Source: Parcubacteria group bacterium (GTDB lineage: Bacteria > Patescibacteriota > Minisyncoccia > Phycocordibacterales > UBA2135). Taken from it: a DNA stretch of 64,000 nt. A model generated the notes under the pieces. It searched no databases, was not told the DNA's origin, and worked only from the letters and a program-made list of their open reading frames with translations. How positions within the stretch are numbered: the stretch's first letter is position 1; each line of letters opens with the position of its first letter. This document shows positions 1 through 64,000 of this stretch, piece after piece. A program made the position numbers and the translations under genes. The stretch lies in contig JACPBB010000001.1 in the NCBI GenBank assembly GCA_016180525.1, positions 11,320-75,319 of the forward strand, given 5' to 3'.

Positions 1-1
1 T

Positions 2-577
2 ATTAAGTTTCCAAATATAAAGGGGAGGCGCATTGATGAGCAAATTTCAAATATTGACATATTACCCACTCTTCTAGAGACGCTTGGCATTCCAATACCA
101 AATCAGGTTGAAGGTAAAAGTTTTTTTTCGTTTCTTTTTAAAGAAGATGTTTCACCTCCTCGCGAATATGCTTTTATCGAACGTACTCCATTGTGGGAAA
201 ATATCATTATAAACAACGTAACAACGTTACCCACCGAAGAGAAAGAGTGGCTTAACGAATTTAAGATCCTAGATGATAAAAATTCTTTTAAGGATATTGC
301 CGTTAGAACAAAAGATTGGAAACTTATTTATAGAAAAAGTTTTGATATACAAAAAAGATTCTCTTGGTGGCAACATTTATCTGGAAAATCCACGCTTTTT
401 ACCGAATACGAACTTTATAATCTTATTGAAGACCCCAACGAAAAGAAAAATGTGTTTGATCAATATCCTGAAATCGGCCTTGTGTTAAAAGAGGTATTGT
501 TAACCTGGGATAAACAAATTAATAAAAAGGGGGCAAGCATTCAACAAATAAATGGTCCATTACAGCCATATTTTTAA
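2..577 (+). CDS. sulfatase-family protein, C-terminal fragment (5' end lies outside the window)
   Basis: Frame 2 is open from nt 2. The translation IKFPNIKGRRIDEQISNIDILPTLLETLGIPIPNQVEGKSF...ELYNLIEDPNEKKNV matches the conserved C-terminal motifs of arylsulfatase/LtaS-type sulfatases. Confidence 0.6.
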   Translation: MKFPNIKGRRIDEQISNIDILPTLLETLGIPIPNQVEGKSFFSFLFKEDVSPPREYAFIERTPLWENIIINNVTTLPTEEKEWLNEFKILDDKNSFKDIAVRTKDWKLIYRKSFDIQKRFSWWQHLSGKSTLFTEYELYNLIEDPNEKKNVFDQYPEIGLVLKEVLLTWDKQINKKGASIQQINGPLQPYF

Positions 578-642
578 AAGAGCACGGGCTTGTTTTTTGA
601 AGGAAATGTGATATTTTAAATTCGCCTCACTTTATCTTTTAT

Positions 643-1485
643 ATGTCTCCCGATACACAAAAAAAAATATATTCTATATTGCAGTTTGTCAGAAACAACA
701 AGCATAGCTCGTTGTATAAAAATATCCCCAAAATAAAAAAGGGGGGGCTAGAGTTAATGTTTAATCGTATTCCCCGGACTACAATAAATAACCTGCAGGA
801 ATATTCAAAAAATTTATTTCATTATCCTGAAAAAGATATTCGTTATCTTGTTTCAGAGTTTGACCCTAATAATCTCAAATCCTTATTTCTTCTGCCGCAG
901 AGAGTTGATTATGAATGGAGTTTATTAAAGGAGGAAGTAGAAAAAAAAGATCCTATTGTTGCAATTCTTGTGGTGCCCACCTTCTGGCAAATGGGGCCGA
1001 TGTTTTACCGTACCTGCAGGAAAAGCAAGATTCCGGTATCTGTTTTATCCCATAGAAATCTCCCGCTTACCGTACAGGTTATAAAAGAAATAAAAGCACG
1101 GCTGGTGGTGACAACGCCAGATATTGCAATTGGAATCCAAAAAATGCTCTCTGACGAAGGGTATGAAAATCAGGTTAAAAGATGGCATTTGATTGTTCCT
1201 GTGGGGCCTCTTCCGCGCATTCCATGGCTTTCAGGAGAAATAAATATAGAATTCCATATATTTCCTGGAATTCCAGTCGGGTATCTTCCTTACAAATTTT
1301 TGAAAGAAAAAATAAACGGCTTTTTGCCAAACCCAGAATATTTTTTTGAAATAGAGAACAGTACATGCTTTATCACGAGTCTTATTTCACACGCGTTACC
1401 GCTCATAAGACTGCAAATCTCAAAAAAAGCAAAAAAAAATATTCATAAAGGAAAAGAAATTATCACAATCTATGAACCCGCCTGA
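643..1485 (+). CDS. hypothetical protein (280 aa), overlaps the downstream adenylate-forming enzyme gene by 14 nt
   Basis: Long ORF with host-like codon usage. Co-directional with the next gene and overlapping it. No recognisable motif. Confidence 0.4.
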   Translation: MSPDTQKKIYSILQFVRNNKHSSLYKNIPKIKKGGLELMFNRIPRTTINNLQEYSKNLFHYPEKDIRYLVSEFDPNNLKSLFLLPQRVDYEWSLLKEEVEKKDPIVAILVVPTFWQMGPMFYRTCRKSKIPVSVLSHRNLPLTVQVIKEIKARLVVTTPDIAIGIQKMLSDEGYENQVKRWHLIVPVGPLPRIPWLSGEINIEFHIFPGIPVGYLPYKFLKEKINGFLPNPEYFFEIENSTCFITSLISHALPLIRLQISKKAKKNIHKGKEIITIYEPA

Positions 1486-2731
1486 AGCACAAAAAGAGGC
1501 GTTAGCTGTTTTGAATGGTGTTTTGGAAAGTAACTATAGTAATTTTTATAGAAAAAAATATAAACACTGCACCAAGTTTGATGATTGGGTCTCTATACCA
1601 TTTTTAACACGGAGCGAAATGCAGAGGACTTCGTTTTTTGACAGGTTGTTTATTCCTTTAGGAGATATGGACATGGTACGTCCGACCTCGGGGACATCCG
1701 GTCGTGGGATATTGCTAATGCCTAAATGGGGGAAAAAACCTCAGAGCTATAAGCCGCCCCTTCACGTTAAATACATAAAACAAAAATCCCTTAATCGTGC
1801 AGTTACGTTTAGCGGTGCGCATAGTTATTATGCCAACGATGTAAGGAACAGACTGGGAATTGATTATTTATATCTTGACCCTGGAGATATGCAGACTTCG
1901 GCACGTCTGTTTAATCTATATAAACCAGAAATCATTTACGGATTTCCATACGCTATCGCATCGCTTGTTTCATCTCTTTCTGAAAAATCTTTGGCACAAA
2001 AAGTTCAAGCAATAATTTTTTTTGGCGAACGATGTTCAGATACACAATGGCGATTTATTCAGAAATATTTTGCAAATGCCGTTATTTTTTCAGAATACGC
2101 GAGCATAGAAACACAAGCGACGATAGCTGGACCGTGTACAGAAATTGTGCGAAAAAAAGAAAAGTACGTGCATCCGTTACCGGATTATGTTTTTTTTGAA
2201 ATTATTGACTCATCCGGTGAGACCCTTACAAAGGAAGGAGCTTCGGGTGAACTGGTTATTACTACCATATCGCCGGTTGTGTTTCCTCTTATTAGATATC
2301 GAACAGGGGATTCGGCGACAATAATTTATTCCTCTTGCCCTTGTAGTATAAAAACTCCCGTTATTTCAATAGACGGAAGAATCGAAATTGACAGACTTAG
2401 AATACCAGGAGGAGAGTTGAATTTGGCTGAAATAGAGAGAGTAGTATCGCAATGCCAAGAATACGTGACTGGTGGAGATTTTCTTGTGCAATACATTGAA
2501 ATAAAAGACAGATATGGAGTGCTCAAACCAAAGGTAACAATAGAGCTCTCGTGGAATAAGAAGAAGAAGGCAGATTCCACCGTGTTGGCTAAAATATTTG
2601 CCCAAACTCTTCGCGTTGCTCCGCAGTACACATACGCCGACGGGGTTAGAGAAGGAAAATACGAACCACTTACTATTCAATTTCTGCCGCAAGACACGAA
2701 CATGGGAAAGAGAAGGATTATCAGAAATTGA
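1472..2731 (+). CDS. adenylate-forming enzyme, phenylacetate-CoA ligase (PaaK)/coenzyme F390 synthetase-like
   Basis: AMP-binding P-loop-like motif TSGTSGRG. Downstream RYRTGD motif typical of the PaaK/ANL superfamily. ~419 aa. Confidence 0.6.
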   Translation: MNPPEAQKEALAVLNGVLESNYSNFYRKKYKHCTKFDDWVSIPFLTRSEMQRTSFFDRLFIPLGDMDMVRPTSGTSGRGILLMPKWGKKPQSYKPPLHVKYIKQKSLNRAVTFSGAHSYYANDVRNRLGIDYLYLDPGDMQTSARLFNLYKPEIIYGFPYAIASLVSSLSEKSLAQKVQAIIFFGERCSDTQWRFIQKYFANAVIFSEYASIETQATIAGPCTEIVRKKEKYVHPLPDYVFFEIIDSSGETLTKEGASGELVITTISPVVFPLIRYRTGDSATIIYSSCPCSIKTPVISIDGRIEIDRLRIPGGELNLAEIERVVSQCQEYVTGGDFLVQYIEIKDRYGVLKPKVTIELSWNKKKKADSTVLAKIFAQTLRVAPQYTYADGVREGKYEPLTIQFLPQDTNMGKRRIIRN

Positions 2732-2765
2732 TTTTCTTTTTTAAGCGTGATAGTGTTCTTTCAGA

Positions 2766-3338
2766 ATGAAACAAAAAGAGACGGTACTCATGCGACTTCT
2801 GGGCAAAAAAGTTTATCTGCGACCCATGACCGCAGAAGATGTCCACACTCTCAAGAAATGGCTAAATGACCCGGATGTAACAAAATATCTTGATATGACG
2901 ACTCCGTTTATGCGCGGAATACAACAAGATATTATCGGTAATAATTCCCTTCTTTTACAACATACCTTTATCACTGTTGTTAAAGACACCGAGGAGCCGA
3001 TTGGTTTTGGGCGCTTGCAAGAAATAAGTGAAGTTGATAAAAATGCTAAATTTCTGCAGGTTATCGGAGAAAAAAAATATTGGGGTTGTGGATTTGCTTT
3101 CGACGCCCGAATGCTTTTACTGTATTACGCGTTTAACACTTTAAAGTTAATAAAAGTTTACGGAAGAGTATATCGGGAAAATGCTCGTATGTTAAATCAA
3201 GCAAAAAAAGCCGGAGCACGGATAGAGGGTGTTTTAGAAAAGCACAAATTTAGAGACGGAAAATTTCATGACCTTGTCTTAACCGCAACATTTAAAGAAG
3301 GCTGGGAACAAATTTTTGAAAATTATCAAAACTCATGA
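2766..3338 (+). CDS. GNAT family N-acetyltransferase (RimJ/RimL-like)
   Basis: N-terminus VYLRPMTAEDVHTLKKWLNDPDVTKYL and overall length fit the RimL-type GNAT fold. Confidence 0.55.
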   Translation: MKQKETVLMRLLGKKVYLRPMTAEDVHTLKKWLNDPDVTKYLDMTTPFMRGIQQDIIGNNSLLLQHTFITVVKDTEEPIGFGRLQEISEVDKNAKFLQVIGEKKYWGCGFAFDARMLLLYYAFNTLKLIKVYGRVYRENARMLNQAKKAGARIEGVLEKHKFRDGKFHDLVLTATFKEGWEQIFENYQNS

Positions 3339-3386
3339 ACTATTATCCTGTTGAAACCGTTATTTAAAATTATAAATAGCGGTTTT

Positions 3387-4715
3387 TTAATTAACATTTT
3401 GAAACCACATTTCTTGATACGCAGTTGTCGTACATTTATCAGTTAGTATTGGATTTCCGACAAAATTACATAGTTCTTTCATTTCTGCCTTAGTTTGTGC
3501 TGAATGTGCTATTAAAGCGCCGATACCCTGAACACAACCGGTTTTTAAATCTGCCCCTGGCGCCGAAGTACACAGTGCCTTAGTTTGAGAAAAATCCATT
3601 TCCAGTATCTGTCTTGTAAGTGATGGCTGAAAATACGCACATCGTTCTCGGTGCTCTTTCGGAAGAGTCGCGCAGGTCCGCCATATATTATTTTTATCTA
3701 GTTGGTCTTGCTTTGCAAAAAAGGCATATTCTATAAAGACACCGTCATAGCAATATTGTCTATTGCCTACAGACAGTCCATCGCATAACAAAAGAGTATT
3801 TTTAATATTAAAATCGGTTTCAATAAGAAGCGGGTGTGCAATGCCTTGCAAGCAAGCGATAGCAGAAAAACTTAAGTTGCCAATAGTCTCTGAAAACATC
3901 TTAACGCATTCGTTTTCCACAGTAACGATATCATTTTTGTGTTCCAACAAAAACCCGGTAATAACGCCGTGTTGGCATCCATAGGTAAATTCATGAGTAC
4001 AATAGTTTAAACTCCCGATACCATATTTTTTAAAAAGAGAATTTCCGATAATATGTGCTAATGAATGGGTGTCGACAATTTGTTTCCCATTTTCAAACCC
4101 AACAAAAGTCAAATATTTTAGAGCAATGCTGGGGAATTTGTTGCTTAGCCGGATAATGTGATTTTTTTGCTCGTAAGAATAAAGGGATGCAAATTTTCCT
4201 TTGTTTAGATAAACTAAAATATCATTTATTTTTTTAGAATCAAATGGAGAACTAAACGCAAGTTTATTTTTAAAATCAACTAAACGGGTATGTCTATCTT
4301 CCTCTGCTTCTACATATACTGTTCCGACCATTTCAGGAAATAAATGATCATGATAACTCCACGCCCCTTCAAATGCATAAATAAATGACCATTGTTCGTT
4401 TGGATTGAGTCCGCGACACGCGTCAAATAAGCTTCCCAAGCAATCTCTTGGAGATGTTTGCGGGTAATTGCTGTGAGTTACGTGCTCATCTGACGCTGGC
4501 CAGTGCTTCCGTGTTCCTTTGTTTATAAAAGTAATCGTTTCTCCGGTTTGTACATATGTGTTTTGTGGTATAAATTTAGAGTCGGTTATAACAACCACGC
4601 TTGGGTGACTTTCATATTTGCTCGGAATGAGGAGCGCCATTATAATGAGGGCAATTACTGCGACGCTATATTCTATATATTTTTTCATAATATATTGTGT
4701 TATATATGATAACAA
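3387..4715 (-). CDS. secreted/membrane-anchored Cys/His-rich family protein with N-terminal Cys-less cupredoxin-like domain
   Basis: N-terminal TM helix. Cupredoxin-like block (WPASDEHVTHSNYPQ ... AWSYHDHLFPEMVGTVYV). Family motifs AHIIGNSLF and CTHEFTYGCQHGV. Many Cys. Paralog of 4697..5668 and 12342..19883. Confidence 0.55.
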   Translation of the reverse strand: MLSYITQYIMKKYIEYSVAVIALIIMALLIPSKYESHPSVVVITDSKFIPQNTYVQTGETITFINKGTRKHWPASDEHVTHSNYPQTSPRDCLGSLFDACRGLNPNEQWSFIYAFEGAWSYHDHLFPEMVGTVYVEAEEDRHTRLVDFKNKLAFSSPFDSKKINDILVYLNKGKFASLYSYEQKNHIIRLSNKFPSIALKYLTFVGFENGKQIVDTHSLAHIIGNSLFKKYGIGSLNYCTHEFTYGCQHGVITGFLLEHKNDIVTVENECVKMFSETIGNLSFSAIACLQGIAHPLLIETDFNIKNTLLLCDGLSVGNRQYCYDGVFIEYAFFAKQDQLDKNNIWRTCATLPKEHRERCAYFQPSLTRQILEMDFSQTKALCTSAPGADLKTGCVQGIGALIAHSAQTKAEMKELCNFVGNPILTDKCTTTAYQEMWFQNVN

Positions 4716-5668
4716 AATATTTTCAAAATAAAAAAAGATTTCCTATTTTACTATTGTGCTTTATATTTGTGGTCTTAATTTTTTCATATACGCAATTGTT
4801 TCATCCGTGTCTATATTTTGATGAAAATAATATAAAAACCCAAACAGAACGTTGGGGGGACTGTATTGATGTGTGGGGTGGAAAAGTGGCACATGCCTTC
4901 TTTAAACAGACAAACAAAGTGGTTCCTAATCAATACAAACATATTAACGCGCATATGTTTGGCAATGCCCTTTACAACAATTACAGCCTTGAAAAAGCCC
5001 TTCTCTTTTGCGATTACGCGTATTGGGAAGGATGTTTCCATGAGCTTTTGTCTCGAGCATTTTTAGACGGGGGATATTCCACTTTAAAAAATATTGCCGA
5101 AACATGCAAAAAAATACTCTCTAGCACTTATTCTACAACTTGTCTGCATGGTTTTGGACATGGCCTTATTGCTCTTGGGAAATATACAACTGATGACTTG
5201 CGCGAAGCTCTTGATTTTTGTTCTTTACATTTTTCTGATACAGAAGGGAAAAAAGATGCTTCAAGGCGAGGGTCAGATTATTTTGGAAACGAATGTTACC
5301 ATGGTGTATTTATGGAATATAATGAACGTAATATGTTACCGGAGTTAGGTCCCCGAGAATTAGATTTTAAAAATATATATACGCCATGTGATACATTGGA
5401 TTCTGAATACAAGGCAACGTGCTATCACAGGCTCGCTTTTAATCTGTGGCCTCACAACATATCAAACATAAATATTACTGTTAAGTATAATACACTGATA
5501 TCGTGGTGTCGTGACATTCCCCAAAAAGAATACCATTATTCTTGCGTAAGTGGAGTTCGTACTTCGATGTTTTTTGTCCCAGAAATATCCGCAAAAGAAA
5601 AAAAGAAGGTTTTAAACTTAGTAGATGAGGTCCTCCGAGAAGTACGGGCCTTTTCTGCCCCGATCTAA
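4697..5668 (+). CDS. secreted Cys/His-rich family protein (CxHGxGHG motif)
   Basis: N-terminal hydrophobic segment. Motifs CFHELL and TCLHGFGHGLIALG shared with the paralog family. Confidence 0.5.
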   Translation: MLYMITKYFQNKKRFPILLLCFIFVVLIFSYTQLFHPCLYFDENNIKTQTERWGDCIDVWGGKVAHAFFKQTNKVVPNQYKHINAHMFGNALYNNYSLEKALLFCDYAYWEGCFHELLSRAFLDGGYSTLKNIAETCKKILSSTYSTTCLHGFGHGLIALGKYTTDDLREALDFCSLHFSDTEGKKDASRRGSDYFGNECYHGVFMEYNERNMLPELGPRELDFKNIYTPCDTLDSEYKATCYHRLAFNLWPHNISNINITVKYNTLISWCRDIPQKEYHYSCVSGVRTSMFFVPEISAKEKKKVLNLVDEVLREVRAFSAPI

Positions 5669-5688
5669 CCATCTCAAAAATAAGTACT

Positions 5689-7401
5689 TTATTTAGGAAT
5701 TTGCCTTGTATAGATTATCAAATCGCTCTTTTTAATAATATCTATAATTGCTTGACGCGAATATGTATCTTGTAAATCATTTTTAAGAGATATTAACCCG
5801 TTTTTCTCCAGATTTTTTTCTTTATGAGTAATGAGAAATGGAGTGTCTGTAACAATGCTCTTATTAAAACTCAAAAAGGCTGATGATGGTGCGGCGTAGA
5901 AAAGAAACAAATCATGAAAATCAACCTTTACCCCCAATAACGCAAGTGTTGATAAAAATTTGCTATATCCGGTAACGGCAAAGATAAGCTGGTCCACGTA
6001 TGCTGTTTTTGTGCGATAGAGCGTCAACAACCGTTCAATAAACAATAATTCATTTGTATTGAAATTTGTTTTTAAATCTTTTGCTCCATACAAAAAAGAA
6101 AGGGTGTTTAAAAAAATGACGACGTCATCTTGATACACAATCGGAAAAGCTGTTATTTTTTCCTGGAGTTCAGTAATTGTTTTATTGCCCAAAAACCAAT
6201 CATGTTCGGAGAGCAGGGACCGAATTTTAAGAATTGCCATTATCTTTACAAAATCAGTGCCATAATCCGGACAAGAATAGGAAGTTGGTATTGGTTGATA
6301 CAAAAGAGGAAAGGCCGCATTCGTTTTTTCCTGAAGAGCACGCTGAAGCGGCTTTTCTGTATTTTTTGAAATATGAAAATATAGGTCATTTAAAAGAACT
6401 ATTCTCGGGCTGAATTCACTACCGTATTTCTGCGGCATGACAGTGTAATATGCGGGGGTATCTTCAAGAGCACAGGCGCTGCTCCCGAGAACAATGACCG
6501 GCATGGATTCATACCATTGTTTCTCTGTCTCATTAGATACACTGAGTATTGAGTAGTAATTACGAATTAAAGACGCGTTGCTTTTGATAATTTCAGGAAT
6601 ACTATAAAAATTTTCTTGTTCAGATACTTCTTGTGAATTTAAAAAGGGCTGAAAAGAAGCTGATGCTAAAGAACATTTTTTTATATTCCCATTAAAACAC
6701 TTCATTCTATTGTTTCTTTTTTCGTCAATATCGTATGAAGCATTAATCAGAGTATTTAAAAATGTTACATATGTTTCATTTGAAATAGTTCCTGTTGGAA
6801 GAAAAAAATTTTTCTGGTCATGCTCAGCATATATGTGTTTCATTTTTTCAGCGTTTTTGCGATATATCTTAACCGTTCTCTCCAGTAACGCATCGTATGT
6901 TTTGATGTTTTCGACTGAAGGACGTTCCACTACGTCTCTGCGTGCCTTCTCAAGGTCGGCAATTGAATATAAAAAATCAGTCGGGTATAGATTTGACCTT
7001 AAAATTTTTTCCTCTCGTGGATAATAATACCCCGCAAAATTATCAAAAGATTGTTCCATACGAGCGATAGAGTTCCTCAATGTTTCTATGTCAGTTTCCG
7101 GAATAGCAAGAAACGGCTCTACGCGGGTCAAAAGTGAGTAATATCCTGCGCGAAGCGCCACAACTTCGCGCTTAAGAGTAGGAGGCGCCTCAACAAAAAC
7201 AATGCTGCCTTCAGAAATAGTATAGTGTTTCTCGTCTATAACAATTTCAGGAAGAATAAATTGGGCAAGCTCTTTTGAAAAAAACTTTTTTTCTTTTTCC
7301 AACTGAACTGTATTTTTAAATACGCTGACATAAAAAACCAATAATATAAAAAAACTTAGAATTATCGGTATACATACTCGGCGCTTTAACTGATACTTCA
7401 T
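5689..7401 (-). CDS. hypothetical membrane-anchored protein (570 aa)
   Basis: Long ORF with N-terminal TM helix. Last gene of a 4-gene minus-strand string (8738->5689). Confidence 0.45.
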   Translation of the reverse strand: MKYQLKRRVCIPIILSFFILLVFYVSVFKNTVQLEKEKKFFSKELAQFILPEIVIDEKHYTISEGSIVFVEAPPTLKREVVALRAGYYSLLTRVEPFLAIPETDIETLRNSIARMEQSFDNFAGYYYPREEKILRSNLYPTDFLYSIADLEKARRDVVERPSVENIKTYDALLERTVKIYRKNAEKMKHIYAEHDQKNFFLPTGTISNETYVTFLNTLINASYDIDEKRNNRMKCFNGNIKKCSLASASFQPFLNSQEVSEQENFYSIPEIIKSNASLIRNYYSILSVSNETEKQWYESMPVIVLGSSACALEDTPAYYTVMPQKYGSEFSPRIVLLNDLYFHISKNTEKPLQRALQEKTNAAFPLLYQPIPTSYSCPDYGTDFVKIMAILKIRSLLSEHDWFLGNKTITELQEKITAFPIVYQDDVVIFLNTLSFLYGAKDLKTNFNTNELLFIERLLTLYRTKTAYVDQLIFAVTGYSKFLSTLALLGVKVDFHDLFLFYAAPSSAFLSFNKSIVTDTPFLITHKEKNLEKNGLISLKNDLQDTYSRQAIIDIIKKSDLIIYTRQIPK

Positions 7402-7405
7402 GCTA

Positions 7406-7834
7406 TTATAGCGGGTTTACGGCTATAACCTCCGCAACAAAATACCCGTCTTGAATATCATATAAAATTTGAACTTTGTCGCCAGCATATAGATCACTTA
7501 TTGTTGTGTCTTTTATATCTAAAAAGACCAGTGCATTATTCTCAAAATGAGGGATATTTTTTACCACGCGTGTTTCTTCATTAAACACAATTTTAATTTT
7601 TTGATTTTCACGGGTCGGATGATAGTGATTGTTGATTTTCACAATCATATATTTTTCTTCTGGGTTAATGAAAAAAATATTTCCGCCCCTGAAGACTTCT
7701 TCTGATGAGAACGGCGTATAAAGCACTGGTTTATTTTTTTCAGCCATCAAAAATAAAAAAAATAATAAACTCAAACAAAAAACCATGATAATGACAAAAA
7801 AATAACATATTCTTCTTTTTGTTAAAGGAGGCAT
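7406..7834 (-). CDS. hypothetical small membrane-anchored protein
   Basis: ORF with N-terminal TM helix. Only a 4-nt gap to the downstream gene. Confidence 0.4.
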   Translation of the reverse strand: MPPLTKRRICYFFVIIMVFCLSLLFFLFLMAEKNKPVLYTPFSSEEVFRGGNIFFINPEEKYMIVKINNHYHPTRENQKIKIVFNEETRVVKNIPHFENNALVFLDIKDTTISDLYAGDKVQILYDIQDGYFVAEVIAVNPL

Positions 7835-7849
7835 TTGTTTAACATAGTT

Positions 7850-8347
7850 TTACTTTTTATACGTTTTATATTGAATGATTTGTGTTGCGTAAAATCTTTC
7901 TTTATTTCTCTGTACGTAGATAACCAATAAATCTCCCGAAGAAAGTTCATTTAAAAATGATATATCTTTATCATAATAAAAAAACTTATTTGAAATAGTA
8001 TAGCCTTCACGAACAGAGACGCGTGTAGAATCATCAAAATAAACTTTTGTTTTACCGGACACTTGAAAAAATGGATTTGCAATTTGACTCAAAATAATAG
8101 ACTGTTCTTCAAAATTTACCAAATCCAGAGTGACCCACAGCTTCTCTGTTTTTGATTTCATCTGGCTTAATTTGATATCAGAATTTCTTTCATTCACAAG
8201 CGCGGTCTGTTCATTGGTATTTGTTGAAAAAAGAAAGACATGCCCCAAAATAATGCCTAAACTAAAACTGGCAAAAAACAACAATAAGCAGTATTTAAAA
8301 TAAATATTCTCCATGGAGTATAAAGGGCGTGTACTTGGAATTATCAT
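7850..8347 (-). CDS. hypothetical small membrane-anchored protein (true start probably the Met at ~8314)
   Basis: ORF with N-terminal TM helix after an internal Met. Co-directional string. Confidence 0.4.
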   Translation of the reverse strand: MIIPSTRPLYSMENIYFKYCLLLFFASFSLGIILGHVFLFSTNTNEQTALVNERNSDIKLSQMKSKTEKLWVTLDLVNFEEQSIILSQIANPFFQVSGKTKVYFDDSTRVSVREGYTISNKFFYYDKDISFLNELSSGDLLVIYVQRNKERFYATQIIQYKTYKK

Positions 8348-8738
8348 TTAACGAACTATAAACAATGACATACTCACCGGGACGAATATTTTCAATAGAG
8401 CTCTCAATAGTGTCTTTTATGCTATACACTATATCGTCTTTTGAAAAAATAAGAGCTCTTTGAACAATAGTATTTTTATCAAAATAAATTTCATTGATGA
8501 CCCTTTTTTCCGGTGAAAATCGACTTCGTTCTTCAAATTTAATCGTATTTTTTTTAAGATCAACAGACTGAAGAATTCCATATTGCCTTCCGATATATGT
8601 TATTATTCCAGTCTTAATATTTTTATTAACTTGATGTTGCAATACAAAGGATACAGCCAAAAAACCAATTAAAAATCCTGATAATAAAAAAAGGAGGAGC
8701 CCCCAGAAATTGATTCTATTTTTAAACATAATACACAA
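8295..8738 (-). CDS. hypothetical small membrane-anchored protein
   Basis: ORF with N-terminal TM helix. First gene of the string. Confidence 0.4.
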   Translation of the reverse strand: MCIMFKNRINFWGLLLFLLSGFLIGFLAVSFVLQHQVNKNIKTGIITYIGRQYGILQSVDLKKNTIKFEERSRFSPEKRVINEIYFDKNTIVQRALIFSKDDIVYSIKDTIESSIENIRPGEYVIVYSSLNDNSKYTPFILHGEYLF

Positions 8739-8769
8739 TCTATATTCTATACTATACTATAATTAACAC

Positions 8770-10437
8770 ATGATTTCGTCTCAAAGGACAGTGGCTATTT
8801 TTATTTTTTTTATAGGCTCTTTTTTATTGCCGCTTTTTTTAATTCCCGGATACTCTTATCTATTCTCAGAAGCGGGTAAATTCGTACTTTTTTTTATTAC
8901 CATACATGTATCGGCGGGGTTTTTATTATATTCATGGTGGAAAAACAACTCTATTGACCTGCCCGCCCATCCTCTTTTTGCATCTCTATACTGTATCTTT
9001 CTTTTTATTTTTCTTTCATCGCTTTTTTCAAAGTCATATTATGTTTCATGGATATACTTTATAAATCATGAAAACACATTTTTCTTTTTTTATCTTTTGT
9101 TTCTCGTACTGTTTTTGTCTATATATTTTTTAAAATATAAGCAAGTAATTTTATATATATATGAGATTATTCTTTTCTCCTTCGTAACCCTCATCCCATT
9201 AAGTGGGGCAATGAATTTTTTTAATAAATTGGGCTTCATTAAAAATATAGAATCATTTCTTGACACAACAACTAATGTCATTATATTTTCAGGACTTGTT
9301 GCCGTTGTTTCATTGCTTTTATATATATTTTCAGAAAGTAAGATGATGCGCGTGTTTCCAATTATTACACTTGTCCTTTCATCACTGATTCTCTTTTGCG
9401 CATTTAAAGAAGAGGCAAAACTTGCCCTTTCTTTTCCCGTTGAAAATATGGCTGTCTTACAAGAAACAATAAAAGAATCTCCCCTGCGAGCACTTTTAGG
9501 AAGTGGGCCTGGAACTGTTCAATATCAATACGATCTATACGCACCTGAAGAAACTCCCACACGATCGTGGAGTAGCAGTCTTTTAATCCAATTTGGACTT
9601 TTAGGTGGATTTGCGTGGATTGTATTTTTTATTTTATTTTTGTATTTTGGCATATGGTCATTTTTGGAAAAAAATGCTTTGGCAATTGGAAATTTTATTG
9701 TTGCTCTATACTTGTGGATTTTTGCCCTTCTATATCCAGTAAATTTTACCCTCGTTGCCTTTACATTTTTATTTACAGGCATTTGTATCACACTCCAAAT
9801 CATTAAAGATTCTGAAAACAAGATCATTATTCCATTACAAAAAAGAAGCTCTCGCGTTGTGTTTGCATGTTTGGTGGGCATTGTACTTTTTACAAGCACG
9901 CTTGGTATTATAGTTTATACAAAAAAATCAATTTCATATGCTTTTTATCAGAATGCTCTTGTGATTGAAAGTAAAGAATTATTTTTAGACACCGTGAAGC
10001 GGGCATTGCAGATTTCAAAAGAGGACATATATTACAGAAAGCTCGCGGATTTTTATATTAAAAAAACAGAGATGGCACAGGGCCTTGTTCTCTTTACTGA
10101 ACAGAATAAAAAAATAGTTGAATATGGCGGAAACGCCGTTTCTTATGCCAATGAAGCCGTTCGTATAAATCCGAGCGATTACAGAAATTGGGGGACGCTC
10201 GGAAACATATACCTTGTATTTGAAAGGTTGGGCGTACGCGGAGGATACGAGCTTGGAAAAAATGCTTATTCAGAAGCACAAAAACTAAGTCCCAAAAATG
10301 AAATATTGCTCTTGGAGCGCGCGGAGTTGGCGTTTCTTGCCAAAGATATTCATTTTAGGGAACTATTGAAAGAATTACTGCAATATAATCCACATAACAT
10401 AGAGGCTCAAAAAAGATTGCGTGAGTGGGGATTGTAA
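8770..10437 (+). CDS. polytopic membrane protein, O-antigen ligase (Wzy_C)/O-oligosaccharyltransferase-like, with C-terminal TPR repeats
   Basis: >=10 hydrophobic helices. Central loop GSGPGTVQYQYDLYAPEE...RSWSSSLLIQFGLLGG resembles a Wzy_C loop. The C-terminal ~150 aa has TPR-like repeats. Confidence 0.4.
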   Translation: MISSQRTVAIFIFFIGSFLLPLFLIPGYSYLFSEAGKFVLFFITIHVSAGFLLYSWWKNNSIDLPAHPLFASLYCIFLFIFLSSLFSKSYYVSWIYFINHENTFFFFYLLFLVLFLSIYFLKYKQVILYIYEIILFSFVTLIPLSGAMNFFNKLGFIKNIESFLDTTTNVIIFSGLVAVVSLLLYIFSESKMMRVFPIITLVLSSLILFCAFKEEAKLALSFPVENMAVLQETIKESPLRALLGSGPGTVQYQYDLYAPEETPTRSWSSSLLIQFGLLGGFAWIVFFILFLYFGIWSFLEKNALAIGNFIVALYLWIFALLYPVNFTLVAFTFLFTGICITLQIIKDSENKIIIPLQKRSSRVVFACLVGIVLFTSTLGIIVYTKKSISYAFYQNALVIESKELFLDTVKRALQISKEDIYYRKLADFYIKKTEMAQGLVLFTEQNKKIVEYGGNAVSYANEAVRINPSDYRNWGTLGNIYLVFERLGVRGGYELGKNAYSEAQKLSPKNEILLLERAELAFLAKDIHFRELLKELLQYNPHNIEAQKRLREWGL

Positions 10438-10489
10438 GGGTATCCACAGTTGTCGACGATTAGATTAGCATGTATAATGATATGCAAAT

Positions 10490-11056
10490 ATGAAAAGTGC
10501 TGAAAAAATGTCATTGTTCATCGGAGGATTATTTTTAATGCTCATTCCATTTTTGGCGTCTGGTCAATCCGGGTCAACAAAATTAACTGATTCAGTAACA
10601 ATTGGAGGTAGTATAAATATTACCGGCTCTATTGCAAAAGGAAGCGGTACGCTTGTCATAGATCATCCGCTTGATCCAGCGAATAAACTGCTCTATCATT
10701 CGTTCGTTGAATCTCCGGATGTTAAAAATATTTACGATGGTGTTGTGAAATTAAATAGAAACGGAGAGGCAAAAGTAAAACTACCAAAATATTTTGAAGC
10801 GCTTAATAAAGATTACCGGTATCTTGTGACCCCAATTGGAAAACCATCTCCCAATCTTTACATTAAACAAGGTGTTGAAAATAATATGTTTATTATTGCT
10901 GGAGGGGAAGCGGGAATAAAAGTCTCCTGGCAAGTAACGGGTATCCGCCGTGACCCACATATTATTGCAAACCCAATTATTCCTGAAATTGAGAAGGGGA
11001 CCAGTGCGTTAGTAGATAAAGGAGTTTATATATTACCTGAAATATATGGAAACTAG
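10490..11056 (+). CDS. small secreted protein, tandem family member 1
   Basis: Signal peptide MSLFIGGLFLMLIPFLASG. Shares a near-identical block GSG(T/S)(L/F)VIDHPLDPANKLLYHSFVESPDVKNIY with the two downstream copies. Confidence 0.55.
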   Translation: MKSAEKMSLFIGGLFLMLIPFLASGQSGSTKLTDSVTIGGSINITGSIAKGSGTLVIDHPLDPANKLLYHSFVESPDVKNIYDGVVKLNRNGEAKVKLPKYFEALNKDYRYLVTPIGKPSPNLYIKQGVENNMFIIAGGEAGIKVSWQVTGIRRDPHIIANPIIPEIEKGTSALVDKGVYILPEIYGN

Positions 11057-11534
11057 ACAAACACCTGTTGTTATAATTATCACATCCGGAATTATGGGGG
11101 CAATTTTTCTTTTCCCGTATATTGCGTCGGCAATCTCTCGTATTAATGAAAGTGTTACGGTGCGAGGAAACGTGGTTGTTACCGGCGCGCTTGCAAAAGG
11201 TTCCGGCTCATTCGTCATAGACCATCCACTTGATCCTGCTAATAAATTACTCTATCATTCGTTCGTTGAATCTCCGGATGTTAAAAATATTTATTTTAGA
11301 TATCAATTCTCCTCTCTTGAAAAACCTTCTCCTAATCTTTATATAAAACAAGAAATACGAAATAATAGATTTGTAATCTCCGGAGGTGAACCAAAAATTA
11401 GAGTATCGTGGCAAGTAACAGGCGTGAGACATGACCCGTATATTCTTAAAAATCCGATTATACCAGAGGTAGAAAAAGGGTCTAATGAGTTGGTAAATAA
11501 GGGAGAATATGTATTTCCTGAATTATATGACTAA
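11046..11534 (+). CDS. small secreted protein, tandem family member 2 (internal ~25-aa deletion relative to member 1)
   Basis: Same conserved block. The middle segment DGVVKLNRNGEAKVKLPKYFEALNKD is absent. Confidence 0.5.
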   Translation: METRQTPVVIIITSGIMGAIFLFPYIASAISRINESVTVRGNVVVTGALAKGSGSFVIDHPLDPANKLLYHSFVESPDVKNIYFRYQFSSLEKPSPNLYIKQEIRNNRFVISGGEPKIRVSWQVTGVRHDPYILKNPIIPEVEKGSNELVNKGEYVFPELYD

Positions 11535-12265
11535 AACAACATTTAAAAAAAAGAATAACACTAACAAACTATTTTTTCTCTTTTTGATAGGTTTTTTGTT
11601 TTATTTTCAATTACCATCTATAGCAAAAGCTGCTTATAGTCAGGGTTATTACTATGCTCAAGGTTACTACTATGGCGAGGGTTATTACTATGCAGAAGGC
11701 TATTACTATGCTCAAGGAACATATAGAACAACTTTTACTACTAATACCACATTTACCCAAAATTTAACGATTACCGGAGAATTAAAAAAAGGTTCCGGCT
11801 CATTCGTCATAGACCATCCACTTGATCCTGCTAATAAATTACTCTATCATTCGTTCGTTGAATCTCCGGATGTTAAAAATATTTAGAGTTGTAACGCTTG
11901 ATGAAAAAGGTGAAGCAGTAGTCGAGCTTCCTGCGTATTTTGAAGCACTCAATAAAGATTTTAGATATCAGGTTAAGCCAATAAATAAATCGTCTCCTAG
12001 TTTGTATATAAAAAGCGAAATAAAGGATAATCAATTTATGATTGCCGGAGGTGAACCAAAAATTAGAGTATCATGGCAAGTAACAGGCGTGAGACATGAC
12101 CCGTATATTCGCGCAAACCCAATTATTCCCGAGACAAGAAAGGGGCGAAATGAAATAGTAAACAGGGGAGAGTATTTGTTTCCCGAGCTGGCAGGAAAAT
12201 ATATTGAAACCCAAATATCTTTATGGGAAAAAATGGTATTCTTCTTTAACTCTCTTTTCAAGTAA
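11509..12265 (+). pseudogene. tandem family member 3, interrupted by an apparent 1-nt deletion (ORFs 11509..11886 and 11822..12265)
   Basis: Copy 1 reads NIYDGVVKLNRNGEA. Copy 3 reads NI* in frame, then continues as RVVTLDEKGEAVVELPAYFEALNKDFRYQVKP in the +1 frame. The N-terminal part carries a Tyr-rich (GYYYA)x4 repeat. Confidence 0.45.
11641..11720 (+). repeat. 15-nt tandem repeat encoding (GYYYA)x4-5 within tandem-family copy 3
   Basis: cagggttattactatgctcaaggttactactatggcgagggttattactatgcagaaggctattactatgctcaagga translates to QGYYYAQGYYYGEGYYYAEGYYYAQG. Confidence 0.7.
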
Positions 12266-12289
12266 GATTATATAGATTTTAAAAACAAA

Positions 12290-12322
12290 ACAGTATATTG
12301 TATATGCAATATACTGTTTTTT
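12290..12322 (+). terminator. intrinsic terminator after the tandem secreted-protein genes
   Basis: Perfect palindrome acagtatattg-tatatg-caatatactgt followed by tttttt. Confidence 0.65.
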
Positions 12323-12341
12323 GTGTCATGCATATCTAAAT

Positions 12342-13367
12342 ATGAAATTGTTACCATATCAAAATATATTATTTATAGCTGTAATTATCATAGGAGGTGT
12401 TTTGCTCCATAAAAATCTGTCGTCGGAATCATTTTTAGGATTTTCTCTAAAAAAAGAACAAAAATATTGGTCTGAACACATGAGCACTAAAAACGCCGAA
12501 CAGATTTCTGAAATATTCCAAAAGAAATATAAGAAGCTCAATCCCGCTGAACAACATGCCGCAGCCCACATCGTTGGCGAAGCTATTTATAAAAAACAAA
12601 GTTATTCGGGAATTGTGTTTTGTGATTACGTAATTGGAGACGCTGGATGCGTTCATGAGTTGATGACGTTGGCAATTTTAGAAAATGGACTTAATATAAT
12701 ACCATCAATAAATAAAGAATGCTTGAATTTGCCAAGCAACAAAAGAACAGCCTCGTGCCAACACGGCGTGGGCCATGGAATATTGTTTTATTTGGGATAC
12801 GATTATAAAAGTTTACTCAAAGGGCTTGAACAATGTTCCCTAATTACCGCTCCATATCTTAGAGAGAGTGTCCGCTACGTGGAAGGATGCGTTGGGGGTG
12901 TGCTTATGGAATATAATTCAAACCCGTCATTAAATAAAAGCCAAAAACCAAGAGTTTTTGCGCTAGATTCCGTATACGTTCCGTGTACTTCTCTGGGAGA
13001 AGAGATGCGCTCAGTTTGTTATTTTTGGCAAACTCAGTGGTGGAATGCAAATTTAAAAGATTATAATACTATAGGAAAATATAAAAAAATGGGAGAACTA
13101 TGCACTGTTATAGTTAATGCGAATGAAAAAACATGGTGTTTCCGTGGAATCGCGCATGCAATGATCCCAGACACTAAGTGGATAGTAAAAAAAGCATTAC
13201 ATTTTTGCAATTCCATAACATTAGACGCGGGAAGACAGGAATGCCAGGCATACGCCGCTTTTCTTTTTAAAGATGAGGGGTTAGAATCCGTATGTAATTT
13301 TGTAAATGATGAAGAAAAAAAAGAGTGTGTTGAAATATCGTCTTCTCTTCTTGCAAGCGAGAGTTAA
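12342..13367 (+). CDS. secreted Cys/His-rich family protein
   Basis: Signal/TM MKLLPYQNILFIAVIIIGGVLL. Motifs AAAHIVGEAIY, GCVHEL, SCQHGVGHGILFYLG. ~18 Cys in repeated C-x(8-12)-C units. Confidence 0.55.
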   Translation: MKLLPYQNILFIAVIIIGGVLLHKNLSSESFLGFSLKKEQKYWSEHMSTKNAEQISEIFQKKYKKLNPAEQHAAAHIVGEAIYKKQSYSGIVFCDYVIGDAGCVHELMTLAILENGLNIIPSINKECLNLPSNKRTASCQHGVGHGILFYLGYDYKSLLKGLEQCSLITAPYLRESVRYVEGCVGGVLMEYNSNPSLNKSQKPRVFALDSVYVPCTSLGEEMRSVCYFWQTQWWNANLKDYNTIGKYKKMGELCTVIVNANEKTWCFRGIAHAMIPDTKWIVKKALHFCNSITLDAGRQECQAYAAFLFKDEGLESVCNFVNDEEKKECVEISSSLLASES

Positions 13368-13373
13368 ATTATC

Positions 13374-14444
13374 ATGAAATTTCAATCTGAAAAAAACATA
13401 ATAATTTTTCTTGTGATTATTTCCGGAATCTTTTTTTTATATAACAAAAATATTCCGGAGTTTTTTGTAGGTACACCTCTAGGCCCTCAGCTCTCAAATA
13501 TTGGCAATAGTCGTGAAGATCTTCAAATTAAAAGGGATCATTGGAAAAGCCGTATAAACGAAATTGGTCCAGAGAGCGCCTACTCTGAATTCTTACAAAC
13601 ATACAACCATATGAATTTTGAGAAACAGCATACTTTTGCGCATATCATGGGTGAGCTTCTTTATGAAAAAGTAGGAGTTAATGGTTTAGCAATATGCGAT
13701 AAGTCATTCGCGTTTGGCTGTTTCCACGGTTTTTTTACGGGAGCAATTAGCAAAGAGGGAATTGGAGTTATAGCTAAGCTCGACAATGCCTGTCTTAAAA
13801 AATTTGGACCATATGGAACAGGGTGTCAACACGGTATTGGGCACGGTATTTTAGAGCACGTAGGACCGGATTCACTGGTTAAAGGGCTTGAGGCATGTAG
13901 ATTCACTACTCAGATAGAATCATCGCATTTTGGTTGCACCTCCGGTGTTTTTATGGAATATAATACACAAACTATTTTTACTAGAGATAATGTCTATCAA
14001 AAAGTGAGAGACTTAAAAGAACAAAACCCTTTTGAGCCCTGTAATACACTAGTACCAAGCAAATTTAAAAACTCTTGTTATTTTGAAATAAGCGCATGGT
14101 GGATGCAGGTATTTAACAAAGATCATATAAAAGTAGGCCAACTCTGCCAAATGATACAAGGGGAAGAATATAGAAAGTCGTGTTATTTGGGATTTGGTAC
14201 GGTAAGCGCACATCTTGCTCAATATAATGTTTCAGATGCAATAAAAATATGTAAAGAAACGTCAGGCGGAAACATAGAAGCTGAATTATTATGCCGAGCA
14301 AGCGCTTCATGGTCTTTTTGGGCGATGCCGGGGCATAAACAAGAGTCTCTTGCCCTGTGTGATAATTTTGAAGATGAAGAAGTTGAATTTCGTTGTGTGA
14401 GCGAATCTGACCTTATCGGAACAGGAGAAAAATTCAATAAATAA
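13374..14444 (+). CDS. secreted Cys/His-rich family protein
   Basis: N-terminal TM. Motifs FAHIMGELLY, GCFHGFFTG, GCQHGIGHGILEHVG. Confidence 0.55.
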   Translation: MKFQSEKNIIIFLVIISGIFFLYNKNIPEFFVGTPLGPQLSNIGNSREDLQIKRDHWKSRINEIGPESAYSEFLQTYNHMNFEKQHTFAHIMGELLYEKVGVNGLAICDKSFAFGCFHGFFTGAISKEGIGVIAKLDNACLKKFGPYGTGCQHGIGHGILEHVGPDSLVKGLEACRFTTQIESSHFGCTSGVFMEYNTQTIFTRDNVYQKVRDLKEQNPFEPCNTLVPSKFKNSCYFEISAWWMQVFNKDHIKVGQLCQMIQGEEYRKSCYLGFGTVSAHLAQYNVSDAIKICKETSGGNIEAELLCRASASWSFWAMPGHKQESLALCDNFEDEEVEFRCVSESDLIGTGEKFNK

Positions 14445-14456
14445 TTTTGTATATCA

Positions 14457-15932
14457 ATGGGAAAAAAAACTTTACGCATATTAATTATAGTAATTTTTTT
14501 AATTGTATTGTCGGGAATATACTATACTCTTTTTGAGACCCAAAAAAATAAAAATCATATCATTGAGCTTCGTGAAACCGGTTTTTATCCAAAAACAATT
14601 ACGATAATTCAAGATGATGCTGTCTTGTTTAGAACAAAACTTAATGAAACATTCTGGCCGGCAAGCGATCCGCATCCAATTCATAATTATTACCCTGAAG
14701 AAAATTTTGACCCCCAAAGAGCCCTTGGGCCCGATGAAGAATGGCAGTTTACATTTACACAAGCCGGCACGTGGAGATATCATGACCATTTAAATCCATC
14801 TTTACGGGGAGAAATTACAGTACTTCCAAATAAAAGCTATACTGCGTATTTACCGTGTAAAAAAGAAACCGGACAATGTTTTGACGAACTTATACGAAAA
14901 ACAGTTTCTGAAAAAGGAATAGCCGCTGCGTACGCGCTTTTTACCGAAACATACGCAAAAGGAGAGTTACCGCGTGCATGCCACTGGACAGCGCACCAGA
15001 TAGGGGAAGAAGCGTATGAGTTATTTAAGGGCGGGGAAACATTTCCCATAACAGGCGAGACATCATATTGCGGATATGGATTTTTTCACGGTTTTCTTGA
15101 GAGCTTGTTGCGGGAAAATCCCGATGTTAAATTTGCTCTTTCTTTTTGCGATGAGGCTGAAAGGCAATTGGGTATATTAGGACTTCAGAACTGCTATCAT
15201 GGCATAGGGCATGGATTTACCGAAGACCCTCCGGATCCATCCGTATGGGGCAATTTTGAAGGAATGGTAGCACCTGGCATAGAGATATGCGAATATTTAT
15301 TTAAAAATTCATTTACAAACCTTAATTTATGCCTTACGGGCGTATTTACCGTCCCTGTCGGATTTGCGGAAAAGAAAGAGTATGGGTTGTCGCTAAGCCC
15401 CAGTGACCCATTTGCCATATGCAGAGAGCAGCCATACAAATACCAAAAAGCCTGCTATGGAGAAATTACACCAAAACTGGACTCTATTTTAGAAGGTGAT
15501 TTTTCTCAATTTCCAAAACACCTTGCCGGTATTACTGATGAAAAAATAAGAAATTTAATTATTTGGGTTGCTCCATCTGTCATGGTCGCGCGTGAGATTC
15601 TTAAAGACGATTATGGTGGGTTTATAGAAGTGTGCAGAAACAACTTTGTCGGTATTGAAAGAGAAATTTGCTGGGGCGGAATAATACTCGGATTTTTTAC
15701 GCATGGAGAGCCTGAAAAACAATATAAAAAAGGAATTTCATTCTGTAAATCACAGCTGTTTAATGCTTCGGAAAAAAAATTCTGCTATAAACAATTATTT
15801 CACAGAATGCACGCTGAATACACAGAGGATAAAATAAAAAATATTTGCACTAATGAAGTTTCGGAAACATATCGCTCTTCATGCTTATCAAAAAATCAAC
15901 AATCCATATACAAAGACCCTGTTTTTGAATAA
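14457..15932 (+). CDS. secreted Cys/His-rich family protein with N-terminal Cys-less cupredoxin-like domain
   Basis: N-terminal TM. Cupredoxin-like block (TITIIQDDAVLFRTKLNETFWPASDPHPIHNYYPE ... AGTWRYHDHLNPSLRGEITV). Motifs CHWTAHQIGEEAY, YCGYGFFHGF, NCYHGIGHGF. Confidence 0.55.
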   Translation: MGKKTLRILIIVIFLIVLSGIYYTLFETQKNKNHIIELRETGFYPKTITIIQDDAVLFRTKLNETFWPASDPHPIHNYYPEENFDPQRALGPDEEWQFTFTQAGTWRYHDHLNPSLRGEITVLPNKSYTAYLPCKKETGQCFDELIRKTVSEKGIAAAYALFTETYAKGELPRACHWTAHQIGEEAYELFKGGETFPITGETSYCGYGFFHGFLESLLRENPDVKFALSFCDEAERQLGILGLQNCYHGIGHGFTEDPPDPSVWGNFEGMVAPGIEICEYLFKNSFTNLNLCLTGVFTVPVGFAEKKEYGLSLSPSDPFAICREQPYKYQKACYGEITPKLDSILEGDFSQFPKHLAGITDEKIRNLIIWVAPSVMVAREILKDDYGGFIEVCRNNFVGIEREICWGGIILGFFTHGEPEKQYKKGISFCKSQLFNASEKKFCYKQLFHRMHAEYTEDKIKNICTNEVSETYRSSCLSKNQQSIYKDPVFE

Positions 15933-15933
15933 C

Positions 15934-17409
15934 ATGCAAAAATTTAAAATAAAAAAATATCTTTTCGGACTTTTCATTATCATTCCGATTGTCGGACTAA
16001 GCGGGTATCACGCATATCAAAAATCAACCCCTGCAAATGTTATATTCTCAGAAATTGGAACATACGGAGCAACATTAACGGAGCAAGGTTTTATGCCAAA
16101 AGAAATTACTATTCCAATTGGCTCAACTATCGTTTTTTCCACAACACTAGATAAATTTTTCTGGCCAGCATCAAATTTTCATCCATCTCATGCAATATAT
16201 CCTGAATTTGACGCTAAAAATCCAGTTCCATCCGGAGAAAGTTGGAAATTTCAATTTAAAGAAGCTGGAACATGGGAATATCATGACCATCTATCTCCTT
16301 ACTTTGGAGGAACGATAAGAGTAACGGATGAAATAAATACAACATTAAAAGAAAACCTATGTGAAAATAACAAAAAACAATCAGCATGCTGGCGGTCCCT
16401 TTTATTTTCTCAATTAAAAAATAATGGTATTGACACAACATTTTCTATCCTTGAGAGCCTGTACAAAACAGAGTTAGGATTTAGAGAAACGTGCCATGGA
16501 ATTACCCACGATCTTGGGATTGAGTCATACCAGTATTTTTTAAAAAACAAAGATTTAATTTTAACTACAAAATCATCGGCATGCGCGTATGGATTTTATC
16601 ATGGATTTATGGAGGCGCTTCTTACTCATACGGGTGACATACAACAAGCGCGTGAATTTTGTCTTTTTATTGATAAAAAAATAACCCCAGATATACCAGA
16701 TGCGACACTGCAGTGTTTCCATGGCATTGGACACGGAATTATTGACATGCAGGTCACTTTCAACGGTCGTCAACAGGACAAAGAAATGCTTATAAAAGAT
16801 GCGTTGTCATTTTGTGAAAGCGCTTCTCGGACAGACGAGGAGCTCTATCGATGTGCTTCTGGGATATACAATAGCGTTGCAAACATATACATACTTGAAA
16901 AAAACTGGTCCTTAAAACAAGATGAGATTATCTCTCTTTGTACGCATCAGCCAGAAAAATACAAAGAGAGTTGTTACGGGAATATGAACTCTCTTATGTT
17001 TCGCGCCGCGGATAACAATTTAGGAAAATCACTCATTTTTATAAACGAAATAGAGGAACAATATAGAGAATCTGCTGTCCGCTATCTTTCAAATTTAAGC
17101 GTTATATATACAATTCTGCAGGATAAAGATTACGACGAGGAGGTGGGGGCATGCCGTTCTTTGCCGGACATTCTTTATACAGCATGCCTTGAAGGTCTTG
17201 TACACGGGCTTCTAGAGCATGGACAGCCCAGAGAGGAATATAAAAAAGTAATTGATTTCTGCGAGGCTCCAATCCTTACCATGTCCGAAACGGAGAAATG
17301 CTTTGAATATGGACTTTCAAATCTTGGAGGCTGGTATTTAAAAGAAAAATCGCAAGAAATTTGTAATGAAATACCCGAAACGTATAAACAATATTGTAAG
17401 CAAGTTTAA
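15934..17409 (+). CDS. secreted Cys/His-rich family protein with N-terminal Cys-less cupredoxin-like domain
   Basis: Start moved to the ATG at 15934 (MQKFKIKKYLFGLFIIIPIV TM segment), which removes an 80-nt overlap. Cupredoxin-like block (FWPASNFHPSHAIYPEF ... AGTWEYHDHLSPYFGGTIRV). Motifs CHGITHDLGIESY, CAYGFYHGF, QCFHGIGHGII. Confidence 0.55.
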   Translation: MQKFKIKKYLFGLFIIIPIVGLSGYHAYQKSTPANVIFSEIGTYGATLTEQGFMPKEITIPIGSTIVFSTTLDKFFWPASNFHPSHAIYPEFDAKNPVPSGESWKFQFKEAGTWEYHDHLSPYFGGTIRVTDEINTTLKENLCENNKKQSACWRSLLFSQLKNNGIDTTFSILESLYKTELGFRETCHGITHDLGIESYQYFLKNKDLILTTKSSACAYGFYHGFMEALLTHTGDIQQAREFCLFIDKKITPDIPDATLQCFHGIGHGIIDMQVTFNGRQQDKEMLIKDALSFCESASRTDEELYRCASGIYNSVANIYILEKNWSLKQDEIISLCTHQPEKYKESCYGNMNSLMFRAADNNLGKSLIFINEIEEQYRESAVRYLSNLSVIYTILQDKDYDEEVGACRSLPDILYTACLEGLVHGLLEHGQPREEYKKVIDFCEAPILTMSETEKCFEYGLSNLGGWYLKEKSQEICNEIPETYKQYCKQV

Positions 17410-17414
17410 TTTTT

Positions 17415-18593
17415 ATGGAATCAATATATAAAAAAAATGTTCTGTTGCCTTTTCTCTTTTTGTTCGTGGTAGCGATGATTATTTTTTACATTAAACCAAA
17501 CTCTTCACTTGCACATCACGCAGCATCTATTTTGCAAATATGCGCAACAGAAGAATATAAACCAGCTTGCTACGATAGAGAAATACCCAAATTGATGGAC
17601 ACCGAGCTTTCAATGGAAAATGCGTTTGCTGTTACGAAACTGATTCAACAAAAAGATGATTCATATTTTTACTGCCATGTATTGGGACACAACTTGAGCG
17701 CGAAAGAAACTGCCAAAGACCCTTCAAGGTGGAAAGAAGTTATTGCTCGCACTCCAAGCGGTATGTGTTCAAACGGAGGCATCCATGGTGCTTTTCAGGA
17801 AAGGTTTAGAGCTGAAGCACTGCCAGAGGCAAGTGTTGCTGAATTAGAGCCCATTCTTACTGATATTTGCAATAAACGAGAAAACTGGAACCCGACACGA
17901 CTGGAACAGGCAACGTGCACGCACGCCGTGGGACATCTAGTGATGTACGTTACAGGCGGGGATATTCATAAATCTCTGGCACTCTGTGAAAAAGTCGCAT
18001 TTAACGAAGAGGGGTATGATTTTAAACAAATTTGTTTTGACGGAGCGTTTATGCAAATATTCCAGCCGCTTGAGCCGGAAGATTACGTACTCATAAAAGG
18101 GAGGGAACAGACACGAGAGACCGTTAATTCATTTTGTGAAAAATTTACGGGAGCACGCTATGGATCATGTCGTTCGGAAAGCTGGCCACTTTTTCACGAA
18201 GAAATAAAAACAGCTCCAGGTCTTACTCGTTTTTGCTCTTTTCAAAAAGATTTTGAACAAAAAGAGCGCTGTTATTCAGGAATGTTTTACGTATTAACGG
18301 CAGAATTTAATTTAGACCCCATTAAAATTGAAAATCTTTGCGAAGCATTTCCTCAAGAGTTGAAAAATAAATGTTTTGCAAATGCCGCATCTCGGATGAT
18401 TGAAACTGATTGGAGCAAAATTCCTGACGCAATTTCTTTGTGCGCTATTTCAGAAAAACACGGAGCAGGAGATGCGTGCTATAGAGAATTATTGCTATAT
18501 TCTAACTATAATTTTCACCCAAGATCTAAAGAATTCTATTCGCTATGTCGGCATTTACCTAATGGGTGGGAAGGAAAGTGTCTTTCAGGGTAA
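17415..18593 (+). CDS. secreted Cys/His-rich family protein
   Basis: N-terminal TM. Motifs YCHVLGHNLS, CSNGGIHGAF, TCTHAVGHLVMY. Confidence 0.5.
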   Translation: MESIYKKNVLLPFLFLFVVAMIIFYIKPNSSLAHHAASILQICATEEYKPACYDREIPKLMDTELSMENAFAVTKLIQQKDDSYFYCHVLGHNLSAKETAKDPSRWKEVIARTPSGMCSNGGIHGAFQERFRAEALPEASVAELEPILTDICNKRENWNPTRLEQATCTHAVGHLVMYVTGGDIHKSLALCEKVAFNEEGYDFKQICFDGAFMQIFQPLEPEDYVLIKGREQTRETVNSFCEKFTGARYGSCRSESWPLFHEEIKTAPGLTRFCSFQKDFEQKERCYSGMFYVLTAEFNLDPIKIENLCEAFPQELKNKCFANAASRMIETDWSKIPDAISLCAISEKHGAGDACYRELLLYSNYNFHPRSKEFYSLCRHLPNGWEGKCLSG

Positions 18594-19883
18594 TTGTGTT
18601 AATTTTCCGCACTCATTTCGTATATCTTTAGGAAATTGTTTACAAATCTTTCCAATATCTTCTGGTTCAAAAAGTATGGGGATTTTTTTTATAACCTCTC
18701 CATAACAAAAATTACGAAGCCCTTTTTCTTCTAAGGTTGGATTAGAGCAAAAAACAATTGGGTGTTTGTAAGTTTTTCCTGGTATACCAAACTCGTATAA
18801 TGCGTGCACAATTCCTTTAACGCACCCCTCGTATACTTCCTGTTCAAAAAACTCACACTGCGCAAGAATTCTTTGATATTGGCTTTCTTTCTCGTGTTCT
18901 AGATATATTACATTGTTTAAAACATTATAAAGCATGACTTTTTTAAATTGCCAGTCACCTTCAATTGATTGAATTTTATTAATTACGGGAAAAGTATTTT
19001 TATCGGACAATGTATACATTGTATAAAGTGAGTGAGCCATAATTTTATTGCAAGTAGCATATGCGTTGATTTTTAATCCTTCGCATATTGAAAACGGGTC
19101 TTCTGCGCTCAAGGAAATATCATAACCATTTTTATTACCGTGACCATCAGAATCTTCTTGTATAAAGCGAAGCATCGCTCCGAGTACGCCGGTTTTGCAA
19201 GCTTCTTTTTCATCTTCATTCGCAAGCAAGAGTGCTTCACATTGTTCCACTGGTTTTTCAACGAATACATTTAAATTGCCCCATTTACTTCTTGGTGTTT
19301 GTTCAATGTTTGAATACAAAAGCCCGTGTCCGGCACCAAGGTAACAAATATTACCGATGGATCTGATTTTATTGTTGTAGCGTGTTTTTACGTTTTCACA
19401 TATTTCTGTTACAAATTTTGAACTTGCGTTATCTTGTACTAGGTGACCTACAACAGCATGAGAAAAACCGTAGCCGCACGCTAACATTGATGGTGAAAAA
19501 TCAATAAGAGATATATCCTTTGTATTAAGATAAAGATTATAATATGTGAAATCACCTAAAGAATGCATTAACCGATGGCATCCGTCTTCATAAAAAATCG
19601 CTTTTTTAAAAAAATCTGACACATATGCAGCGCTTACTATGCGCAAGCCAGCACGAGGACCGTCACGCAGTGTTTCATTTTCCATAATTGTATACAGACA
19701 ATCAATTTTTTTATCGTTATCTTTAATAATCTTGCAATTATTAAGTAAGGCGACTGCCCTTATGTCAGATAGCATGTCTGTTTTAAATATTAAAAAAGCT
19801 ACAGCAAGCAATAAAACTATTACAAAAAATGCAAAAGGTGCATTCATCACTTTTTCGGCATAAAGTCTATTAATTATGTTCAT
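18585..19883 (-). CDS. secreted Cys/His-rich family protein (convergent, 9-nt overlap with upstream paralog)
   Basis: N-terminal TM. Motifs CHRLMHSLGDFTY, ACGYGFSHAVVGHL, ICYLGAGHGLLYS. Confidence 0.5.
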   Translation of the reverse strand: MNIINRLYAEKVMNAPFAFFVIVLLLAVAFLIFKTDMLSDIRAVALLNNCKIIKDNDKKIDCLYTIMENETLRDGPRAGLRIVSAAYVSDFFKKAIFYEDGCHRLMHSLGDFTYYNLYLNTKDISLIDFSPSMLACGYGFSHAVVGHLVQDNASSKFVTEICENVKTRYNNKIRSIGNICYLGAGHGLLYSNIEQTPRSKWGNLNVFVEKPVEQCEALLLANEDEKEACKTGVLGAMLRFIQEDSDGHGNKNGYDISLSAEDPFSICEGLKINAYATCNKIMAHSLYTMYTLSDKNTFPVINKIQSIEGDWQFKKVMLYNVLNNVIYLEHEKESQYQRILAQCEFFEQEVYEGCVKGIVHALYEFGIPGKTYKHPIVFCSNPTLEEKGLRNFCYGEVIKKIPILFEPEDIGKICKQFPKDIRNECGKLTQLP

Positions 19884-19958
19884 AAGGGTTATTAACAGGT
19901 ATTTGTGTCAAAGTAGTATAAAAGTCAGTATAATGATTATATAAAAAAATAGTACTCT

Positions 19959-21032
19959 ATGCTTCAAAAAATTACCACTTTTATCAAATACCACAATGCG
20001 CTGCCATTTGGTGCGCTGGTTCTTTTTTTAGGGTTTGGGGCAGCATTTGCGGCAAATGAAGATTTGCGGGAAACAGCAGCAGCGGCGATACTTTCAAGCA
20101 CCCAAACTGTCGTAAAAGTTGATAATTCGCTTATTTTGAGCGTAAACCTTGAGCAGTTTACTCCTTCCGCACAAATTAATACCGTTACTGAAGACGCCGA
20201 AAATTATTACGTTTCGTACACGCTTTACACAATTGATCTCCAAAACGGGGTCTGGAACACGGTTTCTCGTGGAGAGAATGTAACTGTTTCTAAGACCTTG
20301 CTCGGCAACAACGATCTCGGACTCTTTGTTGCAAAACAAATAAAAGAGGTTACTGATAGACAAGTCCAATATTTAAAAGAAGTACAAGATATAGAACAGG
20401 GGAAAGGAGTAACAGAGAAAACTATCGCAACCACATACAGCGGACTCATTGGAAAGTTTCTTGACCCAAAAGAAGAAACATTCCCGGGATACCAGCCAGT
20501 TATTCCTCCTGAGGTAAAGACAGTAGTGAATACTGATTCACAAGAAACACCTACCGTCGCATCCGCACCTGTGTCTGCACCGGTACCAACGCCGACAACC
20601 TCAACGGTAAACACAGCAAACACAAGCAGCGACACTGTTCCGCCAACAGTTACTATAAATGGAAATAATCCGGCAACTATTGAAATCAGAAAAGGATATT
20701 CTGACAATGGGGTAACGGTTACCGACAATGTAGACCAGAATCTAGGTGTTTCTGTAACAGTAGACGGGGTCTCCGTATCTGAAATACAAATTAACACTTC
20801 TATAGCAGGCGAACATACGATTGTGTATACTGCTACAGATTCAGCGGGAAATAGCACCTCTGCAACAAGAACAGTGATTATAGAAGACCCAAATCCGCCC
20901 ATACAACCGCCGCAAGAAATAACCGCAACAACAACTGAAGAAATAGCGGCAACAACAGAAACAGTATCATCAACAACAACCGATACATCAACTGTTTCAC
21001 CAGAAAGCGGAACATCAACGCCAACAGAATAA
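19959..21032 (+). CDS. secreted surface protein with Thr/Ser/Pro-rich linkers and a bacterial Ig-like (DUF5011-type) domain
   Basis: Signal peptide. The segment PPTVTINGNNPATIEIRKGYSDNGVTVTDNVDQNLGVSVTVDGV...GEHTIVYTATDSAGNSTSATRTVII fits the Ig-like surface-domain pattern. T-rich low-complexity tails. Confidence 0.5.
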   Translation: MLQKITTFIKYHNALPFGALVLFLGFGAAFAANEDLRETAAAAILSSTQTVVKVDNSLILSVNLEQFTPSAQINTVTEDAENYYVSYTLYTIDLQNGVWNTVSRGENVTVSKTLLGNNDLGLFVAKQIKEVTDRQVQYLKEVQDIEQGKGVTEKTIATTYSGLIGKFLDPKEETFPGYQPVIPPEVKTVVNTDSQETPTVASAPVSAPVPTPTTSTVNTANTSSDTVPPTVTINGNNPATIEIRKGYSDNGVTVTDNVDQNLGVSVTVDGVSVSEIQINTSIAGEHTIVYTATDSAGNSTSATRTVIIEDPNPPIQPPQEITATTTEEIAATTETVSSTTTDTSTVSPESGTSTPTE

Positions 21033-21037
21033 AAAAA

Positions 21038-21067
21038 TAATCCCGAGTATTCGGGATTATTTTTTTG
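21038..21067. terminator. bidirectional hairpin terminator between 19959..21032 and cysS
   Basis: aatcccgag-tat-tcgggatt flanked by an A-run and a T-run. Overlaps the last codons of cysS. Confidence 0.55.
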
Positions 21068-22403
21068 TTATGCGTGGACCTTGTTCAGTATCTTTAATTT
21101 CAAATCCCAAGTTTTCTATTTCTTTTCGGAGCGTATCCGCAACTGCCCAGTCTTCTTTTTTACGCGCTTCTTCACGTCTTTCTGCGATTTCTAGAACCTC
21201 TGCAGGTATCTCTTCTTTTTTTAGAACTTCAAGACCCAAACCCAATACTGCATCAAACAAAATAAGTGTTTTTTTCTTATCTTTTGGCGCGACAGTTTTA
21301 TCTTTAAGAATATCCCAAACAAGCGCAAGCGCTCGCGGAGTGTCTAGGTTGTCGCCTATATATTGTTTAAATTTTTTAACATGTTTGGCGGATTCTTCTC
21401 CAATATCTTCTCCTAATGCTCTATATTGCTCATAGAGCTTTTTTAGGGCATGTTCACTTGCTTCAAGTGCTTCCCACGTAAAATTAACCTGGGTTCTGTA
21501 ATGGACCTGCAAGAGAAAATATCGATAGGATAGGGGAGTAAACTCTTTTTTTACGATATCGGTAAGTGTCATAATATTTCCTTCCGATTTCGCCATTTTT
21601 TTTCCATCAACAAGTACAAATTCGTTGTGGAGCCAATAACGCGCAAGCGATTTCTCCGTTGCGCCCTCTGATTGCGCGATTTCATTTTCATGGTGGGGGA
21701 ATATGAGGTCTTTGCCGCCCGTGTGAATATCAAATCCTTCTCCGAGATATTTCATAGACATCGCAGAGCATTCAATGTGCCAGCCTGGACGTCCTTTTCC
21801 CAGAGAGGTTTCCCAAAACACATTCCCATCATCCTTGTTCCATGCCTTCCAAAGAACAAAATCTTGCGCGTCTTCCTTTTCATATTCATCATGTACAATG
21901 CGCGCGCCTTGTTTTAATTGAATATTTTTAAGTCCCGCAAGCTCCCCGTATTTTTTAAACGCAGAAATTTTAAAATATACAGAATTATCTTCTCCTTTAT
22001 ACGCAAGCCCACGGCGAAGTAAGGTTTCAATGAGTTCTACCATTTCGTCAATGTGATCAGTTGCTCGAACCAACTTGTGAGGAGTTAAAATGTTTAGCGT
22101 AGCAATATCTTCTTCAAAAAATTTTGTATATCTGTCAGTAAGAGCTCTCAATGAAACACCTTCTTCTTGAGAACGTTTAATTGTTTTGTCATCCACATCG
22201 GTAACATTCATTACTTGTGTAACTTTATAGCCATTCAAAACTAAGGCACGCCTTAAAAGATCCCATGTTGTAAATGAGCGCAAATTGCCAATGTGTGCTC
22301 TCCCATAAACCGTTGGCCCGCAATGATACATTGAAACATGCCCCTTTTTGAGGGGTTTAAACAGCTCTTTTTTTCTGGAGAGTGTGTTGTAGAGATGAAT
22401 CAT
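21057..22403 (-). CDS. cysS: cysteinyl-tRNA synthetase
   Basis: HIGH-type motif HIGNLRSF. KMSKS-type KMAKSEGN. Zinc-binding Cys residues. ~448 aa. Confidence 0.9.
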   Translation of the reverse strand: MIHLYNTLSRKKELFKPLKKGHVSMYHCGPTVYGRAHIGNLRSFTTWDLLRRALVLNGYKVTQVMNVTDVDDKTIKRSQEEGVSLRALTDRYTKFFEEDIATLNILTPHKLVRATDHIDEMVELIETLLRRGLAYKGEDNSVYFKISAFKKYGELAGLKNIQLKQGARIVHDEYEKEDAQDFVLWKAWNKDDGNVFWETSLGKGRPGWHIECSAMSMKYLGEGFDIHTGGKDLIFPHHENEIAQSEGATEKSLARYWLHNEFVLVDGKKMAKSEGNIMTLTDIVKKEFTPLSYRYFLLQVHYRTQVNFTWEALEASEHALKKLYEQYRALGEDIGEESAKHVKKFKQYIGDNLDTPRALALVWDILKDKTVAPKDKKKTLILFDAVLGLGLEVLKKEEIPAEVLEIAERREEARKKEDWAVADTLRKEIENLGFEIKDTEQGPRITKK

Positions 22404-22485
22404 AGGCGTTAGGCGTTAGGCGTTAGGCGTTAGGCAATCTCAATATTATTCCTAGTGCCTAATGCCTAGCTGCCAGTGCCTAAAC
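22404..22485. repeat. intergenic 7-nt-periodic palindromic element (ggcgtta x4 ... cctagtg/cctaatg arm)
   Basis: Tandem heptamers ggcgttaggcgttaggcgttaggc followed by cctagtgcctaatgcctagctgccagtgcctaa, between cysS and the corA-like gene. Confidence 0.6.
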
Positions 22486-23406
22486 TTAAAACCATTTCTT
22501 ATGTTTAAAATATAAAAAGAAAACTCCGGCTAAAACAATCATTGCGCCAACGATAAGCCAAAACCCGTTTTCCTCCTCAACAAGCGGCAAATATTCTGTA
22601 TTCATACTAAACAAGGAAGAAAAAAGCGTTAGAGGCAACATAATAAACGCCATAATCGTCAAAACCTTCATAATGTCGTTCGTTTTTGTTGTAAGCAACG
22701 AGTCGTTTGTTGCTTTCAGCTCTCCAAGGATGTCTTTGTCCGCTTCAAACAGAGATGATACTTTATAATATTCTCCCGTAATTGCATGTAAATAATAGTT
22801 AAATTCTTTTCCAAAAAACCCTTCTCCCTCTCGTTCCAATGATTCCAGCACTTGTTTGTGCTGACTTGTTGCTTTTTTAAAATGAAGAAGTTTTCTGTTC
22901 ATTCTTGAAATATGCGGGACCATTTTATGCTCCTTTCCGTTAAAAATATTATTTTCAATTTTATCCAATTCGCTTTGTACATATTCAAGTTCACCCATTA
23001 AATTTTCATATAATTCTTTCATGAGAAAAAAGAAAAGGTACCCCGCATGAGCGCCAACGTTACATTTTTTAAGTACTGCGTTGACACTAAAGAGCCGATT
23101 TGATTTTTCAAGCGAATCAATACTGCTATAGTGCACGGTAACAAAAAAACTTTTACCGATAATAAAGTCTATTTCCTGCTCTATTTCATCGCCGTGGGAA
23201 TGAGAAATGGTTGGGAAATGAAGGATTAAATAAACCAAATTTTTATACACATCCACCTTGGGACGCGCAGAAGGAGAGAGAAGCTCGTCGGCAACAAGAG
23301 GATGAATCGCGTACTCCTCAACAAGCGAACGTACTTCTTCGTGCGTAGGAGACTCCATGTCAATCCATACGAGATCTCCGCATTTTTCTTTGGTAACCAT
23401 ATACAT
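22486..23406 (-). CDS. CorA-family divalent cation transporter (variant SMN in place of the GMN signature)
   Basis: Soluble N-domain plus two C-terminal TM helices with LFSMNTEYLPL at the CorA YGMNFEYMPEL position. Confidence 0.55.
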   Translation of the reverse strand: MYMVTKEKCGDLVWIDMESPTHEEVRSLVEEYAIHPLVADELLSPSARPKVDVYKNLVYLILHFPTISHSHGDEIEQEIDFIIGKSFFVTVHYSSIDSLEKSNRLFSVNAVLKKCNVGAHAGYLFFFLMKELYENLMGELEYVQSELDKIENNIFNGKEHKMVPHISRMNRKLLHFKKATSQHKQVLESLEREGEGFFGKEFNYYLHAITGEYYKVSSLFEADKDILGELKATNDSLLTTKTNDIMKVLTIMAFIMLPLTLFSSLFSMNTEYLPLVEEENGFWLIVGAMIVLAGVFFLYFKHKKWF

Positions 23407-23464
23407 AGTATAGGGTATAACGTATAAAGTATAAAGTATATTTTACCCACATAAATTAAAAAAT

Positions 23465-23493
23465 TTGACCACATAAGTATATGTGCGATAATG
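23465..23493 (+). promoter_or_regulatory. sigma70-like promoter for the ctpA-like gene (leaderless-type spacing)
   Basis: TTGACC - 17 nt - GATAAT, ending 7 nt before the ATG at 23500. Confidence 0.35.
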
Positions 23494-23499
23494 GACTAA

Positions 23500-24738
23500 A
23501 TGCATAATAATAATTGGAAATTCTTTTTTCTGCTTATGCTCCTTGTTTTTTCTGGGGCAACTTTTGTATTGGGTATATTCGTAGGATATGAAAATAGGCC
23601 CGAAATCTTAAAAGTTATCTCGCTTGCGAATAAAGAGGCCGCGGTAGTGAGTACTGAATCAACTCTTGTAGACTTTTCTCCTTTTTGGAAATCGTGGAAT
23701 ATTATTGATGAAAAGTTTGTGGGCGTTGCAACAACGACAGGAGAACAAGAGCGTGTCTGGGGAGCAATTAAGGGACTTATAGAGTCGCTTGAAGACCCGT
23801 ATTCGGTCTTTTTCCCTCCAGCAGATGCGGAAACTTTTGCCGAAAACATAGCTGGTAATTTTGGCGGTGTGGGAATGGAAATCGGAATGCGTAACAACAT
23901 ATTAACCGTTATAGCTCCTATTAAAAACACTCCCGCGGAAAAAGCGGGAATAAAAGCGGGGGACAGAATCATTTTTATAGATGAAACGCCAACCTCAGAT
24001 TTAAATATTGAGGAGGCAGTTCGCCTTATCCGAGGCCCCGTCGGAACGTCGGTGGAAATTTCCATAGAGCGTGACAATGTTCAGGATCTCATTGAAATAT
24101 CAGTAGAGCGGGCGGTAATTTCAATTCCAACAATTGATACCGAGGAGCGTACGGATGGAATCTTTGTAATCAAATTATATAATTTTTCAGGAACATCACC
24201 TCAATTATTTAGAGAGGCGCTCCGGGAATTTGTTCTTTCAGGCAAAGATAAACTCCTTATTGACGTAAGAGGAAACGTCGGGGGATTCCTTGAGGCGGCA
24301 GTTGATATTACAAGCTGGTTCTTGCCCCCGGGAAAAATTATCGTAACGGAGGATTTTGGCGGAAAAACAGAGAATACCGTGTATAGAAGCAGGGGGTACG
24401 ATATTTTTAATGAAAACTTAAAATTAGTTATTCTAGTAGACAAAGGTTCTGCTTCGGCAACCGAGATTTTTGCAGGAGCACTTTCTGAACATGGTATTGC
24501 GACACTCGTCGGTGAAAAAACATTTGGGAAAGGGTCTGTCCAGGAATTAATCAATATAACAAGCGATACATCGCTTAAAATAACCGTTGCTCACTGGCTT
24601 ACTCCCAAAGGTAATTCTATTTCTAAAAATGGTATCGTGCCTGATGTGGAAATCCTTATAACACAAAAGGACATTGACTCAAAAAAAGACCCCCAGCTTG
24701 AAAAGGCAGTAGAAATATTAAATAATATAAGGCGCTAG
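23500..24738 (+). CDS. ctpA: carboxyl-terminal processing protease, peptidase S41 with PDZ domain
   Basis: N-terminal TM. PDZ block GGVGMEIGMRNNILTVIAPIKNTPAEKAGIKAGDRII. Catalytic-region motif GSASATEIFAGAL. Confidence 0.8.
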   Translation: MHNNNWKFFFLLMLLVFSGATFVLGIFVGYENRPEILKVISLANKEAAVVSTESTLVDFSPFWKSWNIIDEKFVGVATTTGEQERVWGAIKGLIESLEDPYSVFFPPADAETFAENIAGNFGGVGMEIGMRNNILTVIAPIKNTPAEKAGIKAGDRIIFIDETPTSDLNIEEAVRLIRGPVGTSVEISIERDNVQDLIEISVERAVISIPTIDTEERTDGIFVIKLYNFSGTSPQLFREALREFVLSGKDKLLIDVRGNVGGFLEAAVDITSWFLPPGKIIVTEDFGGKTENTVYRSRGYDIFNENLKLVILVDKGSASATEIFAGALSEHGIATLVGEKTFGKGSVQELINITSDTSLKITVAHWLTPKGNSISKNGIVPDVEILITQKDIDSKKDPQLEKAVEILNNIRR

Positions 24739-24811
24739 CCTTTAGGCACTAGGCTCTAGGAAAAATTAAAAAACCTAACGCCTAAAGTCTGACGCCTAAA
24801 GCCTAAAACCT
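24739..24811. repeat. intergenic 7-nt-periodic palindromic element
   Basis: gcctttaggcactaggctctagg - A-rich spacer - cctaacgcctaaagtctgacgcctaaagcctaaaacc, between the ctpA-like gene and rplI. Confidence 0.55.
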
Positions 24812-25255
24812 ATGAAAGTTATCTTATTACAAGATGTCCCTAAGGTGGGAAAAAAATATGAAGTGAAGGAGGTAAAAAACGGCCTTGCCCGTAATTTTCT
24901 TATTCCTAAAAAACTCGTGGAAATAGCAACCGCCGGAACTCTGAAAAAACTAGAAATTTTTAAAGAAAAAAATAAACAGGAGGAAGAAGAAAAAAATAAA
25001 GCACTACGTGACACACTCTCTGCATTAAGCAATAAAACAATTACCATAACCGTACGCGCGGGAGATATGGGGAGCCTTTTTGCTAAAATTACAGCAAAAG
25101 ATATAGCGAACGCAATTAAAAAAGAATATAACGTTAACCTTCCGGAAGAATTAATTATCTTGGAGGAGCCAATTAAAAAAATAGGGGAGTACGATATTGT
25201 GGCGGAAGTAGGGGAGAAAAAAGAAAAATTAAAAGTTGTTATAAAGGCGATATAA
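24812..25255 (+). CDS. rplI: 50S ribosomal protein L9
   Basis: MKVILLQDVPKVGKKYEVKEVKNGLARNFLIPKKLV matches the L9 N-domain consensus. 147 aa. Confidence 0.85.
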   Translation: MKVILLQDVPKVGKKYEVKEVKNGLARNFLIPKKLVEIATAGTLKKLEIFKEKNKQEEEEKNKALRDTLSALSNKTITITVRAGDMGSLFAKITAKDIANAIKKEYNVNLPEELIILEEPIKKIGEYDIVAEVGEKKEKLKVVIKAI

Positions 25256-25267
25256 AAAAGAAGCGTT

Positions 25268-25302
25268 ACAATAAAAACTTCCCGCACGGGAAGTTTTTAT
25301 TG
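25268..25302. terminator. bidirectional terminator between rplI and rpmA
   Basis: aaaaacttcccg-cac-gggaagttttt with flanking caataaaaa / tttattg. Confidence 0.65.
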
Positions 25303-25575
25303 TAATACAACGTCAATTATTTTTTTCCGAATACTATCTCCGTTAAATTTAATTTTTTTCCTGCTTCTGAATTTTACCACTCCTTCTTTGAGCGCAAAGA
25401 GTGTATGATCTTTTCCCATAGAAACATTTTTCCCTGGAAGTACGCGGGTGCCACGCTGGCGTACAAGAACAAAGCCTGCTTTCGCGGACTGACCATCTTG
25501 GATTTTTATACCGAGATATTTAGGATTTGAATCTCGAAGATTTTTTGCTGAACCTCCTGCTTTTTTATGTGCCAT
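25297..25575 (-). CDS. rpmA: 50S ribosomal protein L27
   Basis: [24 protein letters not shown]...[24 protein letters not shown] is the canonical L27 sequence. Confidence 0.85.
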
Positions 25576-25650
25576 ATGTTAGAAGATTAGGCTTTAGGCA
25601 CTAAGCTCTAGGAAAATAATTCCTAAAAGCCCAACCCAACGCCCACCACG
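25576..25650. repeat. intergenic 7-nt-periodic element (degenerate second arm)
   Basis: ggctttaggcactaagctctagg - spacer - cctaaaagcccaacccaacgccc, upstream of rpmA. Confidence 0.4.
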
Positions 25651-25732
25651 CCTACTTGATACCTTATACTCTATACTTATACTGTAATATATGAAAGAGA
25701 GTATACTGAAAATTATATTAAAAGGCAAGCGA

Positions 25733-26068
25733 ATGGCGAAAAACAGAGAGTTTTTGATAGCTCTCCTTATATTGCTTGTCGGTTTCGGCAGTTTCGGCTT
25801 GGGCAGACTTTCCGCATTAGAAAATAATAAAACCCCTGTTTTTATTGAGTATGAAGAAAAAGAAAATGGCAGATTAGAGGCCGCGGCAGGCCTTTCTGAT
25901 ACGGTGGGGGATAAAAAGTTTGTTGCGTCAAAAAACGGCACAAAATATCATCACCCATGGTGCGCGGGAGCGCAGAGAATAAGCGAGGAAAACAAAATCT
26001 GGTTTGCTTCAAAAGAAGATGCAGAAAAGGCAGGGTATACTCCTGCAGCTAACTGTAAAGGACTTTAG
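25733..26068 (+). CDS. membrane-anchored protein with Ada-like metal-binding (sunset-type) C-terminal domain
   Basis: TM helix REFLIALLILLVGFGSFGL. C-terminus KYHHPWCAGAQRISEENKIWFASKEDAEKAGYTPAANC resembles the Ada Zn-binding/sunset domain. Confidence 0.4.
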   Translation: MAKNREFLIALLILLVGFGSFGLGRLSALENNKTPVFIEYEEKENGRLEAAAGLSDTVGDKKFVASKNGTKYHHPWCAGAQRISEENKIWFASKEDAEKAGYTPAANCKGL

Positions 26069-26070
26069 TT

Positions 26071-27276
26071 ATGCGTTATTTTGACGGAAATATTGAAAAA
26101 GGATTTACCGCGCTCCTTTCAATGCGTGCGATACAAACTCTGGCCGGGGGATTGTTGGGAGTATTCCTACCAATATTTTTATATAATCTTTTTGAAGAAA
26201 ACATACGACCAGTAATTTATTTTTTCCTTGCTTCTTCTTTTGTGTACGTCGTATTGCTTGGAATAGGCGCCCAATTTTTAAACACGTTCGGTTTTAGACG
26301 CGCTCTTGCACTAAGTATTTTATTTGGAGTTTCATTTTACGGACTTTTTTCTTTTGTCACCGAAGAAAATGTTTTATATATAATACCGATATTGCTTTTA
26401 CTTTTAACGCTTGATCGATTGTTATATTGGATTCCATACCATGTTGATTTCGCAAAATTTACTGATAAAGAAAACCGGGGGAGGGAAGTGAGTCTTTTGT
26501 TTGCCTCAATTGAATTTTTAGGAGCCTTAGGCCCAGTTGTTGCTGGGTATCTTCTTGATATTTTAAATTTCAAAGTGTTGTTTATTGTTGCAACAGTTTT
26601 ATATTCTTTCATGTTAATCCCTATCTTTAAAATTCCCAAAACAAATGAGTCCTTTAGCTGGTCATATGGAAAAACATGGAAAGAATTTTTTTCAAAAGAA
26701 CGACGAGCGGCTCTTATTGCCCTTGGGGCAATCGGGGCAGAGAACACGGTTGCGGTGGTCATCTGGCCAATTTTCATTTTTGAGATTCTGCATGGAAATT
26801 ATCTCCAAATCGGAGCACTTTCAACAATCGTAGTGGGCCTCACAATCGCTTTACAGCTCGGAACGGGCAAATATATTGATTTTGGTTCAATGGCAAAACA
26901 AAAGACGCTACGTATTGGGAGCCTTTTTTATGCCGTAGGCTGGATTATCAAAATTTTCGTCGCCACCGCGTTTCAAATCTTTATTGTGGGGTTTTACCAC
27001 GGGCTCACTAAAATATTCACTATGACGCCATTTGACACCCTTATTTACGAAATAGCAGCAGATTCAGGGCATTATGTGGACGAATTTACCGTATTACGGG
27101 AAATGGCAATACATACGGGCAGAGTTTTAACCCTAATCCTTATACTCGGGTTTTTGTTTTTCTTTAACCTCGAATCAACGTTTATAATTGCCGCGACAGC
27201 ATCACTACTCCTTAATGCAGTGTATTTTATACGCAAACCGGAGCTTCGTGGAAATATAATGCATAAGCATGTATAA
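26071..27276 (+). CDS. MFS-type transporter
   Basis: ~12 predicted TM helices over 401 aa. Typical MFS hydropathy. Confidence 0.55.
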   Translation: MRYFDGNIEKGFTALLSMRAIQTLAGGLLGVFLPIFLYNLFEENIRPVIYFFLASSFVYVVLLGIGAQFLNTFGFRRALALSILFGVSFYGLFSFVTEENVLYIIPILLLLLTLDRLLYWIPYHVDFAKFTDKENRGREVSLLFASIEFLGALGPVVAGYLLDILNFKVLFIVATVLYSFMLIPIFKIPKTNESFSWSYGKTWKEFFSKERRAALIALGAIGAENTVAVVIWPIFIFEILHGNYLQIGALSTIVVGLTIALQLGTGKYIDFGSMAKQKTLRIGSLFYAVGWIIKIFVATAFQIFIVGFYHGLTKIFTMTPFDTLIYEIAADSGHYVDEFTVLREMAIHTGRVLTLILILGFLFFFNLESTFIIAATASLLLNAVYFIRKPELRGNIMHKHV

Positions 27277-27329
27277 GAAGGGCTAAAGCGCTTTTTGCAC
27301 AGCAAAAACGCTTGCCCAAACATCCCACC

Positions 27330-27540
27330 ATATTATAGGCGGGAGTGTTTTAGGGGATAGCGGTTTTTGAGTGTTTTTGAGATAGAAACAATGTCGCACA
27401 ATATACATTTTCCGACACTAATACAGTGTCGGAACAATGTACTCGCCATTGTGCGACTAAACTGTGTTTTGTCGCACAATGGCTCTTTGCGACGTATATT
27501 CTAATAAAGGGTCGTAAAAGATAAGAAAGGTTGTGCAATG
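27330..27540. repeat. motif-rich convergent intergenic region related to the 57.26/60.45 kb element
   Basis: Shares ttttgagtg and the palindrome ttccgaca..tgtcggaaca. Carries three or more copies of TGTCGCACAATGG / CCATTGTGCGAC in both orientations. Confidence 0.4.
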
Positions 27541-27601
27541 TTTCTCAATTATGAACTATCATGGCTCTTGCGAACTATATTTTCATTTTATATAGATCAA
27601 A

Positions 27602-28117
27602 CTATAAAGATGAGAACTTGTTTTCGATTTCTTTGACTACAAATGGAATTACCATCTCGTTTGTGAGTTGAGTATCGTCTGGTTGAAGTACTTCAATATT
27701 ATATTCATAGTCACCGGGCTCAGTAAGTTTAAATCCTGTAAATATAGCCCTATGCCTGCAGTTAATTTTGTGGGGTTTAAATTCAATTTTCGTAAGAAAT
27801 TCCATTAAAGCTTTACCTTTGGGATTGATCAACGAAATTTTAATATTTGTTTTTATTTCATTATCAAATAATTCATAATTTCCCATTCTTCGAAACATTG
27901 TTACTACTTCGTGTTGTACTGGTACTAGAAGAGCTTCTTTTTTTTGTTGTTTCATTCCTTCAAAATCTATTTTTTGAACATTTACCTGATTGATTAGATT
28001 AAAAAGAGAAATATTATTTTTTTCCTGATCTATAGAAGACATGCTGCAGATCAGACCCCAGACCCCTCTTATCTGTTTTGTAATACTGCTTTTTTTCCCT
28101 ATCGTTTCCTTTGACAT
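27602..28117 (-). CDS. hypothetical protein (171 aa)
   Basis: ORF with host-like composition, directly downstream of the putative toxin-antitoxin pair. Confidence 0.35.
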   Translation of the reverse strand: MSKETIGKKSSITKQIRGVWGLICSMSSIDQEKNNISLFNLINQVNVQKIDFEGMKQQKKEALLVPVQHEVVTMFRRMGNYELFDNEIKTNIKISLINPKGKALMEFLTKIEFKPHKINCRHRAIFTGFKLTEPGDYEYNIEVLQPDDTQLTNEMVIPFVVKEIENKFSSL

Positions 28118-28121
28118 CTAA

Positions 28122-28418
28122 TTAAACCCCAACAAAAGCACTTTTTGCTGTATAAATGGGGTAGTCTTTTTTAAATTCAATAGATTTTGGCTTTTTTGAA
28201 TCTAAATCTGATAATGCTCTTATCACAAGAATATCTCCGTCAATTAAAATAATCACATCATTTTTTGATGAATCTAATATTTCAATTCCAAGCACCTCAC
28301 CCTCTTTATTTACGTCGTAAAAAATGCTTTCATTCAAGGACTTAGTTTTGAATACTTTACCCTTTTTTATAGATACATATTTTGCATCTACTTTTTTATC
28401 GTAAGTTATCTTCATCAT
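28122..28418 (-). CDS. DUF2283-like putative antitoxin
   Basis: MMKITYDKKVDAKYVSIKKGKV...EGEVLGIEILDSS matches the DUF2283 pattern (MKITYDpeaDalYI...GIEIL). 4-nt overlap with the upstream DUF4258-like gene. Confidence 0.5.
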   Translation of the reverse strand: MMKITYDKKVDAKYVSIKKGKVFKTKSLNESIFYDVNKEGEVLGIEILDSSKNDVIILIDGDILVIRALSDLDSKKPKSIEFKKDYPIYTAKSAFVGV

Positions 28419-28624
28419 ATTATTGTAATAATAACAAATTTACCTTTCTCCTTCTTATAAATTACTGTAATATTTCGTCCATCAATTTTTTTTTCTACCT
28501 TAATCCTGCCCTCAAATTGATTAACTTTTGTTGTAGGATTTGAAATTGTTTTTTTAATCTTGTCTGTGTCAATAAAACGCTCCATGGCACGATATTTCGC
28601 ATGGTTTGACATGACTATTTTCAT
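28415..28624 (-). CDS. DUF4258-like putative toxin
   Basis: 69 aa. SNHAKYRAMERFID resembles the DUF4258 signature (HAxxRMxERgI). Translationally coupled to the DUF2283-like gene. Confidence 0.45.
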   Translation of the reverse strand: MKIVMSNHAKYRAMERFIDTDKIKKTISNPTTKVNQFEGRIKVEKKIDGRNITVIYKKEKGKFVIITII

Positions 28625-28722
28625 ATCTAATTATGATACATTTAAACAAAAATTCATAGTTCTGTCGAGATCTTAAAAATAACTTACTCCCCTCTCTGTT
28701 TAGTCGGTAATTTTATTATTTT

Positions 28723-29286
28723 TTATATTATCGTAATCTCCTTATGTGGAAGTTTCCCACTTCTTATCCAATTTTCACGCTCACCAAATTTTAATTTTTT
28801 GGGTATACGCCCATAAGGAGTTTCAAAATAATAATAAATTCTTAAAATTCCTCTATCAAAGTTTCCTCCTATTCTTAAAAAAAGAGTCTTGGCATCTGGG
28901 TGTACGGGCAAACTAGCAACACCTCTATATAAGTAATAATCCTTGCCATCTATAGAATATATCGGTTTTGCACGAGTATCGACTTTCCATAATTTTTCAC
29001 CCTCAAGCGTTATTAGATGTAATTCCTTTTTTTCTATAAAATCTACGGGGAAAAGTAAACCAAATGCAACATCTCCACTAGAAAATCCGAGCCTTGATTT
29101 TGAATTGAATATAGATAAATCTAATATTGGCACCTTATAACCTTTTGTAATTGTTTCCCCTGGTATAAAATTTAAATCTAGTTCTAATTTTGGTATTCTG
29201 TCGAAATGTAACCATAAAGAAAAAACAATTGATGCAATAAGGCTTGATAGTATTCCGATACTAAATGTTTCAATTAGAAACTTCAT
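28723..29286 (-). CDS. hypothetical membrane-anchored protein (187 aa)
   Basis: ORF with N-terminal TM helix. Confidence 0.35.
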   Translation of the reverse strand: MKFLIETFSIGILSSLIASIVFSLWLHFDRIPKLELDLNFIPGETITKGYKVPILDLSIFNSKSRLGFSSGDVAFGLLFPVDFIEKKELHLITLEGEKLWKVDTRAKPIYSIDGKDYYLYRGVASLPVHPDAKTLFLRIGGNFDRGILRIYYYFETPYGRIPKKLKFGERENWIRSGKLPHKEITII

Positions 29287-29493
29287 AGAATTTAGTTTTA
29301 AGTCATTAAGTACTTAAACCATTTTTAGCATTTTACGCTCCCCTGTTTATAAATCAAGCATAAAATTTAAAATTATTTTATCTCGTAAAAACTACTTTTT
29401 TCTCCCTCGCTTTATGTCTCATTAATATATTGACATTTATATACTTTGGTGTTATTTTATTTTTAGTTTTTAATTTGAAAAAAGATTAAGACC

Positions 29494-29964
29494 ATGATCG
29501 TTATTAGCATCAGACATGCCGCAGAAGATATTTCAACCAAAAATTTAAATGAAGAAGGACTTAGGTCCGCCTCACAGCTTGCAGAAATTATTGAAATAGA
29601 ACTTGAAAGACTTGTTCCCCCGATAAAAAATGGTCAAATCATGTTAGTAAGCTCCCCTGTCGCACGTGCATTGCAGACAGCTGAACCTATAGCAAAAATC
29701 CTCGACATTACTACGAATGAGTCTGCGTGCCTTGGTGAAGACTGGATGAAGGAAGAAAAAAGGCTTCAAATGCTTTTTGAGCTTCTTGGAGAAAATTTGC
29801 CCAAAGTGCTTATTATAGTTACGCATTTACATGAGGCAAGTTATATGCCTATTTTAATATCTGAAAAATTATCGGGTATCACACCAAGAAAATTTGAGTT
29901 CAAGAAAGGTAATGCAACCTTACTCAACACTGAAACAGGTCAAAATCGCTGGATCTACCTGTAG
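29494..29964 (+). CDS. histidine phosphatase superfamily protein (SixA-like)
   Basis: N-terminal RHA(A) motif (ISIRHAAED) and SSPVARALQTAEPIA, matching the RHG/SPLxRAxQTA signatures of branch-1 histidine phosphatases. Followed by tandem hairpin terminators. Confidence 0.5.
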   Translation: MIVISIRHAAEDISTKNLNEEGLRSASQLAEIIEIELERLVPPIKNGQIMLVSSPVARALQTAEPIAKILDITTNESACLGEDWMKEEKRLQMLFELLGENLPKVLIIVTHLHEASYMPILISEKLSGITPRKFEFKKGNATLLNTETGQNRWIYL

Positions 29965-29974
29965 CGCCAACAAA

Positions 29975-30075
29975 ACCGCACTCTACGAGCGGTTTTCTTT
30001 TTTCCCAAAAAGACCTACCCCAAGGAAAACAACCGTGCATCCGCCACATAGTCATGTGTGGCGGACTTTTTTATC
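29975..30075 (+). terminator. tandem intrinsic terminators after 29494..29964
   Basis: aaaccgcactctacgagcggttttctttttt, then ccgccacatagtcatgtgtggcggactttttta. Confidence 0.6.
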
Positions 30076-30171
30076 TTCAAACTACTAAATTTTTACAAAA
30101 ACACCTATTGGCTTGAATAGGTGTTTTATTTGTATCATCTTGGAAAATTTACACAGAAACGGAGATATGTA

Positions 30172-30471
30172 TTAATAACTCCATCCTGACAGAAAAAAAT
30201 GTATATATGAATGAGATTCATCACAGAAGTAAAAAACGTCTCCGGAATGCACCTCAACTTTTATTTTATCTGGCTTGTTTGAAATATCTTGCGCGCACAG
30301 TGAACACTTTATTTTTCCGTCATCGTGGCTCAATATATGACTTACTTTCTTAAAAAAATATATGGGGTACGATACCATTCCGTAAAAAAGTATCCACAGA
30401 GCCTCAATGAGCGCATATAACAATGAAAGAAAAAATTTAAGGGCATTCATCTCTAAAGCTCCTATAAACAT
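30172..30471 (-). CDS. hypothetical small membrane protein (99 aa)
   Basis: ORF with N-terminal TM helix. Weak. Confidence 0.3.
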   Translation of the reverse strand: MFIGALEMNALKFFLSLLYALIEALWILFYGMVSYPIYFFKKVSHILSHDDGKIKCSLCAQDISNKPDKIKVEVHSGDVFYFCDESHSYIHFFLSGWSY

Positions 30472-30614
30472 CTGTTGCGCTATTCTCTATTCATTAAAGC
30501 AAATAAATACCGCAAGGCAAGCCCTGCGGTATTAAACCGACACGAGCTCCTCAGCTTCTACTTCGCCAATAAAAAAATATTTTACAAAAACACTCACTGT
30601 AAAAAATGAGTGTT

Positions 30615-31034
30615 TTACTCCCCTGTTTCTCCAATAACCGCTTTTTGGAGTTCATGCAGTCCTATGCGCAATTGTTCGCTTTCTTTCTCTTCTTGCGTTT
30701 CCGGCTGCAGTGGCGGAGTGCGAACCGGAACGATCTTTGAAAATAGCATATTCCACAGAGATGCCGCAAAATACCACATTTTTCCGATTGGAACAGTAGA
30801 TATATGCGGCTCCGGCTCAATAATACGATTTTTTGTATAACCTTCCACAATATCAAGCACAATACGGGAATGTCCTCGTACTTCAGTTTGAAAATGGAAT
30901 AATCGCATTTCAACGTTAGAGAGAACGGCTATATATAAGTCGTTGCCACCATTCATCCACCTCAGCTCGCTAGATTTTGTTTTTTGTAATAGAATTTTTA
31001 CCTGCTCGTACGACTTTAGCGCTCTGCCTTTCAT
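30615..31034 (-). CDS. hypothetical protein (139 aa)
   Basis: ORF only. Confidence 0.3.
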   Translation of the reverse strand: MKGRALKSYEQVKILLQKTKSSELRWMNGGNDLYIAVLSNVEMRLFHFQTEVRGHSRIVLDIVEGYTKNRIIEPEPHISTVPIGKMWYFAASLWNMLFSKIVPVRTPPLQPETQEEKESEQLRIGLHELQKAVIGETGE

Positions 31035-31144
31035 TAACCCACCCCCGCAAAGAATCTTCTTTTTGTATTATACCACGTCGCTTGTTTTTAATTTAAAAGA
31101 GTAGTAGATATAAAACAGAGAAGTAAATAAAGGATTTATGCAAA

Positions 31145-31393
31145 ATGAACAGAAAAGAGTTCACGGATGAGGAGCGAGAAGAAATTGAGGGCTGGGCACG
31201 AGAATTGGCTGACTTAATGGGAAAACATTTTCTTAAACCTCCAAATCCTGCCATTCAAGATAAAGTTAAAAAATTAAGAAAAAAGATTGAAGGTAAAGGA
31301 CTCTATATAACATGGGAAATGTCTATAACTGACCTCCAAAAACTTGAAGGAAAAGCGGATGTGCATCTCTGGGTTCCCAAGCATCTAATGTAG
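31145..31393 (+). CDS. hypothetical small protein (82 aa)
   Basis: ORF followed by a strong intrinsic terminator at 31406..31440. Confidence 0.4.
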   Translation: MNRKEFTDEEREEIEGWARELADLMGKHFLKPPNPAIQDKVKKLRKKIEGKGLYITWEMSITDLQKLEGKADVHLWVPKHLM

Positions 31394-31405
31394 ATCAATA
31401 AAAAT

Positions 31406-31440
31406 CCCCTGCCGAAAAGGCAAGGGGGTTTTATTTTTTT
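31406..31440 (+). terminator. intrinsic terminator after 31145..31393
   Basis: cccctgccgaaaaggcaagggggttttattttttt. Confidence 0.7.
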
Positions 31441-31526
31441 AACAGAACAAAATTATCAAAAAGTCAATTGAATTGAAATATATATATATATATAATCTCT
31501 AAATAGAAGTAAGGAGGAACATTTTT

Positions 31527-32213
31527 ATGCCATACGTTCCGAGCGAAAAAACAACTCCGCCCGCCGAAGATCGCACTGTTCTTGATCCGGCCGTTAATGC
31601 AGTTGCTGAAAAAATTGCTAAAAACGTAACGAACAATTTTTCTCTTTTACAGGAATATAAAAGAGTGTTTATGGCTATTTCTGCTGGAATTGTGTACTTT
31701 GTTTTAGGTGGAAAGAAAAATTCTGAAAATCCTCATCCAGAATATTTACTTGCCTATACTATCTTTAACGTCGCAGAAAAATACGGTTACGAAGGCGCAT
31801 TCCTCGGCGAGCTGAATTATGCGATTACTCGTCTTATCCAGCGTGTCCCGCAAGTCATGGTTAAAAACGGCACATGGAAAGATACGGATGAGTTGCGCTA
31901 TTGGTTGTATGCCTGTACTGCCTCTGCATTGCGATATGCTGCCACACACACTGAAGATTTGAATTTAGGAATTGACGGCGTCTTTGAAGACATCAAAGAC
32001 GAGTATAAATGGCGTGTTAACAGGCCGTACGAAATCGCTCAAATTCTGAAAAGCGGCGACTGCTATGACGCTCCGTATTATTCACGCGTCATTGAAGTTG
32101 TCGATGAAGACGGAAAACTTATTGGGCATCAAGAAATTATGCTGAAGCGCAGTGATGAAACTTTAAAAATAGACTTACTTCCTTTGCAAATTGTTGTTAA
32201 GAAAAAAAAGTAG
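31527..32213 (+). CDS. hypothetical protein (228 aa)
   Basis: Preceded by the Shine-Dalgarno-like sequence aggaggaacatttttATG. Followed by a bidirectional hairpin. Confidence 0.45.
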   Translation: MPYVPSEKTTPPAEDRTVLDPAVNAVAEKIAKNVTNNFSLLQEYKRVFMAISAGIVYFVLGGKKNSENPHPEYLLAYTIFNVAEKYGYEGAFLGELNYAITRLIQRVPQVMVKNGTWKDTDELRYWLYACTASALRYAATHTEDLNLGIDGVFEDIKDEYKWRVNRPYEIAQILKSGDCYDAPYYSRVIEVVDEDGKLIGHQEIMLKRSDETLKIDLLPLQIVVKKKK

Positions 32214-32216
32214 AGA

Positions 32217-32246
32217 AAATCCGCCTTACCGGCGGATTTTAATTAA
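32217..32246. terminator. bidirectional hairpin between convergent genes 31527..32213 and 32239..32817
   Basis: aatccgccttaccggcggatttt. Confidence 0.5.
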
Positions 32247-32817
32247 CGCGATGCGACGTCTGTGGAACAACATGAGAAATCTTTAACACCCCACTCTCGG
32301 TTGCTTTTATTACGCACACATTTTCAATCCAAACTTTAGGCATAATAGCAATAACGCCTAGAATCAAATCTTCGGTGATATTTTCATCAAAATCTTTTAG
32401 AGCAAAAGTTTCTTTTTTAACTTCCGCAAGAAGGCAAACGAGAAATCCGGTAAGCAAAACCCATAGCGCATCTCTTCGTATAAACGAAGGGCCGGAATGT
32501 ACAGAAAAAAGTTTTTGCGCTTCTCTAATACCGGAGAGAACTTTATATATGGCCCGCACGTGTTCACGAGCCGTTATGTGCTCATCTCCATCCCTCAGAA
32601 ACCACAGGAAACTTGTATAGAATGCCATCAAATCGGTATTTAAAACACTGACCAACTCTTTGCTTTTGTCGGGAAACAATTGAGCGTTTGGGGCGTCCTT
32701 AGTAATCCAATCTAAAATAAAGAATGTATTGCTCTTAAGAGCTTCAAGATTTTCTTTTTCTTCCGTCGTATTAGTCATGGCAACTCTATTAGATGCTTCT
32801 GTTAAATAGCATGTCAT
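32239..32817 (-). CDS. hypothetical protein (192 aa)
   Basis: ORF convergent on the 32217..32246 hairpin. Confidence 0.4.
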   Translation of the reverse strand: MTCYLTEASNRVAMTNTTEEKENLEALKSNTFFILDWITKDAPNAQLFPDKSKELVSVLNTDLMAFYTSFLWFLRDGDEHITAREHVRAIYKVLSGIREAQKLFSVHSGPSFIRRDALWVLLTGFLVCLLAEVKKETFALKDFDENITEDLILGVIAIMPKVWIENVCVIKATESGVLKISHVVPQTSHRVN

Positions 32818-32924
32818 AAAAAAATATTAAGTCAACTTTAATTTGGCGGACATTAGATGTCCGCCAAATACATCAAAAACTCCCCGCAGGAGGAGTTTTT
32901 GATTCATAATTCCTGATTCTTTGT

Positions 32925-33251
32925 TTATGGCACTTGCGGAGCGTTCAATTCAAAATCATGAGACTGGCCAGCCTTGATACGCTCCAAGTTGCTTACAAAA
33001 GATTCCCACAATAAATTTATGAAAATATTGTTCCAAAAATATAAGACGGGGCTTCTCAAGTATTCCTGCCATACTGTTACTGTAAAACCCCACACATATT
33101 GTAAATTTGATTGCGTTTGCGGCGCTTCTATAATGCCCCGAATATCAATATTGAAATAGCTTAAGACGATAATAACAATAATGATGAGCAGAATGAGACG
33201 CAAAAATCCTTTTTGATTACGTATGTAAAGCATGAATGTATTATAACACAA
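32925..33251 (-). CDS. hypothetical small membrane protein (108 aa)
   Basis: ORF with TM helix. Weak. Confidence 0.3.
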   Translation of the reverse strand: MCYNTFMLYIRNQKGFLRLILLIIIVIIVLSYFNIDIRGIIEAPQTQSNLQYVWGFTVTVWQEYLRSPVLYFWNNIFINLLWESFVSNLERIKAGQSHDFELNAPQVP

Positions 33252-33328
33252 ACGAGGCTTTAGGTGCTAGGCATTAGGCTTTAGGGTTTTGTTTATTGCC
33301 CTAGCGCCTAGTGCCTAACGCTTAGAGC
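33252..33328. repeat. intergenic 7-nt-periodic palindromic element
   Basis: aggctttaggtgctaggcattaggctttaggg - spacer - cctagcgcctagtgcctaacgcttagagcc. Confidence 0.55.
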
Positions 33329-34603
33329 CTACAAGTAAGACAATGGATTTAAGTACGCCTCTGTCGGCGCAATGGGAATATCAACATTTTTACAATTTTT
33401 ACTATTAACAAACCGCTCAACACGAACCCCTTGTGACGCATATACCGTAAAGTGCAAATGAGGGCCTGTGGCATATCCGGTTTTTCCGCTATATCCGATT
33501 ATCTCCCCTACAGATACCTCTTGGCCAGGAACAACTTTTATAAGAGAAAGATGCGCGTACAAAGTTGCGAGACCATTAAAATGTCGTATAAGAACCCATT
33601 TGCCGTATGAATAGCATCCTCTAACCGCATCGGTATTACCAACATCCATCACTGTTCCGTTTGCGGCACTCAAGACGACTGTTCCTACTGACGCTCTTAA
33701 ATCAATTCCGTTATGACCCCGATTGTTGTACACTTGGGGATTTTGGTTCGCAAAAGAAGTATTCCCAAAATATTGTGTGATTTTTATAGAATTAAGCGGC
33801 CAGCGCAAAATACCCTTACCCGGTTTTGGAAGACTTGTTGGATCAATTTCAATTCGTAATTGAGCTTCAAACTCCCGTAACTCTTCTTCAAGTGCCTCCC
33901 GTTTTTGCAACTGTTCAGCAAGAATTTTCTTATAATCGGATTCTCTGTTTTTTGTCTCTTTAAGCAGCGCGCTCTGGTTTGCTTTGTTTTGCCTCACAAT
34001 TTCCTTTTGGTCGGCAAGGCGGGCGTTAAATGCGACCAGGTTCCGTTTCTCTTTTTCTGACGCCGCCTTTGCTTCCTCGTGGTCAATTTTTAATTCCTGC
34101 AGTGTATTTACTTTTTCATGTACTTCATTTTGAAATTGCTGCAAACCTTGCACGCCATTCCAAAATCCGGCAAATCCAAATTCTGAAAAAATAATTTCAA
34201 TAAAACTATGTGATTCAAGCTCGTTTATTTTACGTATTGACTGACCAAGCGCCGCGTCTCCATTTTTAATTCTTTTTTCTTTATCTACAATTAAAAGCGC
34301 GAGCTCTGCTATCGTCGCATTCGCTTTTCCGATTCTTTGTTCTGTGAGCCGAATATCAGCGGTTAATTTTTTATCAGTAAGCTCGAGCTGTTTAATCGCA
34401 CTTTCAAGTGTCTGCGCTTCGTTTCCGACAGATTCTATTTGAGAATCTAGTTTGTCAATCTCCGCTTGAATTTCCTGAATTTTAGCATTTCGATCTTCTA
34501 TTTTTGACTGCAACTCATCAACAATCTGCGCGTGAACAAGAAAAAGAGGAGTTGCAAATAGCAGAACAAGGCAGAATATAATTTGATTATGTTTAGCAAA
34601 CAT
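33329..34603 (-). CDS. M23 family peptidoglycan metalloendopeptidase with N-terminal coiled-coil
   Basis: Signal peptide. Long coiled-coil. C-terminal M23 motifs HNGIDL...YAHLS...GYSGKTGYATGPHLHFTVY. Confidence 0.75.
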   Translation of the reverse strand: MFAKHNQIIFCLVLLFATPLFLVHAQIVDELQSKIEDRNAKIQEIQAEIDKLDSQIESVGNEAQTLESAIKQLELTDKKLTADIRLTEQRIGKANATIAELALLIVDKEKRIKNGDAALGQSIRKINELESHSFIEIIFSEFGFAGFWNGVQGLQQFQNEVHEKVNTLQELKIDHEEAKAASEKEKRNLVAFNARLADQKEIVRQNKANQSALLKETKNRESDYKKILAEQLQKREALEEELREFEAQLRIEIDPTSLPKPGKGILRWPLNSIKITQYFGNTSFANQNPQVYNNRGHNGIDLRASVGTVVLSAANGTVMDVGNTDAVRGCYSYGKWVLIRHFNGLATLYAHLSLIKVVPGQEVSVGEIIGYSGKTGYATGPHLHFTVYASQGVRVERFVNSKNCKNVDIPIAPTEAYLNPLSYL

Positions 34604-34728
34604 GCCTATATAAAATTTTAATTTCTAATTTTAAATTTTGAATGAATTTTAAATGATTTAATGTTTCAAAATTAATACATTAGAATTTCATTCAAAATTC
34701 AGAATTCAAAATTGAAAATTTATCATAT

Positions 34729-36054
34729 TTAAATTAACTTCTTCGCGTGCTCAAGCCTCCGCAGGGTTTCTTCTTTTCCAAGGACTTCGGCTATCGCAAA
34801 CGGATCAGATGATTTTTCTTTTCCCGAAAGAGCGAATCGAAACGGCCACAAGACGCTTCCCCGTCCCATTTCCGTCGCATACTCCCACACGCCTTCTTTT
34901 ACGCGCAAAGCCGTAAATTCTTTCTCCCCCACCTGGGAGAGTATGCTCATTAATTCAGAGAGATATTTTTTTACAACTGATAAATCAGTCTCATTCTTCC
35001 ACAAAAGCCCTTTTTTTTCATACGCGGGCTGTTCCCAAAAATAAGTAAGTTCTCCAGCATCATAAAGACCACGAATATCGCCGAAAACATCAATTTTTTC
35101 GGTCAAAATAGCTATAAGTGCCGCAAGGGATGCTTCGCTCATATTCTGCGCTTCTAGGGGCAAAAATGGCTTAATTTCATCGTGTAAACGTTCCCTGGAA
35201 AGCCGTTTAATATGTTCCCGGTTTATCCATTTTAATTTATCAATGTTAAATACTGCTCCGCTTTTTTGAATCCCCTCAATTGAAAAAACGTTAATAAGTT
35301 CTTCGGTTGAAAATACTTCATTATTATCTTTACCATGCTGAGGAGACCATCCCAAAAGAACCATAAAGTTAATGAGCGCTTCCGGCAAATAGCCTTCTTT
35401 GCGATATTCTAATACAGACATAGCACCATGCCGCTTTGATAATTTGGAACGATCTGGAGAGAGAATGAGCGGAATATGAATATAGAGAGGGCGAGGAGCA
35501 CCGATTGCTTCTTGAATAAGAATTTGCCGGGGCGTGTTTGAAACATGGTCTTCTCCGCGGATGATGTGCGTTACATTCATCTCATAATCATCTATAACCA
35601 CGGCAAGGTGATAGAGCGGGTCACTTTCGTTCCGCGCAATAACAAAATCATGAAGTTCCGTCGTATCAAATATGATGTCACCCCGCACAAGATCGGTAAA
35701 AATAATTTTTTTATTGGGATTTTTAAAACGAATAACACTGTCCTCGGCAACATATGCATGTCCGTTGCGTATAAGAGCCGCGATGTGTTTTTGATATATC
35801 TCCTTCCTCTCAGATTGCCGAAAAAACGCAGGGTGAGTAATCCCAAGCCACTTTAAACTTTCTAAAATATCTGTTTCGTATTCTTTTTTAGAACGTTCCC
35901 TATCCGTATCTTCAATCCGTAAAATCATCTCTCCGTTTTTCTGTTTCGAAAAAAGAAAATTAAAAAGCGCAGTGCGCGCGGCACCAACGTGAAGTGTCCC
36001 GGTTGGTGACGGAGCAAAGCGTGTAATAATTTTATTTTTCATGTTTAAGTGCAA
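34729..36054 (-). CDS. gltX: glutamyl-tRNA synthetase
   Basis: RFAPSPTGTLHVGAARTALFNFLF (class I HIGH region). KLSKRHG (KMSKS-like). ~441 aa. Confidence 0.85.
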   Translation of the reverse strand: MHLNMKNKIITRFAPSPTGTLHVGAARTALFNFLFSKQKNGEMILRIEDTDRERSKKEYETDILESLKWLGITHPAFFRQSERKEIYQKHIAALIRNGHAYVAEDSVIRFKNPNKKIIFTDLVRGDIIFDTTELHDFVIARNESDPLYHLAVVIDDYEMNVTHIIRGEDHVSNTPRQILIQEAIGAPRPLYIHIPLILSPDRSKLSKRHGAMSVLEYRKEGYLPEALINFMVLLGWSPQHGKDNNEVFSTEELINVFSIEGIQKSGAVFNIDKLKWINREHIKRLSRERLHDEIKPFLPLEAQNMSEASLAALIAILTEKIDVFGDIRGLYDAGELTYFWEQPAYEKKGLLWKNETDLSVVKKYLSELMSILSQVGEKEFTALRVKEGVWEYATEMGRGSVLWPFRFALSGKEKSSDPFAIAEVLGKEETLRRLEHAKKLI

Positions 36055-37162
36055 TCCGAATTGCCTCTCGAGCGATTTTTAAAGCCGCGTCTTTTCTAAA
36101 AAACCCCTGTGCTTGTTTTTTCATTTCCTCCTGAAGGGCGCTGTTTTCCATAATCCGATTTATTTCCGAAAGTAACAAATGGGGAGTTAAATTTTTTTCT
36201 TCCATGACAATCGCCGCCCCAGAGCGAGCATAATTAAAAGCATTCTTCCGCTGATGGTCTCCATTCGATTTTGTTATTGGAACAATGATAGACGGAAGCC
36301 CCCATGAAGCAATTTCAAAAATAGTTGAGCCGGCACGTGATATAACGAGAGAAGCAACCCCAGCGGACATCCGAAGAGCAAGGGTGTGTAAATATCCAAA
36401 TGGTTTGTAGCGCCCAGTTTCGAGCCCCCCTTCTTTTAGAATCGCGAATGACATTTGCTCAGCGTTTTTTATATGAGCAACTCCTGTTTGATGAATTAGT
36501 TGATATTTTCCTATAAGCTGTGGGAGAGCATCCAGTATGACATTATTTATAATTTCAGCGCCCTGTGAACCGCCGAGAACAAGTATAACGGGAATATGTT
36601 CTTCAAGTTTGAGATATTCATATGCCCCTTCTTTAATTGGATTAGCAATATCTCTCCGTACAGGCTGCCCCACAACTGCAGTTTTTTCCTTTGGAAAGAA
36701 AGATGCCGCGCTATCCCACGAAACAGCAATCCGCTCTGCGAATTTACCGGCCCATATATTGCTCCTTCCTGGAATAGCGTCTGACTCATGGATGATAATT
36801 GGAATCCGAAAGATACGCGCCGCAAAAACGACGGGAACGCTCGCATATCCGCCCTTGCTGATTACGACGTCAGGATACAGATTGAATAATTTAAAAAGCG
36901 CCTGAATTGTACCAAGACAAAGTATAAACACGTCTATAATATTGAGCACGGAAAGATAACGTCTTAATTTACCGGAAAAAACGTGTTTAAAAGTGATGTT
37001 ATTTTCAAACAATGCTTTTTTATCAAACGGAGAAACCGACATATAAAAAATTTCCGGGTGCAAGAGTTTTTCCGTTTCAGCAATCTTATGTAACTCTTCC
37101 GCAATGGCGATAAGAGGGTAGAAATGTCCGGCAGTGCCTCCGCCGGTTAAAACAATTTTCAT
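36032..37162 (-). CDS. murG: UDP-N-acetylglucosamine--N-acetylmuramyl-(pentapeptide) pyrophosphoryl-undecaprenol N-acetylglucosamine transferase
   Basis: MKIVLTGGGTAGHFYPLIAIAEEL N-terminal G-loop plus the characteristic GT-B C-domain. Located in the dcw cluster context. Confidence 0.8.
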   Translation of the reverse strand: MKIVLTGGGTAGHFYPLIAIAEELHKIAETEKLLHPEIFYMSVSPFDKKALFENNITFKHVFSGKLRRYLSVLNIIDVFILCLGTIQALFKLFNLYPDVVISKGGYASVPVVFAARIFRIPIIIHESDAIPGRSNIWAGKFAERIAVSWDSAASFFPKEKTAVVGQPVRRDIANPIKEGAYEYLKLEEHIPVILVLGGSQGAEIINNVILDALPQLIGKYQLIHQTGVAHIKNAEQMSFAILKEGGLETGRYKPFGYLHTLALRMSAGVASLVISRAGSTIFEIASWGLPSIIVPITKSNGDHQRKNAFNYARSGAAIVMEEKNLTPHLLLSEINRIMENSALQEEMKKQAQGFFRKDAALKIAREAIRIALKHEK

Positions 37163-37230
37163 AGGCTTTAGGCTTTAGGCTTTAGGGATTAGGGATTACA
37201 TATTTTTCCTAACGCCTAGCGCCTAGTGCC
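37163..37230. repeat. intergenic 7-nt-periodic palindromic element between ftsW and murG
   Basis: ggctttaggctttaggctttagggattaggg - spacer - cctaacgcctagcgcctagtgcc. The arm ends 1 nt from the murG start codon. Confidence 0.6.
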
Positions 37231-38325
37231 TTAATTTTTACAATATCGAGATATATTCAAAATAATTCCCGAGCCAATAAACGTGAGAAGTAATGCTGTT
37301 CCTCCATGACTTATGAACGGAAGCGGTAGACCGGTGAGAGGAAAAATGGCGAGCATTGACCCAATGTTTAAAAACGCTTGGCCTGTTATAAGTATAACAA
37401 TTCCCACAACAGCGAGTCTAGAAAAATAATCAGGAGCTCTGTTCGCAATTTGAAATCCTCGTATCGCAAAAAACACAAATAGCAAAATGATAACGAGGGC
37501 GCCAATAAGACCGAATTCTTCCGCGGCGACTGCAAAAATTGAGTCGGAAATAGGCTCCGGTAAATACGTAAATTTTTGAACTCCATGCCCAAATCCCCTA
37601 CCCCATAATCCTCCGGAGCCAACAGCGATGAGTGCTTGCCCTATCTGCCAGCCAGCCCCCTGCACGTCGCTCCATGGGTTTATAAAAGTCAAAATACGCT
37701 CCGCCACATACGGCCGCGTATAAGCAAGCACGGTAAGTCCGACAATTGCCATAACGACAAGCGCGGCGATGTCCCGGAGACGAGCTCCGCTTGCAAAAAA
37801 TATTCCCACTGCGGCGGCAAGCATGACCGCAAGTGTTCCTGTATCCGGCTGTTTTAATAATATAAAACACACAATTCCCAAAAAAATAAAAAGTGGCAAA
37901 AGTCCGTAGGCAATTGTTTGTACCTTGAGACGAACGCCTGAAAACCACGCGGCAAGATAAAGCACCAATCCTAACTTTAATAACTCCGCTGGCTGAAACG
38001 AAAACGAACCAATCTCTACCCACCGAGACGCTCCTTTTAAGGTAAGCCCAATATCGGGAACAAAAACTAAAAGAGTCAGAATAATAGATGCAAGAAAAAT
38101 ATAGAATGAGTATTTTTTCCAAATTTTATAATTAATTTTTGAAACCAAAAAAAGCAGCGCGAGACCTGGTAAAAGCCCCAAAAAAACCTGATTAAAAATA
38201 ATTGATGACATCTTCGCTCCTTCTTCACGCGCAAGAAGGCCAAACGACGCAGAGAGAAAAATAAGAAATCCCCCTCCGGCAAGAAGCAATACGAGTGACA
38301 GAAACCATAGGTCAATTTTGTTCAT
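37231..38325 (-). CDS. ftsW: SEDS family peptidoglycan polymerase (FtsW/RodA)
   Basis: ~10 TM helices. Conserved SEDS segments. Position between murG and mraY. Confidence 0.7.
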   Translation of the reverse strand: MNKIDLWFLSLVLLLAGGGFLIFLSASFGLLAREEGAKMSSIIFNQVFLGLLPGLALLFLVSKINYKIWKKYSFYIFLASIILTLLVFVPDIGLTLKGASRWVEIGSFSFQPAELLKLGLVLYLAAWFSGVRLKVQTIAYGLLPLFIFLGIVCFILLKQPDTGTLAVMLAAAVGIFFASGARLRDIAALVVMAIVGLTVLAYTRPYVAERILTFINPWSDVQGAGWQIGQALIAVGSGGLWGRGFGHGVQKFTYLPEPISDSIFAVAAEEFGLIGALVIILLFVFFAIRGFQIANRAPDYFSRLAVVGIVILITGQAFLNIGSMLAIFPLTGLPLPFISHGGTALLLTFIGSGIILNISRYCKN

Positions 38326-38406
38326 AGGCGTTAGGCGTTAGGCGTTAGGCGTTAGGCGTTTTAGGATTTTAATTTTCCTAGAGCCTAGTGTCCTAGTGCC
38401 TAGAGC
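38326..38406. repeat. intergenic 7-nt-periodic palindromic element between mraY and ftsW
   Basis: ggcgttagg x5 - spacer - cctagagcctagtgtcctagtgcctagagcc. Confidence 0.6.
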
Positions 38407-39459
38407 CTAAATTAAAGCGATCACCATCCCTAAAATCGCGAGCACTCCGCTTAAAATCCAAAAGCGCATGGTAACCTTATACGCGGGCCATCCCAAAGCT
38501 TCAAAATGATGATGAATGGGCGCGATAAGAAATACTTTTCTACCAAATATTTTTTTTCCTATGAGTTGTACAATAACAGATGCCGGAGCGGCAAAGAGAA
38601 AAAAGGCAATGAGCGGCAAAACAATAACAGCCTTTGTAAGAAAGGCGACAACGGCAAGGGTCGTGGTAAGCCCTAAAATCCCCGTCTCTGACATATAGAA
38701 TCGCGCGGGAGGAATATTAAACCACAAAAACGCAAAGGTGCCTCCGGCAATGACACTGCAAAACGCCGCAAGGTCAATTTGGTTTTGAAAAAACGCGATT
38801 CCGGCATACGCGGCAAACGCAGTCGCAAGAATGCCCCCCGCAAGCCCGTCAAGCCCGTCAATAACCCCACCCGAAAAAAGAGCAAGCATGACAAGCATAA
38901 AGAAAGGTATAAAAAAAATCCCTAGAGAAATTTCCCCGAGAAACGGTATCGCGATAGTACTCACGCCCAATTTAACAAAAAACCACCATGCACCGATTGC
39001 CCCAATCCCTAAAACAGTAGCGATACGAAAAGACAATGGAAGCCCCCCGGCAACATATCCGCCTCGCCCAAACACAACTAAAAAATCATCAAATAATCCG
39101 ACACACGATGCCGCAAGAAGCGTAAAAAGGGGTAGCCAAGTTTGACTTCTGCTTAAAAAATTAAATTTTTCAGCTGCTTCCCCGGAAAATAGCTTTGATA
39201 GTAAAAAAAAGAATAAAACAGTAATAAGCGTTGAAAGCCAAATAATAATACCTCCCATACGCGGAGTGTTCGTTTCTTTTTCTTTATGAAGCGCGTTGAA
39301 AAGCGGCGTCTCCCCTCCTCCGAGCGCTTCATTCCGCGCTTTTTTTTTCCAAAGTTTATATTTATAGAGATAGTGCGTAACAAACGGAGTTATTGAAATG
39401 CCAATAGCAAACGCGACTGTCGCAGGAATAAATACTTTTAAGACGTTGATGATTTCCAT
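38407..39459 (-). CDS. mraY: phospho-N-acetylmuramoyl-pentapeptide transferase
   Basis: Polytopic membrane protein with MraY-type conserved loops (DD...DGLDGLAGG). dcw context. Confidence 0.8.
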   Translation of the reverse strand: MEIINVLKVFIPATVAFAIGISITPFVTHYLYKYKLWKKKARNEALGGGETPLFNALHKEKETNTPRMGGIIIWLSTLITVLFFFLLSKLFSGEAAEKFNFLSRSQTWLPLFTLLAASCVGLFDDFLVVFGRGGYVAGGLPLSFRIATVLGIGAIGAWWFFVKLGVSTIAIPFLGEISLGIFFIPFFMLVMLALFSGGVIDGLDGLAGGILATAFAAYAGIAFFQNQIDLAAFCSVIAGGTFAFLWFNIPPARFYMSETGILGLTTTLAVVAFLTKAVIVLPLIAFFLFAAPASVIVQLIGKKIFGRKVFLIAPIHHHFEALGWPAYKVTMRFWILSGVLAILGMVIALI

Positions 39460-39530
39460 GATACTAGGCTTTAGGCTTTAGGCTTTAGGAATTTCGTTTT
39501 TTCTAATGCCTAGCGCCTAGTGCCTCAATA
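39460..39530. repeat. intergenic 7-nt-periodic palindromic element immediately upstream of mraY, at the host-side edge of the GC-rich cassette
   Basis: ctaggctttaggctttaggctttagg - aatttcgttttttc - taatgcctagcgcctagtgcc. Confidence 0.6.
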
Positions 39531-39603
39531 ATATTATAACACTAAATAGACCTCGCTCAGAAGTTCGCCTCGTTAGAAATTCAGCCATTATTGTTTTTTA
39601 AAA

Positions 39604-39648
39604 TAAAAAAAGCCCCCCGAGCTACCGCGTAAGCAGTAGCATCGGGGG
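39604..39648 (-). terminator. intrinsic terminator downstream of the 566-aa GC-rich gene
   Basis: Minus-strand reading: cccccgatgctactgcttacgcggtagctcggggggc followed by ttttttt. Confidence 0.6.
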
Positions 39649-39717
39649 ACGTAGTTTGCTCTCCTCAAGAGTATTTCTCAACTAAAGAGGAGAAAAGAAC
39701 ATTGCCTTGTCGGACCG

Positions 39718-41418
39718 TTAGGCGTGGGCGTGGACCGTTGCGGCCTTCTTCGCCTTGGCCTTGCCCTTCTTGGCCTTCGGCTTGGGCGCGTCGGCGACCG
39801 CTTCGGTGGGAACTTCCTCGGGCTTCGAGGGAGTCTCCGGCGTGGCGGTCTTCTCGGCGGAGCGCCTGGCGATCTTGCCGAGCTCCCGAACGATCTTCTT
39901 GAACTCGTTCGGGTCCGTGAGAAGCGCCTTGTGCTTCTCCGGATACTCGACGGCCGTGATATCGCCGCCAGCTTCCGCGCGCGAGGCGAGGAAGTGGACC
40001 TGGAAGTGCTTCTTGCCCTTGCTGTCCCTCCAGGGGAACTTGATGAAGGAGTAGGACATGCCGGCCTTCGCGGGTTCGCCGAAGAAGTCCCCGAAGGAAA
40101 CGTTGGCCTTGCTGTTGTAGTTGTCCTTCTCCGTCTTGTACGCTTCATGTGCGTCTTCCTGCTTCTGGGCGCACTTGAACGCCCAGGAAAGCCGGCGGTA
40201 CAAGTCCTTCAAATTGCCGAACTCGTGCTGGTTGGGCACGAAGTAAGGCAACTCGAGATAGAACTTGTCCAGATCCTGGAGGGACTCCAGGGGAATCGCC
40301 CACGGGGCGATGCGGTGGCCGCGGTCGGAAACCGGCGAAGCGAGCGACGTCAAGGCCTCGGAGAGGGTCTGATAGACGACCTTTTCATAGCCTTCGCCGT
40401 CGTTCGGATACTCCATCGCCTTGCCGTCGACGACCTGAGGACCTTCGCGGGTAGGCGGTACAAGCGAGACGAAGATGCCCGTGTAGGGAACCTTGTTCCC
40501 GTCCTTGTCCTTCGACATGCGCGTGTCTTCAAACGCGCAGAGAAGGGCGCCGCCTTCGTGGGTCACGAATCGGACTTTCTTGTCCTGTGTGCCCCCCTTT
40601 TGCCGCGGGAACCAAACGTAGCAGGTTGCCGCTGGCACTTGCCGTGGCTTGCCGTCCTTGTCTCGACGTATGACGGTGGTCGTGAGATCTTTCTTGGTCA
40701 CCGAGCGGAACTCGGAGACCCACTTGACCGTCGCCTGGTTGCGAAACGCTGCGGACCCATCCTTGGTGTCGGCGCGGGAGACGAAGTATGCCCCGCGCGC
40801 CTTCTCCGAGAGGAGCATGAGAATGTTGAGGTCATAGACCTCGTTCTCGTACTCCTTGGTCGCGCCGATCCACGTGCCGTTGACCAAGGCGCCGATCGGG
40901 AGCTTCTCCTTGGAGGCGAAGATGATGTTTCGCTCCAAGCCGAACTGATTCATCCGTTCCGCCACGCTCGCAAGAGCACCATCCGGAACGATTTGGCCGA
41001 GCATCGCGGCGAGAAAATGAACTCCCGCCGTATGCATGAACCGGTCCTTCTGATCCCCAACGAAATTCTTGGCGTCGGGGAAAACGTCGACGTCGGCGTC
41101 ACAGAAGCGCTCGGCGGTCTTGACCATCTCCTCGGCGGAATGTCCCGCCTGAAGAAGCGCTGCCGCCTTCGTGGCGTACAGCGCGACGAATTCGGGAACC
41201 TGCGTCATGAGGGTGTTGAAAGCGCCCTCGTTTGCCGCTTGTTCCTCGGGCGTGGACTGGATCGTTGGCAGCGTGAAGCCGCCTGTCTTGGTGGTCTGCA
41301 TGGCTTTCGCCTCCTTGTGGTTGCCGTTTGGTTTTGACTCGTCAGGACGCCGAGTCACCTTGATGCCCTTTGCCTCCAGCGCTTGCTGGGTTTGGGGGTT
41401 GATGATCTCACCAGTCAT
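39718..41418 (-). CDS. hypothetical protein (566 aa) with C-terminal Lys/Ala/Pro-rich histone-H1-like tail; GC-rich, foreign composition
   Basis: ~60% GC, AAG/GCC codons. C-terminus PKPKAKKGKAKAKKAATVHAHA. Own -10-like TATAAT upstream and a hairpin + T-tract terminator downstream (39604..39648). Confidence 0.55.
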   Translation of the reverse strand: MTGEIINPQTQQALEAKGIKVTRRPDESKPNGNHKEAKAMQTTKTGGFTLPTIQSTPEEQAANEGAFNTLMTQVPEFVALYATKAAALLQAGHSAEEMVKTAERFCDADVDVFPDAKNFVGDQKDRFMHTAGVHFLAAMLGQIVPDGALASVAERMNQFGLERNIIFASKEKLPIGALVNGTWIGATKEYENEVYDLNILMLLSEKARGAYFVSRADTKDGSAAFRNQATVKWVSEFRSVTKKDLTTTVIRRDKDGKPRQVPAATCYVWFPRQKGGTQDKKVRFVTHEGGALLCAFEDTRMSKDKDGNKVPYTGIFVSLVPPTREGPQVVDGKAMEYPNDGEGYEKVVYQTLSEALTSLASPVSDRGHRIAPWAIPLESLQDLDKFYLELPYFVPNQHEFGNLKDLYRRLSWAFKCAQKQEDAHEAYKTEKDNYNSKANVSFGDFFGEPAKAGMSYSFIKFPWRDSKGKKHFQVHFLASRAEAGGDITAVEYPEKHKALLTDPNEFKKIVRELGKIARRSAEKTATPETPSKPEEVPTEAVADAPKPKAKKGKAKAKKAATVHAHA

Positions 41419-41509
41419 GGTGATTTCCTTTCTTTCTGTCTGTAGTTGTCAAGGTCTTAAAGGGTTTTTCCGTACAAAAAACGTACACCCTCTTCGTACT
41501 AATTGTTAT

Positions 41510-41563
41510 TATAGCAAAAAAGAAAGGCCCTGTCAAGTACCTTTCTAGGTTCCTGACAGGGCC
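41510..41563 (-). terminator. hairpin + T-tract after the 211-aa cassette gene, also containing a -10-like element for the 566-aa gene
   Basis: Minus-strand reading: ggccctgtcaggaacctagaaaggtacttgacagggcc tttctttttt gctataataacaa. Confidence 0.5.
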
Positions 41564-41588
41564 GCAAAAAACTCTTTACCTGTGAGCT

Positions 41589-42224
41589 TTAATCATCCCA
41601 CCGTCGCCGGGGATCAGCTTCCAACTTAGACATGTGCTCGGGAAGAAAAGACAGGCTTCCGACTTCACGAACGGAGACAACGATATCTCCGTCCTCATCT
41701 TTTGCTTCAATGAACATTGCGCGATGCTCGTCACCCAACTGTATTTTCACAAAAACAGGATTGAAAATGCCATCTTTGCCAGGATAGGCAAGGGGCTGAA
41801 GCGTTTCTGTCGCCCATCCTTTCTTACTTGTCCTTACCATATCGTGCATTGAGAAGCCGAACGGAAATCGCTCTGTTGCTCCTTTTCGTCCGCAGATCAT
41901 GAAGTGACGCGGGTTCTTCCGCTGTAACAACAGCCAATGAAGCGGCTGTGCGAGAGCGCGGCGTGCCCCTGGAAAAGTGATATTCGTTTCCTCTCCGCTG
42001 AACACACGCCCCGGTATGTATGAATATGCAGGAAGCGCGACGTGCACAACCGGCTTACCCTTGTTGCTTCCATGCACTACTAAGTTTGTTTTGAGTGCTT
42101 CAAGTTCCTTGGTCCAATCTGAAAGTTCTGAAGAGAGCGGAAGGTCAAAATTAAGTTGAAAAGCGATTCTCAAAAACGGTGCATCCACCCCAATGGGGTA
42201 GAATTTCCGAGTTTCATTCGTCAT
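41589..42224 (-). CDS. hypothetical protein (211 aa), middle gene of the GC-rich cassette
   Basis: ORF with ~50% GC. Start overlaps the stop of the upstream nuclease gene (ATGA). Followed by a hairpin terminator at 41510..41563. Confidence 0.45.
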   Translation of the reverse strand: MTNETRKFYPIGVDAPFLRIAFQLNFDLPLSSELSDWTKELEALKTNLVVHGSNKGKPVVHVALPAYSYIPGRVFSGEETNITFPGARRALAQPLHWLLLQRKNPRHFMICGRKGATERFPFGFSMHDMVRTSKKGWATETLQPLAYPGKDGIFNPVFVKIQLGDEHRAMFIEAKDEDGDIVVSVREVGSLSFLPEHMSKLEADPRRRWDD

Positions 42225-43690
42225 ATTCCGACCTCCGTTCCATGCTTGGGATAGGCAAACCGTTCGCTGTCCTTGCCCGTAAGATATCGCGTTGCTTGCG
42301 AGAACTCGGCGTGAACAACAACGATTCGTTTGGGAGAGAGCATGTCCACCATGCGCTCAAACTCCCCCTCTTCCTGGTGAGAAGAGGTCGCGAGTCGGTG
42401 CACCTCGCACCGCACTTCATATGTGTCATGCCCGATTTCTATCGTGCATGGATCCGAACTAGCTCCAATACTAACCTCTTCAGCGGCACCATGACGATGC
42501 GCAAGTAAGGCTGTACCGGGCGAACAGGGGTCTTGCCAATTATTGATGACAAACGAGACGTCTGCGTGTTCCACGCCACGAGTAAGCCACCAATGAGCGG
42601 GGCTTCGGTCGGGAAACATGCCTCCGGCAGCAACAACAATCGCATGCCGGCTGCGAAGCACTTCTTCACGCTCCCGCTTGCCGTGGATAAACGTGAGGTT
42701 CTCAAGCAGATGCTGCTGCTCCGGTTCTAAACACTCTTTGAATATTTGAAGCGCCCTGTCTCCGCCATCAATATAGAGCTTTGCGACCTTTTCAAGGCCG
42801 GCATTGCGAATCCGTGCAATGTTGTCCGGCTCACGATGGATGGAAAGCGACGGTACCACCACAATCCCTCCACGGTTAAGTGTCCCGAGAAAACTGTCGC
42901 TCTCAAGGAAACCCTCAACGGGAGTTTCAAGCGGATCCGGAATTTTGCCCAAATTGGTACCATCCGGAATCAACATGTCTATTTTAATGTCAGGACGCAC
43001 TGCGCCCCTGATGAAAATCTGGTCTTTATCGGACGTGTCCCCTGTCGCAAGCACACGGGCCTCTCCGCCATTTGAAAGCTTCTGGCAGAAAAGAAACGAA
43101 GCCGCGCCAAGAATATGCCCTGCCGGAATTACAACCATTGTGAGGGTGGGATTCAACTCAATCATCTCACCAAAGTGTATAATTCGCACATACTCTTCAA
43201 GCGTATCAATATCGTGTTCATCAAAAAGCGGCTGATGACCTTTCCAGTCAGGATTCCGCTTCATTGAATTAACTGTCTGGGTTAACTGATGTTTCGTAAA
43301 TCGCCACGCGGGCCCCGTCATCCAAATACGCAACGAGTCTGGCGTAAGAGACGGGTTTGCCGCGAGCATTAACTTAAACTGAAGCGCAAGCGCTCCGATA
43401 TGGTCAAGATGAGCGTGGGTAATTACAATATCTCGTATCCCCATAAGTGCACCGATGTTTTTGTACAAAACATGGGGAAGTGCTTTCTTGTATGTCTCTG
43501 GTGCCCACGAAACGCGTGGCCGAGTTCCAGATTCAAGCTGAACTTCATATCCTAAAAAGTTCAGAACATATAAAGCTGCTCCAATTTCACGAACTGCGCC
43601 GTACCCAGTGAAAGAAATATCACGCGGGGAGGGAGCCCGAGTTCGGTTCATTTTGTACATCTTTCGTTTAGCTATTCTGTGTGGTGTCAT
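42221..43690 (-). CDS. metallo-beta-lactamase fold nuclease of the beta-CASP family (RNase J/CPSF73/SNM1-like)
   Basis: N-terminal GYGAVREIGAALYVLNFLGYEVQLESG. Motif 2 VITHAHLDHIGAL. Beta-CASP-like AGHILGAASF. C-terminal VVVHAE. First gene of the GC-rich cassette. Confidence 0.6.
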   Translation of the reverse strand: MTPHRIAKRKMYKMNRTRAPSPRDISFTGYGAVREIGAALYVLNFLGYEVQLESGTRPRVSWAPETYKKALPHVLYKNIGALMGIRDIVITHAHLDHIGALALQFKLMLAANPSLTPDSLRIWMTGPAWRFTKHQLTQTVNSMKRNPDWKGHQPLFDEHDIDTLEEYVRIIHFGEMIELNPTLTMVVIPAGHILGAASFLFCQKLSNGGEARVLATGDTSDKDQIFIRGAVRPDIKIDMLIPDGTNLGKIPDPLETPVEGFLESDSFLGTLNRGGIVVVPSLSIHREPDNIARIRNAGLEKVAKLYIDGGDRALQIFKECLEPEQQHLLENLTFIHGKREREEVLRSRHAIVVAAGGMFPDRSPAHWWLTRGVEHADVSFVINNWQDPCSPGTALLAHRHGAAEEVSIGASSDPCTIEIGHDTYEVRCEVHRLATSSHQEEGEFERMVDMLSPKRIVVVHAEFSQATRYLTGKDSERFAYPKHGTEVGI

Positions 43691-43866
43691 TTCGTCCTTC
43701 CTGCTGTTGTTTTAAGCCAGAATTGGCCTAATTTTTTTCAATGTTCCATTCAATGCTTATAATACTACATTACTATAAAAAAGTCAACCCCGATAATATT
43801 ATCAGCAAGGACGATCGTCAGGCTTCTAAAGAAGTCTCAACACCATCGAAGTGTCCATTTCACATT

Positions 43867-44799
43867 TTAAAGTTGCAATGTTTTAAGTGCCGCGAATATA
43901 AGCTGTTCGGCGTCTGAAAAACGTTCGTCAGGAGTTGACCCGAGCACGACAACCGCAATCGGCCGCATAGGCCCTGCATCAAAAATGAGCGCGAAATTTC
44001 CTCCGGCAAGATCAGTTGTCCCCGTCTTTGAGGCGACAATTCCCGGAAATGTTTCAACAAACTTATTCGTATTTTCAAGATTGTGTACTGCCCCATCAAG
44101 AGAGTGCGTCGTAAGCAAAAGATGTGTCGTTGCTTCCATTAAATGCGGATGCTCTCTCTCTACGTATCCAAGAAGACGCGCGAAGTCCTGCGCCGAGCCG
44201 TATGCGCCGCTTACTCCGAGATTTATATCAAACCCCGTTTCATTGATAAAAAATGTTTGACTGAGTCCTATTTGTTTTGCTTTTTGGTTTAACGCTTCTG
44301 TAAGTGGACTCTGTCCAGACGCAAATGAATCTCTGCCGCCAGAAGTGATTACAGACGCAAGCGCATGAGCTCCATCATTTGACGAAGTCAAGAGTGTTGC
44401 GTCAATTAAATCTTTTAAGCGCCAGCGCTCTCCGACGAGAAATCCATGGTCCCCTTCTTCTAAAATTGCTTCCTTGCTTACTATGGCAATACCGTCTTCT
44501 CCCTGTTCCTCAAGAGCGATGAGCGCGGTCATAATTTTAGTAAGGGAAGCGAGAGGAAGTTGTGCTTCTCCGTTTAATGAATATAAAGGCTTCTTTTTTT
44601 CTATATCAAAAACAAATGCCGCTTTTGCTTTAAGGTGTATGAGTGAAAACGGGTCAGGGACTAAAAGTTGTTTTATGTGCTCTTCTTCCGGAGACGTAAG
44701 AATATTCGTTTGTATTAACACCATGCGCCCAAATAAAAAAAGAAAAAAGACGAGCGCAAGCCCGGAAACAATAATGTGGTCTTTGTTCTTAAAATTCAT
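43867..44799 (-). CDS. D-alanyl-D-alanine carboxypeptidase, serine peptidase S11 (PBP5-like)
   Basis: N-terminal TM. SxxK (SLTK), SxN (SSN) and KTG (KTGTT) active-site motifs in the correct order. Confidence 0.75.
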   Translation of the reverse strand: MNFKNKDHIIVSGLALVFFLFLFGRMVLIQTNILTSPEEEHIKQLLVPDPFSLIHLKAKAAFVFDIEKKKPLYSLNGEAQLPLASLTKIMTALIALEEQGEDGIAIVSKEAILEEGDHGFLVGERWRLKDLIDATLLTSSNDGAHALASVITSGGRDSFASGQSPLTEALNQKAKQIGLSQTFFINETGFDINLGVSGAYGSAQDFARLLGYVEREHPHLMEATTHLLLTTHSLDGAVHNLENTNKFVETFPGIVASKTGTTDLAGGNFALIFDAGPMRPIAVVVLGSTPDERFSDAEQLIFAALKTLQL

Positions 44800-44865
44800 A
44801 AAAATTTAGGGTTTAGCGGATAGCGTTTAGACGAAACTGAACCCTAAACGCTGTACGCTAAACGC
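44800..44865. repeat. intergenic palindromic element, sequence variant (gggtttagcg / cgctaaacgc arms)
   Basis: gggtttagcggatagcgtttag - spacer - ccctaaacgctgtacgctaaacgc. Same architecture with different heptamers. Confidence 0.45.
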
Positions 44866-45411
44866 TTATTCTTCTTGATTTTGAAATGTTTCTTCAAATA
44901 CTTTTACTTCGTTCTGAACTGTTTCATATTCAGGCAGCTGTGAAATACGGGTTATGCCCAAATATTGAAGTAATTCAAACGCAGGTCGGTATAACAAAAT
45001 TCGCTTGTCTTTTTCATCTACGATCCTTTCAATTAAACCACGAACAAGCAAGTTTCTCAAAATAAATTGCGAGTTTACGCCACGAATAAAATCAATATTA
45101 CTTTTATTGATCGGGCCACGATAGAGAATGAGCGTAAGTGTTTCAAGAGCCGCGCGAGAAAGCTCCGCGGTAAGCTCTGCTTTTGTTATCTCGGCAAGAA
45201 GCTCTCCGTGTTCAGGCGCGCTCCCCAGCATAACGGTATCTTCTTTAAATAGCAACCTCACACCGCGCCCTTCCAAATTTTTTTCAAGCAACAAAAGAGC
45301 CTCTTTGACTTCTTCTTCCGCAACTTTTAAATGCTTAGCTAAAAAAGCTATACGCACAGGTTCTGCTTTTAAGAAAAGAATCGCTTCAATTTTTTGCTCT
45401 AGGTTAGACAT
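44866..45411 (-). CDS. scpB: segregation and condensation protein B
   Basis: Tandem winged-helix pattern (IEAILFL...EPVRIAFLAKHL...; LETLTLILYRGPINKSNIDFIRGV) typical of ScpB. Adjacent to scpA. Confidence 0.7.
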   Translation of the reverse strand: MSNLEQKIEAILFLKAEPVRIAFLAKHLKVAEEEVKEALLLLEKNLEGRGVRLLFKEDTVMLGSAPEHGELLAEITKAELTAELSRAALETLTLILYRGPINKSNIDFIRGVNSQFILRNLLVRGLIERIVDEKDKRILLYRPAFELLQYLGITRISQLPEYETVQNEVKVFEETFQNQEE

Positions 45412-45444
45412 AGTATGAAGAAATAATTGCTTGACGTTTAGAAA

Positions 45445-46269
45445 TTAGGAATTAGGTGAATTAGAAATTGTATTCTGTTCTATATGAATATCGCCAAATT
45501 GCGTATGCTGGCTTACCAAGACGCTGCCCCTTTTTACTAATTCAAGCACCGCGAGAAAACTGACAATAACATTTATTTTGTCCGCAACTTGAATCTGACT
45601 AAAATCTCCAAATCGCACCTTCATATCTCTCTTGACGCGCTCAAGAAGCGTCGCGATGGTTTCTTCAACGCTCACCATTTTTTTAACGAATGCCTGTGGG
45701 ATTATTTCTTTTGTGGGAAGATACGAGAGTATGTGTCGTATATATTCATGCATCGCGGCCAGTGTAATTTTTTTTGTCGGAGAAAAAACGGGAGGAGTGC
45801 GGCTAATAATGTGTGCGGGGATAAAAATGGGGGTTGTATTAAATTGCTCTTGTACGCGCACGCTTAATTCCTTTATTCTTTGGTACTCTTTAAGCCGCCG
45901 TTCCAAATCCCGTATATCTCCCTCTTCTTCCTCTGTAAGCGTGAGGTTCGGCAAGAGCGAGCGGGATTTTATGAGCACAAGTGTTGATGCTATAAGAATA
46001 AAGTGGGCCGCCTCTTTAAGCGGAAAAGATTCCAACCCTTCAATGTGCGCAAGGTAGTCATCAGTAATTTGGGCGAGCGAGATATCGTTAATATGAAGTT
46101 TCCGTTTTTCTATAAGCTGTAAAAGCAAATCAAGCGGCCCTTCAAACCCTCGCGTGGTCACGGTAAATTCTTTTTTTTCTTCTAACATTATTCTATTGTA
46201 TAGCATAAATCCCGTTCCCGAAAGAAAACATTTCAACGTTCTGGAACAAGATAACAAGCGAGACCCCAA
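45445..46269 (-). CDS. scpA: segregation and condensation protein A (kleisin)
   Basis: FEGPLDLLLQLIEKRKLHINDISLAQITDDYL matches the ScpA N-terminal signature. Confidence 0.7.
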   Translation of the reverse strand: MGSRLLSCSRTLKCFLSGTGFMLYNRIMLEEKKEFTVTTRGFEGPLDLLLQLIEKRKLHINDISLAQITDDYLAHIEGLESFPLKEAAHFILIASTLVLIKSRSLLPNLTLTEEEEGDIRDLERRLKEYQRIKELSVRVQEQFNTTPIFIPAHIISRTPPVFSPTKKITLAAMHEYIRHILSYLPTKEIIPQAFVKKMVSVEETIATLLERVKRDMKVRFGDFSQIQVADKINVIVSFLAVLELVKRGSVLVSQHTQFGDIHIEQNTISNSPNS

Positions 46270-46281
46270 GGACCCGCTTGT

Positions 46282-46500
46282 TCAAAATTTTCCACTCCGG
46301 ACTTTATCAAAACAAGAGTCACAGAGTTGCCCAGAGCCATCCACATAGTGACTCCCTATATGAACGTTTAATGTATCGTTTCGGCGAGGATCATATATAT
46401 GCAGACTGCAAGGAATTTTGGTACCCTTTCCGCAAAGAATACAAGTTTCTGTTTTTCTTTTCTTTTTAAAGTCGGAAAAATTAATAATGTTCGCGGACAT
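46282..46500 (-). CDS. small Cys-rich zinc-ribbon-like protein (72 aa)
   Basis: CxxC...C...CxxC arrangement (CILCGKG...CDSCFDK). Compact intergenic placement between scpA and aspS. Confidence 0.35.
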   Translation of the reverse strand: MSANIINFSDFKKKRKTETCILCGKGTKIPCSLHIYDPRRNDTLNVHIGSHYVDGSGQLCDSCFDKVRSGKF

Positions 46501-46571
46501 TATATTCTCTCCTAATAAAAGTCTTATTATAGTATACGATGAAGTAACCTAAACCTAAAACAGTGTGTGTA

Positions 46572-47903
46572 TTATTCCGACAAAAGTGTGTCTATGCGAT
46601 TTATCTCCCGCGGAAAGAGGGTTGCTTCTTTGACATTTTCCAAATTCAAAAGCCGGGCTGTAATACGCTCAAGCCCTGTTGAACAGCCACCGTGCGGAGG
46701 CATGCCGTATTTAAACGCCTGAAGGTAAAAGCTGAACGTATCAGGGTCAAGCCCCTTTTCGCGGATTCTTCGCACCAGTTCATCAAAATCATGCACCCGC
46801 TGGCTGCCGCTGTTTATTTCAAGTCCGCGAAATAGTAAATCAAAACTCTTTGAATACGCCTTATCTTTTTCATCAATGTATGTATAAAAAGGCCGCTTTG
46901 CTGTTGGAAAATGCGTTATAAACACAAAATCAGAGCCGTGTTTTTCTTTTGCCCACCTGCATATTTCTCGTTCTTCTTCTGGGTTGATGTCAGGTTCATT
47001 ATTACACTGCATTCCTCGCTCGTTTTCCAATATCTTCTGCGCTTCCCGCAACGTAAGGCGGGGAAATCGCTCCGGCATAAGCGGGGCGTCTGTTTTAAAG
47101 CGAGAAAAAATGGAGGCATGTTTTTCAGAAACAGAAGAAACAATGCTGCGGATTGTTTTTTCAAGAACATTCATCACGTCTTCGTGGTCTTTAATAAAAC
47201 CCATTTCAAAATCCATCTGCACCACTTCGCTTAAATGTCGGGTCGTTGCATGTTTCTCTGCTCTGAATATTTTTGCTGTCGTAAACACCCGTTCAAAAAC
47301 GCCCACCATCATTTGTTTGTAAAGCTGTGGGCTTGTCGCAAGAAATGCCTTTTTGTCATTAAAATAATCTACCTGAAACGCGGATGCTCCTCCCTCGGCA
47401 TCGCCTCCAACAATAACAGGGTTTTGATACTCAATAAACCCCTCTTCGGACATTGCGTTACGAAAAGCAGCAATTACGGAGGCCTGAAGAGTAAAGATGT
47501 CACGGGCCCTCTCTGTGCGAAGCGTAAGCGGCAAATGGTTTAAATATGTGTCTAAATTAAGTTCTGCGTTTTTTTCAAAAGGCAGTTCGTGAGCCTGGCT
47601 TAATACCACAACCTCTTTTGCCTCTAACTCAATATCCCCAGTATCAATATCGGGATTTATCATATTGTCAGGACGCTTTTTGACCGCGCCTCCTATCCGC
47701 ACTACCCATTCAGGGCGGCATTCTTTAAGCGCCTCATACGCCTTCTCTTGTTTGGGAGAAACAACGACCTGCACAATACCCGTCTTGTCCCGCAGATCAA
47801 TAAAAATGAGTTTTCCGTGGTCACGGCGAACATCAACCCATCCAGCAACAGTTGCCTCCTTCCCAACATAGTTTTTTAATTCATTTATATAAATTCGTTC
47901 CAT
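46572..47903 (-). CDS. aspS: aspartyl-tRNA synthetase, archaeal/short type (possibly non-discriminating; an AsnRS call cannot be excluded)
   Basis: N-terminal OB anticodon-binding domain (VAGWVDVRRDHGKLIFIDLRD). Class II motifs including FRGLEINSGSQR and GMPPHGGCSTGLERI. 443 aa. Confidence 0.7.
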   Translation of the reverse strand: MERIYINELKNYVGKEATVAGWVDVRRDHGKLIFIDLRDKTGIVQVVVSPKQEKAYEALKECRPEWVVRIGGAVKKRPDNMINPDIDTGDIELEAKEVVVLSQAHELPFEKNAELNLDTYLNHLPLTLRTERARDIFTLQASVIAAFRNAMSEEGFIEYQNPVIVGGDAEGGASAFQVDYFNDKKAFLATSPQLYKQMMVGVFERVFTTAKIFRAEKHATTRHLSEVVQMDFEMGFIKDHEDVMNVLEKTIRSIVSSVSEKHASIFSRFKTDAPLMPERFPRLTLREAQKILENERGMQCNNEPDINPEEEREICRWAKEKHGSDFVFITHFPTAKRPFYTYIDEKDKAYSKSFDLLFRGLEINSGSQRVHDFDELVRRIREKGLDPDTFSFYLQAFKYGMPPHGGCSTGLERITARLLNLENVKEATLFPREINRIDTLLSE

Positions 47904-47975
47904 AGCTATTGTATTTATAGTATCTCGTATTTGGTATCTGGTATTTAGTATGTTTAAAATTATACGAGATACTGT
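47904..47975. repeat. intergenic palindromic element, sequence variant (gtatctcgta / tacgagatac)
   Basis: agtatctcgtatttggtatctggtatttagtatg ... tacgagatact: inverted arms flanking short direct repeats. Between trpS and aspS. Confidence 0.4.
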
Positions 47976-48947
47976 TTAAAAAGTTATTCCAACTTTTTCC
48001 CTCACCTCTTTCATCTTTGCGCGAGCTCTTTTTTGAGCGCGCGCTCTTCCATTTTCAATAACATCAAAAATATTTTTGTTATCACGAGCTATTTTATTTC
48101 TTCTCTCGCGCAACGGACCAATAAATGATGTTATATTTTTAATAAGAATTTCTTTTGACTCTTTATACCCTATGGTGCCATTTTTATATCGCTCGGCAAG
48201 TTCCGCCAATTTCGTTTCGCTGAAAAGCCGATGAAGCGCAAATACCGTATCGGCCTCTACATCCTTTTTTTCTTTTTCTCCTTTTGAGTCGGTCACGATG
48301 CTCATAACGAGTTTTTTAATTTCTTCGTCCGTGGCAAACAAAGGAATCGTATTTTTGTAACTCTTGCTCATTTTTTGCCCGTCAATGCCGGGAACAGTGG
48401 CAACCTCGCGCATGATGTGCGCTTTTGGCAATTTAAACGTCTCTCCGTATCTATTATTAAATTTTTCCGCAATATCTCTTGCAATTTCAACATGTTGCTT
48501 TTGGTCCTGCCCCACCGGAACAACATCCGCGTCCATTATCAAAATATCCGCTGCCATAAGCGCAGGATAATCAAAAAGCCCCACGGTCGCCTCCAATCCT
48601 TTTTCCACCTTTTCTTTATACGCAACGGCACGAGAGAGATATGGAACAGTGATGAGCGTATTAAAAATCCACGCAAGTTCTGTTACTTCCGGAATGTCCG
48701 ACTGAGGAAATAAATTCTCAGGCGTAAGGCCGATTGCTAAATAATCAAGAATCACATTTCTAGTATTCTCGGCAAGAATATTTGCATCTGACACTGAAGT
48801 AAGCGCATGATAATTCGCAACAAAAATAAAACTCTCAAATTCATCTTGAAGTTCAACAAAACGCTTCATCGCGCCAAAATAATTGCCGATATGAAGCGTC
48901 CCCGACGGCTGTATGCCCGAAACTAATATTTTTTTACCTCCAGTCAT
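47976..48947 (-). CDS. trpS: tryptophanyl-tRNA synthetase
   Basis: VSGIQPSGTLHIGNYFG (HIGH region). KMSKS present. ~323 aa. Confidence 0.85.
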   Translation of the reverse strand: MTGGKKILVSGIQPSGTLHIGNYFGAMKRFVELQDEFESFIFVANYHALTSVSDANILAENTRNVILDYLAIGLTPENLFPQSDIPEVTELAWIFNTLITVPYLSRAVAYKEKVEKGLEATVGLFDYPALMAADILIMDADVVPVGQDQKQHVEIARDIAEKFNNRYGETFKLPKAHIMREVATVPGIDGQKMSKSYKNTIPLFATDEEIKKLVMSIVTDSKGEKEKKDVEADTVFALHRLFSETKLAELAERYKNGTIGYKESKEILIKNITSFIGPLRERRNKIARDNKNIFDVIENGRARAQKRARAKMKEVREKVGITF

Positions 48948-49109
48948 TTATCATATAATATCAAAAAAGCCGCTATCTGCATATATTTTAACGATACAAA
49001 GGCTTGACAATGAATGAGGGTATTATGCACATTCGCGATTCGTTGCATAAAAATTGTACCTATATTATACTCTCTCCTAGTTGTACTTTGGACATGGGAA
49101 CCCCCCAGC

Positions 49110-50141
49110 ATGGCACGATTCCTCTCTGCGATCCGCTCTGTTTCTTTCATTACCGCATTTGCGTTTGCTTTGTTTGGATTCCTTTCTGTAAGTGCACAGC
49201 AAAGCTTCGCTGCGACAGGAGAATCTGTGGCAGTTGAGCAAAAAAGTGAAACATCGTCTGCGACACCAGAAGCGAATTCACAAGAAACAATGGTGACAGT
49301 GCTGCGCACTCAAAGATATGTCATTTCAATCCCCGGAGATAGCCTCACAAAACTTTCGGGTCGTTTCGGCGTCAGCAGAAAGATGGTTTTGGATGCAAAT
49401 CCGCAGATTGCTTCCCGCACAGACCCAAAGCGACTCTATTGGCTCTACCTCGGAGAAGAAGTGGCCGTTCCTGTTTTTGTTACCGAACTTAGGAAATTGC
49501 ACGCAGTCGGCGCGGAAGAGTTGATAGCAGTTCCTGCACGAACCCTTATCGAACACAGCAGCACAAAAGGAAAACTTGAAGCCGCATCTGCCGCTCTTGC
49601 GTCAGCGGAGACCAAAAATACCGACCTCACAAACAAAAATATAGCGCTTGGTGCAACGGTTACTGAAATGAGAAAAGCTATGAGGGAGTTTGAGAGAACC
49701 GTTAAAATCCTTTGGACTGGGCTCGTTGCTACTCTTGCGTTGCTAGTAGTTGCATTAGTTGTAGCTATTATGAAGAAACCCGAGCTTCCACTCACCGGTA
49801 ATCGTAATGAGCCCACTCCACCCAAGGCCCCAGGCAAAGATGACTCCGCCTCACTTCAATCAGCAGAAGCCCCGCACCAGACCGGAGAGAAAGGCCAGCT
49901 GGCTGCGCCAGATGTAATGAAATACTTGCAAAGCCTTACAGGAGCAGAACTGAAACGTTTGGCAAATACGCCCCTTGCTGTTGATGAAGCCGGGAATCCA
50001 TCTCCAACCATTAAAAAAGTTTCGGATTTCATGGAAAATCGTCCCGATCTGGATTTAGAAAATCACCCGCTCTCCGAGTGGCCCGAGTTAATTGAGCGTA
50101 AGAAGCGCGAAAGCGCAGAAAAAACGCCAGCCGCGGCATAA
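49110..50141 (+). CDS. LysM-domain protein with internal TM helix and coiled-coil; elevated GC (~47-56%)
   Basis: Start set at MARFLSAIRS (signal-like). LysM-like YVISIPGDSLTKLSGRFGVSRKMVLDANP. TM helix ILWTGLVATLALLVVALVVAIM. Plus-strand gene inside a minus-strand run. Confidence 0.5.
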   Translation: MARFLSAIRSVSFITAFAFALFGFLSVSAQQSFAATGESVAVEQKSETSSATPEANSQETMVTVLRTQRYVISIPGDSLTKLSGRFGVSRKMVLDANPQIASRTDPKRLYWLYLGEEVAVPVFVTELRKLHAVGAEELIAVPARTLIEHSSTKGKLEAASAALASAETKNTDLTNKNIALGATVTEMRKAMREFERTVKILWTGLVATLALLVVALVVAIMKKPELPLTGNRNEPTPPKAPGKDDSASLQSAEAPHQTGEKGQLAAPDVMKYLQSLTGAELKRLANTPLAVDEAGNPSPTIKKVSDFMENRPDLDLENHPLSEWPELIERKKRESAEKTPAAA

Positions 50142-50291
50142 AGCTAACGTTTTCCAATTATAATATTCAGTCTTGATTAAACTAGCGAAAGTTCTGATGA
50201 CAACATCGGAATAGACAAAGGTTTAGCACAAGGCTGTAGCCGTTCCTTCAAAGGGGCGGCTTTTTAATTAAAATTTTGTCTGTCTGATTAG

Positions 50292-51371
50292 TTATATACC
50301 TTCTTTTTTAAGCTCTTCAAATAGTTTTTGTGCTTTTTTAGAAAGATTTTTGGGAAGCCGAATATTTATTTTTACAAGCAAATCACCTCTTTTGCCAGGA
50401 CCAGTAGGAATTCCTTTGTTTCTAATGCGCAATATCTCTCCAAAAGACGCGTTTGCGGGAACTTTAAACGTAATGGGCCCGTCAAGAGTCTCTAGCGCGT
50501 ATTCTGTGCCTAAAAGCGCGTCGGTGAGTTTTATATCAAGAGTTGTAACAATATTTTTTCCCTCCCGCTTAAAGATGGGGTGTTTACTGACGTGTACTCG
50601 AACATAGAGGTCTCCCGAGATGCCTCCAGAAATCGCCTCGCCCATTTGAGAAAGCCGTATCACCTCTCCGTCTTGCATGCCGGGAGGTATTTTAATTGCT
50701 ATTTCCTCTTGCTTTCTCACAACTCCCGCGCCGCGACAAACGGCACATACCTGTTTTGGCACCTCACCTTTCCCGCGGCAAACACTGCATTCTTTCACGT
50801 TAGTAAAAGTGCCAAAAAAAGAATTTCGTGTTTCTTGCACCCTTCCTTGCCCGTTGCAAGTGACACATTTTGTAAATGTCGTACCGGTTGCCGCACCGGT
50901 TCCAATACACGAATCGCACGGGGATGTCTTCGTAAGGAGTACTGAGCGGTCGGTCCCAAACACTCCATCTTTAAATGAAACTTCTAAATCAATTGAAATA
51001 TCACGTCCCCGCTTTGTCCGCTCTCGCCCACCGCCTCCTCCAAAAATATCTCCAAAAATATCTCCGATATCAAATTCCACCCCGCCAAATCCTTGACCAT
51101 TAAAACCACTAAAATCAAAACCGGCAAATCCCGGCCCACCCCCAAACCCGCTTCCCGCGAACGCCTGTCCATATGTGTCGTACTCCGCCCTCCTCTTTTC
51201 ATTAGAAAGAACCTGATACGCCTCATTTATTTCTTTGAATTTTTTTTCATCTCCGCCGGCCTTATTATCCGGATGATATTTGCGGGCAAGTTTATGAAAT
51301 GCTTTTTTAATTTCGTCTTTGGAAGCATTTTTCTCAACCCCTAACGTAGCGTAGTAGTTCTGATGTGGCAT
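50292..51371 (-). CDS. dnaJ: chaperone DnaJ
   Basis: J-domain with HPD (YHPDNKAG). G/F-rich linker. Four CxxCxGxG zinc-finger repeats. Confidence 0.9.
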   Translation of the reverse strand: MPHQNYYATLGVEKNASKDEIKKAFHKLARKYHPDNKAGGDEKKFKEINEAYQVLSNEKRRAEYDTYGQAFAGSGFGGGPGFAGFDFSGFNGQGFGGVEFDIGDIFGDIFGGGGGRERTKRGRDISIDLEVSFKDGVFGTDRSVLLTKTSPCDSCIGTGAATGTTFTKCVTCNGQGRVQETRNSFFGTFTNVKECSVCRGKGEVPKQVCAVCRGAGVVRKQEEIAIKIPPGMQDGEVIRLSQMGEAISGGISGDLYVRVHVSKHPIFKREGKNIVTTLDIKLTDALLGTEYALETLDGPITFKVPANASFGEILRIRNKGIPTGPGKRGDLLVKINIRLPKNLSKKAQKLFEELKKEGI

Positions 51372-51407
51372 ATATTAATTGTAAGACGCAAATTTAAAAT
51401 TTGCAAT

Positions 51408-53300
51408 TTACTTATCTTTTTTATTAGGGTCATCTCCCTCTTTGTAGTCCGTATCTTTTATAGTATCATCTTTTTTCTCCGATTGCGGAGGAGTCTGTGC
51501 CTGCTTTGAAAGTGTCTCACCGATTTTTTGCATTTCCGCTCCTAACGCTTCTGTCGCTGATTTAATTAGAACAGCATCTGTGCCACTGAGCACTTTTTTA
51601 AGAGCTTCAATTTTTTCCTCAACGCTCTTTTTAATATCCGCCGGCACCTTATCGCCAGCATCCTTCAGCGCCTTTTCTGCTATGTGCACGGTCGTCTCTC
51701 CTTGGTTTTTTATGTCTGCTACTTCTTTTTTCTTCTTGTCTTCCTCCGCATGCACTTCCGCGTCTTTTTTCATTTTTTCAATGTCTTCCTTTGAGAGCCC
51801 GGAGCTTGCTTCAATACGAATTGACTGTTCTTTTCCGGAAGATTTATCTTTTGCTTTCACGTTTAAAATACCATTTGCGTCAATATCAAATGAAACTTCA
51901 ATTTGCGGCAACCCACGAGGAGATGGCGGAATGCCATCTAAAATAAATCTGCCAAGCGTTTTATTGTCAGAAGCCATAGGACGCTCTCCTTGCACAACGT
52001 GGATTTCAACAGATGTTTGGTTATCTGCCGCCGTTGAAAAAATTTGCGTTTTTGCCGTTGGAATAGTCGTATTGCGTTCAATAAGTTTTGTCGCGACACT
52101 CCCCAGCGTCTCAATGCCGAGTGAAAGAGGGGTCACGTCAAGAAGGAGTACGTCTTTAACATCCCCTTGTAGAATCCCCGCCTGAATCGCGGCCCCTACC
52201 GCAACCACCTCATCCGGATTAATTGATTTGTTTGGCTCTTTGCCGAATAATTCTCGCACTTTATTTACCATAAGCGGCATTCGTGTTTGCCCACCAACAA
52301 GAATTACCTCATCAATATCTTCCATCTTAAAACCAGAGGCAACAACCGCCTTTTTGGTAATTTCAATAGCCCTCTCAATAAATGAAAGAGATAATTTTTC
52401 AACAGTTGCCCGCGTCAGTTTCATAAGCAAGTGCTTTGGTCCTGAAGCATCTGACGTGATAAACGGAATATTTATTTCAGTCTCCGTCACTTCGGAAAGT
52501 TCATGCTTTGCTTTTTCAGCCGCCTCTTTAAGGCGTTGGAACGCAAGCGGGTCTTTTGTAACATCAATGCCACTTTCTTTCTTAAATTCAGCGCCAATCC
52601 AACTAATAATTTCGCGGTCTATATCTTCTCCGCCCATGTGTGAATCTCCGTCAGTTGCCTTAACATCAACCACCTCCGCGCTAATATCAAGAACGGTTAC
52701 GTCAAATGTTCCACCACCAAAATCAAAAACTACGATTTGCTCGTCTTTCTTTTTATTAAAACCATAGGCAAGCGCTGCTGCTGTCGGTTCATTAATGATG
52801 CGCTTAACCGTAAAGCCGGCGATTTCCCCGGCATCTTTAGTAGCTTTCCTTTGAGAGTCGTCAAAATAGGCAGGAACGGTAATGACTGCTTCGGTGATTT
52901 TCTCTCCAATTTTTGCTTCCGCATCCCGTTTCATTTTCTGCAAAATCAGTGCGGAAATTTCTTCTGGGGAATGAAACTTATCGCCCATTTTAACGCGCGC
53001 CCCCCCATTGTCCGCTTTTTCTACAGCAAACGAAACGGCTTTTTTTTCTTTTTGAATAATGGGGTCATCAAACCGGTGTCCCATCAACCGCTTTATTCCA
53101 GAAATAGTGTTCTGAGGATTTGTGACCGCTTGTCGCTTGGCGAGCTGCCCCACAAGTCGTTCATTGTTTCGCGCGATAGCAACAACAGATGGAGTTGTTC
53201 GCCCGCCCTCGGCGTTTTCAATAATTTTTGGCTCCCCGCCCTCCACAATTGCCATCGCGGAGTTGGTTGTGCCGAGGTCAATGCCCAATATTTTACTCAT
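51408..53300 (-). CDS. dnaK: chaperone DnaK (Hsp70)
   Basis: [39 protein letters not shown]. 630 aa. Confidence 0.95.
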
Positions 53301-53354
53301 AATATTATTAAATTAAGACTTGTAATCTGTAACTTGTAACCCACGATTTTATTT

Positions 53355-53381
53355 TTAGCACATGCACCGCGTGAGTTACAT
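53355..53381. promoter_or_regulatory. degenerate CIRCE-like inverted repeat between grpE and dnaK
   Basis: TTAGCACat-gcaccgcgt-gagttacat versus consensus TTAGCACTC-N9-GAGTGCTAA: 7/9 matches on the left arm, 5/9 on the right. Confidence 0.2.
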
Positions 53382-53404
53382 GTTTCATGCTACCAGTTTC
53401 ATGA

Positions 53405-53959
53405 TTACTCTTTATATTTTCCTACCTTGACTTGAGCAGTGCGAATCACCCTACCTTCTATAACATATCCTTTTTGTATAACTTGTATAACCATTCCTTC
53501 CATATTTTTGTTTTTTGTATCAACTGTTCCAATAGATGTGTGCACATGCGGGTCAAACATCATGTCTTTTGGCTCAATTGTCTCAAGTCCATAATTTTTA
53601 AGAACAGTGCATAACTGCGAGTGGATATATTCTACACCCTTACGCCAGTTTTCATCAACCCTCTCCCATGCCTCTTTATTATTAAATGCTAACTCAAAAC
53701 TATCTAAAACGGGCAAGAGCTGTTCTAGCATATCCTCTTTTACAAACCCCGCAAGTTCTTTGCGTTTTTTTTCTTCTTCTTTTTTGAGGTTAATACTATC
53801 GGCCTTCATTCTCTGCCATCCATCCAAATACTCTTTTCTCTCTTCCAAGCATTTTTGCAGTTTCTCTTTCAGTTTTTTTACCTTATTGACTTCTGTCCCC
53901 TCGTCGTCTGTTTCAACAATATCAATATCATCTTTTTTCTTTTGCTCGTTTTTTGACAT
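53405..53959 (-). CDS. grpE: nucleotide exchange factor GrpE
   Basis: Coiled-coil N-terminus and GrpE C-terminal beta-domain (YVIEGRVIRTAQVKVG). Position upstream of dnaK. Confidence 0.85.
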   Translation of the reverse strand: MSKNEQKKKDDIDIVETDDEGTEVNKVKKLKEKLQKCLEERKEYLDGWQRMKADSINLKKEEEKKRKELAGFVKEDMLEQLLPVLDSFELAFNNKEAWERVDENWRKGVEYIHSQLCTVLKNYGLETIEPKDMMFDPHVHTSIGTVDTKNKNMEGMVIQVIQKGYVIEGRVIRTAQVKVGKYKE

Positions 53960-53964
53960 GAAGG

Positions 53965-53993
53965 TACTATAATCAAGTATTTTACATATGTCA
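53965..53993 (-). promoter_or_regulatory. sigma70-like promoter for grpE (leaderless-type spacing)
   Basis: Minus strand: TTGACA - 17 nt - TATAGT - accttc - ATG. Confidence 0.35.
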
Positions 53994-54001
53994 AGAAAAG
54001 C

Positions 54002-54029
54002 TTGACAAAAAAATAATTTTTAGTATACT
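54002..54029 (+). promoter_or_regulatory. sigma70-like promoter for the 49-aa ORF
   Basis: TTGACA - 16 nt - TATACT, ~40 nt upstream of the ATG with the SD gaaggag. Confidence 0.35.
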
Positions 54030-54069
54030 TTACGAAGTAAATTTGTCCCTTTTGTTGAAGGAGAAAATT

Positions 54070-54219
54070 ATGCAGGGGGAACACGGCTGGCCACAAATTG
54101 GGCGCTCAAGCCCACCTGATGTTAACCTTCGACCAAAAACAGACTGGTCTTTAATCATGTTTTTCTGCTTCTTCGTAGGAGCTGGAATAGTTAGCATCTA
54201 TTCACTTTTCTTTCGATAA
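54070..54219 (+). CDS. small hydrophobic protein (49 aa), divergent from grpE
   Basis: Shine-Dalgarno gaaggag 6 nt upstream of ATG. sigma70-like promoter TTGACA-16-TATACT at 54002..54029. Single TM helix FFCFFVGAGIVSIYSLFF. Confidence 0.35.
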   Translation: MQGEHGWPQIGRSSPPDVNLRPKTDWSLIMFFCFFVGAGIVSIYSLFFR

Positions 54220-54292
54220 CAGAATTAAGTAGCCGTTTTTATTACTGAAAGAGTTATAAAATGGCGAGCATTGGATGCTCGCCATTTTTCTA

Positions 54293-54721
54293 TTATCGCT
54301 TAGACCACTGTGGAGCTTTACGAGCTTTCTTAAGCCCGAATTTACGGCGTTCTTTTGCCCGCGGGTCACGCTTGAGAAACCCGGCCTTTTTCAATCGATC
54401 ACGCCATTCTCCTTCAAATACAACAAGCGCCCGCGAAAGACCATGTCTCACAGCTTCCGCTTGAGACATTGCTCCGCCACCGCGCACCAGCACGGAAACA
54501 TTAAATTTGTTTGTTCCCTTAACCTTCGCGAGCGCTTCTCCTGCCGTAAGCTGAGTCCGTTTAATTTTAAAATAATCAGTAAAGGGTTTTTTATTCACAA
54601 CAATAGCCCCTTTTCCACTTTTGTTTTCTTCAATGCGAACTCGCGCGATAGAAGTTTTACGACGCCCCACCGCTTCAATATATCTTCCTTCGGGTATTTT
54701 TTTTATAACTGTTTCAGTCAT
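54293..54721 (-). CDS. rpsI: 30S ribosomal protein S9
   Basis: C-terminus RDPRAKERRKFGLKKARKAPQWSKR. GGG...QAEAV block. Confidence 0.9.
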   Translation of the reverse strand: MTETVIKKIPEGRYIEAVGRRKTSIARVRIEENKSGKGAIVVNKKPFTDYFKIKRTQLTAGEALAKVKGTNKFNVSVLVRGGGAMSQAEAVRHGLSRALVVFEGEWRDRLKKAGFLKRDPRAKERRKFGLKKARKAPQWSKR

Positions 54722-54731
54722 AGATAATGTT

Positions 54732-55103
54732 TTAATCGGATATGGATAAATTTTTCATCCGTATTACTCTTAATTTATTTGATGGAAGCATACCATAGAC
54801 GGCATTTCTGATTGCTTCTTTATATCCCCGTCTCTTCACCAGATGCCCCAGAGATTCCTTTTTAAGCCCTCCCGGATAGCCGGTGTATCGCACATACTCT
54901 TTTGTACGTAACTTTTTTTGATCTAAAAAAAGTTTTGCCGCATTTACTACCTCTACCTTAACGGCAGCGGGAGTGTTGCGCTTAAAAGTTGCTTTATTTT
55001 TTCCCATAAGAAAAGTTGCTATCTCGGAAGCCACACGTCCAAGTTTTTTCCCTTCCGCATCGACAGTATATAGTACTGTATTTTCTTTTGTTATAGGTGT
55101 CAT
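54732..55103 (-). CDS. rplM: 50S ribosomal protein L13
   Basis: YTVDAEGKKLGRVASEIATFLMGKNKATF matches the L13 N-terminal consensus. Confidence 0.85.
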   Translation of the reverse strand: MTPITKENTVLYTVDAEGKKLGRVASEIATFLMGKNKATFKRNTPAAVKVEVVNAAKLFLDQKKLRTKEYVRYTGYPGGLKKESLGHLVKRRGYKEAIRNAVYGMLPSNKLRVIRMKNLSISD

Positions 55104-55106
55104 ATT

Positions 55107-55457
55107 TTATACAAATTCAATGATTGCCATTTTGCTGGCATCTCCTAAGCGACGAGGCAGTTTGGTAATTCTTGTGTACCCTCCAGCTCGTTCTTTATAG
55201 CGAGGCGCAATATCAGCGATAAGCTTCTTGGCGCCCACCCTGTTACCAAGACGTGCCACCAAAAGTCTGTGTGTAGAAAGTGAACTATTTTTTCCTCTTG
55301 TCACCAATTTTTCAACAAAGGGCCGTAATTCCTTCGCCTTTGCTTCAGTTGTTTTAATTTTTCCTCTAGTGACAAGAGAAAGTGCTAAACCACGAAGAAG
55401 CGCCCTCCTTTGGTCTCTTTCTCTTCCAAATTTTCTGTTTTTGTTATGATGCCTCAT
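55107..55457 (-). CDS. rplQ: 50S ribosomal protein L17
   Basis: MRHHNKNRKFGRERDQRRALLRGLALSLV is the L17 consensus. Confidence 0.9.
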   Translation of the reverse strand: MRHHNKNRKFGRERDQRRALLRGLALSLVTRGKIKTTEAKAKELRPFVEKLVTRGKNSSLSTHRLLVARLGNRVGAKKLIADIAPRYKERAGGYTRITKLPRRLGDASKMAIIEFV

Positions 55458-55538
55458 GTTACTAGGCTTTAGGCTTTAGGCTTTAGGCTTTAGGAATCGT
55501 TGTTTTTTCCTAGTGCCTAGCGCCTTAACGCCTAGTGC
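55458..55538. repeat. intergenic 7-nt-periodic palindromic element between rpoA and rplQ
   Basis: ctaggctttagg x4 - aatcgttgttttttc - ctagtgcctagcgccttaacgcctagtgcc. Confidence 0.6.
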
Positions 55539-56504
55539 CTATTTTAAAGTTATTCCAAAATTTCCAAGCGTCCGTTTAATTTCTTGAACACCTTTCTCGC
55601 CAAGACCTGATACATTCGATAAATCATCCGCGCTTTTTCGTATTAAACCACCTACTGTTCGTATATTTGCCCCTGAGAGTGCATTCGCTGTTCTCGTAGA
55701 AAACCCCAAAGTGTCAATCCGTGTTTTAAGAAAGTCCTTATCAATATTTTCATTCTCTCCTACACCCGCTTCTCCGTCTTCCGATACTGCTTGTTTTATT
55801 TTCTCTTCCGTATCCTGAAAGCCGACAATCGCTTTCAATTGCTTTATCATAATATCAATTGAGTTTTCAAGCGCTTCGCGCGGGGAAAGAGTGCCATCAG
55901 TTTCTATAAAAATACGCAACTTGTTGTAATCAGTTCTGTCGCCAACACGCATATTTTCAACTTCATAATTGACTCGACGAATCGGTGTAAATACCGCATC
56001 AAGTACAATAGTGCCAATTTCAACTTTTTCTTTTTGTAAAACTTCCTTAGGAACATACCCGAGTCCACGTTCAAGCCGAATGCTCGCGTTAAGCGAAGTC
56101 TTTTTATTAGTAATTTCACCAATATATTGTTCGGGGTTTAAAACTTCAACCTGTCCAGGCACTTTTATATCAGCACCTGTAATTTTTTTCATCCCCGAAA
56201 CAGAAAGAGAGACTTCTTGTGATTCATCGGTAACCATTTTAAATCTAACTTTTTTTAAATTTAAAATAAGAGTAATAATATCTTCCTTTATTCCATCTAG
56301 GGTTGAAAACTCATGCTGAACTCCATCAATTTTAATAGACGTAATCGCAGTCCCCGGCAAAGAAGAAAGAATAATGCGCCGTAATGAATTTCCAAGCGTA
56401 TGTCCGTACCCGGGATACAAACTATCAATCTCATACATACCCCTGAATCCATCTTCAGAAATTACTTTTGGTTTTGACGGAAGAATTATAGTATAGTCAG
56501 GCAC
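55539..56504 (-). CDS. rpoA: DNA-directed RNA polymerase alpha subunit
   Basis: YGHTLGNSLRRIILSSLPGTAITSIKIDGVQHEFS N-terminal-domain signature. C-terminal helix-hairpin-helix region. Confidence 0.9.
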   Translation of the reverse strand: MPDYTIILPSKPKVISEDGFRGMYEIDSLYPGYGHTLGNSLRRIILSSLPGTAITSIKIDGVQHEFSTLDGIKEDIITLILNLKKVRFKMVTDESQEVSLSVSGMKKITGADIKVPGQVEVLNPEQYIGEITNKKTSLNASIRLERGLGYVPKEVLQKEKVEIGTIVLDAVFTPIRRVNYEVENMRVGDRTDYNKLRIFIETDGTLSPREALENSIDIMIKQLKAIVGFQDTEEKIKQAVSEDGEAGVGENENIDKDFLKTRIDTLGFSTRTANALSGANIRTVGGLIRKSADDLSNVSGLGEKGVQEIKRTLGNFGITLK

Positions 56505-56636
56505 AATTTTTTGATTCGTTTAATTAAATTTTAAAATTCAAGATAAAAATTTAAAATAATTAAACGAGATATTTATTAATAATAATTTTATTAAACTTTT
56601 AAAAAATAATACAAAATACTTAATACGTTATAATGT

Positions 56637-57242
56637 TTATCTGCTATAAAATCCTATAACTGCGGGTATGCTAAACACATCTCCAGAAATCATTTCTAAT
56701 TTTGGAATCCCGATAACATTTCCTTCCATTTTTTTAGGATCAAGCGAGAGCCATGCGGGAGTAATATGAGTATTGAGAGATTCCGAAATATTCATAAACA
56801 GCTTACTTTCTCTGCTTCCGGGTCGTATTTCTATACGATCCTTACCTCCGACGGTAAAAGATGGAATATTCACCCTTCTACCGTTCACCATAATATGTCC
56901 ATGGGACACCATCTGACGAGCAAGAGGACGTGTTTTTGCAAAACCAAGTCTAAATACTACATTGTCGAGTCTTAATTCAAGATTTTTATATAAATGTTCA
57001 GCTGGATTTACCCCTTTTTTAAGTGTTGCTTTTTTCACATATGTCGCAAACTGCCGTTCGTTTAAATTATACGTCAAACGCATTTTTTGTTTTTCAAGAA
57101 GTTGAATTCCGAATTCGGTAATCGGCGATGGATGTTTCCGTGCGACTGTCTTTTTCGTCAAAATAAATTTTGGGTTTTGTGTTTTAGAAAAAATTCGTGC
57201 CCCTAGACGACGTGCTGTTTTGTATTGTTTTAGTTTTGCCAT
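56637..57242 (-). CDS. rpsD: 30S ribosomal protein S4
   Basis: Start reset to the internal Met (MAKLKQYKTARRLGARIF), the canonical S4 N-terminus. The upstream part of the ORF track overlaps a repeat element. Confidence 0.85.
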   Translation of the reverse strand: MAKLKQYKTARRLGARIFSKTQNPKFILTKKTVARKHPSPITEFGIQLLEKQKMRLTYNLNERQFATYVKKATLKKGVNPAEHLYKNLELRLDNVVFRLGFAKTRPLARQMVSHGHIMVNGRRVNIPSFTVGGKDRIEIRPGSRESKLFMNISESLNTHITPAWLSLDPKKMEGNVIGIPKLEMISGDVFSIPAVIGFYSR

Positions 57243-57260
57243 AAAAATAATGAATGAAAT

Positions 57261-57383
57261 GAATATATTTTTTGAGCACCCCCTTCTTTTCGCGCAAGCG
57301 CGCAAAAGGAGGGGGTAAAGGTTTGGCATCCACAGTTTTTGTTCCGACATGTCGGAACAAAAACTGTGGGCCAATTCACTTTA
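57261..57383. ncRNA. duplicated structured intergenic element, copy A (two hairpins) between rpsK and rpsD
   Basis: gaatatattttttgagcaccccc. Hairpin 1: cccccttcttttcgcgcaagcgcgcaaaaggaggggg. Hairpin 2: ccacagtttttgttccgacatgtcggaacaaaaactgtgg with a 19-bp stem. Ends at ccaattcacttta, abutting the rpsK stop. Confidence 0.45.
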
Positions 57384-57815
57384 CACTCTTCTTGGTTTCT
57401 TTGGCTTAGGACCATTATGTGGAATAGGCGTTTCATCCCGAATCACTTTTAGTTCCACCCCGCGGGAAGCAAAAGAGCGTAGAGATGATTCACGTCCTGG
57501 GCCAACTCCAGATAATACTACAACAACCTCTTTTATTCCTATAGTTTTCGCTTTTTCCCCGATAAGTTCCCCTACTTTCGCGGCGGCAAACGGGGTTCCT
57601 TTTTTTGTTCCTTTAAATCCTAAGGAACCGCTTGACGACCAACAAAGCGTGTTACCTTTTTTATCGGAAAGTAAAAGGTGCGTATTGTTGTATGTTGACT
57701 GGATATGAAGTATTCCATCGGAAACTTTTTTCTTGGGAGATTTACCCAAAGACCTGGTGCGTAATTCCGCATCAAATCCGCCACCGCTTTTTTGTACTGT
57801 TCGTTTTTTTCCCAT
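57381..57815 (-). CDS. rpsK: 30S ribosomal protein S11
   Basis: GILHIQSTYNNTHLLLSDKKGNTLCWSSSGSLGFKG...KVGELIGEKA is the S11 consensus. Confidence 0.9.
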   Translation of the reverse strand: MGKKRTVQKSGGGFDAELRTRSLGKSPKKKVSDGILHIQSTYNNTHLLLSDKKGNTLCWSSSGSLGFKGTKKGTPFAAAKVGELIGEKAKTIGIKEVVVVLSGVGPGRESSLRSFASRGVELKVIRDETPIPHNGPKPKKPRRV

Positions 57816-57902
57816 GATACTAGGCTTTAGGCTTTAGGCTTTAGGCTTTAGGAATATTATTATTTCTTCCTAGTGCCTAGTGCCTAATGTCTAGTCCCTG
57901 AA
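57816..57902. repeat. intergenic 7-nt-periodic palindromic element between rpsM and rpsK
   Basis: ctaggctttagg x4 - aatattattatttcttc - ctagtgcctagtgcctaatgtctagtccc. Confidence 0.6.
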
Positions 57903-58283
57903 TTATGTCTTTTCCAACTTCCGCTTACCGGATCCCATTGTTTTTCTCACATTGCCACGAACCGTTCTTGAATTCGACTTTGTCTGCTGGCCACGAACCG
58001 GCAAATTTTTAGCATGACGAATTCCGCGATATGCCTTTATGTCTTTAAGACGTTTAATATTCCCCGCAACTTCTCTTTTCAACTCCCCTTCAATTACATA
58101 TTCTTCTACTAATTTTCGAATCTTGTTTTCATCCTCTGCTTTTAGGTCAGTTGATTTTAGAGTTTTATCAACGTGCGCTTTCTCTAAAATAGTTAGAGCT
58201 CGTGACCGACCAATGCCATAAACAGCCATGAGTGCAAACTCAAGGCGTTTCTGTTCTGGAATTGTAATACCTGCGATACGCAT
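57903..58283 (-). CDS. rpsM: 30S ribosomal protein S13
   Basis: MRIAGITIPEQKRLEFALMAVYGIGRSRA is the S13 consensus. Confidence 0.9.
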   Translation of the reverse strand: MRIAGITIPEQKRLEFALMAVYGIGRSRALTILEKAHVDKTLKSTDLKAEDENKIRKLVEEYVIEGELKREVAGNIKRLKDIKAYRGIRHAKNLPVRGQQTKSNSRTVRGNVRKTMGSGKRKLEKT

Positions 58284-58374
58284 GATACTAGGCTTTAGGC
58301 TTTAGGCTTTAGGCTTTAGGAATATCATTGCTTTCTCCCTAGCGCCTAGTGCCTAATGTCTAGTGCCTGAATTA
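58284..58374. repeat. intergenic 7-nt-periodic palindromic element between rpmJ and rpsM
   Basis: ctaggctttagg x4 - aatatcattgctttctcc - ctagcgcctagtgcctaatgtctagtgcc. Near-identical to the 57816 copy. Confidence 0.6.
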
Positions 58375-58488
58375 TTATCCTTGTTTTTGTTTATGTTTAG
58401 GATTTCTACAAATAATATACAAGCGACCTCTGCGCCTAACCATTTGACAATTGGGACAAATTTTTTTTACAGAAGCACGTACTTTCAT
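58375..58488 (-). CDS. rpmJ: 50S ribosomal protein L36 (not in the ORF track, <60 aa)
   Basis: The reverse strand translates to [37 protein letters not shown], a clear L36 with its C-x2-C...C...H Zn ribbon. Sits between rpsM and infA as expected. Confidence 0.85.
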
Positions 58489-58588
58489 AAAATAATACTT
58501 AGTATGCGAATTGTACTAATGATGCAAGTAATGCTAATACGGGATATTCGTATCCATTCGTATCATTCGTACATATTTGTATTGTTCT

Positions 58589-58801
58589 TTATATCCTCTT
58601 CACTATTCTACCCCTCCCACCATATGGATCTGTTTCAATCTCAACCCTGTCGCCAACTAAAACTTTTATACGGAACTTGCGCATTTTGCCCGACAAATAT
58701 GCGAGCATAGTTTCTTTGTTCCCAAGCTCTATACGAAATAAGGTGCTGGGCAGCGCTTCTGTCACAACACCAATTACTTTCTCTTGTTTTTTTTCTCTCA
58801 T
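58589..58801 (-). CDS. infA: translation initiation factor IF-1
   Basis: KVIGVVTEALPSTLFRIELGNKETMLAYLSGKMRKFRIKVLVGDRVEIETDPYGGRGRIVKR is a near-canonical IF-1 S1 fold. Confidence 0.9.
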   Translation of the reverse strand: MREKKQEKVIGVVTEALPSTLFRIELGNKETMLAYLSGKMRKFRIKVLVGDRVEIETDPYGGRGRIVKRI

Positions 58802-59012
58802 TCGTTTATATAACGATAGTCACCATCCTAACAAAAAGATAAAAACGTGTCAACCCTGTTAGAAGCTTTTGTCATATTTTCACACATTGCTATATATAGC
58901 TATAAGCCAATTCGTTTTGTCAGACCCCACAAAACCTACATTTCAGATGAACTTTTTAACAAAGGCAACTTCATCGCTCAAAAGCGACAGATCCAAGCCT
59001 TTGTTTTCGGCA

Positions 59013-60365
59013 TTATTCCTCAATGATAGTCTCTATATCTATGTCTTTTGGATCATCAGGGAACGACCCTCTCCAAAACGGACGAAGTACGACCTCTGCT
59101 TTTTGAATGCTGGGGTATTGAGTAAGTACCTGTTTAAATTCCTCTTTAGATTTTTTTGCAGTATCTATTTGTAGTTTATTTGGGTCAAATTCCCAAACAA
59201 CATGAGGATTCCCTTGAACAACAAAAGAAAGAACGGTGTCTTCGGTCGGAGAAAATAATTCTTTGTTTGATACTGCAAATGTGAGACTATCCAAATTTTT
59301 TATCATAATTTTTTCTTGCGTGCCCAGGCCTGGGACAAGTATTTTCCCTAAAAATTGAGAGAGACCATTTTCATTAAAAATAAGTCCGTGAAGCGTCCCT
59401 GAAACAATTACATCAACTTCATTTTTATCAACGTTCGTTTGTATAGCGCGAACCTGTCCTTCGTCAAGAGTAAAGAAAACGGCATCATTGTATAAAATAA
59501 ATTCATCCGGTTTTTGTGAATGGGCTTTTTGAAGTAATTTTGAACGCAGAGAAGCTCCAAGTTCATTTTTTGCTTTTTCCAACTGTTCATTTGAGACAGT
59601 TTTAACAATCCCCGAAAATCCTCCGGTCATAGGAGTTTGCGAGCGGGCATAAAACCCAGGAAACCGAGCAGTGCCCTTAAATCCTGGAATGGTAAAATCA
59701 GTTAACGGAATGTTGTATTTCTCTCCTGGAGCATCAGCATATACCGTAACTTCAACAGAGCCTGGAATTTTTTCTCCACTCACGGTCTTCTGTCCTGGAA
59801 TAACTACCGGCTCGCGAATCCGATAGATGAGGCCTTCGGGAGTTTCAAATCGAGTTCGCACCACTAATTGTTGATTCTTTGAATCAAAATTATTGTAGAT
59901 TATTATTTTCCCCGAGGCTTCTTTGTCAACACGCTCCACTTGCGTTGCTGGCAACGTTTTTTTCTCTTCTCCCGAAAGAGTCATTATCTCAAAAGCCAAG
60001 CTGCCCGATACAGCCACACCCCGCTCTGCGGTAAGAGATTCATTTAACGAGAGAACCTGCTGTTTGGGCGTAATTTTTATGGTTGCTTTCTCAAAAAGAG
60101 AAAAAATCGCAAATAAAACAACCACAATGGATAACGCGGCAATGCCCCATACTATAAGCCGTGAATTGCCTTTCCAATTAAAACCGCTTTTTTGAGAAGA
60201 GGCTCTCGCGTATTCTCCAAAGGGCCGCCGTTCTTTTTTCTCAGCCTTAAAACCGACATCTTTCATATTTATAGATGAAGGCTTCTTGAGAGGTTCTTTT
60301 GGAGGGACAATAATATCCTGTAATATTTGTTTTGCCATGCTAAAAAATAATGACCGAGCACTCAA
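59013..60365 (-). CDS. hypothetical bitopic membrane protein (450 aa)
   Basis: Single TM helix (LIVWGIAALSIVVVLFAIFSLF) followed by a ~380-aa extracytoplasmic domain. Upstream repeat element at 60452..60579. Confidence 0.45.
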   Translation of the reverse strand: MSARSLFFSMAKQILQDIIVPPKEPLKKPSSINMKDVGFKAEKKERRPFGEYARASSQKSGFNWKGNSRLIVWGIAALSIVVVLFAIFSLFEKATIKITPKQQVLSLNESLTAERGVAVSGSLAFEIMTLSGEEKKTLPATQVERVDKEASGKIIIYNNFDSKNQQLVVRTRFETPEGLIYRIREPVVIPGQKTVSGEKIPGSVEVTVYADAPGEKYNIPLTDFTIPGFKGTARFPGFYARSQTPMTGGFSGIVKTVSNEQLEKAKNELGASLRSKLLQKAHSQKPDEFILYNDAVFFTLDEGQVRAIQTNVDKNEVDVIVSGTLHGLIFNENGLSQFLGKILVPGLGTQEKIMIKNLDSLTFAVSNKELFSPTEDTVLSFVVQGNPHVVWEFDPNKLQIDTAKKSKEEFKQVLTQYPSIQKAEVVLRPFWRGSFPDDPKDIDIETIIEE

Positions 60366-60451
60366 ATAAATCTGAGCAATCTGATGTCTATATTGATTAT
60401 TTTATAAAAATTTTTCATAAATATTCTGATGTTATATATTTTGAGTGTTCG

Positions 60452-60579
60452 GGAATATATTTTTTGAGCACCCCCTTCTTTTCGCGCAAGCGCTCAAAAG
60501 GAGGGGGTAAAGGTTTGGCAGCCGCAGTTTTTGAGTTTTTCTCTTCAAAAACTTAAAAACTGCGGGCCAATTCACTTTA
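60452..60579. ncRNA. duplicated structured intergenic element, copy B, upstream of 59013..60365
   Basis: Same flanks and hairpin 1. Hairpin 2 stem is ccgcag...ctgcgg (compensatory relative to copy A) with a different loop. Confidence 0.45.
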
Positions 60580-61854
60580 TTATACCACACCTGCTTTCTT
60601 GTTCAAAAACAAAGATTCCACAATTAAAAATGGATCCTTATAAACACCTAAACCTATGTCACAGTAAGGAGCAAGAGTTTTTTCATCAAATAACGTTACC
60701 TGAAAAGACTTTTCCGCTCCCGTAACGTTTAAAAGTTTGTTTCTAGTAATAATACTCAAAAACCACCCGCGAAGCGGCTCATCAACTGTTAAAAAAATAT
60801 CACGAGGGAATAAAACATTCGAAGAAATATTTTTTAGCTCTTTTGCAAACAAACGAAGCCATTCTGTTTCTGCGTTTGCCAATATTTTTTTTAACCTGTG
60901 CATTTCAAAATCTCCAAGATGCTTTTTCTCGTACATACTAAGCAGTGACTCAGCTTCCCGTATTGAAAGATTAAGTTCAGAGACAACCTGACGAACAACA
61001 GTATTTTTCCCGAAAGGAAACGACACCGTATCATAGAGCACGCCATTTTTGACAATAGACAAATCTGAAATCTCCCCGCTTATATCAAGAAGTAAATAAT
61101 TTTGCTTTTCGTGCCAGATATCACGAACTGCGTTGAAAAAAGCAAATGTGAATGTTGCAAATTGAATTTCAACTCCAGAAAATATTTCTCGCCCGAGGGA
61201 TTCAATTTTTTCTATTGTCGTGGTAAGCATGGAGCTAGCAAATATCGTCATTTCAAGCTCATCGGTCACTTTCCCGATTGGATGGTACGTCGGGTATTTG
61301 TTTAAACGAATATCCAGAACATCTCCTTCAATAATTTCATATTTTTGTTCTACGCGATTCCGAACGTGCGAGGCGTGCATTTTTCGAAATTCATTTAGTT
61401 CTCGCAAAATTAGTTTCCGCATTAAATCTCTCTCAACTAAAAAGGAGTGGTCTTCTTTTTTCTTGATAGTTCTAATCTGCGAGATATGCCATGGACTTGA
61501 GAGTGTAAAGAGGATAAGTACCGGCTTTAATGTATTAAAAAAGGTAAAACGTACATGTGGCAACCCCTCTCGTACAATAAGAAAAGCAACTTCTTGTAAC
61601 GCTTTCGTCATTTTTAAGGTAAGGCCTTCGGGAGTAAGTTTTTTAGATACCTTAATTTCTCTTCGAGATGAATAAAATATTTTAGGGCTGTTGTTTTTAG
61701 AAATACCTACAAGTGCGGCACCAACGGAGGCATTTCCAATGTCAAAAACCACGGCAAGTTTTTCCGTTTTTTTTTTAAACCAAAAAGCTGTCATTACAGT
61801 TATTATATCATGAGATACCATGCTGACGCGCAACCCATTTCCCCACTTTTTCAC
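60580..61854 (-). CDS. actin-like ATPase fold protein (FtsA/PilM family candidate)
   Basis: KLAVVFDIGNASVGAALVGI phosphate-1-like motif near the N-terminus. ~420 aa. Adjacent to a bitopic membrane protein. Confidence 0.35.
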   Translation of the reverse strand: MKKWGNGLRVSMVSHDIITVMTAFWFKKKTEKLAVVFDIGNASVGAALVGISKNNSPKIFYSSRREIKVSKKLTPEGLTLKMTKALQEVAFLIVREGLPHVRFTFFNTLKPVLILFTLSSPWHISQIRTIKKKEDHSFLVERDLMRKLILRELNEFRKMHASHVRNRVEQKYEIIEGDVLDIRLNKYPTYHPIGKVTDELEMTIFASSMLTTTIEKIESLGREIFSGVEIQFATFTFAFFNAVRDIWHEKQNYLLLDISGEISDLSIVKNGVLYDTVSFPFGKNTVVRQVVSELNLSIREAESLLSMYEKKHLGDFEMHRLKKILANAETEWLRLFAKELKNISSNVLFPRDIFLTVDEPLRGWFLSIITRNKLLNVTGAEKSFQVTLFDEKTLAPYCDIGLGVYKDPFLIVESLFLNKKAGVV

Positions 61855-61900
61855 TACATTTTTTACATAAAAAGCGGAGCATTGCTCCGCTTTTAACTTA

Positions 61901-62386
61901 TTAATCTTTCCAACTAATATTCATGCGCATATGACGATGTTCCGTGCGATTATGTGAACATAACGGATGAGCTGGAAAAAATTCGCAGCCATCATGCACG
62001 GAATCTTGCCATGCCCACTCTACTGTATAGCCTTTTGCCACAAGGGGTTGAGCTATCAGCTCATTTACCATTTGAGCAAGCCGCTCCCTCAATTTCACAT
62101 TTTTGTAATTAATATCATGTAGAGCCAAGTCAGTTCCCTCGCAAGAATATTGCCCTTCAAGAGCGCCATCCTGTATCCATCTTAAGGTTTCTTTTAGCGC
62201 GCTCTTACATTGTGTTTCAAAATCTTTCAAAAGATGTGATTCATACCTCTTTTGTGCCTCTTCTTTTAAAGTCGGTTTTTCTTGGTTAATTTTTTGAGCT
62301 ACCTTTTGAAAAAACGACGCAGGTGGAACGCTAACCGGACGCCTGCCAAACAAAATAGCAGAGAGGCCCATCTGACACTTCCTCAC
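61901..62386 (-). CDS. hypothetical protein (161 aa); weak resemblance of the C-terminus to M15-type peptidase Zn site
   Basis: ORF only. C-terminal EWAWQDSVHDGCEF...HxH pattern. Confidence 0.3.
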   Translation of the reverse strand: MRKCQMGLSAILFGRRPVSVPPASFFQKVAQKINQEKPTLKEEAQKRYESHLLKDFETQCKSALKETLRWIQDGALEGQYSCEGTDLALHDINYKNVKLRERLAQMVNELIAQPLVAKGYTVEWAWQDSVHDGCEFFPAHPLCSHNRTEHRHMRMNISWKD

Positions 62387-62463
62387 AAATAAGAAATCTG
62401 TACCTAAAATTAGACTATGTTAGAATAAAAGTCAAGAAAAATAGTTGACAAATTAAATAATAT

Positions 62464-63531
62464 ATGCTAATTTCGTTAAGGCTAAAACAACAGGAGTTAC
62501 GAGCAATGGACAACAGGGTTTTGGTACGTTTTTGGGGAGTGCGCGGCAGCGTCCCCTCACCCTTAACCGCACACGACGTTGCGAGAAAGAAGCTTAAAAT
62601 TCTTGAGGATTATGTTGCTGCAATGAGGTCAGGACGTTACAGCCCAATGCCGACACCGCAAAGCTTTCTTGCGGAGCAGGAACGAGAGACCCCTTCAACA
62701 TACGGCGGTAACACATCTTGCGTTGAGGTGCGATATGAAAACGATATCGTAATTCTTGATATGGGTACGGGGCTTCGGCCACTTGGTAACACGCTTTTCC
62801 CGGAAATGTTCGCACGCAAGGGTTTGGAAGCATACTTTGTTCTTTCCCATGTTCACTGGGACCATATTCAGGGTTTGCCGTTTTTCGGGCCACTATACGT
62901 AAATAAAGCAATTGGTATTTCTAACCGCTGGACATTCCTCGGAGGAGTGGGGTGGCAAAGTACTGCTGAAATATGTCTTAAAGGACAGATGGATCCGCCC
63001 ACATTTCCCGTTGCGTGGAAAGAAATTGAAAAAATGACTGACAATATTACTTATGACGACATGTGGGATGGAAAAAGTGTAAAACTCGGTCAGGCAACAG
63101 CCAGATTTGGAAAACTCAACCATCCGCAGGAAACATACGGCTCCCGCCTACTCTTTCCAAATGGAAAAATTGTTGTATACGCAACCGATCATGAGCCGCA
63201 TGATCCGGCCTGTCCTTATCCACGTTTGGTGTCTCTCGCTCGTGACGCGGATGTGGTTATCACTGATTGCCAATATACAAAAGGACAATATGAGGGCGCT
63301 AAAGAAGAGGGTGGAGTGCCGCGCCACGGATGGGGTCACTCATATCCCGAAGCGATTGCGGCAATGGCGTGTGAGGCAAATGTGAAAACGATTGTTTTGT
63401 TTCACCACGATCCAGCATCGTCAGATGAAAAAATTAAACAGATGGAACAGTATACTCAAAAACTCATTTCTAGCAAAGGGGGAAAAAGCAAGGTTGTTGC
63501 GGCATGGGAAGGTCTTGAGCTTAATCTATAA
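62464..63531 (+). CDS. MBL-fold metallo-hydrolase (true start possibly the Met at ~62506)
   Basis: HxHxDH motif LSHVHWDHIQGLPFFGP. Downstream His/Asp residues (ATDHEPHD, FHHD). Confidence 0.6.
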   Translation: MLISLRLKQQELRAMDNRVLVRFWGVRGSVPSPLTAHDVARKKLKILEDYVAAMRSGRYSPMPTPQSFLAEQERETPSTYGGNTSCVEVRYENDIVILDMGTGLRPLGNTLFPEMFARKGLEAYFVLSHVHWDHIQGLPFFGPLYVNKAIGISNRWTFLGGVGWQSTAEICLKGQMDPPTFPVAWKEIEKMTDNITYDDMWDGKSVKLGQATARFGKLNHPQETYGSRLLFPNGKIVVYATDHEPHDPACPYPRLVSLARDADVVITDCQYTKGQYEGAKEEGGVPRHGWGHSYPEAIAAMACEANVKTIVLFHHDPASSDEKIKQMEQYTQKLISSKGGKSKVVAAWEGLELNL

Positions 63532-63607
63532 ATATTGCGCAATAAAAGTTAAAGAGTCCGGGGAACGGGCTCTTTTTTAAAAAATATATGATACTGTAAA
63601 AATATTT

Positions 63608-64000
63608 TTATTTTTTATCTGACAGGTCTTCAATTATTTGTTCGAGACCTCCCGCGAAAATAGTTTCTATGTTGTGCCAACTTTTTTTAATGCGGTGGTC
63701 GGTAACTCTATCCTGCAGAATATTATATGTCCGTATTTTTTCAGATCTATCCCCCGTGCCAATTTGGTCTTTCCGTTCTTTGGCAAGACTTTTGTTTTCT
63801 TCATCTTCCTTCATTTGCTGCAATTTTGCCGCAAGAACAGAAAGGGCCCGAACTCTATTTTGCTGTTGATTGCGTTCGTTTGTAGAGCGTACGACAATAC
63901 CGCTCGGTTTGTGCAAAATGCGCACCGCGCTTTCAACTTTGTTGACATTTTGCCCCCCAGGACCCCCTCCGCGTGAAAACGCAACTTCAATATCACCTGG
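63608..64000 (-). CDS. peptide chain release factor (class I), C-terminal part; gene continues beyond window end
   Basis: Reverse translation from the window end reads [48 protein letters not shown], including the universal GGQ peptidyl-hydrolysis motif. Confidence 0.8.

Follow-up and report, generated by a model that had tools for sequence, protein, structure and literature searches.

Cyanobacterial STRR heptanucleotide repeats were reportedly described by Mazel and colleagues in 1990. Heptamer repeats of the GGGAATC type occur in Xanthomonas and Nostoc (Rehm et al. 2015, PMC4692102), and heptamer SSRs in general are over-represented in many bacteria, for which slippage has been proposed (PMC4692102). 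Direct repeats of the heptamer TAACTGA are found in intergenic regions of marine Beggiatoaceae and of some Cyanobacteria and Bacteroidetes (MacGregor 2015, PMC4679880), and a translational role or protein binding at the start has been proposed for those of Beggiatoaceae (PMC4679880). The TAACTGA and STRR repeats are the closest known systems to the one described here, the "heptad hairpin", a spacer element dispersed in Patescibacteria and locked in orientation. Like the TAACTGA repeats, it has tandem heptamers a few nucleotides 5' of start codons, in the "forward" orientation only, in spacers lacking an SD, with forward-frame stops that confine the repeats to intergenic DNA; both occur within ribosomal-protein operons and are patchy among relatives. 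However, the heptamer here is CCTAAAG or CCTAACG and the phylum is Patescibacteria; moreover, each direct array has an inverted, imperfect TAGGCNC array as its pairing partner, and the resulting hairpin reaches the upstream stop, whereas TAACTGA arrays have no predicted fold. The STRR and GGGAATC-type repeats are also intergenic tandem 7-nt units present at many loci per genome, varying in length and sequence among related genomes, and some Xanthomonas arrays are convergent inverted pairs, that is, potential stem-loops. Still, those repeats are G-rich and have been discussed as G-quadruplex formers, their taxa and sequences are different, and neither a lock to the start codon nor a stop-to-start span has been reported for them.

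The window (the whole 64-kb stretch of DNA analyzed, from an ultra-small bacterium of the Patescibacteria) contains ten copies of the TAGGC family in the region 22.4-58.4 kb, and spacers of the same architecture built from other heptamers:

22404..22485, minus strand: TAGGC copy filling the spacer from the corA stop to the cysS ATG; the 3' arm, (CCTAACG)x4, adjoins the ATG
24729..24811, plus strand: TAGGC copy downstream of an S41 protease gene, which ends with the first-heptad TAG (24736-24738), and upstream of rplI, whose ATG adjoins the 3' arm
25576..25650, minus strand: degenerate TAGGC copy within a divergent intergenic region, where it belongs to the rpmA (L27) 5' leader
33252..33331, minus strand: TAGGC copy behind an M23 peptidase gene, whose stop is the first-heptad TAG; a small membrane ORF is downstream
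37163..37230, minus strand: TAGGC copy that is exactly the spacer from the ftsW TAA to the murG ATG (68 nt), with 0 nt to spare at both ends
38326..38409, minus strand: TAGGC copy between mraY, which ends with the first-heptad TAG, and ftsW; the (CCTAACG)x5 arm adjoins the ATG
39460..39530, minus strand: TAGGC copy in the mraY 5' leader, without an upstream cistron
55458..55541, minus strand: TAGGC copy between rpoA, which ends with the first-heptad TAG, and rplQ; the 3' arm, (CCTAAAG)x4, is followed by AGTAAC and ATG
57816..57902, minus strand: TAGGC copy between rpsM and rpsK; TAA, TTCAGGGAC..., (CCTAAAG)x4, AGTATC, ATG
58284..58374, minus strand: TAGGC copy between rpmJ (L36, 58375-58488) and rpsM, near-identical to the rpsK copy, flanks included
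44800..44865, minus strand: same architecture, other heptamer; GCGTTTA arm, loop, CTAAACG arm, between scpB and a D-Ala-D-Ala carboxypeptidase gene
34604..34728, minus strand: same architecture, other heptamer; TTTTGAA / TTCAAAA, between gltX and an M23 peptidase gene
47904..47975, minus strand: same architecture, other heptamer; 5' arm AGTATCTCGTAT..., 3' arm (AAATACC/AGATACC/AAATACG), flanked by two aminoacyl-tRNA synthetase genes
53301..53404, minus strand: same architecture, other heptamer; CATGAAA / GTTACAA heptads, between grpE and dnaK

Two short remnants of the TAGGC family were also found (at about 45438 and 46533), and at least five spacers share the design with other heptamers, namely the last four listed and the infA-rpmJ spacer; the GCGTTTA/CTAAACG family is also present in the relatives L123 and L248. 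The earlier note on this DNA had reported at least 12 intergenic palindromes, a number that holds only if hairpins of other heptamers are counted, but not for the TAGGC family, with its ten copies and two remnants. Its six core copies (37163, 38326, 39460, 55458, 57816, 58284) and four further ones (22404, 24739, 25576, 33252) are indeed imperfect palindromes of heptamers. The motif CCTAAMGCCTAAMGCC, with at most one mismatch allowed, has 23 matches vs 0.00 in 100 shuffles, and TAGGCNYTAGGCNYTAGG has 42 vs 0.00 in shuffles; in both arms, Tandem Repeats Finder detects arrays with a period of 7.

As the same note had described, the transcribed spacers of the dcw and r-protein/rpoA operons contain copies, some of which directly adjoin the next ATG. 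Its statement that they are almost exclusively between co-directional genes is correct for eight of the ten and fails for 25576 (the divergent rpmA leader) and 39460, assigned to the mraY 5' leader because a terminator and an extended -10 box (TGTTATAAT) precede it. Essentially the entire stop-to-start gap is taken up by the element at eight junctions, and at four the upstream gene ends with the TAG of the first heptad. The only copy in plus orientation, 24729..24811, follows the orientation of its gene. In the degenerate rpmA copy the 3' arm consists of the units CCTAGAG, CTTAGTG, CCTAAAG and CCTAATC, separated from the ATG by 9 nt, while the 5' arm is made of TGGGC units and has lost its TAG stops.

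Read in the sense of the gene, all ten copies, that on the plus strand included, have an identical order: the upstream stop, three to five units of (U/C)UAGGCNC, an A-rich loop, three to five units of CCUAAAG or CCUAACG (three to eight in the element at large), and AUG, the whole being a 70-90-base hairpin of 7-base repeats. The distance from the 3' arm to AUG is 0-21 nt (0-9 nt in nine copies). The UAG triplets of the 5' arm and the UAA triplets of the 3' arm close the three forward frames, and in no copy is any of the six frames free of stop codons, which agrees with the earlier note. The loop is 4-8 nt long in the commonest subfamily (GGAAACTAGC), and one abundant subfamily has a GAAA tetraloop with CUAG/CUAG closure. 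The AGGA-like stretch pointed out in the earlier note is located in the loop, about 45-55 nt 5' of AUG, and is missing from the large CTAGCAAAAAAGCTA subfamily; therefore, it cannot be a normal SD.

The arms pair in blocks of 5 bp (UAGGC/GCCUA), with conserved 2-nt mismatches or internal loops between them. Two of the seven heptad positions are kept mismatched (C opposite A), which makes the hairpin on the mRNA weaker than the antisense one that had been folded initially. The most frequent 5' arm units are TAGGCAC (54), TAGGCGC (34) and TAGGCTC (34), while the perfect partner, TAGGCTT, was observed just 8 times. The base opposite the invariant A is C in 96 and T in 41 cases in low-GC copies, vs T in 90 and C in 7 in symmetric high-GC relatives. 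The initially folded plus strand is antisense to the genes for nine of the ten copies; the pairing quoted for it, ggcuuuaggc/gccuagugcc, is accurate (8 Watson-Crick pairs and 1 G-U of 10), and each G-U pair of the antisense hairpin corresponds to a conserved C.A mismatch on the mRNA. Both strands are predicted to fold well beyond dinucleotide shuffles (z-scores from -3.5 to -4.9 for the mRNA sense and from -2.8 to -7.3 for the antisense), with the antisense fold more stable. The strong hairpin with G-U pairs belongs to the antisense strand. The variable heptad position shows no covariation with its pairing partner (Fisher p = 1.0), and the paired columns are invariant, so the family yields no covariation proof of RNA structure. 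In spacers of the window and of relatives with other heptamers the arms are again complementary (AGCGTNT/AAACGCT, TTTTGAA/TTCAAAA, CGTGAAA/TTTCACG), and at the orthologous rpoA-rplQ junction L248 has TAGGT/AACCT vs TAGGC/AGCCT in the window; this comparison between families supports pairing.

The earlier note had considered the element lineage-specific and named confinement to this contig as a sign of a local artefact; however, the same element is found on more than 100 metagenome contigs, in MAGs of Nomurabacteria, Paceibacterota, Falkowbacteria and Parcubacteria, and its symmetric relatives are present in several other phyla. An ORF begins at most 45 nt from the 3' arm in 58 of 69 unique low-GC metagenome copies, of which 50 are in sense orientation with co-directional ORFs on both sides vs 9 antisense among the 69. 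Spacer identity at syntenic junctions is 84-97% vs 63-75% in flanking coding DNA (upstream of folD, 91-97% vs 66-75%; of atpC, 88% vs 72-75%; of holB, 84% vs 63-74%). The consensus, the mismatch pattern and the loop subfamilies persist across lineages with just 50-70% identity between their housekeeping proteins. Heptad numbers are identical within all nine pairs of near-identical contigs, and hence phase variation is not involved. The same r-protein operon of L121, whose S11 is 90% identical, has none of these elements, L124 has copies at junctions different from those of the window, and L248 shares two junctions with it; the element is, therefore, dispensable and turns over. Other, non-heptad hairpins occupy the same junctions in relatives.

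Several known families of dispersed repeats resemble the element in part. The REP/BIME sequences of enterobacteria and pseudomonads, to which it had been likened, are also short imperfect palindromes with many dispersed copies in transcribed extragenic DNA and possible mRNA hairpins. It does not belong to them, having no GTAG-type head, arms of tandem heptads unlike REP arms, single copies instead of alternating pairs or clusters, and an orientation locked to the gene, with no RAYT in the window. With MITE-like elements (Neisseria Correia, ERIC/IRU, pneumococcal RUP/BOX) it shares inverted-repeat termini, co-transcription in or beside transcription units, presence or absence at orthologous sites, and assembly breaks, but those elements occur in both orientations, while the heptad hairpin is better conserved than its flanking genes; a target-site duplication exceeding the shuffled-partner control was not detected, so membership fails here as well. 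We know of no IS element related to it.

Hairpins that mask a downstream start and are opened by the upstream ribosome occur in E. coli rpmI-rplT and between the MS2 coat and replicase genes, and in the CaMV 35S leader ribosomes are shunted over the base of a hairpin that follows a short ORF. In these systems, as in the fold predicted here, the start region pairs with the end of the upstream ORF and the helix foot brings the stop and start next to each other, and the opening of the start region is predicted here, too, to depend on a ribosome at the upstream stop. The known cases, however, are unique, locus-specific and usually SD-masking, whereas here coupling is proposed for a modular SD-less cassette reused at many junctions and in many genomes. 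Among 55 stop-to-start spacers (median length 78 nt), the predicted helix foot is at a median of 2 nt past the stop codon, which itself is within the predicted helix in 20 spacers; the helix ends at a median of 6 nt before AUG, and the summed unpaired distances have a median of 7 nt. In the predicted fold, the stop and start codons are thus about 7 unpaired nt apart. The predicted cost of opening the region -18..+12 is 7.5-17.3 kcal/mol for genes with the element vs a median of 8.1 for 54 control genes, and it drops to 2.6-8.6 kcal/mol when the 13 nt past the upstream stop are held single-stranded, mimicking a terminating ribosome. An SD core at -20..-4 was seen in 8 of 72 genes, which is the background level (9.6%). 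As SD is rarely used in this genome, the 3' arm, poor in G and rich in A and C, would serve the downstream gene as its initiation region.

Given this geometry and the ViennaRNA predictions, we tentatively prefer, at somewhat below an even chance, a hairpin that bridges stop and start and links downstream to upstream translation. An explanation that we consider unlikely, although a serious contender, is tolerated DNA, either a small non-autonomous mobile element or a functionless quasi-palindrome born by slippage. All surviving copies would be those in the harmless orientation, which places the weaker hairpin on the mRNA and the G-poor arm by the start, and streamlining would trim the rest of the spacer. 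The patchy presence in close relatives is consistent with it, as are the similarity of copies within a genome, which extends to the loop and flanks (in the window, the rpsK and rpsM copies; in L124, two copies that share one loop sequence), and assembly breaks inside the element (the public contig L120, from the same organism, ends inside the 38326..38409 copy, and many close S11 homologues are on contigs shorter than 1.3 kb). Slippage is also the suggested cause of the heptamer excess in many bacteria (PMC4692102), and a weaker hairpin on the sense strand is expected under selection against strong mRNA structure. Yet at syntenic junctions the spacer is far better conserved than the flanking essential genes, the consensus, mismatches and loop subfamilies are kept across distant lineages, and the heptad copy number is constant between near-identical strains; moreover, target-site duplication is not above the control, viral contigs lack full elements, and the 64-kb window contains neither a transposase nor a RAYT.

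The hairpin, its orientation lock and its conservation also fit a protein binding site or an RNA-stability or processing signal, both of which seem improbable to a similar degree. A periodic binding array in mRNA (for ribosomal protein S1, or a cold-shock-type, CsrA-like or Patescibacteria-specific factor) would attract ribosomes to the adjacent start codon or keep them off it. The heptad sequence is conserved across distant lineages more than pairing demands, the orientation is tied to the transcript, the array adjoins AUG, many downstream genes act in translation or transcription (S5, S7, S8, S11, S14, L9, L14, L20, EF-G, NusA/B/G, RpoA, SecY), and the TAACTGA repeats share the position and the SD-poor context (PMC4679880). 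However, quite different heptamers form the same architecture in other spacers of this genome, which favors structure or geometry over a single binder with sequence specificity, and the arm sequences differ, so that two specificities would be needed. As a punctuation of RNA processing or stability, the element would be a substrate of a double-strand- or structure-specific RNase or an exonuclease block, segmenting polycistronic RNA into parts with differing lifetimes. REP hairpins in E. coli and intercistronic hairpins in organelles delimit such segments. Significant hairpins exactly at cistron boundaries, the abundant GAAA-tetraloop subfamily closed by CUAG/CUAG, the non-heptad hairpins at the same junctions in relatives, and signs of leaderless or short-leader transcripts are consistent with this explanation; the 33252..33331 copy is followed by TGTTATAAT, 6 nt and ATG (33232-33230, i.e. 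at 33.23 kb), a leaderless-promoter geometry for the small membrane ORF, and -10-like boxes cluster 0-12 nt from start codons. Still, a stability hairpin requires no orientation lock, AUG abutment or conserved mismatches, and the helix foot is directly at AUG only in a minority of cases; with the median gap of 6 nt, exact leaderless 5' ends would not result. A transcription signal is very improbable. As such, the element would be an intrinsic terminator or an attenuator, or else an internal promoter, TAGGCA of the 5' arm serving as the -35-like box and the A/T-rich loop containing a -10-like one. A promoter scan flags TAGGCA-16-AATAAT in the rpsK copy and AGGACA-17-TAAAAT in the ftsW copy, but total promoter-like matches only modestly exceed the shuffle expectation, and the loop of the commonest subfamily is too short for a -10 box. 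The terminator variant fails, as in the sense direction the hairpin is followed by ATG instead of a U-tract, and none of the elements was called terminator-like, while canonical U-tract terminators were called elsewhere in the window.

Under the bridging explanation, the hairpin would keep the SD-less start region of the downstream gene masked, and when a ribosome terminates at the 5' foot, it would open the lower part of the stem, so that the 3' arm and AUG become accessible beside it. Ribosomes arriving in any frame would first be halted by the stops, and the built-in mismatches would leave the stem weak enough for opening. The arrays probably arise and change in size by heptad slippage and arm-to-arm templating. 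Coupling cannot explain the mraY and rpmA copies (two of the ten in the window), since these are 5' leaders without an upstream cistron. The absence of the element from the L121 operon, the lack of covariation and the more stable antisense fold also count against this explanation. The geometry and predicted energetics point to coupling rather than to the punctuation or decoupling suggested in the earlier note, and this apparently undescribed element, widespread among Patescibacteria, may couple downstream to upstream translation via re-initiation or facilitated initiation.

The six core copies of a heptad hairpin named by the earlier note are confirmed in the sequence, and four more were found, which gives ten copies in 36 kb, every one intergenic and with a significant hairpin. 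The flanking genes were assigned by Pfam.

Copies of the TAGGC-family element in the window
22404-22485, minus strand: between corA and cysS
24739-24811, plus strand: between an S41 protease gene and rplI
25576-25650, minus strand: upstream of rpmA
33252-33328, minus strand: between an M23 peptidase gene and a small ORF
37163-37230, minus strand: between ftsW and murG
38326-38406, minus strand: between mraY and ftsW
39460-39530, minus strand: mraY leader
55458-55538, minus strand: between rpoA and rplQ
57816-57902, minus strand: between rpsM and rpsK
58284-58374, minus strand: between rpmJ and rpsM

All ten copies have a common reading on the strand of the downstream gene: a stop codon, three to five (C/T)TAGGCNC heptads (the 5' arm), an A-rich loop of 10-18 nt, and three to five heptads CCTAAAG or CCTAACG (the 3' arm). 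Tandem Repeats Finder assigns period 7 to both arms, and two-heptad patterns yield 23 matches for the 3' arm and 42 for the other one, as against 0.00 each in dinucleotide-preserving shuffles. In four copies TAG of the first heptad is the stop codon of the upstream gene, and in most others TAA is found 0-6 nt ahead of the first heptad. At the opposite end, the ATG codons of cysS, rplI, murG and ftsW adjoin the 3' arm, and those of mraY, rplQ, rpsK and rpsM are separated from it by AGTATC or AGTAAC. Every copy carries stop codons in all six frames, just as the earlier note had it.

Each spacer contains one element, oriented as the gene in 10/10 window copies. Since the lone plus-strand copy (rplI) is flipped together with its gene, orientation goes with individual genes over 11 kb rather than with the direction of replication. 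A replication-oriented signal (KOPS or Chi-like) is rejected, as the copies at cysS (minus), rplI (plus) and 33.2 kb (minus) alternate within these 11 kb. A search of the whole window against Rfam at the gathering threshold gave no match, and no tRNA or tmRNA was found in it by ARAGORN. The TAGGC family occurs solely in the window's housekeeping part, with no copies in 1-21000.

Some other regions of the window differ in composition or content. Nearly all ORFs in 1-21000 are without a Pfam match, the exceptions being a weak holin-like match, an Ig-like surface domain, a GNAT domain and an AMP-binding fragment, and these 21 kb may be variable or mobile. It includes an 18/36-nt tandem repeat TCAAGGTTATTACTATGC (11640-11717, 4.3 copies) in the region 11535-11821 called non-coding; if translated, it would yield a GYYYA-type repeat peptide. 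Upstream of mraY, positions 39541-43866 form a high-GC island (GC 0.49-0.56 vs. approximately 0.38-0.40 elsewhere), which looks like an insertion splitting the dcw (cell-division/wall) gene cluster. Its ORFs encode proteins of 566 and 211 aa without a Pfam match and a 489-aa metallo-beta-lactamase/RMMBL protein (beta-CASP RNase-like); SD-like (Shine-Dalgarno) sites precede some genes, and a strong terminator is located at about 39611-39660.

The hairpin described in the earlier note is a significant fold, but the plus strand on which it was drawn is antisense for 9/10 copies. Both strands of the elements fold significantly, the antisense strand being the more stable because it contains G-U pairs. 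In the mRNA fold each heptad contributes a Watson-Crick block of five pairs (UAGGC/GCCUA) and then a 2-nt by 2-nt mismatch. Counted over 77 copies of the Patescibacteria type, TAGGCAC (54), TAGGCGC (34) and TAGGCTC (34) are the units of the 5' arm, with just 8 instances of the perfect partner TAGGCTT, and AAGCCTA (209) and ACGCCTA (42) are those of the 3' arm. The invariant A faces C in 96 cases and T in 41, whereas in symmetric high-GC relatives, whose arms are near-perfectly complementary, it faces T in 90 and C in 7. Far from being decay, the sense-strand mismatch is conserved, and the hairpin is deliberately imperfect. Covariation within the family is uninformative: the paired columns do not vary, and no association was found between the variable base and its partner (Fisher p = 1.0).

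Beyond the window, more than 119 genome contigs spread over many phyla carry (CCTAAMG)x3; among them are MAGs of Nomurabacteria, Paceibacterota, Falkowbacteria and Parcubacteria, with the same hairpin and the same position of ATG. The full-element pattern was found in more than 120 metagenome contigs, and several matches belong to Hainich aquifer assemblies. High-GC metagenome copies are perfect symmetric palindromes with no orientation bias, while the low-GC ones (69 unique) are asymmetric and window-like. In 58 of these 69 an ORF starts at most 45 nt from the 3' arm, mostly at 1-8 nt (or this distance plus multiples of 7), and in 53 an upstream ORF stops at the 5' arm; between co-directional ORFs, 50 copies are sense vs. 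9 antisense. Loop subfamilies GGAAACTAGC, GGAAAAACGAAAATTCC and CTAGCAAAAAAGCTA recur across contigs, GGAAACTAGC forming a GAAA tetraloop with CUAG/CUAG closing. The downstream genes are core housekeeping ones, among them those for NusA, MreB, SecY, EF-G, S7, S8, S11, L14, L20, RpoA, NusB, NusG and FolD. The element is a dispersed heptad-hairpin spacer with gene-locked orientation, spanning from stop to start and widespread in Patescibacteria.

Inverted heptad arrays with related cores (TAGGCGT/ACGCCTA, TAGGCTG/CAGCCTA, TGGGCTT/AAGCCCA) were seen across phyla, in Thermomicrobiales, Hydrogenedentes, Vicinamibacterales, Acidobacteriota, Planctomycetes and Chamaesiphon (fetched contigs L001-L119, e.g. 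L009, L013, L018, L048, L078, L107, and the high-GC members of L128-L247). Their arms are perfectly complementary, they often lie closely upstream of ATG, and the GCCTA core is shared across phyla. Viral contigs contain no full elements, and the 11 plain arrays that they carry differ from the Patescibacteria type. In three related viral contigs (L251, L254, L257), (CCTAACG)x3 directly follows a gene end and precedes a canonical SD (AAAGGAGAAA) and ATG, with no hairpin.

The same design (heptad arm, loop, complementary arm, ATG) is built from other heptamers in five further spacers of the window.

Window spacers with other heptamers
34604-34728: other-heptamer spacer
44800-44865: other-heptamer spacer
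47904-47975: other-heptamer spacer
53301-53404: other-heptamer spacer
58489-58588, minus strand: infA-rpmJ spacer, hairpin of TACGAAT-type repeats, period about 9

A sequence very similar to the infA-rpmJ spacer follows rpsK in a relative (L249:699-877), making it another shared spacer family.

The best S11 matches carry the names Parcubacteria or Patescibacteria group, and in the orthologous ribosomal-protein operon the spacer content varies between relatives. L121 (S11 90% identical) and L125 (75%) have no such element in this operon. In L124 (84%), TAGGC-family copies with identical loops lie at rpsK-rpsD and rplQ-rplM, and L123 (85%) has AGCGTNT/AAACGCT and other heptads. In L248 (89%) the TAGGC family occupies rpsM-rpsK, a TAGGT/AACCT variant with both arms changed is found at rpoA-rplQ, and AGCGT/CTAAACC at rplQ-rplM. 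At rpsM-rpsK and rpoA-rplQ, the window and L248 carry the element, L121 and L125 have empty junctions, and L123 and L124 have other families instead. Exact-protein look-ups with S11 and S13 gave no match; the sole exact FtsW match is in a public 4.2-kb contig of the same organism, which ends within the ftsW copy. This organism is also represented in SRR12113430.

A second conserved intergenic module, unrelated to the heptads, consists of AGYGAATTGGCCC, a hairpin, GCCAAACCTTTACCC, a second hairpin and GGGTGCTCAAAAAATATATTC, the block GGGTGCTCAAA being invariant in the alignment. It lies between two Pfam-less ORFs in the window (60366-60579, minus strand) and at rpsM-rpsK in three relatives (L124:4319-4503, L125:9920-10000, L249:141-263), and has no Rfam match.

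Because both flanking genes are homologous at several junctions, the spacers can be compared directly with coding DNA. The spacer upstream of folD is 91-97% identical vs. 66-75% for coding DNA (three contigs), that upstream of atpC 88% vs. 72-75%, and that upstream of holB 84% vs. 63-74%. The element is dispensable, yet strongly constrained in sequence. Phase variation is rejected, as heptad numbers are identical in 9/9 near-identical contig pairs from different samples.

An SD core at -20..-4 is present in 8/72 genes of the window, the level of the 9.6% background, and the sequence directly 5' of ATG in repeat-bearing spacers is CCTAAAGCCT(AGTATC), with no canonical ribosome-binding site. An SD site in the loop is rejected, as its AGGA lies approximately 45-55 nt from AUG and is missing in the CTAGCAAAAAAGCTA subfamily; so is a small ORF in the loop, the loop ATG (AGGAAAATGAAAATT) of some copies being ACG in sister copies.

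An extended -10 box TGTTATAAT followed by 6 nt and ATG is found at 33232-33230 (33.23 kb), a second one lies about 7 nt ahead of the mraY element (window 39531-39560), and many other genes lack an SD and have a TATAAT-like box at a distance of 0-12 nt from the start. Such boxes are enriched near start codons, which is suggestive of frequent leaderless or very short-leader mRNAs in a sample too small for a firm claim. Moreover, (AGTATAA)x5 upstream of corA (23407-23440) and a TATACTN array (25653-25683) upstream of a 125-aa ORF at 25691 have period 7, adjoin start codons, show no obvious inverted partner and resemble runs of -10 boxes.

The nearest published parallel comes from Beggiatoaceae, where TAACTGA heptamer arrays lie directly ahead of start codons and protein binding was proposed (PMC4679880); STRR and GGGAATC-type heptamer repeats rank second (PMC4692102). 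Like the TAACTGA arrays, the element has at least two tandem heptamers ending a few nucleotides from the start codon in forward orientation only, a spacer without a canonical ribosome-binding site, and stops in all forward frames. Unlike them, its heptamer is CCTAAAG/CCTAACG, and it always pairs with an inverted TAGGCNC array to form a hairpin, whereas the TAACTGA arrays are not predicted to fold. With STRR and long heptanucleotide SSRs it shares tandem heptanucleotide units at many intergenic loci, but STRR are hosted by heterocystous cyanobacteria and their consensus differs from the heptamers observed in Patescibacteria.

The REP/BIME-like identity proposed by the earlier note is not borne out. 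Common features are a short imperfect palindrome and many dispersed extragenic copies, but the arms are longer than those of REPs and made of tandem heptads. There is no constant GTAG-type head (the 5' ends are TAA-GGCAC, TTCAGGSAC or (A/C)AGGC, with CTAGG/TTAGG within every unit), and single gene-oriented copies per spacer replace the alternating pairs or clusters of BIME/REPIN in both orientations. MITE-like elements (Correia, RUP, ERIC) share with it the occupied and empty orthologous sites among related genomes, but no target-site duplication above control accompanies the element: the longest direct repeat at the helix foot follows the shuffled-partner control distribution, the element boundaries being somewhat fuzzy. 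The element fails as a REP/BIME, a MITE or a terminator, and what it adds to the known arrays is the obligatory imperfect inverted arm, the stop-to-start geometry and the Patescibacteria-wide distribution. In the full-text literature no description was found under the repeat strings, for which the top match was an unrelated CRISPR repeat, or under heptamer/palindromic repeats in Patescibacteria.

The geometry of 55 stop-to-start spacers (median length 78 nt) suggests translational coupling or re-initiation by a hairpin bridging stop and start. The predicted helix begins at a median of 2 nt past the stop codon (the stop lies within it in 20/55) and ends at a median of 6 nt from AUG, leaving a median unpaired stop-to-start distance of 7 nt. 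The predicted cost of opening -18..+12 is 7.5-17.3 kcal/mol with the element (control median 8.1, 54 genes) and becomes 2.6-8.6 kcal/mol once the first 13 nt past the upstream stop are kept unpaired, mimicking a terminating ribosome. Masking of the start region by pairing with the end of the upstream ORF, the mark of a coupling hairpin, is seen in prediction only. On the mRNA the element would act as an all-frame stop plus a bridging hairpin, which would keep an SD-less start region masked as long as no ribosome has terminated at the foot of the hairpin; the outcome would be translational coupling or re-initiation, for which rpmI-rplT and MS2 are known cases. Against this reading, two copies form 5' leaders and have no cistron ahead of them, close relatives manage without the element, and covariation is absent within the family.

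There are several rival explanations. A transcription signal is one, though an internal promoter as a general role is rejected, since a -10 box would not fit in the most frequent subfamily, and so is an intrinsic (Rho-independent) terminator, since ATG and coding sequence, not a U-tract, follow the hairpin; terminator-like calls hit 0 elements, canonical U-tract terminators being called elsewhere in the window. The element could also be tolerated selfish DNA; no Y1_Tnp, RAYT (REP-associated Y1 transposase) or other transposase domain was found in about 70 ORFs scanned in the 64-kb window, and neither the window nor the fetched loci showed a related autonomous IS sharing its termini. Other rivals are an RNA processing or stability signal and a protein-binding array, as suggested for the TAACTGA repeats (PMC4679880).

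A broader and rather doubtful reading would be that the element is a modular, reusable cis-element read by the conserved translation machinery, by which SD-poor Patescibacteria re-initiate over a spacer of approximately 80 nt as if the genes overlapped. This would be a new phylum-wide mode of operon translation, kin to start-adjacent heptamer arrays in other phyla.

In practical terms, the elements break short-read assemblies, and neighbouring starts and stops can be miscalled by gene callers. Patescibacteria account for much of bacterial diversity, but almost nothing appears to be known about the control of gene expression in them. Here, one small cassette recurs at many junctions, which include those of core ribosomal-protein, rpoA, cell-division, secY, nusA and folD genes. 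It is found in many genomes, and its conservation exceeds that of the genes on either side. If it couples or insulates translation, it would explain operon stoichiometry in SD-poor, streamlined genomes, provide a compact part for synthetic biology, and give a concrete role to the long-noted excess of heptamers near bacterial starts (TAACTGA, STRR).

What the first reader, a model, noticed from the sequence alone, without database searches (positions are those of the whole stretch)
39531..43866. GC-rich three-gene cassette of foreign composition inserted between mraY and the PBP-like gene of the dcw cluster
The rest of the window is ~35-38% GC, with Lys encoded mostly as AAA and strongly AT-rich third positions. 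From about 39.65 to 43.7 kb, GC rises to ~55-65% (39721..39780 is about two-thirds G+C). In this segment Lys is AAG and Ala is GCC/GCG. The segment holds three co-directional minus-strand genes: a beta-CASP MBL nuclease (42221..43690) whose stop overlaps the start of a 211-aa ORF (ATGA at 42221..42224), a hairpin and T-tract, then a 566-aa ORF (39718..41418) with its own TATAAT-like element and a terminator at 39604..39648. GC falls toward the 5' end of the first gene, and the 176 bp upstream (43691..43866) is host-like and AT-rich. This fits an ameliorating junction or a host promoter driving the cassette. The cassette interrupts an otherwise canonical murG-ftsW-mraY / PBP-like gene string. 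No integrase, tRNA or terminal direct repeats are visible, so the acquisition mechanism is unclear. The gene combination (beta-CASP nuclease, unknown protein, large protein with an H1-like DNA-binding tail) does not match a system I can name.
Basis: partly seen in the sequence, partly recalled or inferred. Interest (0 to 1): 0.85.

Follow-up and report, generated by a model that had tools for sequence, protein, structure and literature searches.

The report
Recoded, hyper-structured orphan gene beside RNase
A three-gene module (an RNA-cutting enzyme, a small partner and a large orphan protein) sits inside the cell-wall gene cluster of a few tiny Paceibacterota bacteria, and its GC-richness is not a scar of recent gene transfer: it is a long-maintained synonymous recoding that gives the large gene's mRNA an unusually strong fold, which I know of no precedent for in bacteria.

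Summary
Only the 566-aa gene (39718-41418, minus) is about 61% GC (GC3 0.81). The beta-CASP gene and the 211-aa gene are about 50% GC (GC3 0.49 and 0.48), against a host GC3 of 0.20-0.42.

In 62 of 74 related Paceibacterota loci the S11 peptidase gene abuts mraY, so the cassette is an insertion. It is not recent foreign DNA:
- The same cassette occupies this site in at least 7 other lineages.
- The large protein is only 38-47% identical among them, yet its GC3 stays 0.72-0.88, always above the host's.
- The internal spacers have host-like composition.
- No donor exists among 1.84 billion protein representatives.

In all nine lineages the large gene follows a terminator hairpin whose 3' arm carries the -35 box of a near-consensus promoter. 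Its coding RNA folds far more stably than synonymous-codon shuffles (z -4 to -8; 27 control genes +1.4 to -3.1), and the start region stays open.

Best reading: selection keeps this mRNA GC-recoded and highly structured. I infer that this makes it long-lived or resistant to single-strand RNases such as the co-encoded CPSF73-like nuclease. The proteins' functions remain unknown.

The parts
43759..43787 (-). Promoter of the beta-CASP/ORF211 operon (TTGACT-17-TATTAT). The palindrome GATAATATTATC lies just upstream, at about 43790-43801.
   Evidence: (10 of 12 consensus matches). The same TTGACT...TAGTAT(T/C)AT arrangement precedes the beta-CASP gene in L001, L003, L004 and L034 (sequences).
42221..43690 (-). 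CPSF73/aCPSF1-like beta-CASP metallo-beta-lactamase ribonuclease, 489 aa (or 476 aa from a later ATG). It has no KH domains. GC3 is 0.49.
   Evidence: The HxHxDH motif, motif 3 His, motif 4 Asp and beta-CASP motifs B and C are invariant in 9 cassette homologues. dN/dS is 0.09-0.17.
41589..42224 (-). ORF211, translationally coupled to the nuclease gene (ATGA overlap). It is a beta-rich orphan with a possible DUF1795/DcrB/Mog1-PsbP-like fold. GC3 is 0.48.
41526..41563 (-). Terminator hairpin of the upstream operon (GGCCCTGTCAGG...CTTGACAGGGCC plus a T-run). Its 3' arm contains the -35 box of the ORF566 promoter.
   Evidence: (I7). The motif CCTGTC-N(4-34)-CTTGACAGG-N(14-15)-TAKAMT occurs in about 1.3 Mb of Paceibacterota loci only upstream of the large gene, in all nine carrier lineages. 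It is unique in the window.
41508..41536 (-). ORF566 promoter: TTGACA, 17-nt spacer with TG, TATAAT (12 of 12 consensus).
   Evidence: Conserved as TATAAT/TATACT/TAGAAT with 16-17 nt spacing in the orthologues.
41419..41507 (-). 5' UTR of ORF566 with a canonical AGGA Shine-Dalgarno sequence. The -30..+30 region is kept weakly structured.
   Evidence: Initiation-window MFE is -9.1 against -17.5 +/- 4.5 kcal/mol for internal 60-nt windows, and the start is less structured than the body in all nine lineages.
39718..41418 (-). ORF566, a 62.7-kDa cytoplasmic orphan protein. Predicted layout: disordered basic N-terminus, helical domain, beta-rich domain, long helix plus beta/alpha C-terminal domain, and a variable Lys/Ala tail. 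GC is 0.607 and GC3 is 0.81. The CDS is hyper-structured.
   Evidence: Excess folding over synonymous shuffles: z -4.1 to -5.7 here and -4.0 to -11.5 in 8 other lineages. No fold or family match.
39604..39648 (-). Intrinsic terminator of ORF566 (CCCCCG...CGGGGGG plus a T-run).
43867..44799 (-). Left flank: S11 D-Ala-D-Ala carboxypeptidase gene, which normally abuts mraY.
38407..39459 (-). Right flank: mraY, with its own TATAAT-containing spacer and a heptamer-repeat element at 39463-39530.

Best explanation
This is a lineage-restricted accessory module of a small Paceibacterota (Parcubacteria) clade. It was inserted long ago between the S11 peptidase gene and mraY, and it has since been inherited, diversified and occasionally swapped within the clade.

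It has two transcription units:
1. A CPSF73-like beta-CASP ribonuclease translationally coupled to a small beta-rich partner (ORF211).
2. A monocistronic large orphan gene (ORF566). It is driven by a consensus sigma-70 promoter whose -35 box lies in the 3' arm of the upstream terminator hairpin, and it is closed by its own terminator.

The GC-richness is not foreign ancestry. It is a selectively maintained synonymous recoding of ORF566 towards C/G-ending codons, arranged so that the coding RNA forms much more local secondary structure than its amino-acid sequence and codon usage require. The ribosome-binding region stays open.

Shown here: the insertion, the conservation, the gene-confined GC3 excess, the excess structure and the promoter/terminator architecture.

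Inferred: this design yields an abundant, long-lived mRNA that resists single-strand-specific RNases, plausibly including the co-encoded nuclease. ORF566 would then continue to be made whether or not that nuclease is active. ORF566 is probably a nucleic-acid-binding protein, and ORF211 is probably an adaptor of the nuclease. Whether the module serves defence or dormancy, or housekeeping RNA metabolism, is open.
For: Insertion:
- S11 abuts mraY in 62 of 74 related loci.

Antiquity and inheritance:
- The same cassette lies at the same site in L001, L004-7, L008, L010/11, L032 and L034, and next to mraY in L003.
- Carriers W, L001, L004, L010 and L032 form one clade in the MraY+FtsW+MurG NJ tree.
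- Pairwise identities are 38-47% for ORF566, 49-56% for ORF211, 57-68% for the beta-CASP and 70-83% for MraY.
- All three genes are under purifying selection (dN/dS 0.09-0.29).

Selection rather than ancestry for the GC content:
- The large gene's GC3 is 0.72-0.88 in every lineage and always above the host's (0.31-0.67).
- The spacers are host-like.
- The family has 4 clusters plus one weak relative among 1.84 billion representatives, and none in phage or plasmid collections.

Not the genome's usage in highly expressed genes:
- Ribosomal proteins, rpoA and dnaK have TTC/(TTC+TTT) 0.12 and AAG/(AAG+AAA) 0.25, against 0.90 and 0.93 in ORF566.

Structure:
- Native CDS against synonymous shuffles gives z -4.1 to -7.9 in nine large genes.
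- 13 window genes give +1.2 to -3.1, and 14 equally GC3-rich genes of GC-rich relatives give +1.4 to -1.5.
- The signal is stronger on the sense strand in 8 of 9 lineages, and the start region is open in 9 of 9.

Architecture:
-.

Nuclease competence:
- The catalytic residues are invariant, and CPSF73/FttA/IntS11 are the best solved relatives.

Nucleic-acid binding hint:
- The tail is basic in W and in L004/P0010, and is a C2H2 zinc finger in L032.
Against: - There are no expression, half-life or nuclease-specificity data, so the link between the structured mRNA and the adjacent RNase rests on adjacency only.
- ORF211 shows no excess structure (z 0.1) and the beta-CASP gene only a mild one (z -2.65). 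dnaK reaches -3.1, so part of the effect could be a general trait of highly expressed genes.
- The folding test uses predicted MFE in 150-nt windows, not probing data.
- Homology of the type A and type B large proteins is not demonstrable by sequence (hhalign E 0.07-0.5). It rests on position, the shared promoter hairpin and the beta-CASP homology.
- The carrier clade comes from an unbootstrapped NJ tree that lacks L003 and L034.
- There is cassette/host incongruence: L010 is sister to L004 by host genes, but their beta-CASP proteins are only 31% identical. Together with the other genomic contexts (L009, L159, L171, L191), this shows the module has moved or been replaced at times.
Confidence: 0.45

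Rival explanations
1. Recent or recurrent horizontal acquisition from a GC-rich donor. Under this view the composition is an unameliorated foreign signature, possibly delivered repeatedly to the same site by a site-specific element.
For: - The cassette is an insertion relative to the ancestral S11-mraY adjacency.
- Its distribution is patchy, at 2 of 74 species representatives.
- Type A and type B cassettes are incongruent with the host tree.
- There is a sharp identity breakpoint at the 3' end of S11 between L004 and L006.
- The module occurs in other contexts, twice beside a large serine recombinase and tRNA genes.
Against: - GC excess is confined to third codon positions of one gene, and the spacers are host-like.
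- The excess persists across orthologues with saturated divergence and exceeds the host GC3 even in a GC-rich host.
- No homologue exists outside these Paceibacterota contexts in 1.84 billion representatives, phages, plasmids or IMG/VR.
- No integrase, tRNA or reproducible flanking repeat is present in the window or in the mraY-linked copies.
- In L159 and L171 the tRNA lies between the recombinase and the nuclease gene, so the module is probably outside that element.
- A foreign origin does not explain the excess RNA structure.
Confidence: 0.1
2. Ordinary translational selection. ORF566 would be an extremely abundant protein whose codons are optimised for speed and accuracy (C-ending NNY codons, AAG, GAG), and the extra RNA structure would be incidental.
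For: - The promoter is a perfect consensus and the gene has its own terminators.
- There is a strong NNC over NNU preference.
- The initiation region is open.
- dnaK and rpoA show a mild excess of structure.
Against: - Ribosomal proteins S4, S11, S13 and L13, together with rpoA and dnaK, show no shift at all towards the ORF566 codon set. L25 and L31 in L003 do not either.
- Codon optimisation does not predict z -4 to -8 against shuffles that keep the codon usage.
Confidence: 0.15
3. GC-biased gene conversion at a recombination hot spot raises the GC content of the cassette.
For: There is evidence of recombination or replacement at this locus.
Against: - The effect is gene-confined. The flanks where crossovers would occur (S11, mraY) and the internal spacers are not GC-enriched, and the neighbouring beta-CASP and ORF211 genes are only mildly raised.
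- It does not explain the ordered pairing.
Confidence: 0.05
4. The RNA, or an antisense product, is the real functional entity. This could be a long structured RNA, or the 537-aa antisense ORF (39724-41337, plus strand), with the sense ORF secondary.
For: - RNA structure is exceptional along the whole CDS.
- A near full-length antisense ORF exists.
Against: - The sense protein is conserved, with in-frame indels and dN/dS 0.22-0.29.
- The antisense frame is codon-aligned, so it stays open simply because TTA, CTA and TCA codons are rare (0, 0 and 1).
- Antisense ORF length is not conserved: 400 aa in L034 and 270 aa in L009.
- There is no Rfam match.
Confidence: 0.07
5. Assembly chimera or contaminant join.
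For: Abrupt composition change in a metagenome-assembled genome.
Against: - Two independent assemblies are 100% identical across both ORF566 junctions.
- The same gene order is found in at least 8 independent assemblies of related species.
Confidence: 0.01

Closest known systems
CPSF73 / archaeal aCPSF1 (FttA) / IntS11 / Thermus TTHA0252 beta-CASP ribonucleases
   Same: The first gene has the MBL and beta-CASP catalytic motifs and the RMMBL C-terminal domain. These proteins are its best solved relatives (E 1.6e-14 to 1e-8).
   Different: It has no KH domains. It scores far below the aCPSF1, RNase J and Cas14 equivalog cutoffs. It is coupled to an orphan partner and restricted to a few Paceibacterota. 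Its substrate is unknown.
MazF-type mRNA interferases with cleavage-site-free (ACA-less) resistant mRNAs (own knowledge; functional analogy only)
   Same: The idea is an RNase encoded next to, or acting alongside, a transcript whose sequence has been shaped so that it escapes cleavage and stays translatable.
   Different: There is no homology. Resistance here would come from global GC3 recoding and structure rather than from the absence of a motif. No antitoxin is evident, and nuclease toxicity and specificity are untested.
Horizontally acquired genomic islets of atypical composition
   Same: It is an insertion into a conserved gene string, with patchy distribution and atypical GC and codon usage.
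   Different: The atypical composition is confined to coding third positions, is conserved over saturating divergence, and comes with ordered RNA pairing. No mobility genes or repeats are present in the window.
Selection for local mRNA secondary structure in bacterial coding regions, and genome-scale ordered RNA structure of RNA viruses (own knowledge)
   Same: The native sequence folds more stably than synonymous permutations.
   Different: The magnitude is much larger (z -4 to -8, with MFE about twice that of neighbouring genes). The effect is restricted to one gene family in an AT-rich DNA genome and is coupled to a GC3 shift of about 0.45.
Type VII CRISPR-Cas Cas14 beta-CASP effector
   Same: There is weak profile similarity (NF045584, E 3e-17) and it belongs to the same nuclease superfamily.
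   Different: It scores 62 bits against a cutoff of 800. The window has no CRISPR array or Cas5/Cas7 genes.
DUF1795 / DcrB / EagR-SciW (Mog1-PsbP-like) adaptor fold
   Different: The scores are marginal. There is no sequence similarity and no T6SS or Rhs context.

Membership tests
beta-CASP metallo-beta-lactamase nucleases (CPSF73-like branch) | MBL motifs 1-4, including HxHxDH | tested here: met
   H92, H94, D96, H97, H192 and D218 are invariant in 9 homologues. Lactamase_B scores 24 bits against a 22.7-bit cutoff. Motif 1 is Glu instead of Asp in the type A copies.
beta-CASP metallo-beta-lactamase nucleases (CPSF73-like branch) | beta-CASP motifs A (acidic), B (His) and C (His), plus the RMMBL C-terminal domain | tested here: met
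   There is an acidic residue before the invariant T245, and H438 and H460 are invariant. PF07521 scores 33.7 bits against a 21.6-bit cutoff. PF10996 (Beta-Casp) is detected in the L159 homologue.
Archaeal aCPSF1/FttA (TIGR03675 equivalog) | N-terminal KH domains and a full-length score above the cutoff | tested here: not met
   It scores 82.9 bits against a cutoff of 580. The match starts at profile position 162, and there is no KH hit.
RNase J | Score above the subfamily cutoff | tested here: not met
   24 bits against 400.
Type VII CRISPR Cas14 | Equivalog score, plus a CRISPR array and Cas5/Cas7 partners | tested here: not met
   62 bits against 800. There is no array in the window, and the neighbours are dcw and housekeeping genes.
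Recently acquired genomic island | Atypical composition over the whole inserted segment, intergenic DNA included | tested here: not met
   The spacers are 0.36-0.42 GC. The excess lies in third codon positions, mainly of one gene.
Recently acquired genomic island | Mobility signatures (integrase, tRNA target, flanking direct repeats) | tested here: not met
   No tRNA was found. The only flanking repeat (13 of 15 nt) is reached by 11 of 200 shuffles and is absent from the other carriers. Serine recombinases occur only beside distant homologues, and a tRNA separates them from the module.
Recently acquired genomic island | Absent from close relatives, with composition decaying over time | tested here: not met
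   It is present at the same site in the nearest relatives. GC3 is not decayed at 38-47% protein identity.
Known anti-phage defence systems (PADLOC-DB 2.0) | Significant match of any component | tested here: not met
   There is no hit for the nuclease or ORF211. ORF566 has only E 0.04-0.07 noise hits.
Toxin-antitoxin / mRNA-interferase-like module | A growth-arresting RNase neutralised by a cognate partner | not testable with these tools
   This needs expression and toxicity assays. Only the gene coupling of the nuclease and ORF211 is shown.
DUF1795 / Mog1-PsbP-like fold (ORF211) | Significant structural superposition | tested here: inconclusive

The most novel reading that the evidence does not exclude
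The module is a composition- and structure-based selective-expression device. When the CPSF73-like nuclease (with ORF211) is active, it degrades ordinary AU-rich, weakly folded RNA of the cell or of an invading phage. The ORF566 mRNA has been recoded to GC3 of about 0.8 and folded along its whole length, but left open at the start codon. It would escape and be translated preferentially. This would be a natural counterpart of engineered 'single-protein production' and possibly a new kind of defence or dormancy system in ultra-small symbiotic bacteria.
Probability: 0.15. Interest if true: 0.85.

Novelty: categorically new. Interest (0 to 1): 0.72.

Why it matters
- Atypical GC content and codon usage are the standard criteria for calling horizontal transfer. 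Here an extreme anomaly (GC3 0.81 in a genome at about 0.35) is shown to be maintained by selection on a single gene across deeply diverged lineages. This is a clear counter-example for island-calling methods.
- It points to strong, gene-specific selection on mRNA structure or composition in organisms thought to have weak selection on codon usage.
- It defines a testable three-gene module with two orphan folds, linked to an RNA nuclease, in the poorly understood Candidate Phyla Radiation.
- If the nuclease and resistant-mRNA reading is right, it would be a new principle of post-transcriptional self/non-self discrimination.
- The terminator-embedded consensus promoter is a compact expression cassette of possible practical use.

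Tried and rejected
- Family searches: Pfam, PHROGs, NCBIfam and PADLOC on ORF211 and ORF566 gave nothing.
- PDB sequence profiles gave nothing.
- Searches in IMG/VR, INPHARED phages and PLSDB plasmids gave no relatives of ORF566 or of the nuclease.
- The flanking 15-nt direct repeat (43788-43802 and 39523-39537) was tested as an att site or target-site duplication. It is not significant and not shared by other carriers.
- Antisense-gene idea: the antisense frame is open as a trivial by-product of codon bias.
- Rfam returned only spurious miRNA-like hairpin hits.
- Homology between type A and type B large proteins by hhalign is not significant. Only a weak bridge through P0011 and L034 exists (E 5e-5, 1e-4, 1e-4).
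- 'Cargo of a serine-recombinase element': in L159 and L171 a tRNA gene overlaps the recombinase 3' end and lies between it and the nuclease gene, so the module is more likely the chromosomal flank.
- Literature searches for a described counterpart found none.

Full report
**Source and anatomy**

The window comes from a Parcubacteria/Paceibacterota metagenome-assembled genome; ORF566 is identical to NCBI HYT93_00280.

Between mraY (38407-39459) and an S11 D-Ala-D-Ala carboxypeptidase gene (43867-44799) lie three minus-strand ORFs:
- A 489-aa beta-CASP metallo-beta-lactamase nuclease (42221-43690).
- A 211-aa ORF whose ATG overlaps the nuclease stop codon (41589-42224).
- A 566-aa ORF (39718-41418).

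The nuclease hits RMMBL above its cutoff and resembles aCPSF1, CPSF73 and IntS11 most closely, but it falls far below every equivalog cutoff and lacks KH domains. Its catalytic residues are invariant in nine cassette homologues.

ORF211 and ORF566 match no family in Pfam, PHROGs, NCBIfam, PADLOC or PDB sequences.

**Composition**

By gene:

| Gene | GC | GC3 |
|---|---|---|
| ORF566 | 0.607 | 0.813 |
| beta-CASP nuclease | 0.505 | 0.494 |
| ORF211 | 0.489 | 0.481 |
| Neighbouring genes | 0.39-0.44 | 0.33-0.42 |

- ORF566 is the extreme outlier among the window's 61 ORFs.
- Its GC3 is high along the whole gene, at 0.60-1.00 per 30 codons.
- The three spacers are 0.42, 0.41 and 0.36 GC.
- Codon choice is inverted relative to the genome: AAG 93% against 18%, TTC 90% against 13%, ATC 83% against 14.5%.
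- Ribosomal proteins S4, S11, S13 and L13, with RpoA and DnaK in the same window, use the ordinary AT-ending set.

The 55-65% figure applies only to ORF566, and the anomaly is not a contiguous block.

**Not an artefact**

Two independent assemblies are 100% identical over 39463-41447 and 39661-41654. The arrangement recurs in other species' assemblies, as described next.

**Comparative context**

The ORF566 family is tiny: three proteins by word-indexed search, and four clusters plus one weak relative among 1.84 billion representatives.

Their contigs show the same block, scpA-scpB-S11-[nuclease-ORF21x-ORF55x]-mraY-ftsW-murG-gltX-M23:
- L001 (GCA_030695745).
- L004-L007 (GCA_036517675 and metagenomes).
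- L008 (a partial contig).
- L003, where prfA lies upstream instead.

A more distant version, type B, occupies the same site in L010/L011 and L032. Its nuclease is about 31% identical to the window's. In L010 it carries extra small ORFs, and its large protein is unrecognisable by sequence. L034 carries an intermediate version.

In a scan of GTDB species representatives with MraY, 74 loci had enough upstream sequence. In 64 of them S11 is the nearest upstream ORF, and in 62 it lies within 300 nt. Only L032 and L034 carry the cassette.

That junction also holds other small unknown ORFs in L013, L017, L038 and L042.

In an NJ tree of MraY+FtsW+MurG, the carriers with enough flank (W, L001, L004, L010, L032) fall in one clade together with the non-carrier L042. 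The tree is unbootstrapped.

**Why the GC content is not a foreign signature**

- Across carriers the large protein is 38-47% identical and MraY is 70-83% identical, so synonymous sites have turned over many times.
- Even so, the large gene's GC3 is 0.81, 0.81, 0.72, 0.77, 0.74, 0.88, 0.81, 0.79, 0.83 and 0.75-0.78 in W, L001, L003, L004, L008, L010, L032, L034, L009, and L191/L159 respectively.
- It is always above the local background of 0.31-0.67, including the GC-rich host of L032.
- The companion genes are only about 0.1 above the host.
- Neutral amelioration would have erased such a difference. Holding GC3 at 0.8 against a bias that gives 0.35 implies selection, or a selection-like bias, of roughly S = ln(7.4), about 2. 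This figure is my own calculation.
- No GC-rich donor is detectable anywhere.

**A conserved expression architecture**

In all nine lineages, including those whose large proteins are no longer alignable, the large gene is preceded by a hairpin, CCTGTCA(R)G-loop-CTTGACAGG, followed by a T-run and TATAAT, TATACT or TAGAAT at 16-17 nt.

In the window this is a 12-of-12 consensus promoter whose -35 box is the 3' arm of the ORF211 terminator. Loop length varies from 4 to 30 nt, which argues for a hairpin rather than a dimeric operator.

In about 1.3 Mb of Paceibacterota loci the pattern occurs nowhere else. It is also unique in the window.

A pattern scan of metagenomes recovered three further modules:
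- L159 and L171: nuclease gene, hairpin, then the large gene or the contig end.
- L191: nuclease, hairpin, a P0011-like large gene, then NUDIX and FtsH.

**Excess RNA structure**

I folded each CDS in 150-nt windows and compared it with permutations that keep the protein sequence and the codon counts.

| Set | z-score |
|---|---|
| Large gene, W | -4.1 (-5.7 in a second run) |
| Large gene, other eight lineages | -4.7 to -7.9 |
| 13 other window genes | +1.2 to -3.1 (median near 0) |
| 14 ordinary genes, GC3 0.69-0.82, from GC-rich relatives | +1.4 to -1.5 |
| beta-CASP gene | -2.65 |
| ORF211 | 0.1 |

- Absolute stability is about double that of neighbouring genes: -56 to -73 against -25 to -35 kcal/mol per 150 nt.
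- The excess is larger on the sense strand in 8 of 9 lineages.
- The -30..+30 region is markedly less structured than the body in all nine.
- Together with canonical Shine-Dalgarno sequences, a consensus promoter and flanking terminators, this looks like design for an abundant, stable and efficiently initiated mRNA.

**The proteins**

- dN/dS between L004 and L008 is 0.09-0.17 for the nuclease, 0.24 for ORF211 and 0.22-0.29 for the N-terminal third of the large gene. All three are therefore real coding genes, and the two orphans evolve fast.
- The AF2 model of ORF566 (pLDDT 72) shows a disordered basic N-terminus, a helical domain, a beta-rich middle, and a long helix plus a beta/alpha C-terminal domain. 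No significant PDB or BFVD neighbour was found.
- The C-terminal appendage varies. It is a Lys/Ala-rich tail in W and in L004/P0010, is absent in L001 and L003, and is a C2H2 zinc finger in L032. This hints at nucleic-acid binding.

**Evolutionary dynamics**

Cassette and host histories are not fully congruent:
- L010 is sister to L004 by host genes but carries the type B cassette.
- L004 and L006 are about 100% identical from the nuclease gene through M23, yet only 74-89% identical in S11 and scpB. The breakpoint is at the 3' end of S11. This is either recombination at the cassette boundary or a chimeric assembly.
- In L159 and L171 a large serine recombinase lies upstream of the nuclease gene, but a tRNA gene overlaps its 3' end and separates the two. 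I read this as an integration hot spot next to the module, not as proof that the module is cargo.

**Interpretation**

Shown:
- An old, clade-restricted insertion.
- Two transcription units.
- A catalytically intact CPSF73-like nuclease coupled to an orphan partner.
- An orphan large gene under persistent selection for GC-ending codons and for intramolecular pairing, behind a terminator-embedded consensus promoter.

Inferred: the recoding makes the mRNA long-lived or resistant to single-strand RNases. The genetic linkage suggests that the co-encoded nuclease is the relevant enzyme.

Rivals, each weighed in its own section: recurrent transfer, plain codon optimisation, biased gene conversion, an antisense or RNA-only product, and assembly chimerism. 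None accounts for the gene-confined, conserved and structure-ordered signal.

I found no described counterpart in the searchable literature.

I rate the module as not assignable to any known system. The functional model remains a hypothesis.

Noticed in passing
window 39463-39530, 55463-55525, 57821-57888, 58289-58357; also 22403-22435, 24770-24806, 37162-37193, 38325-38360, 44789-44885: Heptamer-repeat elements, (TAGGCTT)n or (TAGGCGT)n, are often paired with an inverted (CCTAGTG)n arm to form long imperfect hairpins. They sit in intergenic spacers directly abutting start codons of host genes (mraY, ftsW, murG, rpsK, rpsM and others), but not of the cassette genes, which use plain Shine-Dalgarno sequences. 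They probably explain the spurious Rfam mir-5045 hit and the contig break of the Logan assembly at 39463.
   Followed up: partly
L004 about 8335 versus L006 (3' end of the S11 gene): Two contigs are about 100% identical from the nuclease gene through M23 (more than 10 kb). They are only 74-89% identical at the protein level in S11 and scpB, with four-fold-site divergence of 0.45-0.49. This is either a recombination breakpoint exactly at the left cassette boundary or a chimeric metagenome assembly.
   Followed up: partly
L112 707-1153 (minus), IMG/VR UViG_3300025313_000658: An AT-rich phage-like contig (GC3 0.12-0.22) has one 148-aa orphan ORF with GC3 0.63 immediately downstream of the same kind of CCTGTCA...CTTGACAGG hairpin promoter. 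GC3-recoded genes behind this promoter type may therefore exist outside the cassette.
   Followed up: partly
L159 2287-3822 and L171 8710-10440: Large serine recombinase genes (the L171 gene is split) have 3' ends that overlap tRNA genes (Arg-TCT and His-GTG). They lie just upstream of distant homologues of the nuclease and large-gene module. L171 also carries a reverse transcriptase and an N6/N4 methyltransferase.
   Followed up: partly
L017 7583-8515; L042 9318-9899; L013 2299-2619; L038 3130-3564: Other unknown ORFs (106-310 aa) occupy the S11-mraY junction in non-carrier relatives. The L017 ORF has GC3 0.57 against 0.40. The junction seems to be a recurrent insertion point. None has a Pfam match.
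   Followed up: partly
L032 about 9760-9832 (C-terminus of the large protein): The type B large protein ends in a C2H2-type zinc finger (FSCPKCNF...HMKKHE; zf-H2C2_5 E 7e-4), which is rare in bacteria. It sits where the window's protein has an H1-like Lys/Ala tail.
   Followed up: partly
L009 1701-2510: The gene downstream of the distant large-protein homologue P0011 encodes a 269-aa protein with a sub-threshold cold-shock (CSD) RNA-binding domain (24.1 bits against a 27-bit cutoff) and raised GC3 of 0.60.
   Followed up: no
window 43790-43801 and 39526-39537: The palindrome GATAATATTATC lies just upstream of the nuclease promoter's -35 box, and a related ATAATATTAT lies in the mraY promoter region. 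This could be an operator shared by the two promoters. As a flanking direct repeat it is not significant.
   Followed up: partly

What the first reader, a model, noticed from the sequence alone, without database searches (positions are those of the whole stretch)
39718..41418. 566-aa unknown protein with a histone-H1/AlgP-like Lys-Ala-Pro C-terminal tail
The last ~60 residues (...AEKTATPETPSKPEEVPTEAVADAPKPKAKKGKAKAKKAATVHAHA) form a low-complexity K/A/P tail of the kind that binds DNA non-specifically. Examples are actinobacterial HupB, Ku and TopA tails, Chlamydia Hc1 and AlgP. The tail is encoded by the most GC-rich 200 nt of the window (tandem ggccttgg/cttcttggc units). The ~500-aa N-terminal body has no motif I can assign. 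It lacks the KxDG ligase motif, a Walker A motif and RtcB-type motifs. The tail composition and AAG/GCC codon usage suggest a high-GC donor, possibly an actinobacterium or its phage.
Basis: partly seen in the sequence, partly recalled or inferred. Interest (0 to 1): 0.55.

Follow-up and report, generated by a model that had tools for sequence, protein, structure and literature searches.

The report
Orphan GC-rich gene beside CPSF-like RNase
A protein-coding gene with no known relatives sits next to an RNA-cutting enzyme in one group of tiny Parcubacteria/Paceibacterota (CPR) bacteria, and in every lineage it keeps a GC-rich, unusually folded coding sequence that looks selected for, not borrowed from a GC-rich donor.

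Summary
The 566-aa ORF (39718-41418, minus strand) is real, and its last 25 residues are a Lys/Ala patch (17/25 K+A, net +7). That tail is short and evolutionarily labile: shorter in one lineage, cut off by a stop codon in another, absent in a third. The "high-GC donor or phage" reading is not supported. The gene belongs to a tiny orphan family (4 clusters plus 1 distant hit among 1.84 billion representatives), found only in Parcubacteria/Paceibacterota. It is always the third gene of a cassette (CPSF73/aCPSF1-like beta-CASP RNase, a 211-aa orphan, then this gene) directly upstream of mraY. Every family member keeps GC3 at 0.72-0.83 in hosts with GC3 of 0.33-0.5, although synonymous sites are long saturated. 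The GC enrichment starts and stops at the CDS boundaries. The mRNA folds more stably than strict synonymous shuffles (z -3.8 to -9.2, against +1.3 to -2.6 for host controls and 18 of 19 GC3-matched controls within -2.1 to +1.0). A/U runs are avoided. The gene has its own consensus promoter nested in the upstream terminator, and a strong terminator. No fold, Pfam, PHROG, PADLOC or PDB match exists. Best reading: a vertically inherited, probably RNA-associated partner of the RNase, whose mRNA is under selection for GC-rich structure. Protein function remains inferred.

The parts
39718..41418 (-). p566 CDS (566 aa): orphan protein, GC 0.61, GC3 0.81
   Evidence: coding-type divergence pos3>pos1>pos2; conserved in 5 lineages
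39721..39795 (-). Codons for the 25-aa Lys/Ala-rich basic patch (ADAPKPKAKKGKAKAKKAATVHAHA), inside a disordered C-terminal tail (residues 525-566, 39721-39846)
   Evidence: (pLDDT<50 for 525-566); lineage-variable
39838..40236 (-). Most conserved part: long helix plus alpha-beta-beta-beta-alpha C-terminal domain (residues ~395-527), the only region shared with the distant homologue P0011. Invariant residues Y456, W463, K469, H471, R480, G485, E505
41508..41536 (-). Own promoter of p566: TTGACA-17 nt-TATAAT with TG extension, 12/12 consensus match, ~89 nt upstream of the ATG
   Evidence: conserved -35 and extended -10 in L001, L003, L006, L008, L010, L011
41516..41563 (-). Inverted repeat GGCCCTGTCA...TGACAGGGCC plus T-run: probable terminator of the RNase-p211 operon, whose 3' arm supplies the -35 hexamer of the p566 promoter
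   Evidence: arms covary between lineages (GGCC/GGCC, AGTCC/GGACT, GACCC/GGGTC), loop length varies
41419..41501 (-). Approximate 5' UTR with a 5'-proximal hairpin and an AAGGA ribosome-binding site. The transcription start is inferred from the -10 position
   Evidence: a hairpin is predicted in each lineage; the sequence is not conserved
39605..39648 (-). Intrinsic terminator after p566 (CCCCCGA...TCGGGGGG plus T7)
   Evidence: GC-hairpin plus T-run also follows the orthologues
41589..42224 (-). p211: 211-aa orphan protein, always between the RNase and p566; overlaps the RNase gene by 4 nt
42221..43690 (-). beta-CASP metallo-beta-lactamase ribonuclease (CPSF73 / aCPSF1-FttA / INTS11-like), HAHLDH motif intact
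   Evidence: RMMBL 33.7 bits vs cutoff 21.6; 3af5 E=1.6e-14
39724..41337 (+). 537-aa antisense ORF: not a gene; codon-aligned shadow frame of a high-GC3 CDS
   Evidence: broken by 2-4 stops in orthologues, as expected from TTA/CTA/TCA codon counts

Best explanation
p566 is a real, vertically inherited, lineage-restricted gene of a Parcubacteria/Paceibacterota subclade. It is the last gene of a conserved three-gene cassette (CPSF73/aCPSF1-like beta-CASP ribonuclease, a 211-aa orphan, p566) lying directly upstream of mraY.

Shown: p566 is framed as its own unit by a consensus sigma-70-type promoter (built into the terminator hairpin of the upstream operon) and a strong intrinsic terminator. The protein is soluble and multi-domain, with a helical N-domain, a beta-rich middle and a conserved alpha-beta3-alpha C-domain. 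Its N- and C-termini are disordered. Its Lys/Ala patch is an optional, lineage-variable appendage.

Shown: its extreme GC content is not a scar of foreign origin. It is a property of the coding sequence itself, held in every lineage against AT-biased genomes. GC3 is 0.72-0.83, the edges are sharp at the start and stop codons, local RNA folding exceeds synonymous expectation, and A/U runs are avoided.

Inferred: selection acts on the mRNA, most likely to make it compact and resistant to endoribonucleolytic decay. That decay could come from the AU-preferring decay machinery in general or from the co-encoded RNase. The result would be high or sustained output from one strongly promoted transcript.

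Inferred, weaker: the protein acts with the RNase and p211 on RNA, as a scaffold or RNA-binding accessory, and the basic tail adds non-specific nucleic-acid affinity where it is present.
For: Family and synteny: only 4 clusters plus 1 distant hit in 1.84e9 representatives, and 3 in 5.8e9 clusters. The RNase-21x-56x-mraY order is found in the window, L001, L003 and L006-L009. Flanking proteins are 49-83% identical and p566 38-47%.

Composition: GC3 is 0.81/0.81/0.72/0.77/0.74, and 0.83 in the distant P0011 gene, against host 0.33-0.5. p566 is the only outlier of 59 ORFs, +10.3 SD. DnaK and ribosomal proteins are at 0.32-0.39, so this is not ordinary expression-linked bias. Flanking intergenic GC is 0.41-0.49, against 0.56-0.69 in the first and last 150 nt of the CDS, in 5 loci.

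Structure: shuffles preserving protein, codon usage and dinucleotides give z -5.5, -6.6, -3.75, -9.15 and -7.4. 12 host controls give +1.3 to -2.55. 18 of 19 GC3-matched controls give -2.05 to +1.0. Block-restricted shuffles stay negative, -1.95 to -5.75. The tool's dinucleotide shuffle gives z -6.2. The excess is larger on the sense strand in 5 of 5 genes.

A/U-run avoidance: z -3.4, -3.45, -3.5, -2.1, -1.35, against a control mean of -0.44.

Expression framing: a 12/12 consensus promoter, a conserved terminator-promoter module and a terminator.

RNA context: the neighbour matches aCPSF1, FttA, CPSF73 and INTS11. A CSD-like protein lies next to the distant homologue.

Coding: omega is 0.15-0.31 and the AF2 model reaches pLDDT 67 with 5 sequences.
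Against: There is no direct evidence on expression level, mRNA half-life, RNA binding or a physical complex. The function of p566 and p211 rests on gene neighbourhood alone.

The structure excess is diffuse, made of many 10-12-bp hairpins with no conserved discrete element. It is nearly as strong on the antisense strand in 3 of 5 genes, so a DNA-level cause is not excluded. About half of the effect disappears with block-restricted shuffles, and one unrelated GC-rich control gene also reached z = -8.

Reduced synonymous divergence is seen against L013 but not against L010. UA depletion is within the range of ordinary GC-rich genes. The RNase gene's 1000-nt control segment also scores z -3.2 in the dinucleotide test.

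G/C-ending codons are rare in these hosts, so the same features could throttle translation instead of boosting output.
Confidence: 0.4

Rival explanations
1. One reading: a recently acquired gene from a high-GC donor (an actinobacterium or its phage) encoding a nucleoid-associated protein that binds DNA non-specifically through a histone-H1/AlgP-like K/A/P tail.
For: Strong compositional contrast with the host. A real K/A-rich basic patch. The cassette's GC12 is also above host values. scpA/scpB lie nearby in three lineages.
Against: No homologue in any high-GC organism, phage, plasmid or viral structure set. The same syntenic slot is occupied in deeply diverged genomes, each keeping GC3 at 0.72-0.83. 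There is no tRNA, integrase or att-like repeat at the borders. The tail is short and is lost or truncated in 2 of 4 lineages. The partner is an RNase of the CPSF type.
Confidence: 0.1
2. A regional mutational process is responsible, not selection. The locus would be a recombination hotspot where GC-biased gene conversion drives up GC3 and speeds protein evolution.
For: p566 is the fastest-evolving protein of the locus and is enriched in GC-rich codons at positions 1 and 2. L006 and L008 are identical from the RNase gene to gltX but highly diverged in scpB and S11, so there is a recombination breakpoint at the cassette edge. The RNase and p211 genes are mildly GC3-elevated, +3.2 to +3.4 SD.
Against: GC enrichment stops abruptly at the start and stop codons, while the 130-335-nt flanks are host-like in 5 loci. 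p211, 170 nt away, has GC3 0.48. Conversion does not predict folding beyond composition-matched shuffles or A/U-run avoidance. dS is not elevated, and is lower against L013.
Confidence: 0.1
3. Translation throttling. The gene is built almost wholly from host-rare G/C-ending codons in a folded mRNA, so the protein is kept scarce or made only under particular tRNA or physiological states, as for a toxic or regulatory factor, despite a strong promoter.
For: AAG 51 vs AAA 4, TTC 26 vs TTT 3, GGC 27 vs GGA 2, the reverse of host usage. Highly expressed host genes (DnaK, ribosomal proteins) do not use this bias. The CDS is structured.
Against: A 12/12 consensus promoter, conserved across lineages, is an odd partner for a gene meant to be scarce. 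The first windows of the CDS carry less structure excess in 4 of 5 genes, as expected if initiation is kept open. No tRNA data are available for these genomes (none in the window).
Confidence: 0.15
4. The cassette is an anti-phage defence or abortive-infection system (nuclease plus two accessory proteins), and p566 evolves fast because of an arms race.
For: A nuclease with two fast-evolving orphan partners. Weak similarity of the RNase to the type VII CRISPR Cas14 beta-CASP model and to an anti-Pycsar MBL model.
Against: No PADLOC hit for any of the three proteins beyond noise. Position is fixed beside core cell-wall genes, with inheritance broadly following the flanking genes, instead of the patchy, island-hopping distribution of defence systems. 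omega is 0.15-0.31, so p566 is under purifying selection. No CRISPR array or other defence genes lie nearby.
Confidence: 0.1
5. Dual-function transcript. The abundant, GC-rich, folded p566 RNA itself acts as a decoy, sponge or scaffold for the RNase or other RNA-binding proteins, in addition to being translated.
For: Strong promoter, pervasive structure and A/U-run avoidance, all conserved to the most distant family member. Adjacency to an RNase.
Against: No discrete conserved RNA element. Rfam finds nothing. The structure is diffuse and not positionally conserved. The protein is clearly under purifying selection.
Confidence: 0.08

Closest known systems
Basic K/A/P-rich C-terminal tails of bacterial nucleoid proteins (mycobacterial HupB, Chlamydia Hc1, Pseudomonas AlgP, actinobacterial TopA/Ku tails); comparison from established knowledge
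   Same: A disordered C-terminal appendage enriched in Lys and Ala with a few Pro, and net positive charge (+7 over 25 aa).
   Different: It is much shorter, a single ~25-aa patch against tens to hundreds of residues of repeated motifs. An acidic linker precedes it. It is not conserved among orthologues. There is no Pfam match, and it is attached to an unrelated 520-aa body.
CPSF73 / aCPSF1 (FttA) / INTS11 / Thermus TTHA0252 beta-CASP ribonucleases and their non-catalytic partners (CPSF100-symplekin, INTS9-INTS4)
   Same: The adjacent 489-aa protein aligns over MBL, beta-CASP and RMMBL regions to these enzymes (E 1.6e-14 to 1e-9) and keeps HxHxDH. Like them, it is encoded with dedicated accessory proteins.
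   Different: It has no KH domains. The partners p211 and p566 show no similarity to any known beta-CASP partner. A three-gene bacterial cassette of this kind was not found in the paper search I ran.
Selection for mRNA secondary structure and stability in coding regions (for example the dicodon-shuffle analyses of bacterial genes by Katz and Burge 2003; stabilising 5' hairpins such as the ompA leader); from established knowledge
   Same: Native CDS folds better than synonymous shuffles. There is a 5'-proximal hairpin and a strong 3' terminator.
   Different: The magnitude is larger and confined to one gene. A single gene is held at roughly twice the host GC3 across order-level divergence, with sharp CDS edges. 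I know of no described case like this.
Horizontally acquired genomic islands with atypical GC
   Same: A ~4-kb block of raised GC in a low-GC genome.
   Different: It is syntenic and vertically inherited in diverged lineages. It has no mobility genes, tRNA or att repeats and no donor homologues. The anomaly is concentrated in one CDS and has not ameliorated.

Membership tests
Histone-H1 / Hc1 / AlgP / HupB-type basic DNA-binding tails | Long low-complexity region of repeated K/A/P motifs (tens of residues or more) | tested here: not met
   Only the last 25 aa are K/A-rich (8 K, 9 A, 2 P). The preceding 22 aa are acidic. TRF finds only 2 copies of a 21-nt unit.
Histone-H1 / Hc1 / AlgP / HupB-type basic DNA-binding tails | Tail conserved among orthologues | tested here: not met
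   Shorter patch in L006/P0010; removed by a stop codon in L001 (two assemblies); absent in L003.
Histone-H1 / Hc1 / AlgP / HupB-type basic DNA-binding tails | Profile match to a known family | tested here: not met
   0 Pfam families at E<=1; NCBIfam only a noise-level DpdB hit.
Histone-H1 / Hc1 / AlgP / HupB-type basic DNA-binding tails | Non-specific DNA binding | not testable with these tools
   Needs EMSA with full-length and tail-less protein.
Recently acquired genomic island | Absent from the same locus in related genomes; mobility genes, tRNA or direct repeats at the borders; homologues in a plausible donor | tested here: not met
   Present at the same position in 4 diverged lineages. 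No tRNA. No convincing flanking repeats. Neighbours are housekeeping genes. No donor homologues.
Recently acquired genomic island | Atypical base composition | tested here: met
   GC 0.61 and GC3 0.81 against a window mean GC3 of 0.33. The feature is also kept in all orthologues, which argues against recency.
beta-CASP metallo-beta-lactamase ribonucleases (the neighbour gene, not p566) | MBL HxHxDH motif, beta-CASP insert, RMMBL C-terminal motif | tested here: met
   HAHLDH present. RMMBL 33.7 bits vs cutoff 21.6 and Lactamase_B 24 bits vs 22.7. End-to-end alignments to aCPSF1 and CPSF73. Scores are far below the equivalog cutoffs, so it is a member of the superfamily and not of aCPSF1, RNase J or Cas14 proper.
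DpdB / DGQHR (ParB-like) proteins | Profile match above threshold, shared by family members | tested here: not met
   11 bits vs a cutoff of 300, E 0.04-0.13. Only 1 of 5 family members shows it.
Known anti-phage defence systems | PADLOC model match for any cassette protein | tested here: not met
   No significant hit for the three proteins.
dsRBD-like RNA-binding domain (lead for the C-terminal domain) | alpha-beta-beta-beta-alpha topology with a basic beta1-beta2 loop and a basic N-terminus of helix 2 | tested here: inconclusive
   The AF2 topology (H442-446, E453-459, E474-480, E487-491, H494-523) and the conserved GKKH and KHK fit the layout. Domain-only profiles find no dsrm or any other family in Pfam or PDB, and Foldseek lists no dsRBD. 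The resemblance is recalled from memory.

The most novel reading that the evidence does not exclude
A single protein-coding gene has been held at about twice its genome's GC3, with excess base-pairing and A/U-run avoidance, across order-level divergence, by selection on its mRNA. It would be a naturally 'hardened' transcript, evolved beside and possibly because of a CPSF-like beta-CASP RNase that is a major decay enzyme in these reduced CPR bacteria. Together with the two orphan proteins this would define a previously undescribed RNA-metabolism module.
Probability: 0.3. Interest if true: 0.75.

Novelty: categorically new. Interest (0 to 1): 0.62.

Why it matters
If the reading holds, this locus offers three things.

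1. A clean natural experiment on selection at synonymous sites. One gene resists its genome's AT pressure for a very long time, with its neighbours serving as matched internal controls.
2. A handle on how mRNA decay and protection work in CPR/Patescibacteria. These bacteria are uncultivated, and their RNase repertoire is poorly understood.
3. Two new protein families that are obligate genomic partners of a bacterial CPSF73-like RNase. Relatives of that enzyme terminate transcription in archaea and process mRNA 3' ends in eukaryotes.

It also carries a practical warning for genome scans. A sharp GC island is not always foreign DNA.

Tried and rejected
Homology searches that found nothing:
- Pfam, PHROGs, PADLOC and NCBIfam for p566 and p211.
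- PDB sequence profiles for the whole protein, the C-domain and p211.
- The word-indexed search with a 6-sequence alignment added nothing, probably because the low-complexity tail consumed the candidate list.
- The search for related loci failed on A2 (no conserved stretch) and found nothing with A1 in the GTDB representatives or IMG/VR.
- My own degenerate pattern for the VHFLxxRxxxGG[ED][IV] motif gave 26 loci, of which only L013 and L021 are true members.

Structure:
- The first AF2 model (3 sequences) was too poor to use (pLDDT 47).
- The second model (pLDDT 67) gave no significant Foldseek hit in PDB or BFVD. Recurrent SSB-OB, intein-Hint and NTF2-like hits have E 0.05-1 and TM<0.25 and are treated as noise.

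Ideas rejected:
- The antisense 537-aa ORF as a real gene.
- The DpdB/ParB-like lead.
- p211 related to p566 or to the CSD protein of L011.
- An Rfam family in the region: only sub-threshold miRNA noise.
- A conserved 5'-UTR structure by RNAalifold: the UTRs are unalignable.
- UA depletion as a special feature: it is within the range of GC-rich controls.
- Reduced dS as firm evidence: it holds for one pair only.
- Expression-linked codon bias: DnaK and ribosomal proteins have normal GC3.
- Two literature searches found nothing pertinent.
Full report
**Observation.** The ORF exists exactly as described: 39718-41418, minus strand, 566 aa.
- It ends in ...ADAPKPKAKKGKAKAKKAATVHAHA. The last 25 residues hold 8 K, 9 A and 2 P, with net charge +7. 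The K+A content (17 of 25) has P = 1.5e-7 against the body composition, or 8e-5 after correcting for all windows.
- The basic patch is about 25 residues, not about 60. The 22 residues before it are acidic, net -3.
- The tail-coding 200 nt tie for the most GC-rich stretch of the window (0.67). The whole gene is anomalous, however, with 200-nt values of 0.585-0.645 elsewhere in the CDS.
- The tandem units amount to a 21-nt repeat x2.0 and a 9-nt repeat x2.1.
- No Walker A, KxDG or other simple catalytic motif is present, and there is no TM segment or signal peptide.

**Host and neighbourhood.**
- The window is a low-GC (0.396) Parcubacteria/Paceibacterota (CPR) genome. The protein is annotated as hypothetical in a Parcubacteria-group MAG, on a 344-kb contig.
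- Three co-oriented genes form a GC-raised block: a 489-aa beta-CASP metallo-beta-lactamase nuclease (42221-43690), a 211-aa protein overlapping it by 4 nt (41589-42224), and p566.
- The flanks are core genes. Upstream are scpB and an S11 D-Ala-D-Ala carboxypeptidase. Downstream are mraY, ftsW, murG and gltX.
- The nuclease has an intact HAHLDH motif and an RMMBL domain above the Pfam cutoff. It aligns end to end with aCPSF1/FttA, CPSF73, INTS11 and Thermus TTHA0252. It is therefore a CPSF-type ribonuclease lacking KH domains.

**How rare the family is.**
- The word-indexed search of 5.8 billion clusters found the protein itself and two relatives at 41-45% identity.
- An exhaustive HMMER profile search of 1.84 billion representatives found four clusters, plus one marginal 437-aa protein (P0011, E = 5e-5) that matches only the C-terminal domain.
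- A custom degenerate-DNA scan of the metagenome and GTDB collections added only two more loci, both from an already known lineage.
- Nothing turned up in IMG/VR, phage records, plasmids or viral structure models.
- p211 is equally orphan, with 6 clusters and no Pfam or PDB match.

**Vertical inheritance.**
- In the window, L001 and the L006-L009 lineage, the order is scpA-scpB-S11-RNase-21x-56x-mraY-ftsW-murG-gltX-M23. In L003 the upstream neighbour differs (prfA), but RNase-206-550-mraY is kept.
- Flanking proteins are 49-83% identical between lineages, the RNase 57-68%, p211 49-56% and p566 38-47%. The lineages are therefore deeply separated, and p566 is the fastest-evolving member.
- The window-L001 pair is the closest for p566, as it is for the flanking genes.
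- No tRNA, integrase or convincing att-like repeat marks the borders.

**The tail is labile.** The L006/P0010 lineage carries only ...APKAKTKGKKKP.... L003 has no basic patch. In L001 a TAA stop, identical in an independent assembly, is followed in frame by SVKALKEAKTAAVAE, which is a truncated remnant. The tail is predicted disordered. It cannot be the defining functional element.

**The composition anomaly is the conserved feature.**
- GC3 of p566 is 0.81 in the window, 0.81 in L001, 0.72 in L003, 0.77 in L006, 0.74 in L010 and 0.83 in the distant P0011 gene. Flanking host genes are at 0.33-0.51.
- Within the window it is the only real outlier of 59 ORFs, +10.3 SD. DnaK and ribosomal-protein genes sit at 0.32-0.39, so this is not the usual bias of highly expressed genes.
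- Third positions between lineages differ at 0.54-0.63, close to the 0.65-0.69 expected for unrelated sequences of that composition. An unameliorated relic is therefore excluded.
- The enrichment starts and stops at the CDS borders. Flanking intergenic DNA is 0.41-0.49 GC, while the first and last 150 nt of the CDS are 0.56-0.69, in all five loci. This argues against a regional mutational cause such as biased gene conversion.
- The 537-aa opposite-strand ORF is the codon-aligned shadow frame and carries 2-4 stops in orthologues.

**mRNA folding.**
- I used shuffles that preserve the protein, codon usage and every dinucleotide count. Summed local folding energy of the native CDS is lower by z = -5.5 (window), -6.6, -3.75, -9.15 and -7.4 (P0011 gene).
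- Twelve host control genes give +1.3 to -2.55.
- Of 19 GC3-matched genes from high-GC organisms, 18 give -2.05 to +1.0, with one unexplained outlier at -8.0.
- The tool's own dinucleotide shuffle gives z = -6.2 for the last 1000 nt of p566 and -3.2 for a 1000-nt control segment of the RNase gene.
- Restricting shuffles to 80-codon blocks roughly halves the effect, but it stays negative in all five genes, -1.95 to -5.75.
- The excess is diffuse: many 10-12-bp hairpins and no dominant or positionally conserved element. It is strongest in the 3' third and weakest at the start in 4 of 5 genes.
- The energy excess is larger on the sense strand in 5 of 5 genes, but clearly so in only two. RNA-level selection is therefore favoured but not proven.
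- The few A/T-ending codons are placed so that A/U runs are avoided, z = -3.4, -3.45, -3.5, -2.1 and -1.35 against a control mean of -0.44.
- UA depletion is not distinctive.
- Synonymous divergence is lower than in mraY and ftsW against L013, but not against L010. I count that only as suggestive.
- omega of 0.15-0.31 and the pos3>pos1>pos2 divergence pattern confirm a constrained but fast-evolving protein.

**Expression signals.**
- p566 has a 12/12 consensus promoter, TTGACA-17-TATAAT with a TG extension, at 41536-41508, about 89 nt upstream of the ATG.
- A GC hairpin plus T7 terminator follows the stop codon.
- In every lineage, including P0011's contig, the -35 hexamer lies in the 3' arm of an inverted repeat followed by a T-run. 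The arm sequences covary (GGCC/GGCC, AGTCC/GGACT, GACCC/GGGTC) and the loop length varies. I read this as the terminator of the RNase-p211 operon fused to the p566 promoter.

**Protein.**
- With five sequences AF2 reaches pLDDT 67 and pTM 0.46.
- The model has a disordered N-terminus with one short conserved helix, a helical domain (57-162), a mixed region, a beta-rich middle with long hairpins (247-350), a 40-residue helix (397-437) and a confident alpha-beta3-alpha C-domain (442-523).
- The C-domain carries the residues invariant even in P0011: Y456, W463, K469, H471, R480, G485 and E505.
- The C-domain layout recalls a dsRNA-binding domain, but domain-only profiles give no support. It remains a lead only.
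- The gene next to P0011 encodes a protein with a near-threshold cold-shock domain, 24.1 bits against a cutoff of 27.

**Interpretation.**
- Shown: a real, orphan, vertically inherited gene in a conserved cassette with a CPSF-like RNase; its own strong promoter and terminator; a labile basic tail; and a GC3, folding and A/U-run signature conserved across the family and confined to the CDS.
- Inferred: selection on the mRNA, most plausibly for compactness and resistance to endoribonucleolytic decay.
- Inferred, weaker: a nucleic-acid-associated role, probably on RNA, with the RNase and p211.
- Rivals: recent transfer plus a DNA-binding tail, biased gene conversion, rare-codon throttling, a defence system and a dual-function RNA. 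Each is weighed with its refuting test in the Rival explanations section.
- I rate the locus as lying outside known kinds, because neither orphan protein nor the single-gene compositional regime matches anything I could find. The functional claim rests on context only.

Noticed in passing
L006 vs L008 (S11|RNase gene boundary; L006 ~6378-6547): Two assemblies from different studies are identical at all 4-fold sites from p211 to gltX (RNase gene 6 of 230 differences) but differ at 45-49% of 4-fold sites in scpB and S11. This is a recombination breakpoint, or an assembly chimera, exactly at the upstream edge of the cassette.
   Followed up: partly
window 41516-41563 (-) and the equivalent sites in L001, L003, L006, L008, L010, L011: A terminator hairpin whose 3' arm contains the -35 TTGACA of the next gene's promoter. 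The arms covary between lineages. This compact terminator-promoter fusion is conserved even at the distant homologue's locus.
   Followed up: partly
window ~41440-41447 (-); L006 ~8793-8800; L010 ~1737-1744: The octamer CTTGACAA recurs in the p566 5' UTR 20-35 nt before the start codon in three lineages, echoing the -35 region. Its purpose is unknown; a second promoter or a binding site are possibilities.
   Followed up: no
L001 11654-11701 and L002 3598-3645: The stop codon of the L001 orthologue is followed in frame by 15 codons encoding a K/A-rich remnant (SVKALKEAKTAAVAE), identical in two independent assemblies. This is either recent tail truncation or possible stop-codon readthrough.
   Followed up: partly
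L011 1701-2510 (+): The gene downstream of the distant homologue P0011 encodes a 269-aa protein with a near-threshold C-terminal cold-shock (CSD) domain (24.1 bits vs cutoff 27) and GC3 0.60. It is unrelated to p211.
   Followed up: partly
window 39465-39489: The heptamer TAGGCTT is repeated 3.6 times, perfectly, in the mraY-proximal part of the p566-mraY intergenic region.
   Followed up: no
window 39523-39537 and 43788-43802: A 15-nt near-repeat (CCTCAATAATATTAT / CCCCGATAATATTAT) lies in both intergenic regions bordering the cassette. It coincides with -10-like promoter sequence on the minus strand, so it is more likely promoters than att sites.
   Followed up: partly
window 41589-43690 (-) and orthologues: The RNase and p211 genes are themselves mildly but consistently GC3-elevated (0.42-0.53 against host 0.33-0.45; +3.2 to +3.4 SD in the window), with GC12 around 0.50 in all lineages. 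This is a weaker version of the p566 anomaly.
   Followed up: partly
L025 5107-6370 (+), Nonomuraea endophytica: One of the GC3-matched control ORFs, unrelated to this finding, shows a folding excess as strong as p566 (z = -8.0 in the dicodon shuffle). It is unexplained.
   Followed up: no
window 54275-54727 (+): A 150-aa ORF with GC3 0.56 and GC12 0.39 is the second-highest GC3 in the window. It is probably a spurious ORF in a gap or opposite a real gene.
   Followed up: no
L004, L005 (Logan assemblies SRR12113385, SRR12113433): In two independent read-set assemblies the exact p566 gene sits alone on ~2-kb contigs that end just outside the CDS. The assembly breaks at the composition edges.
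   Followed up: no
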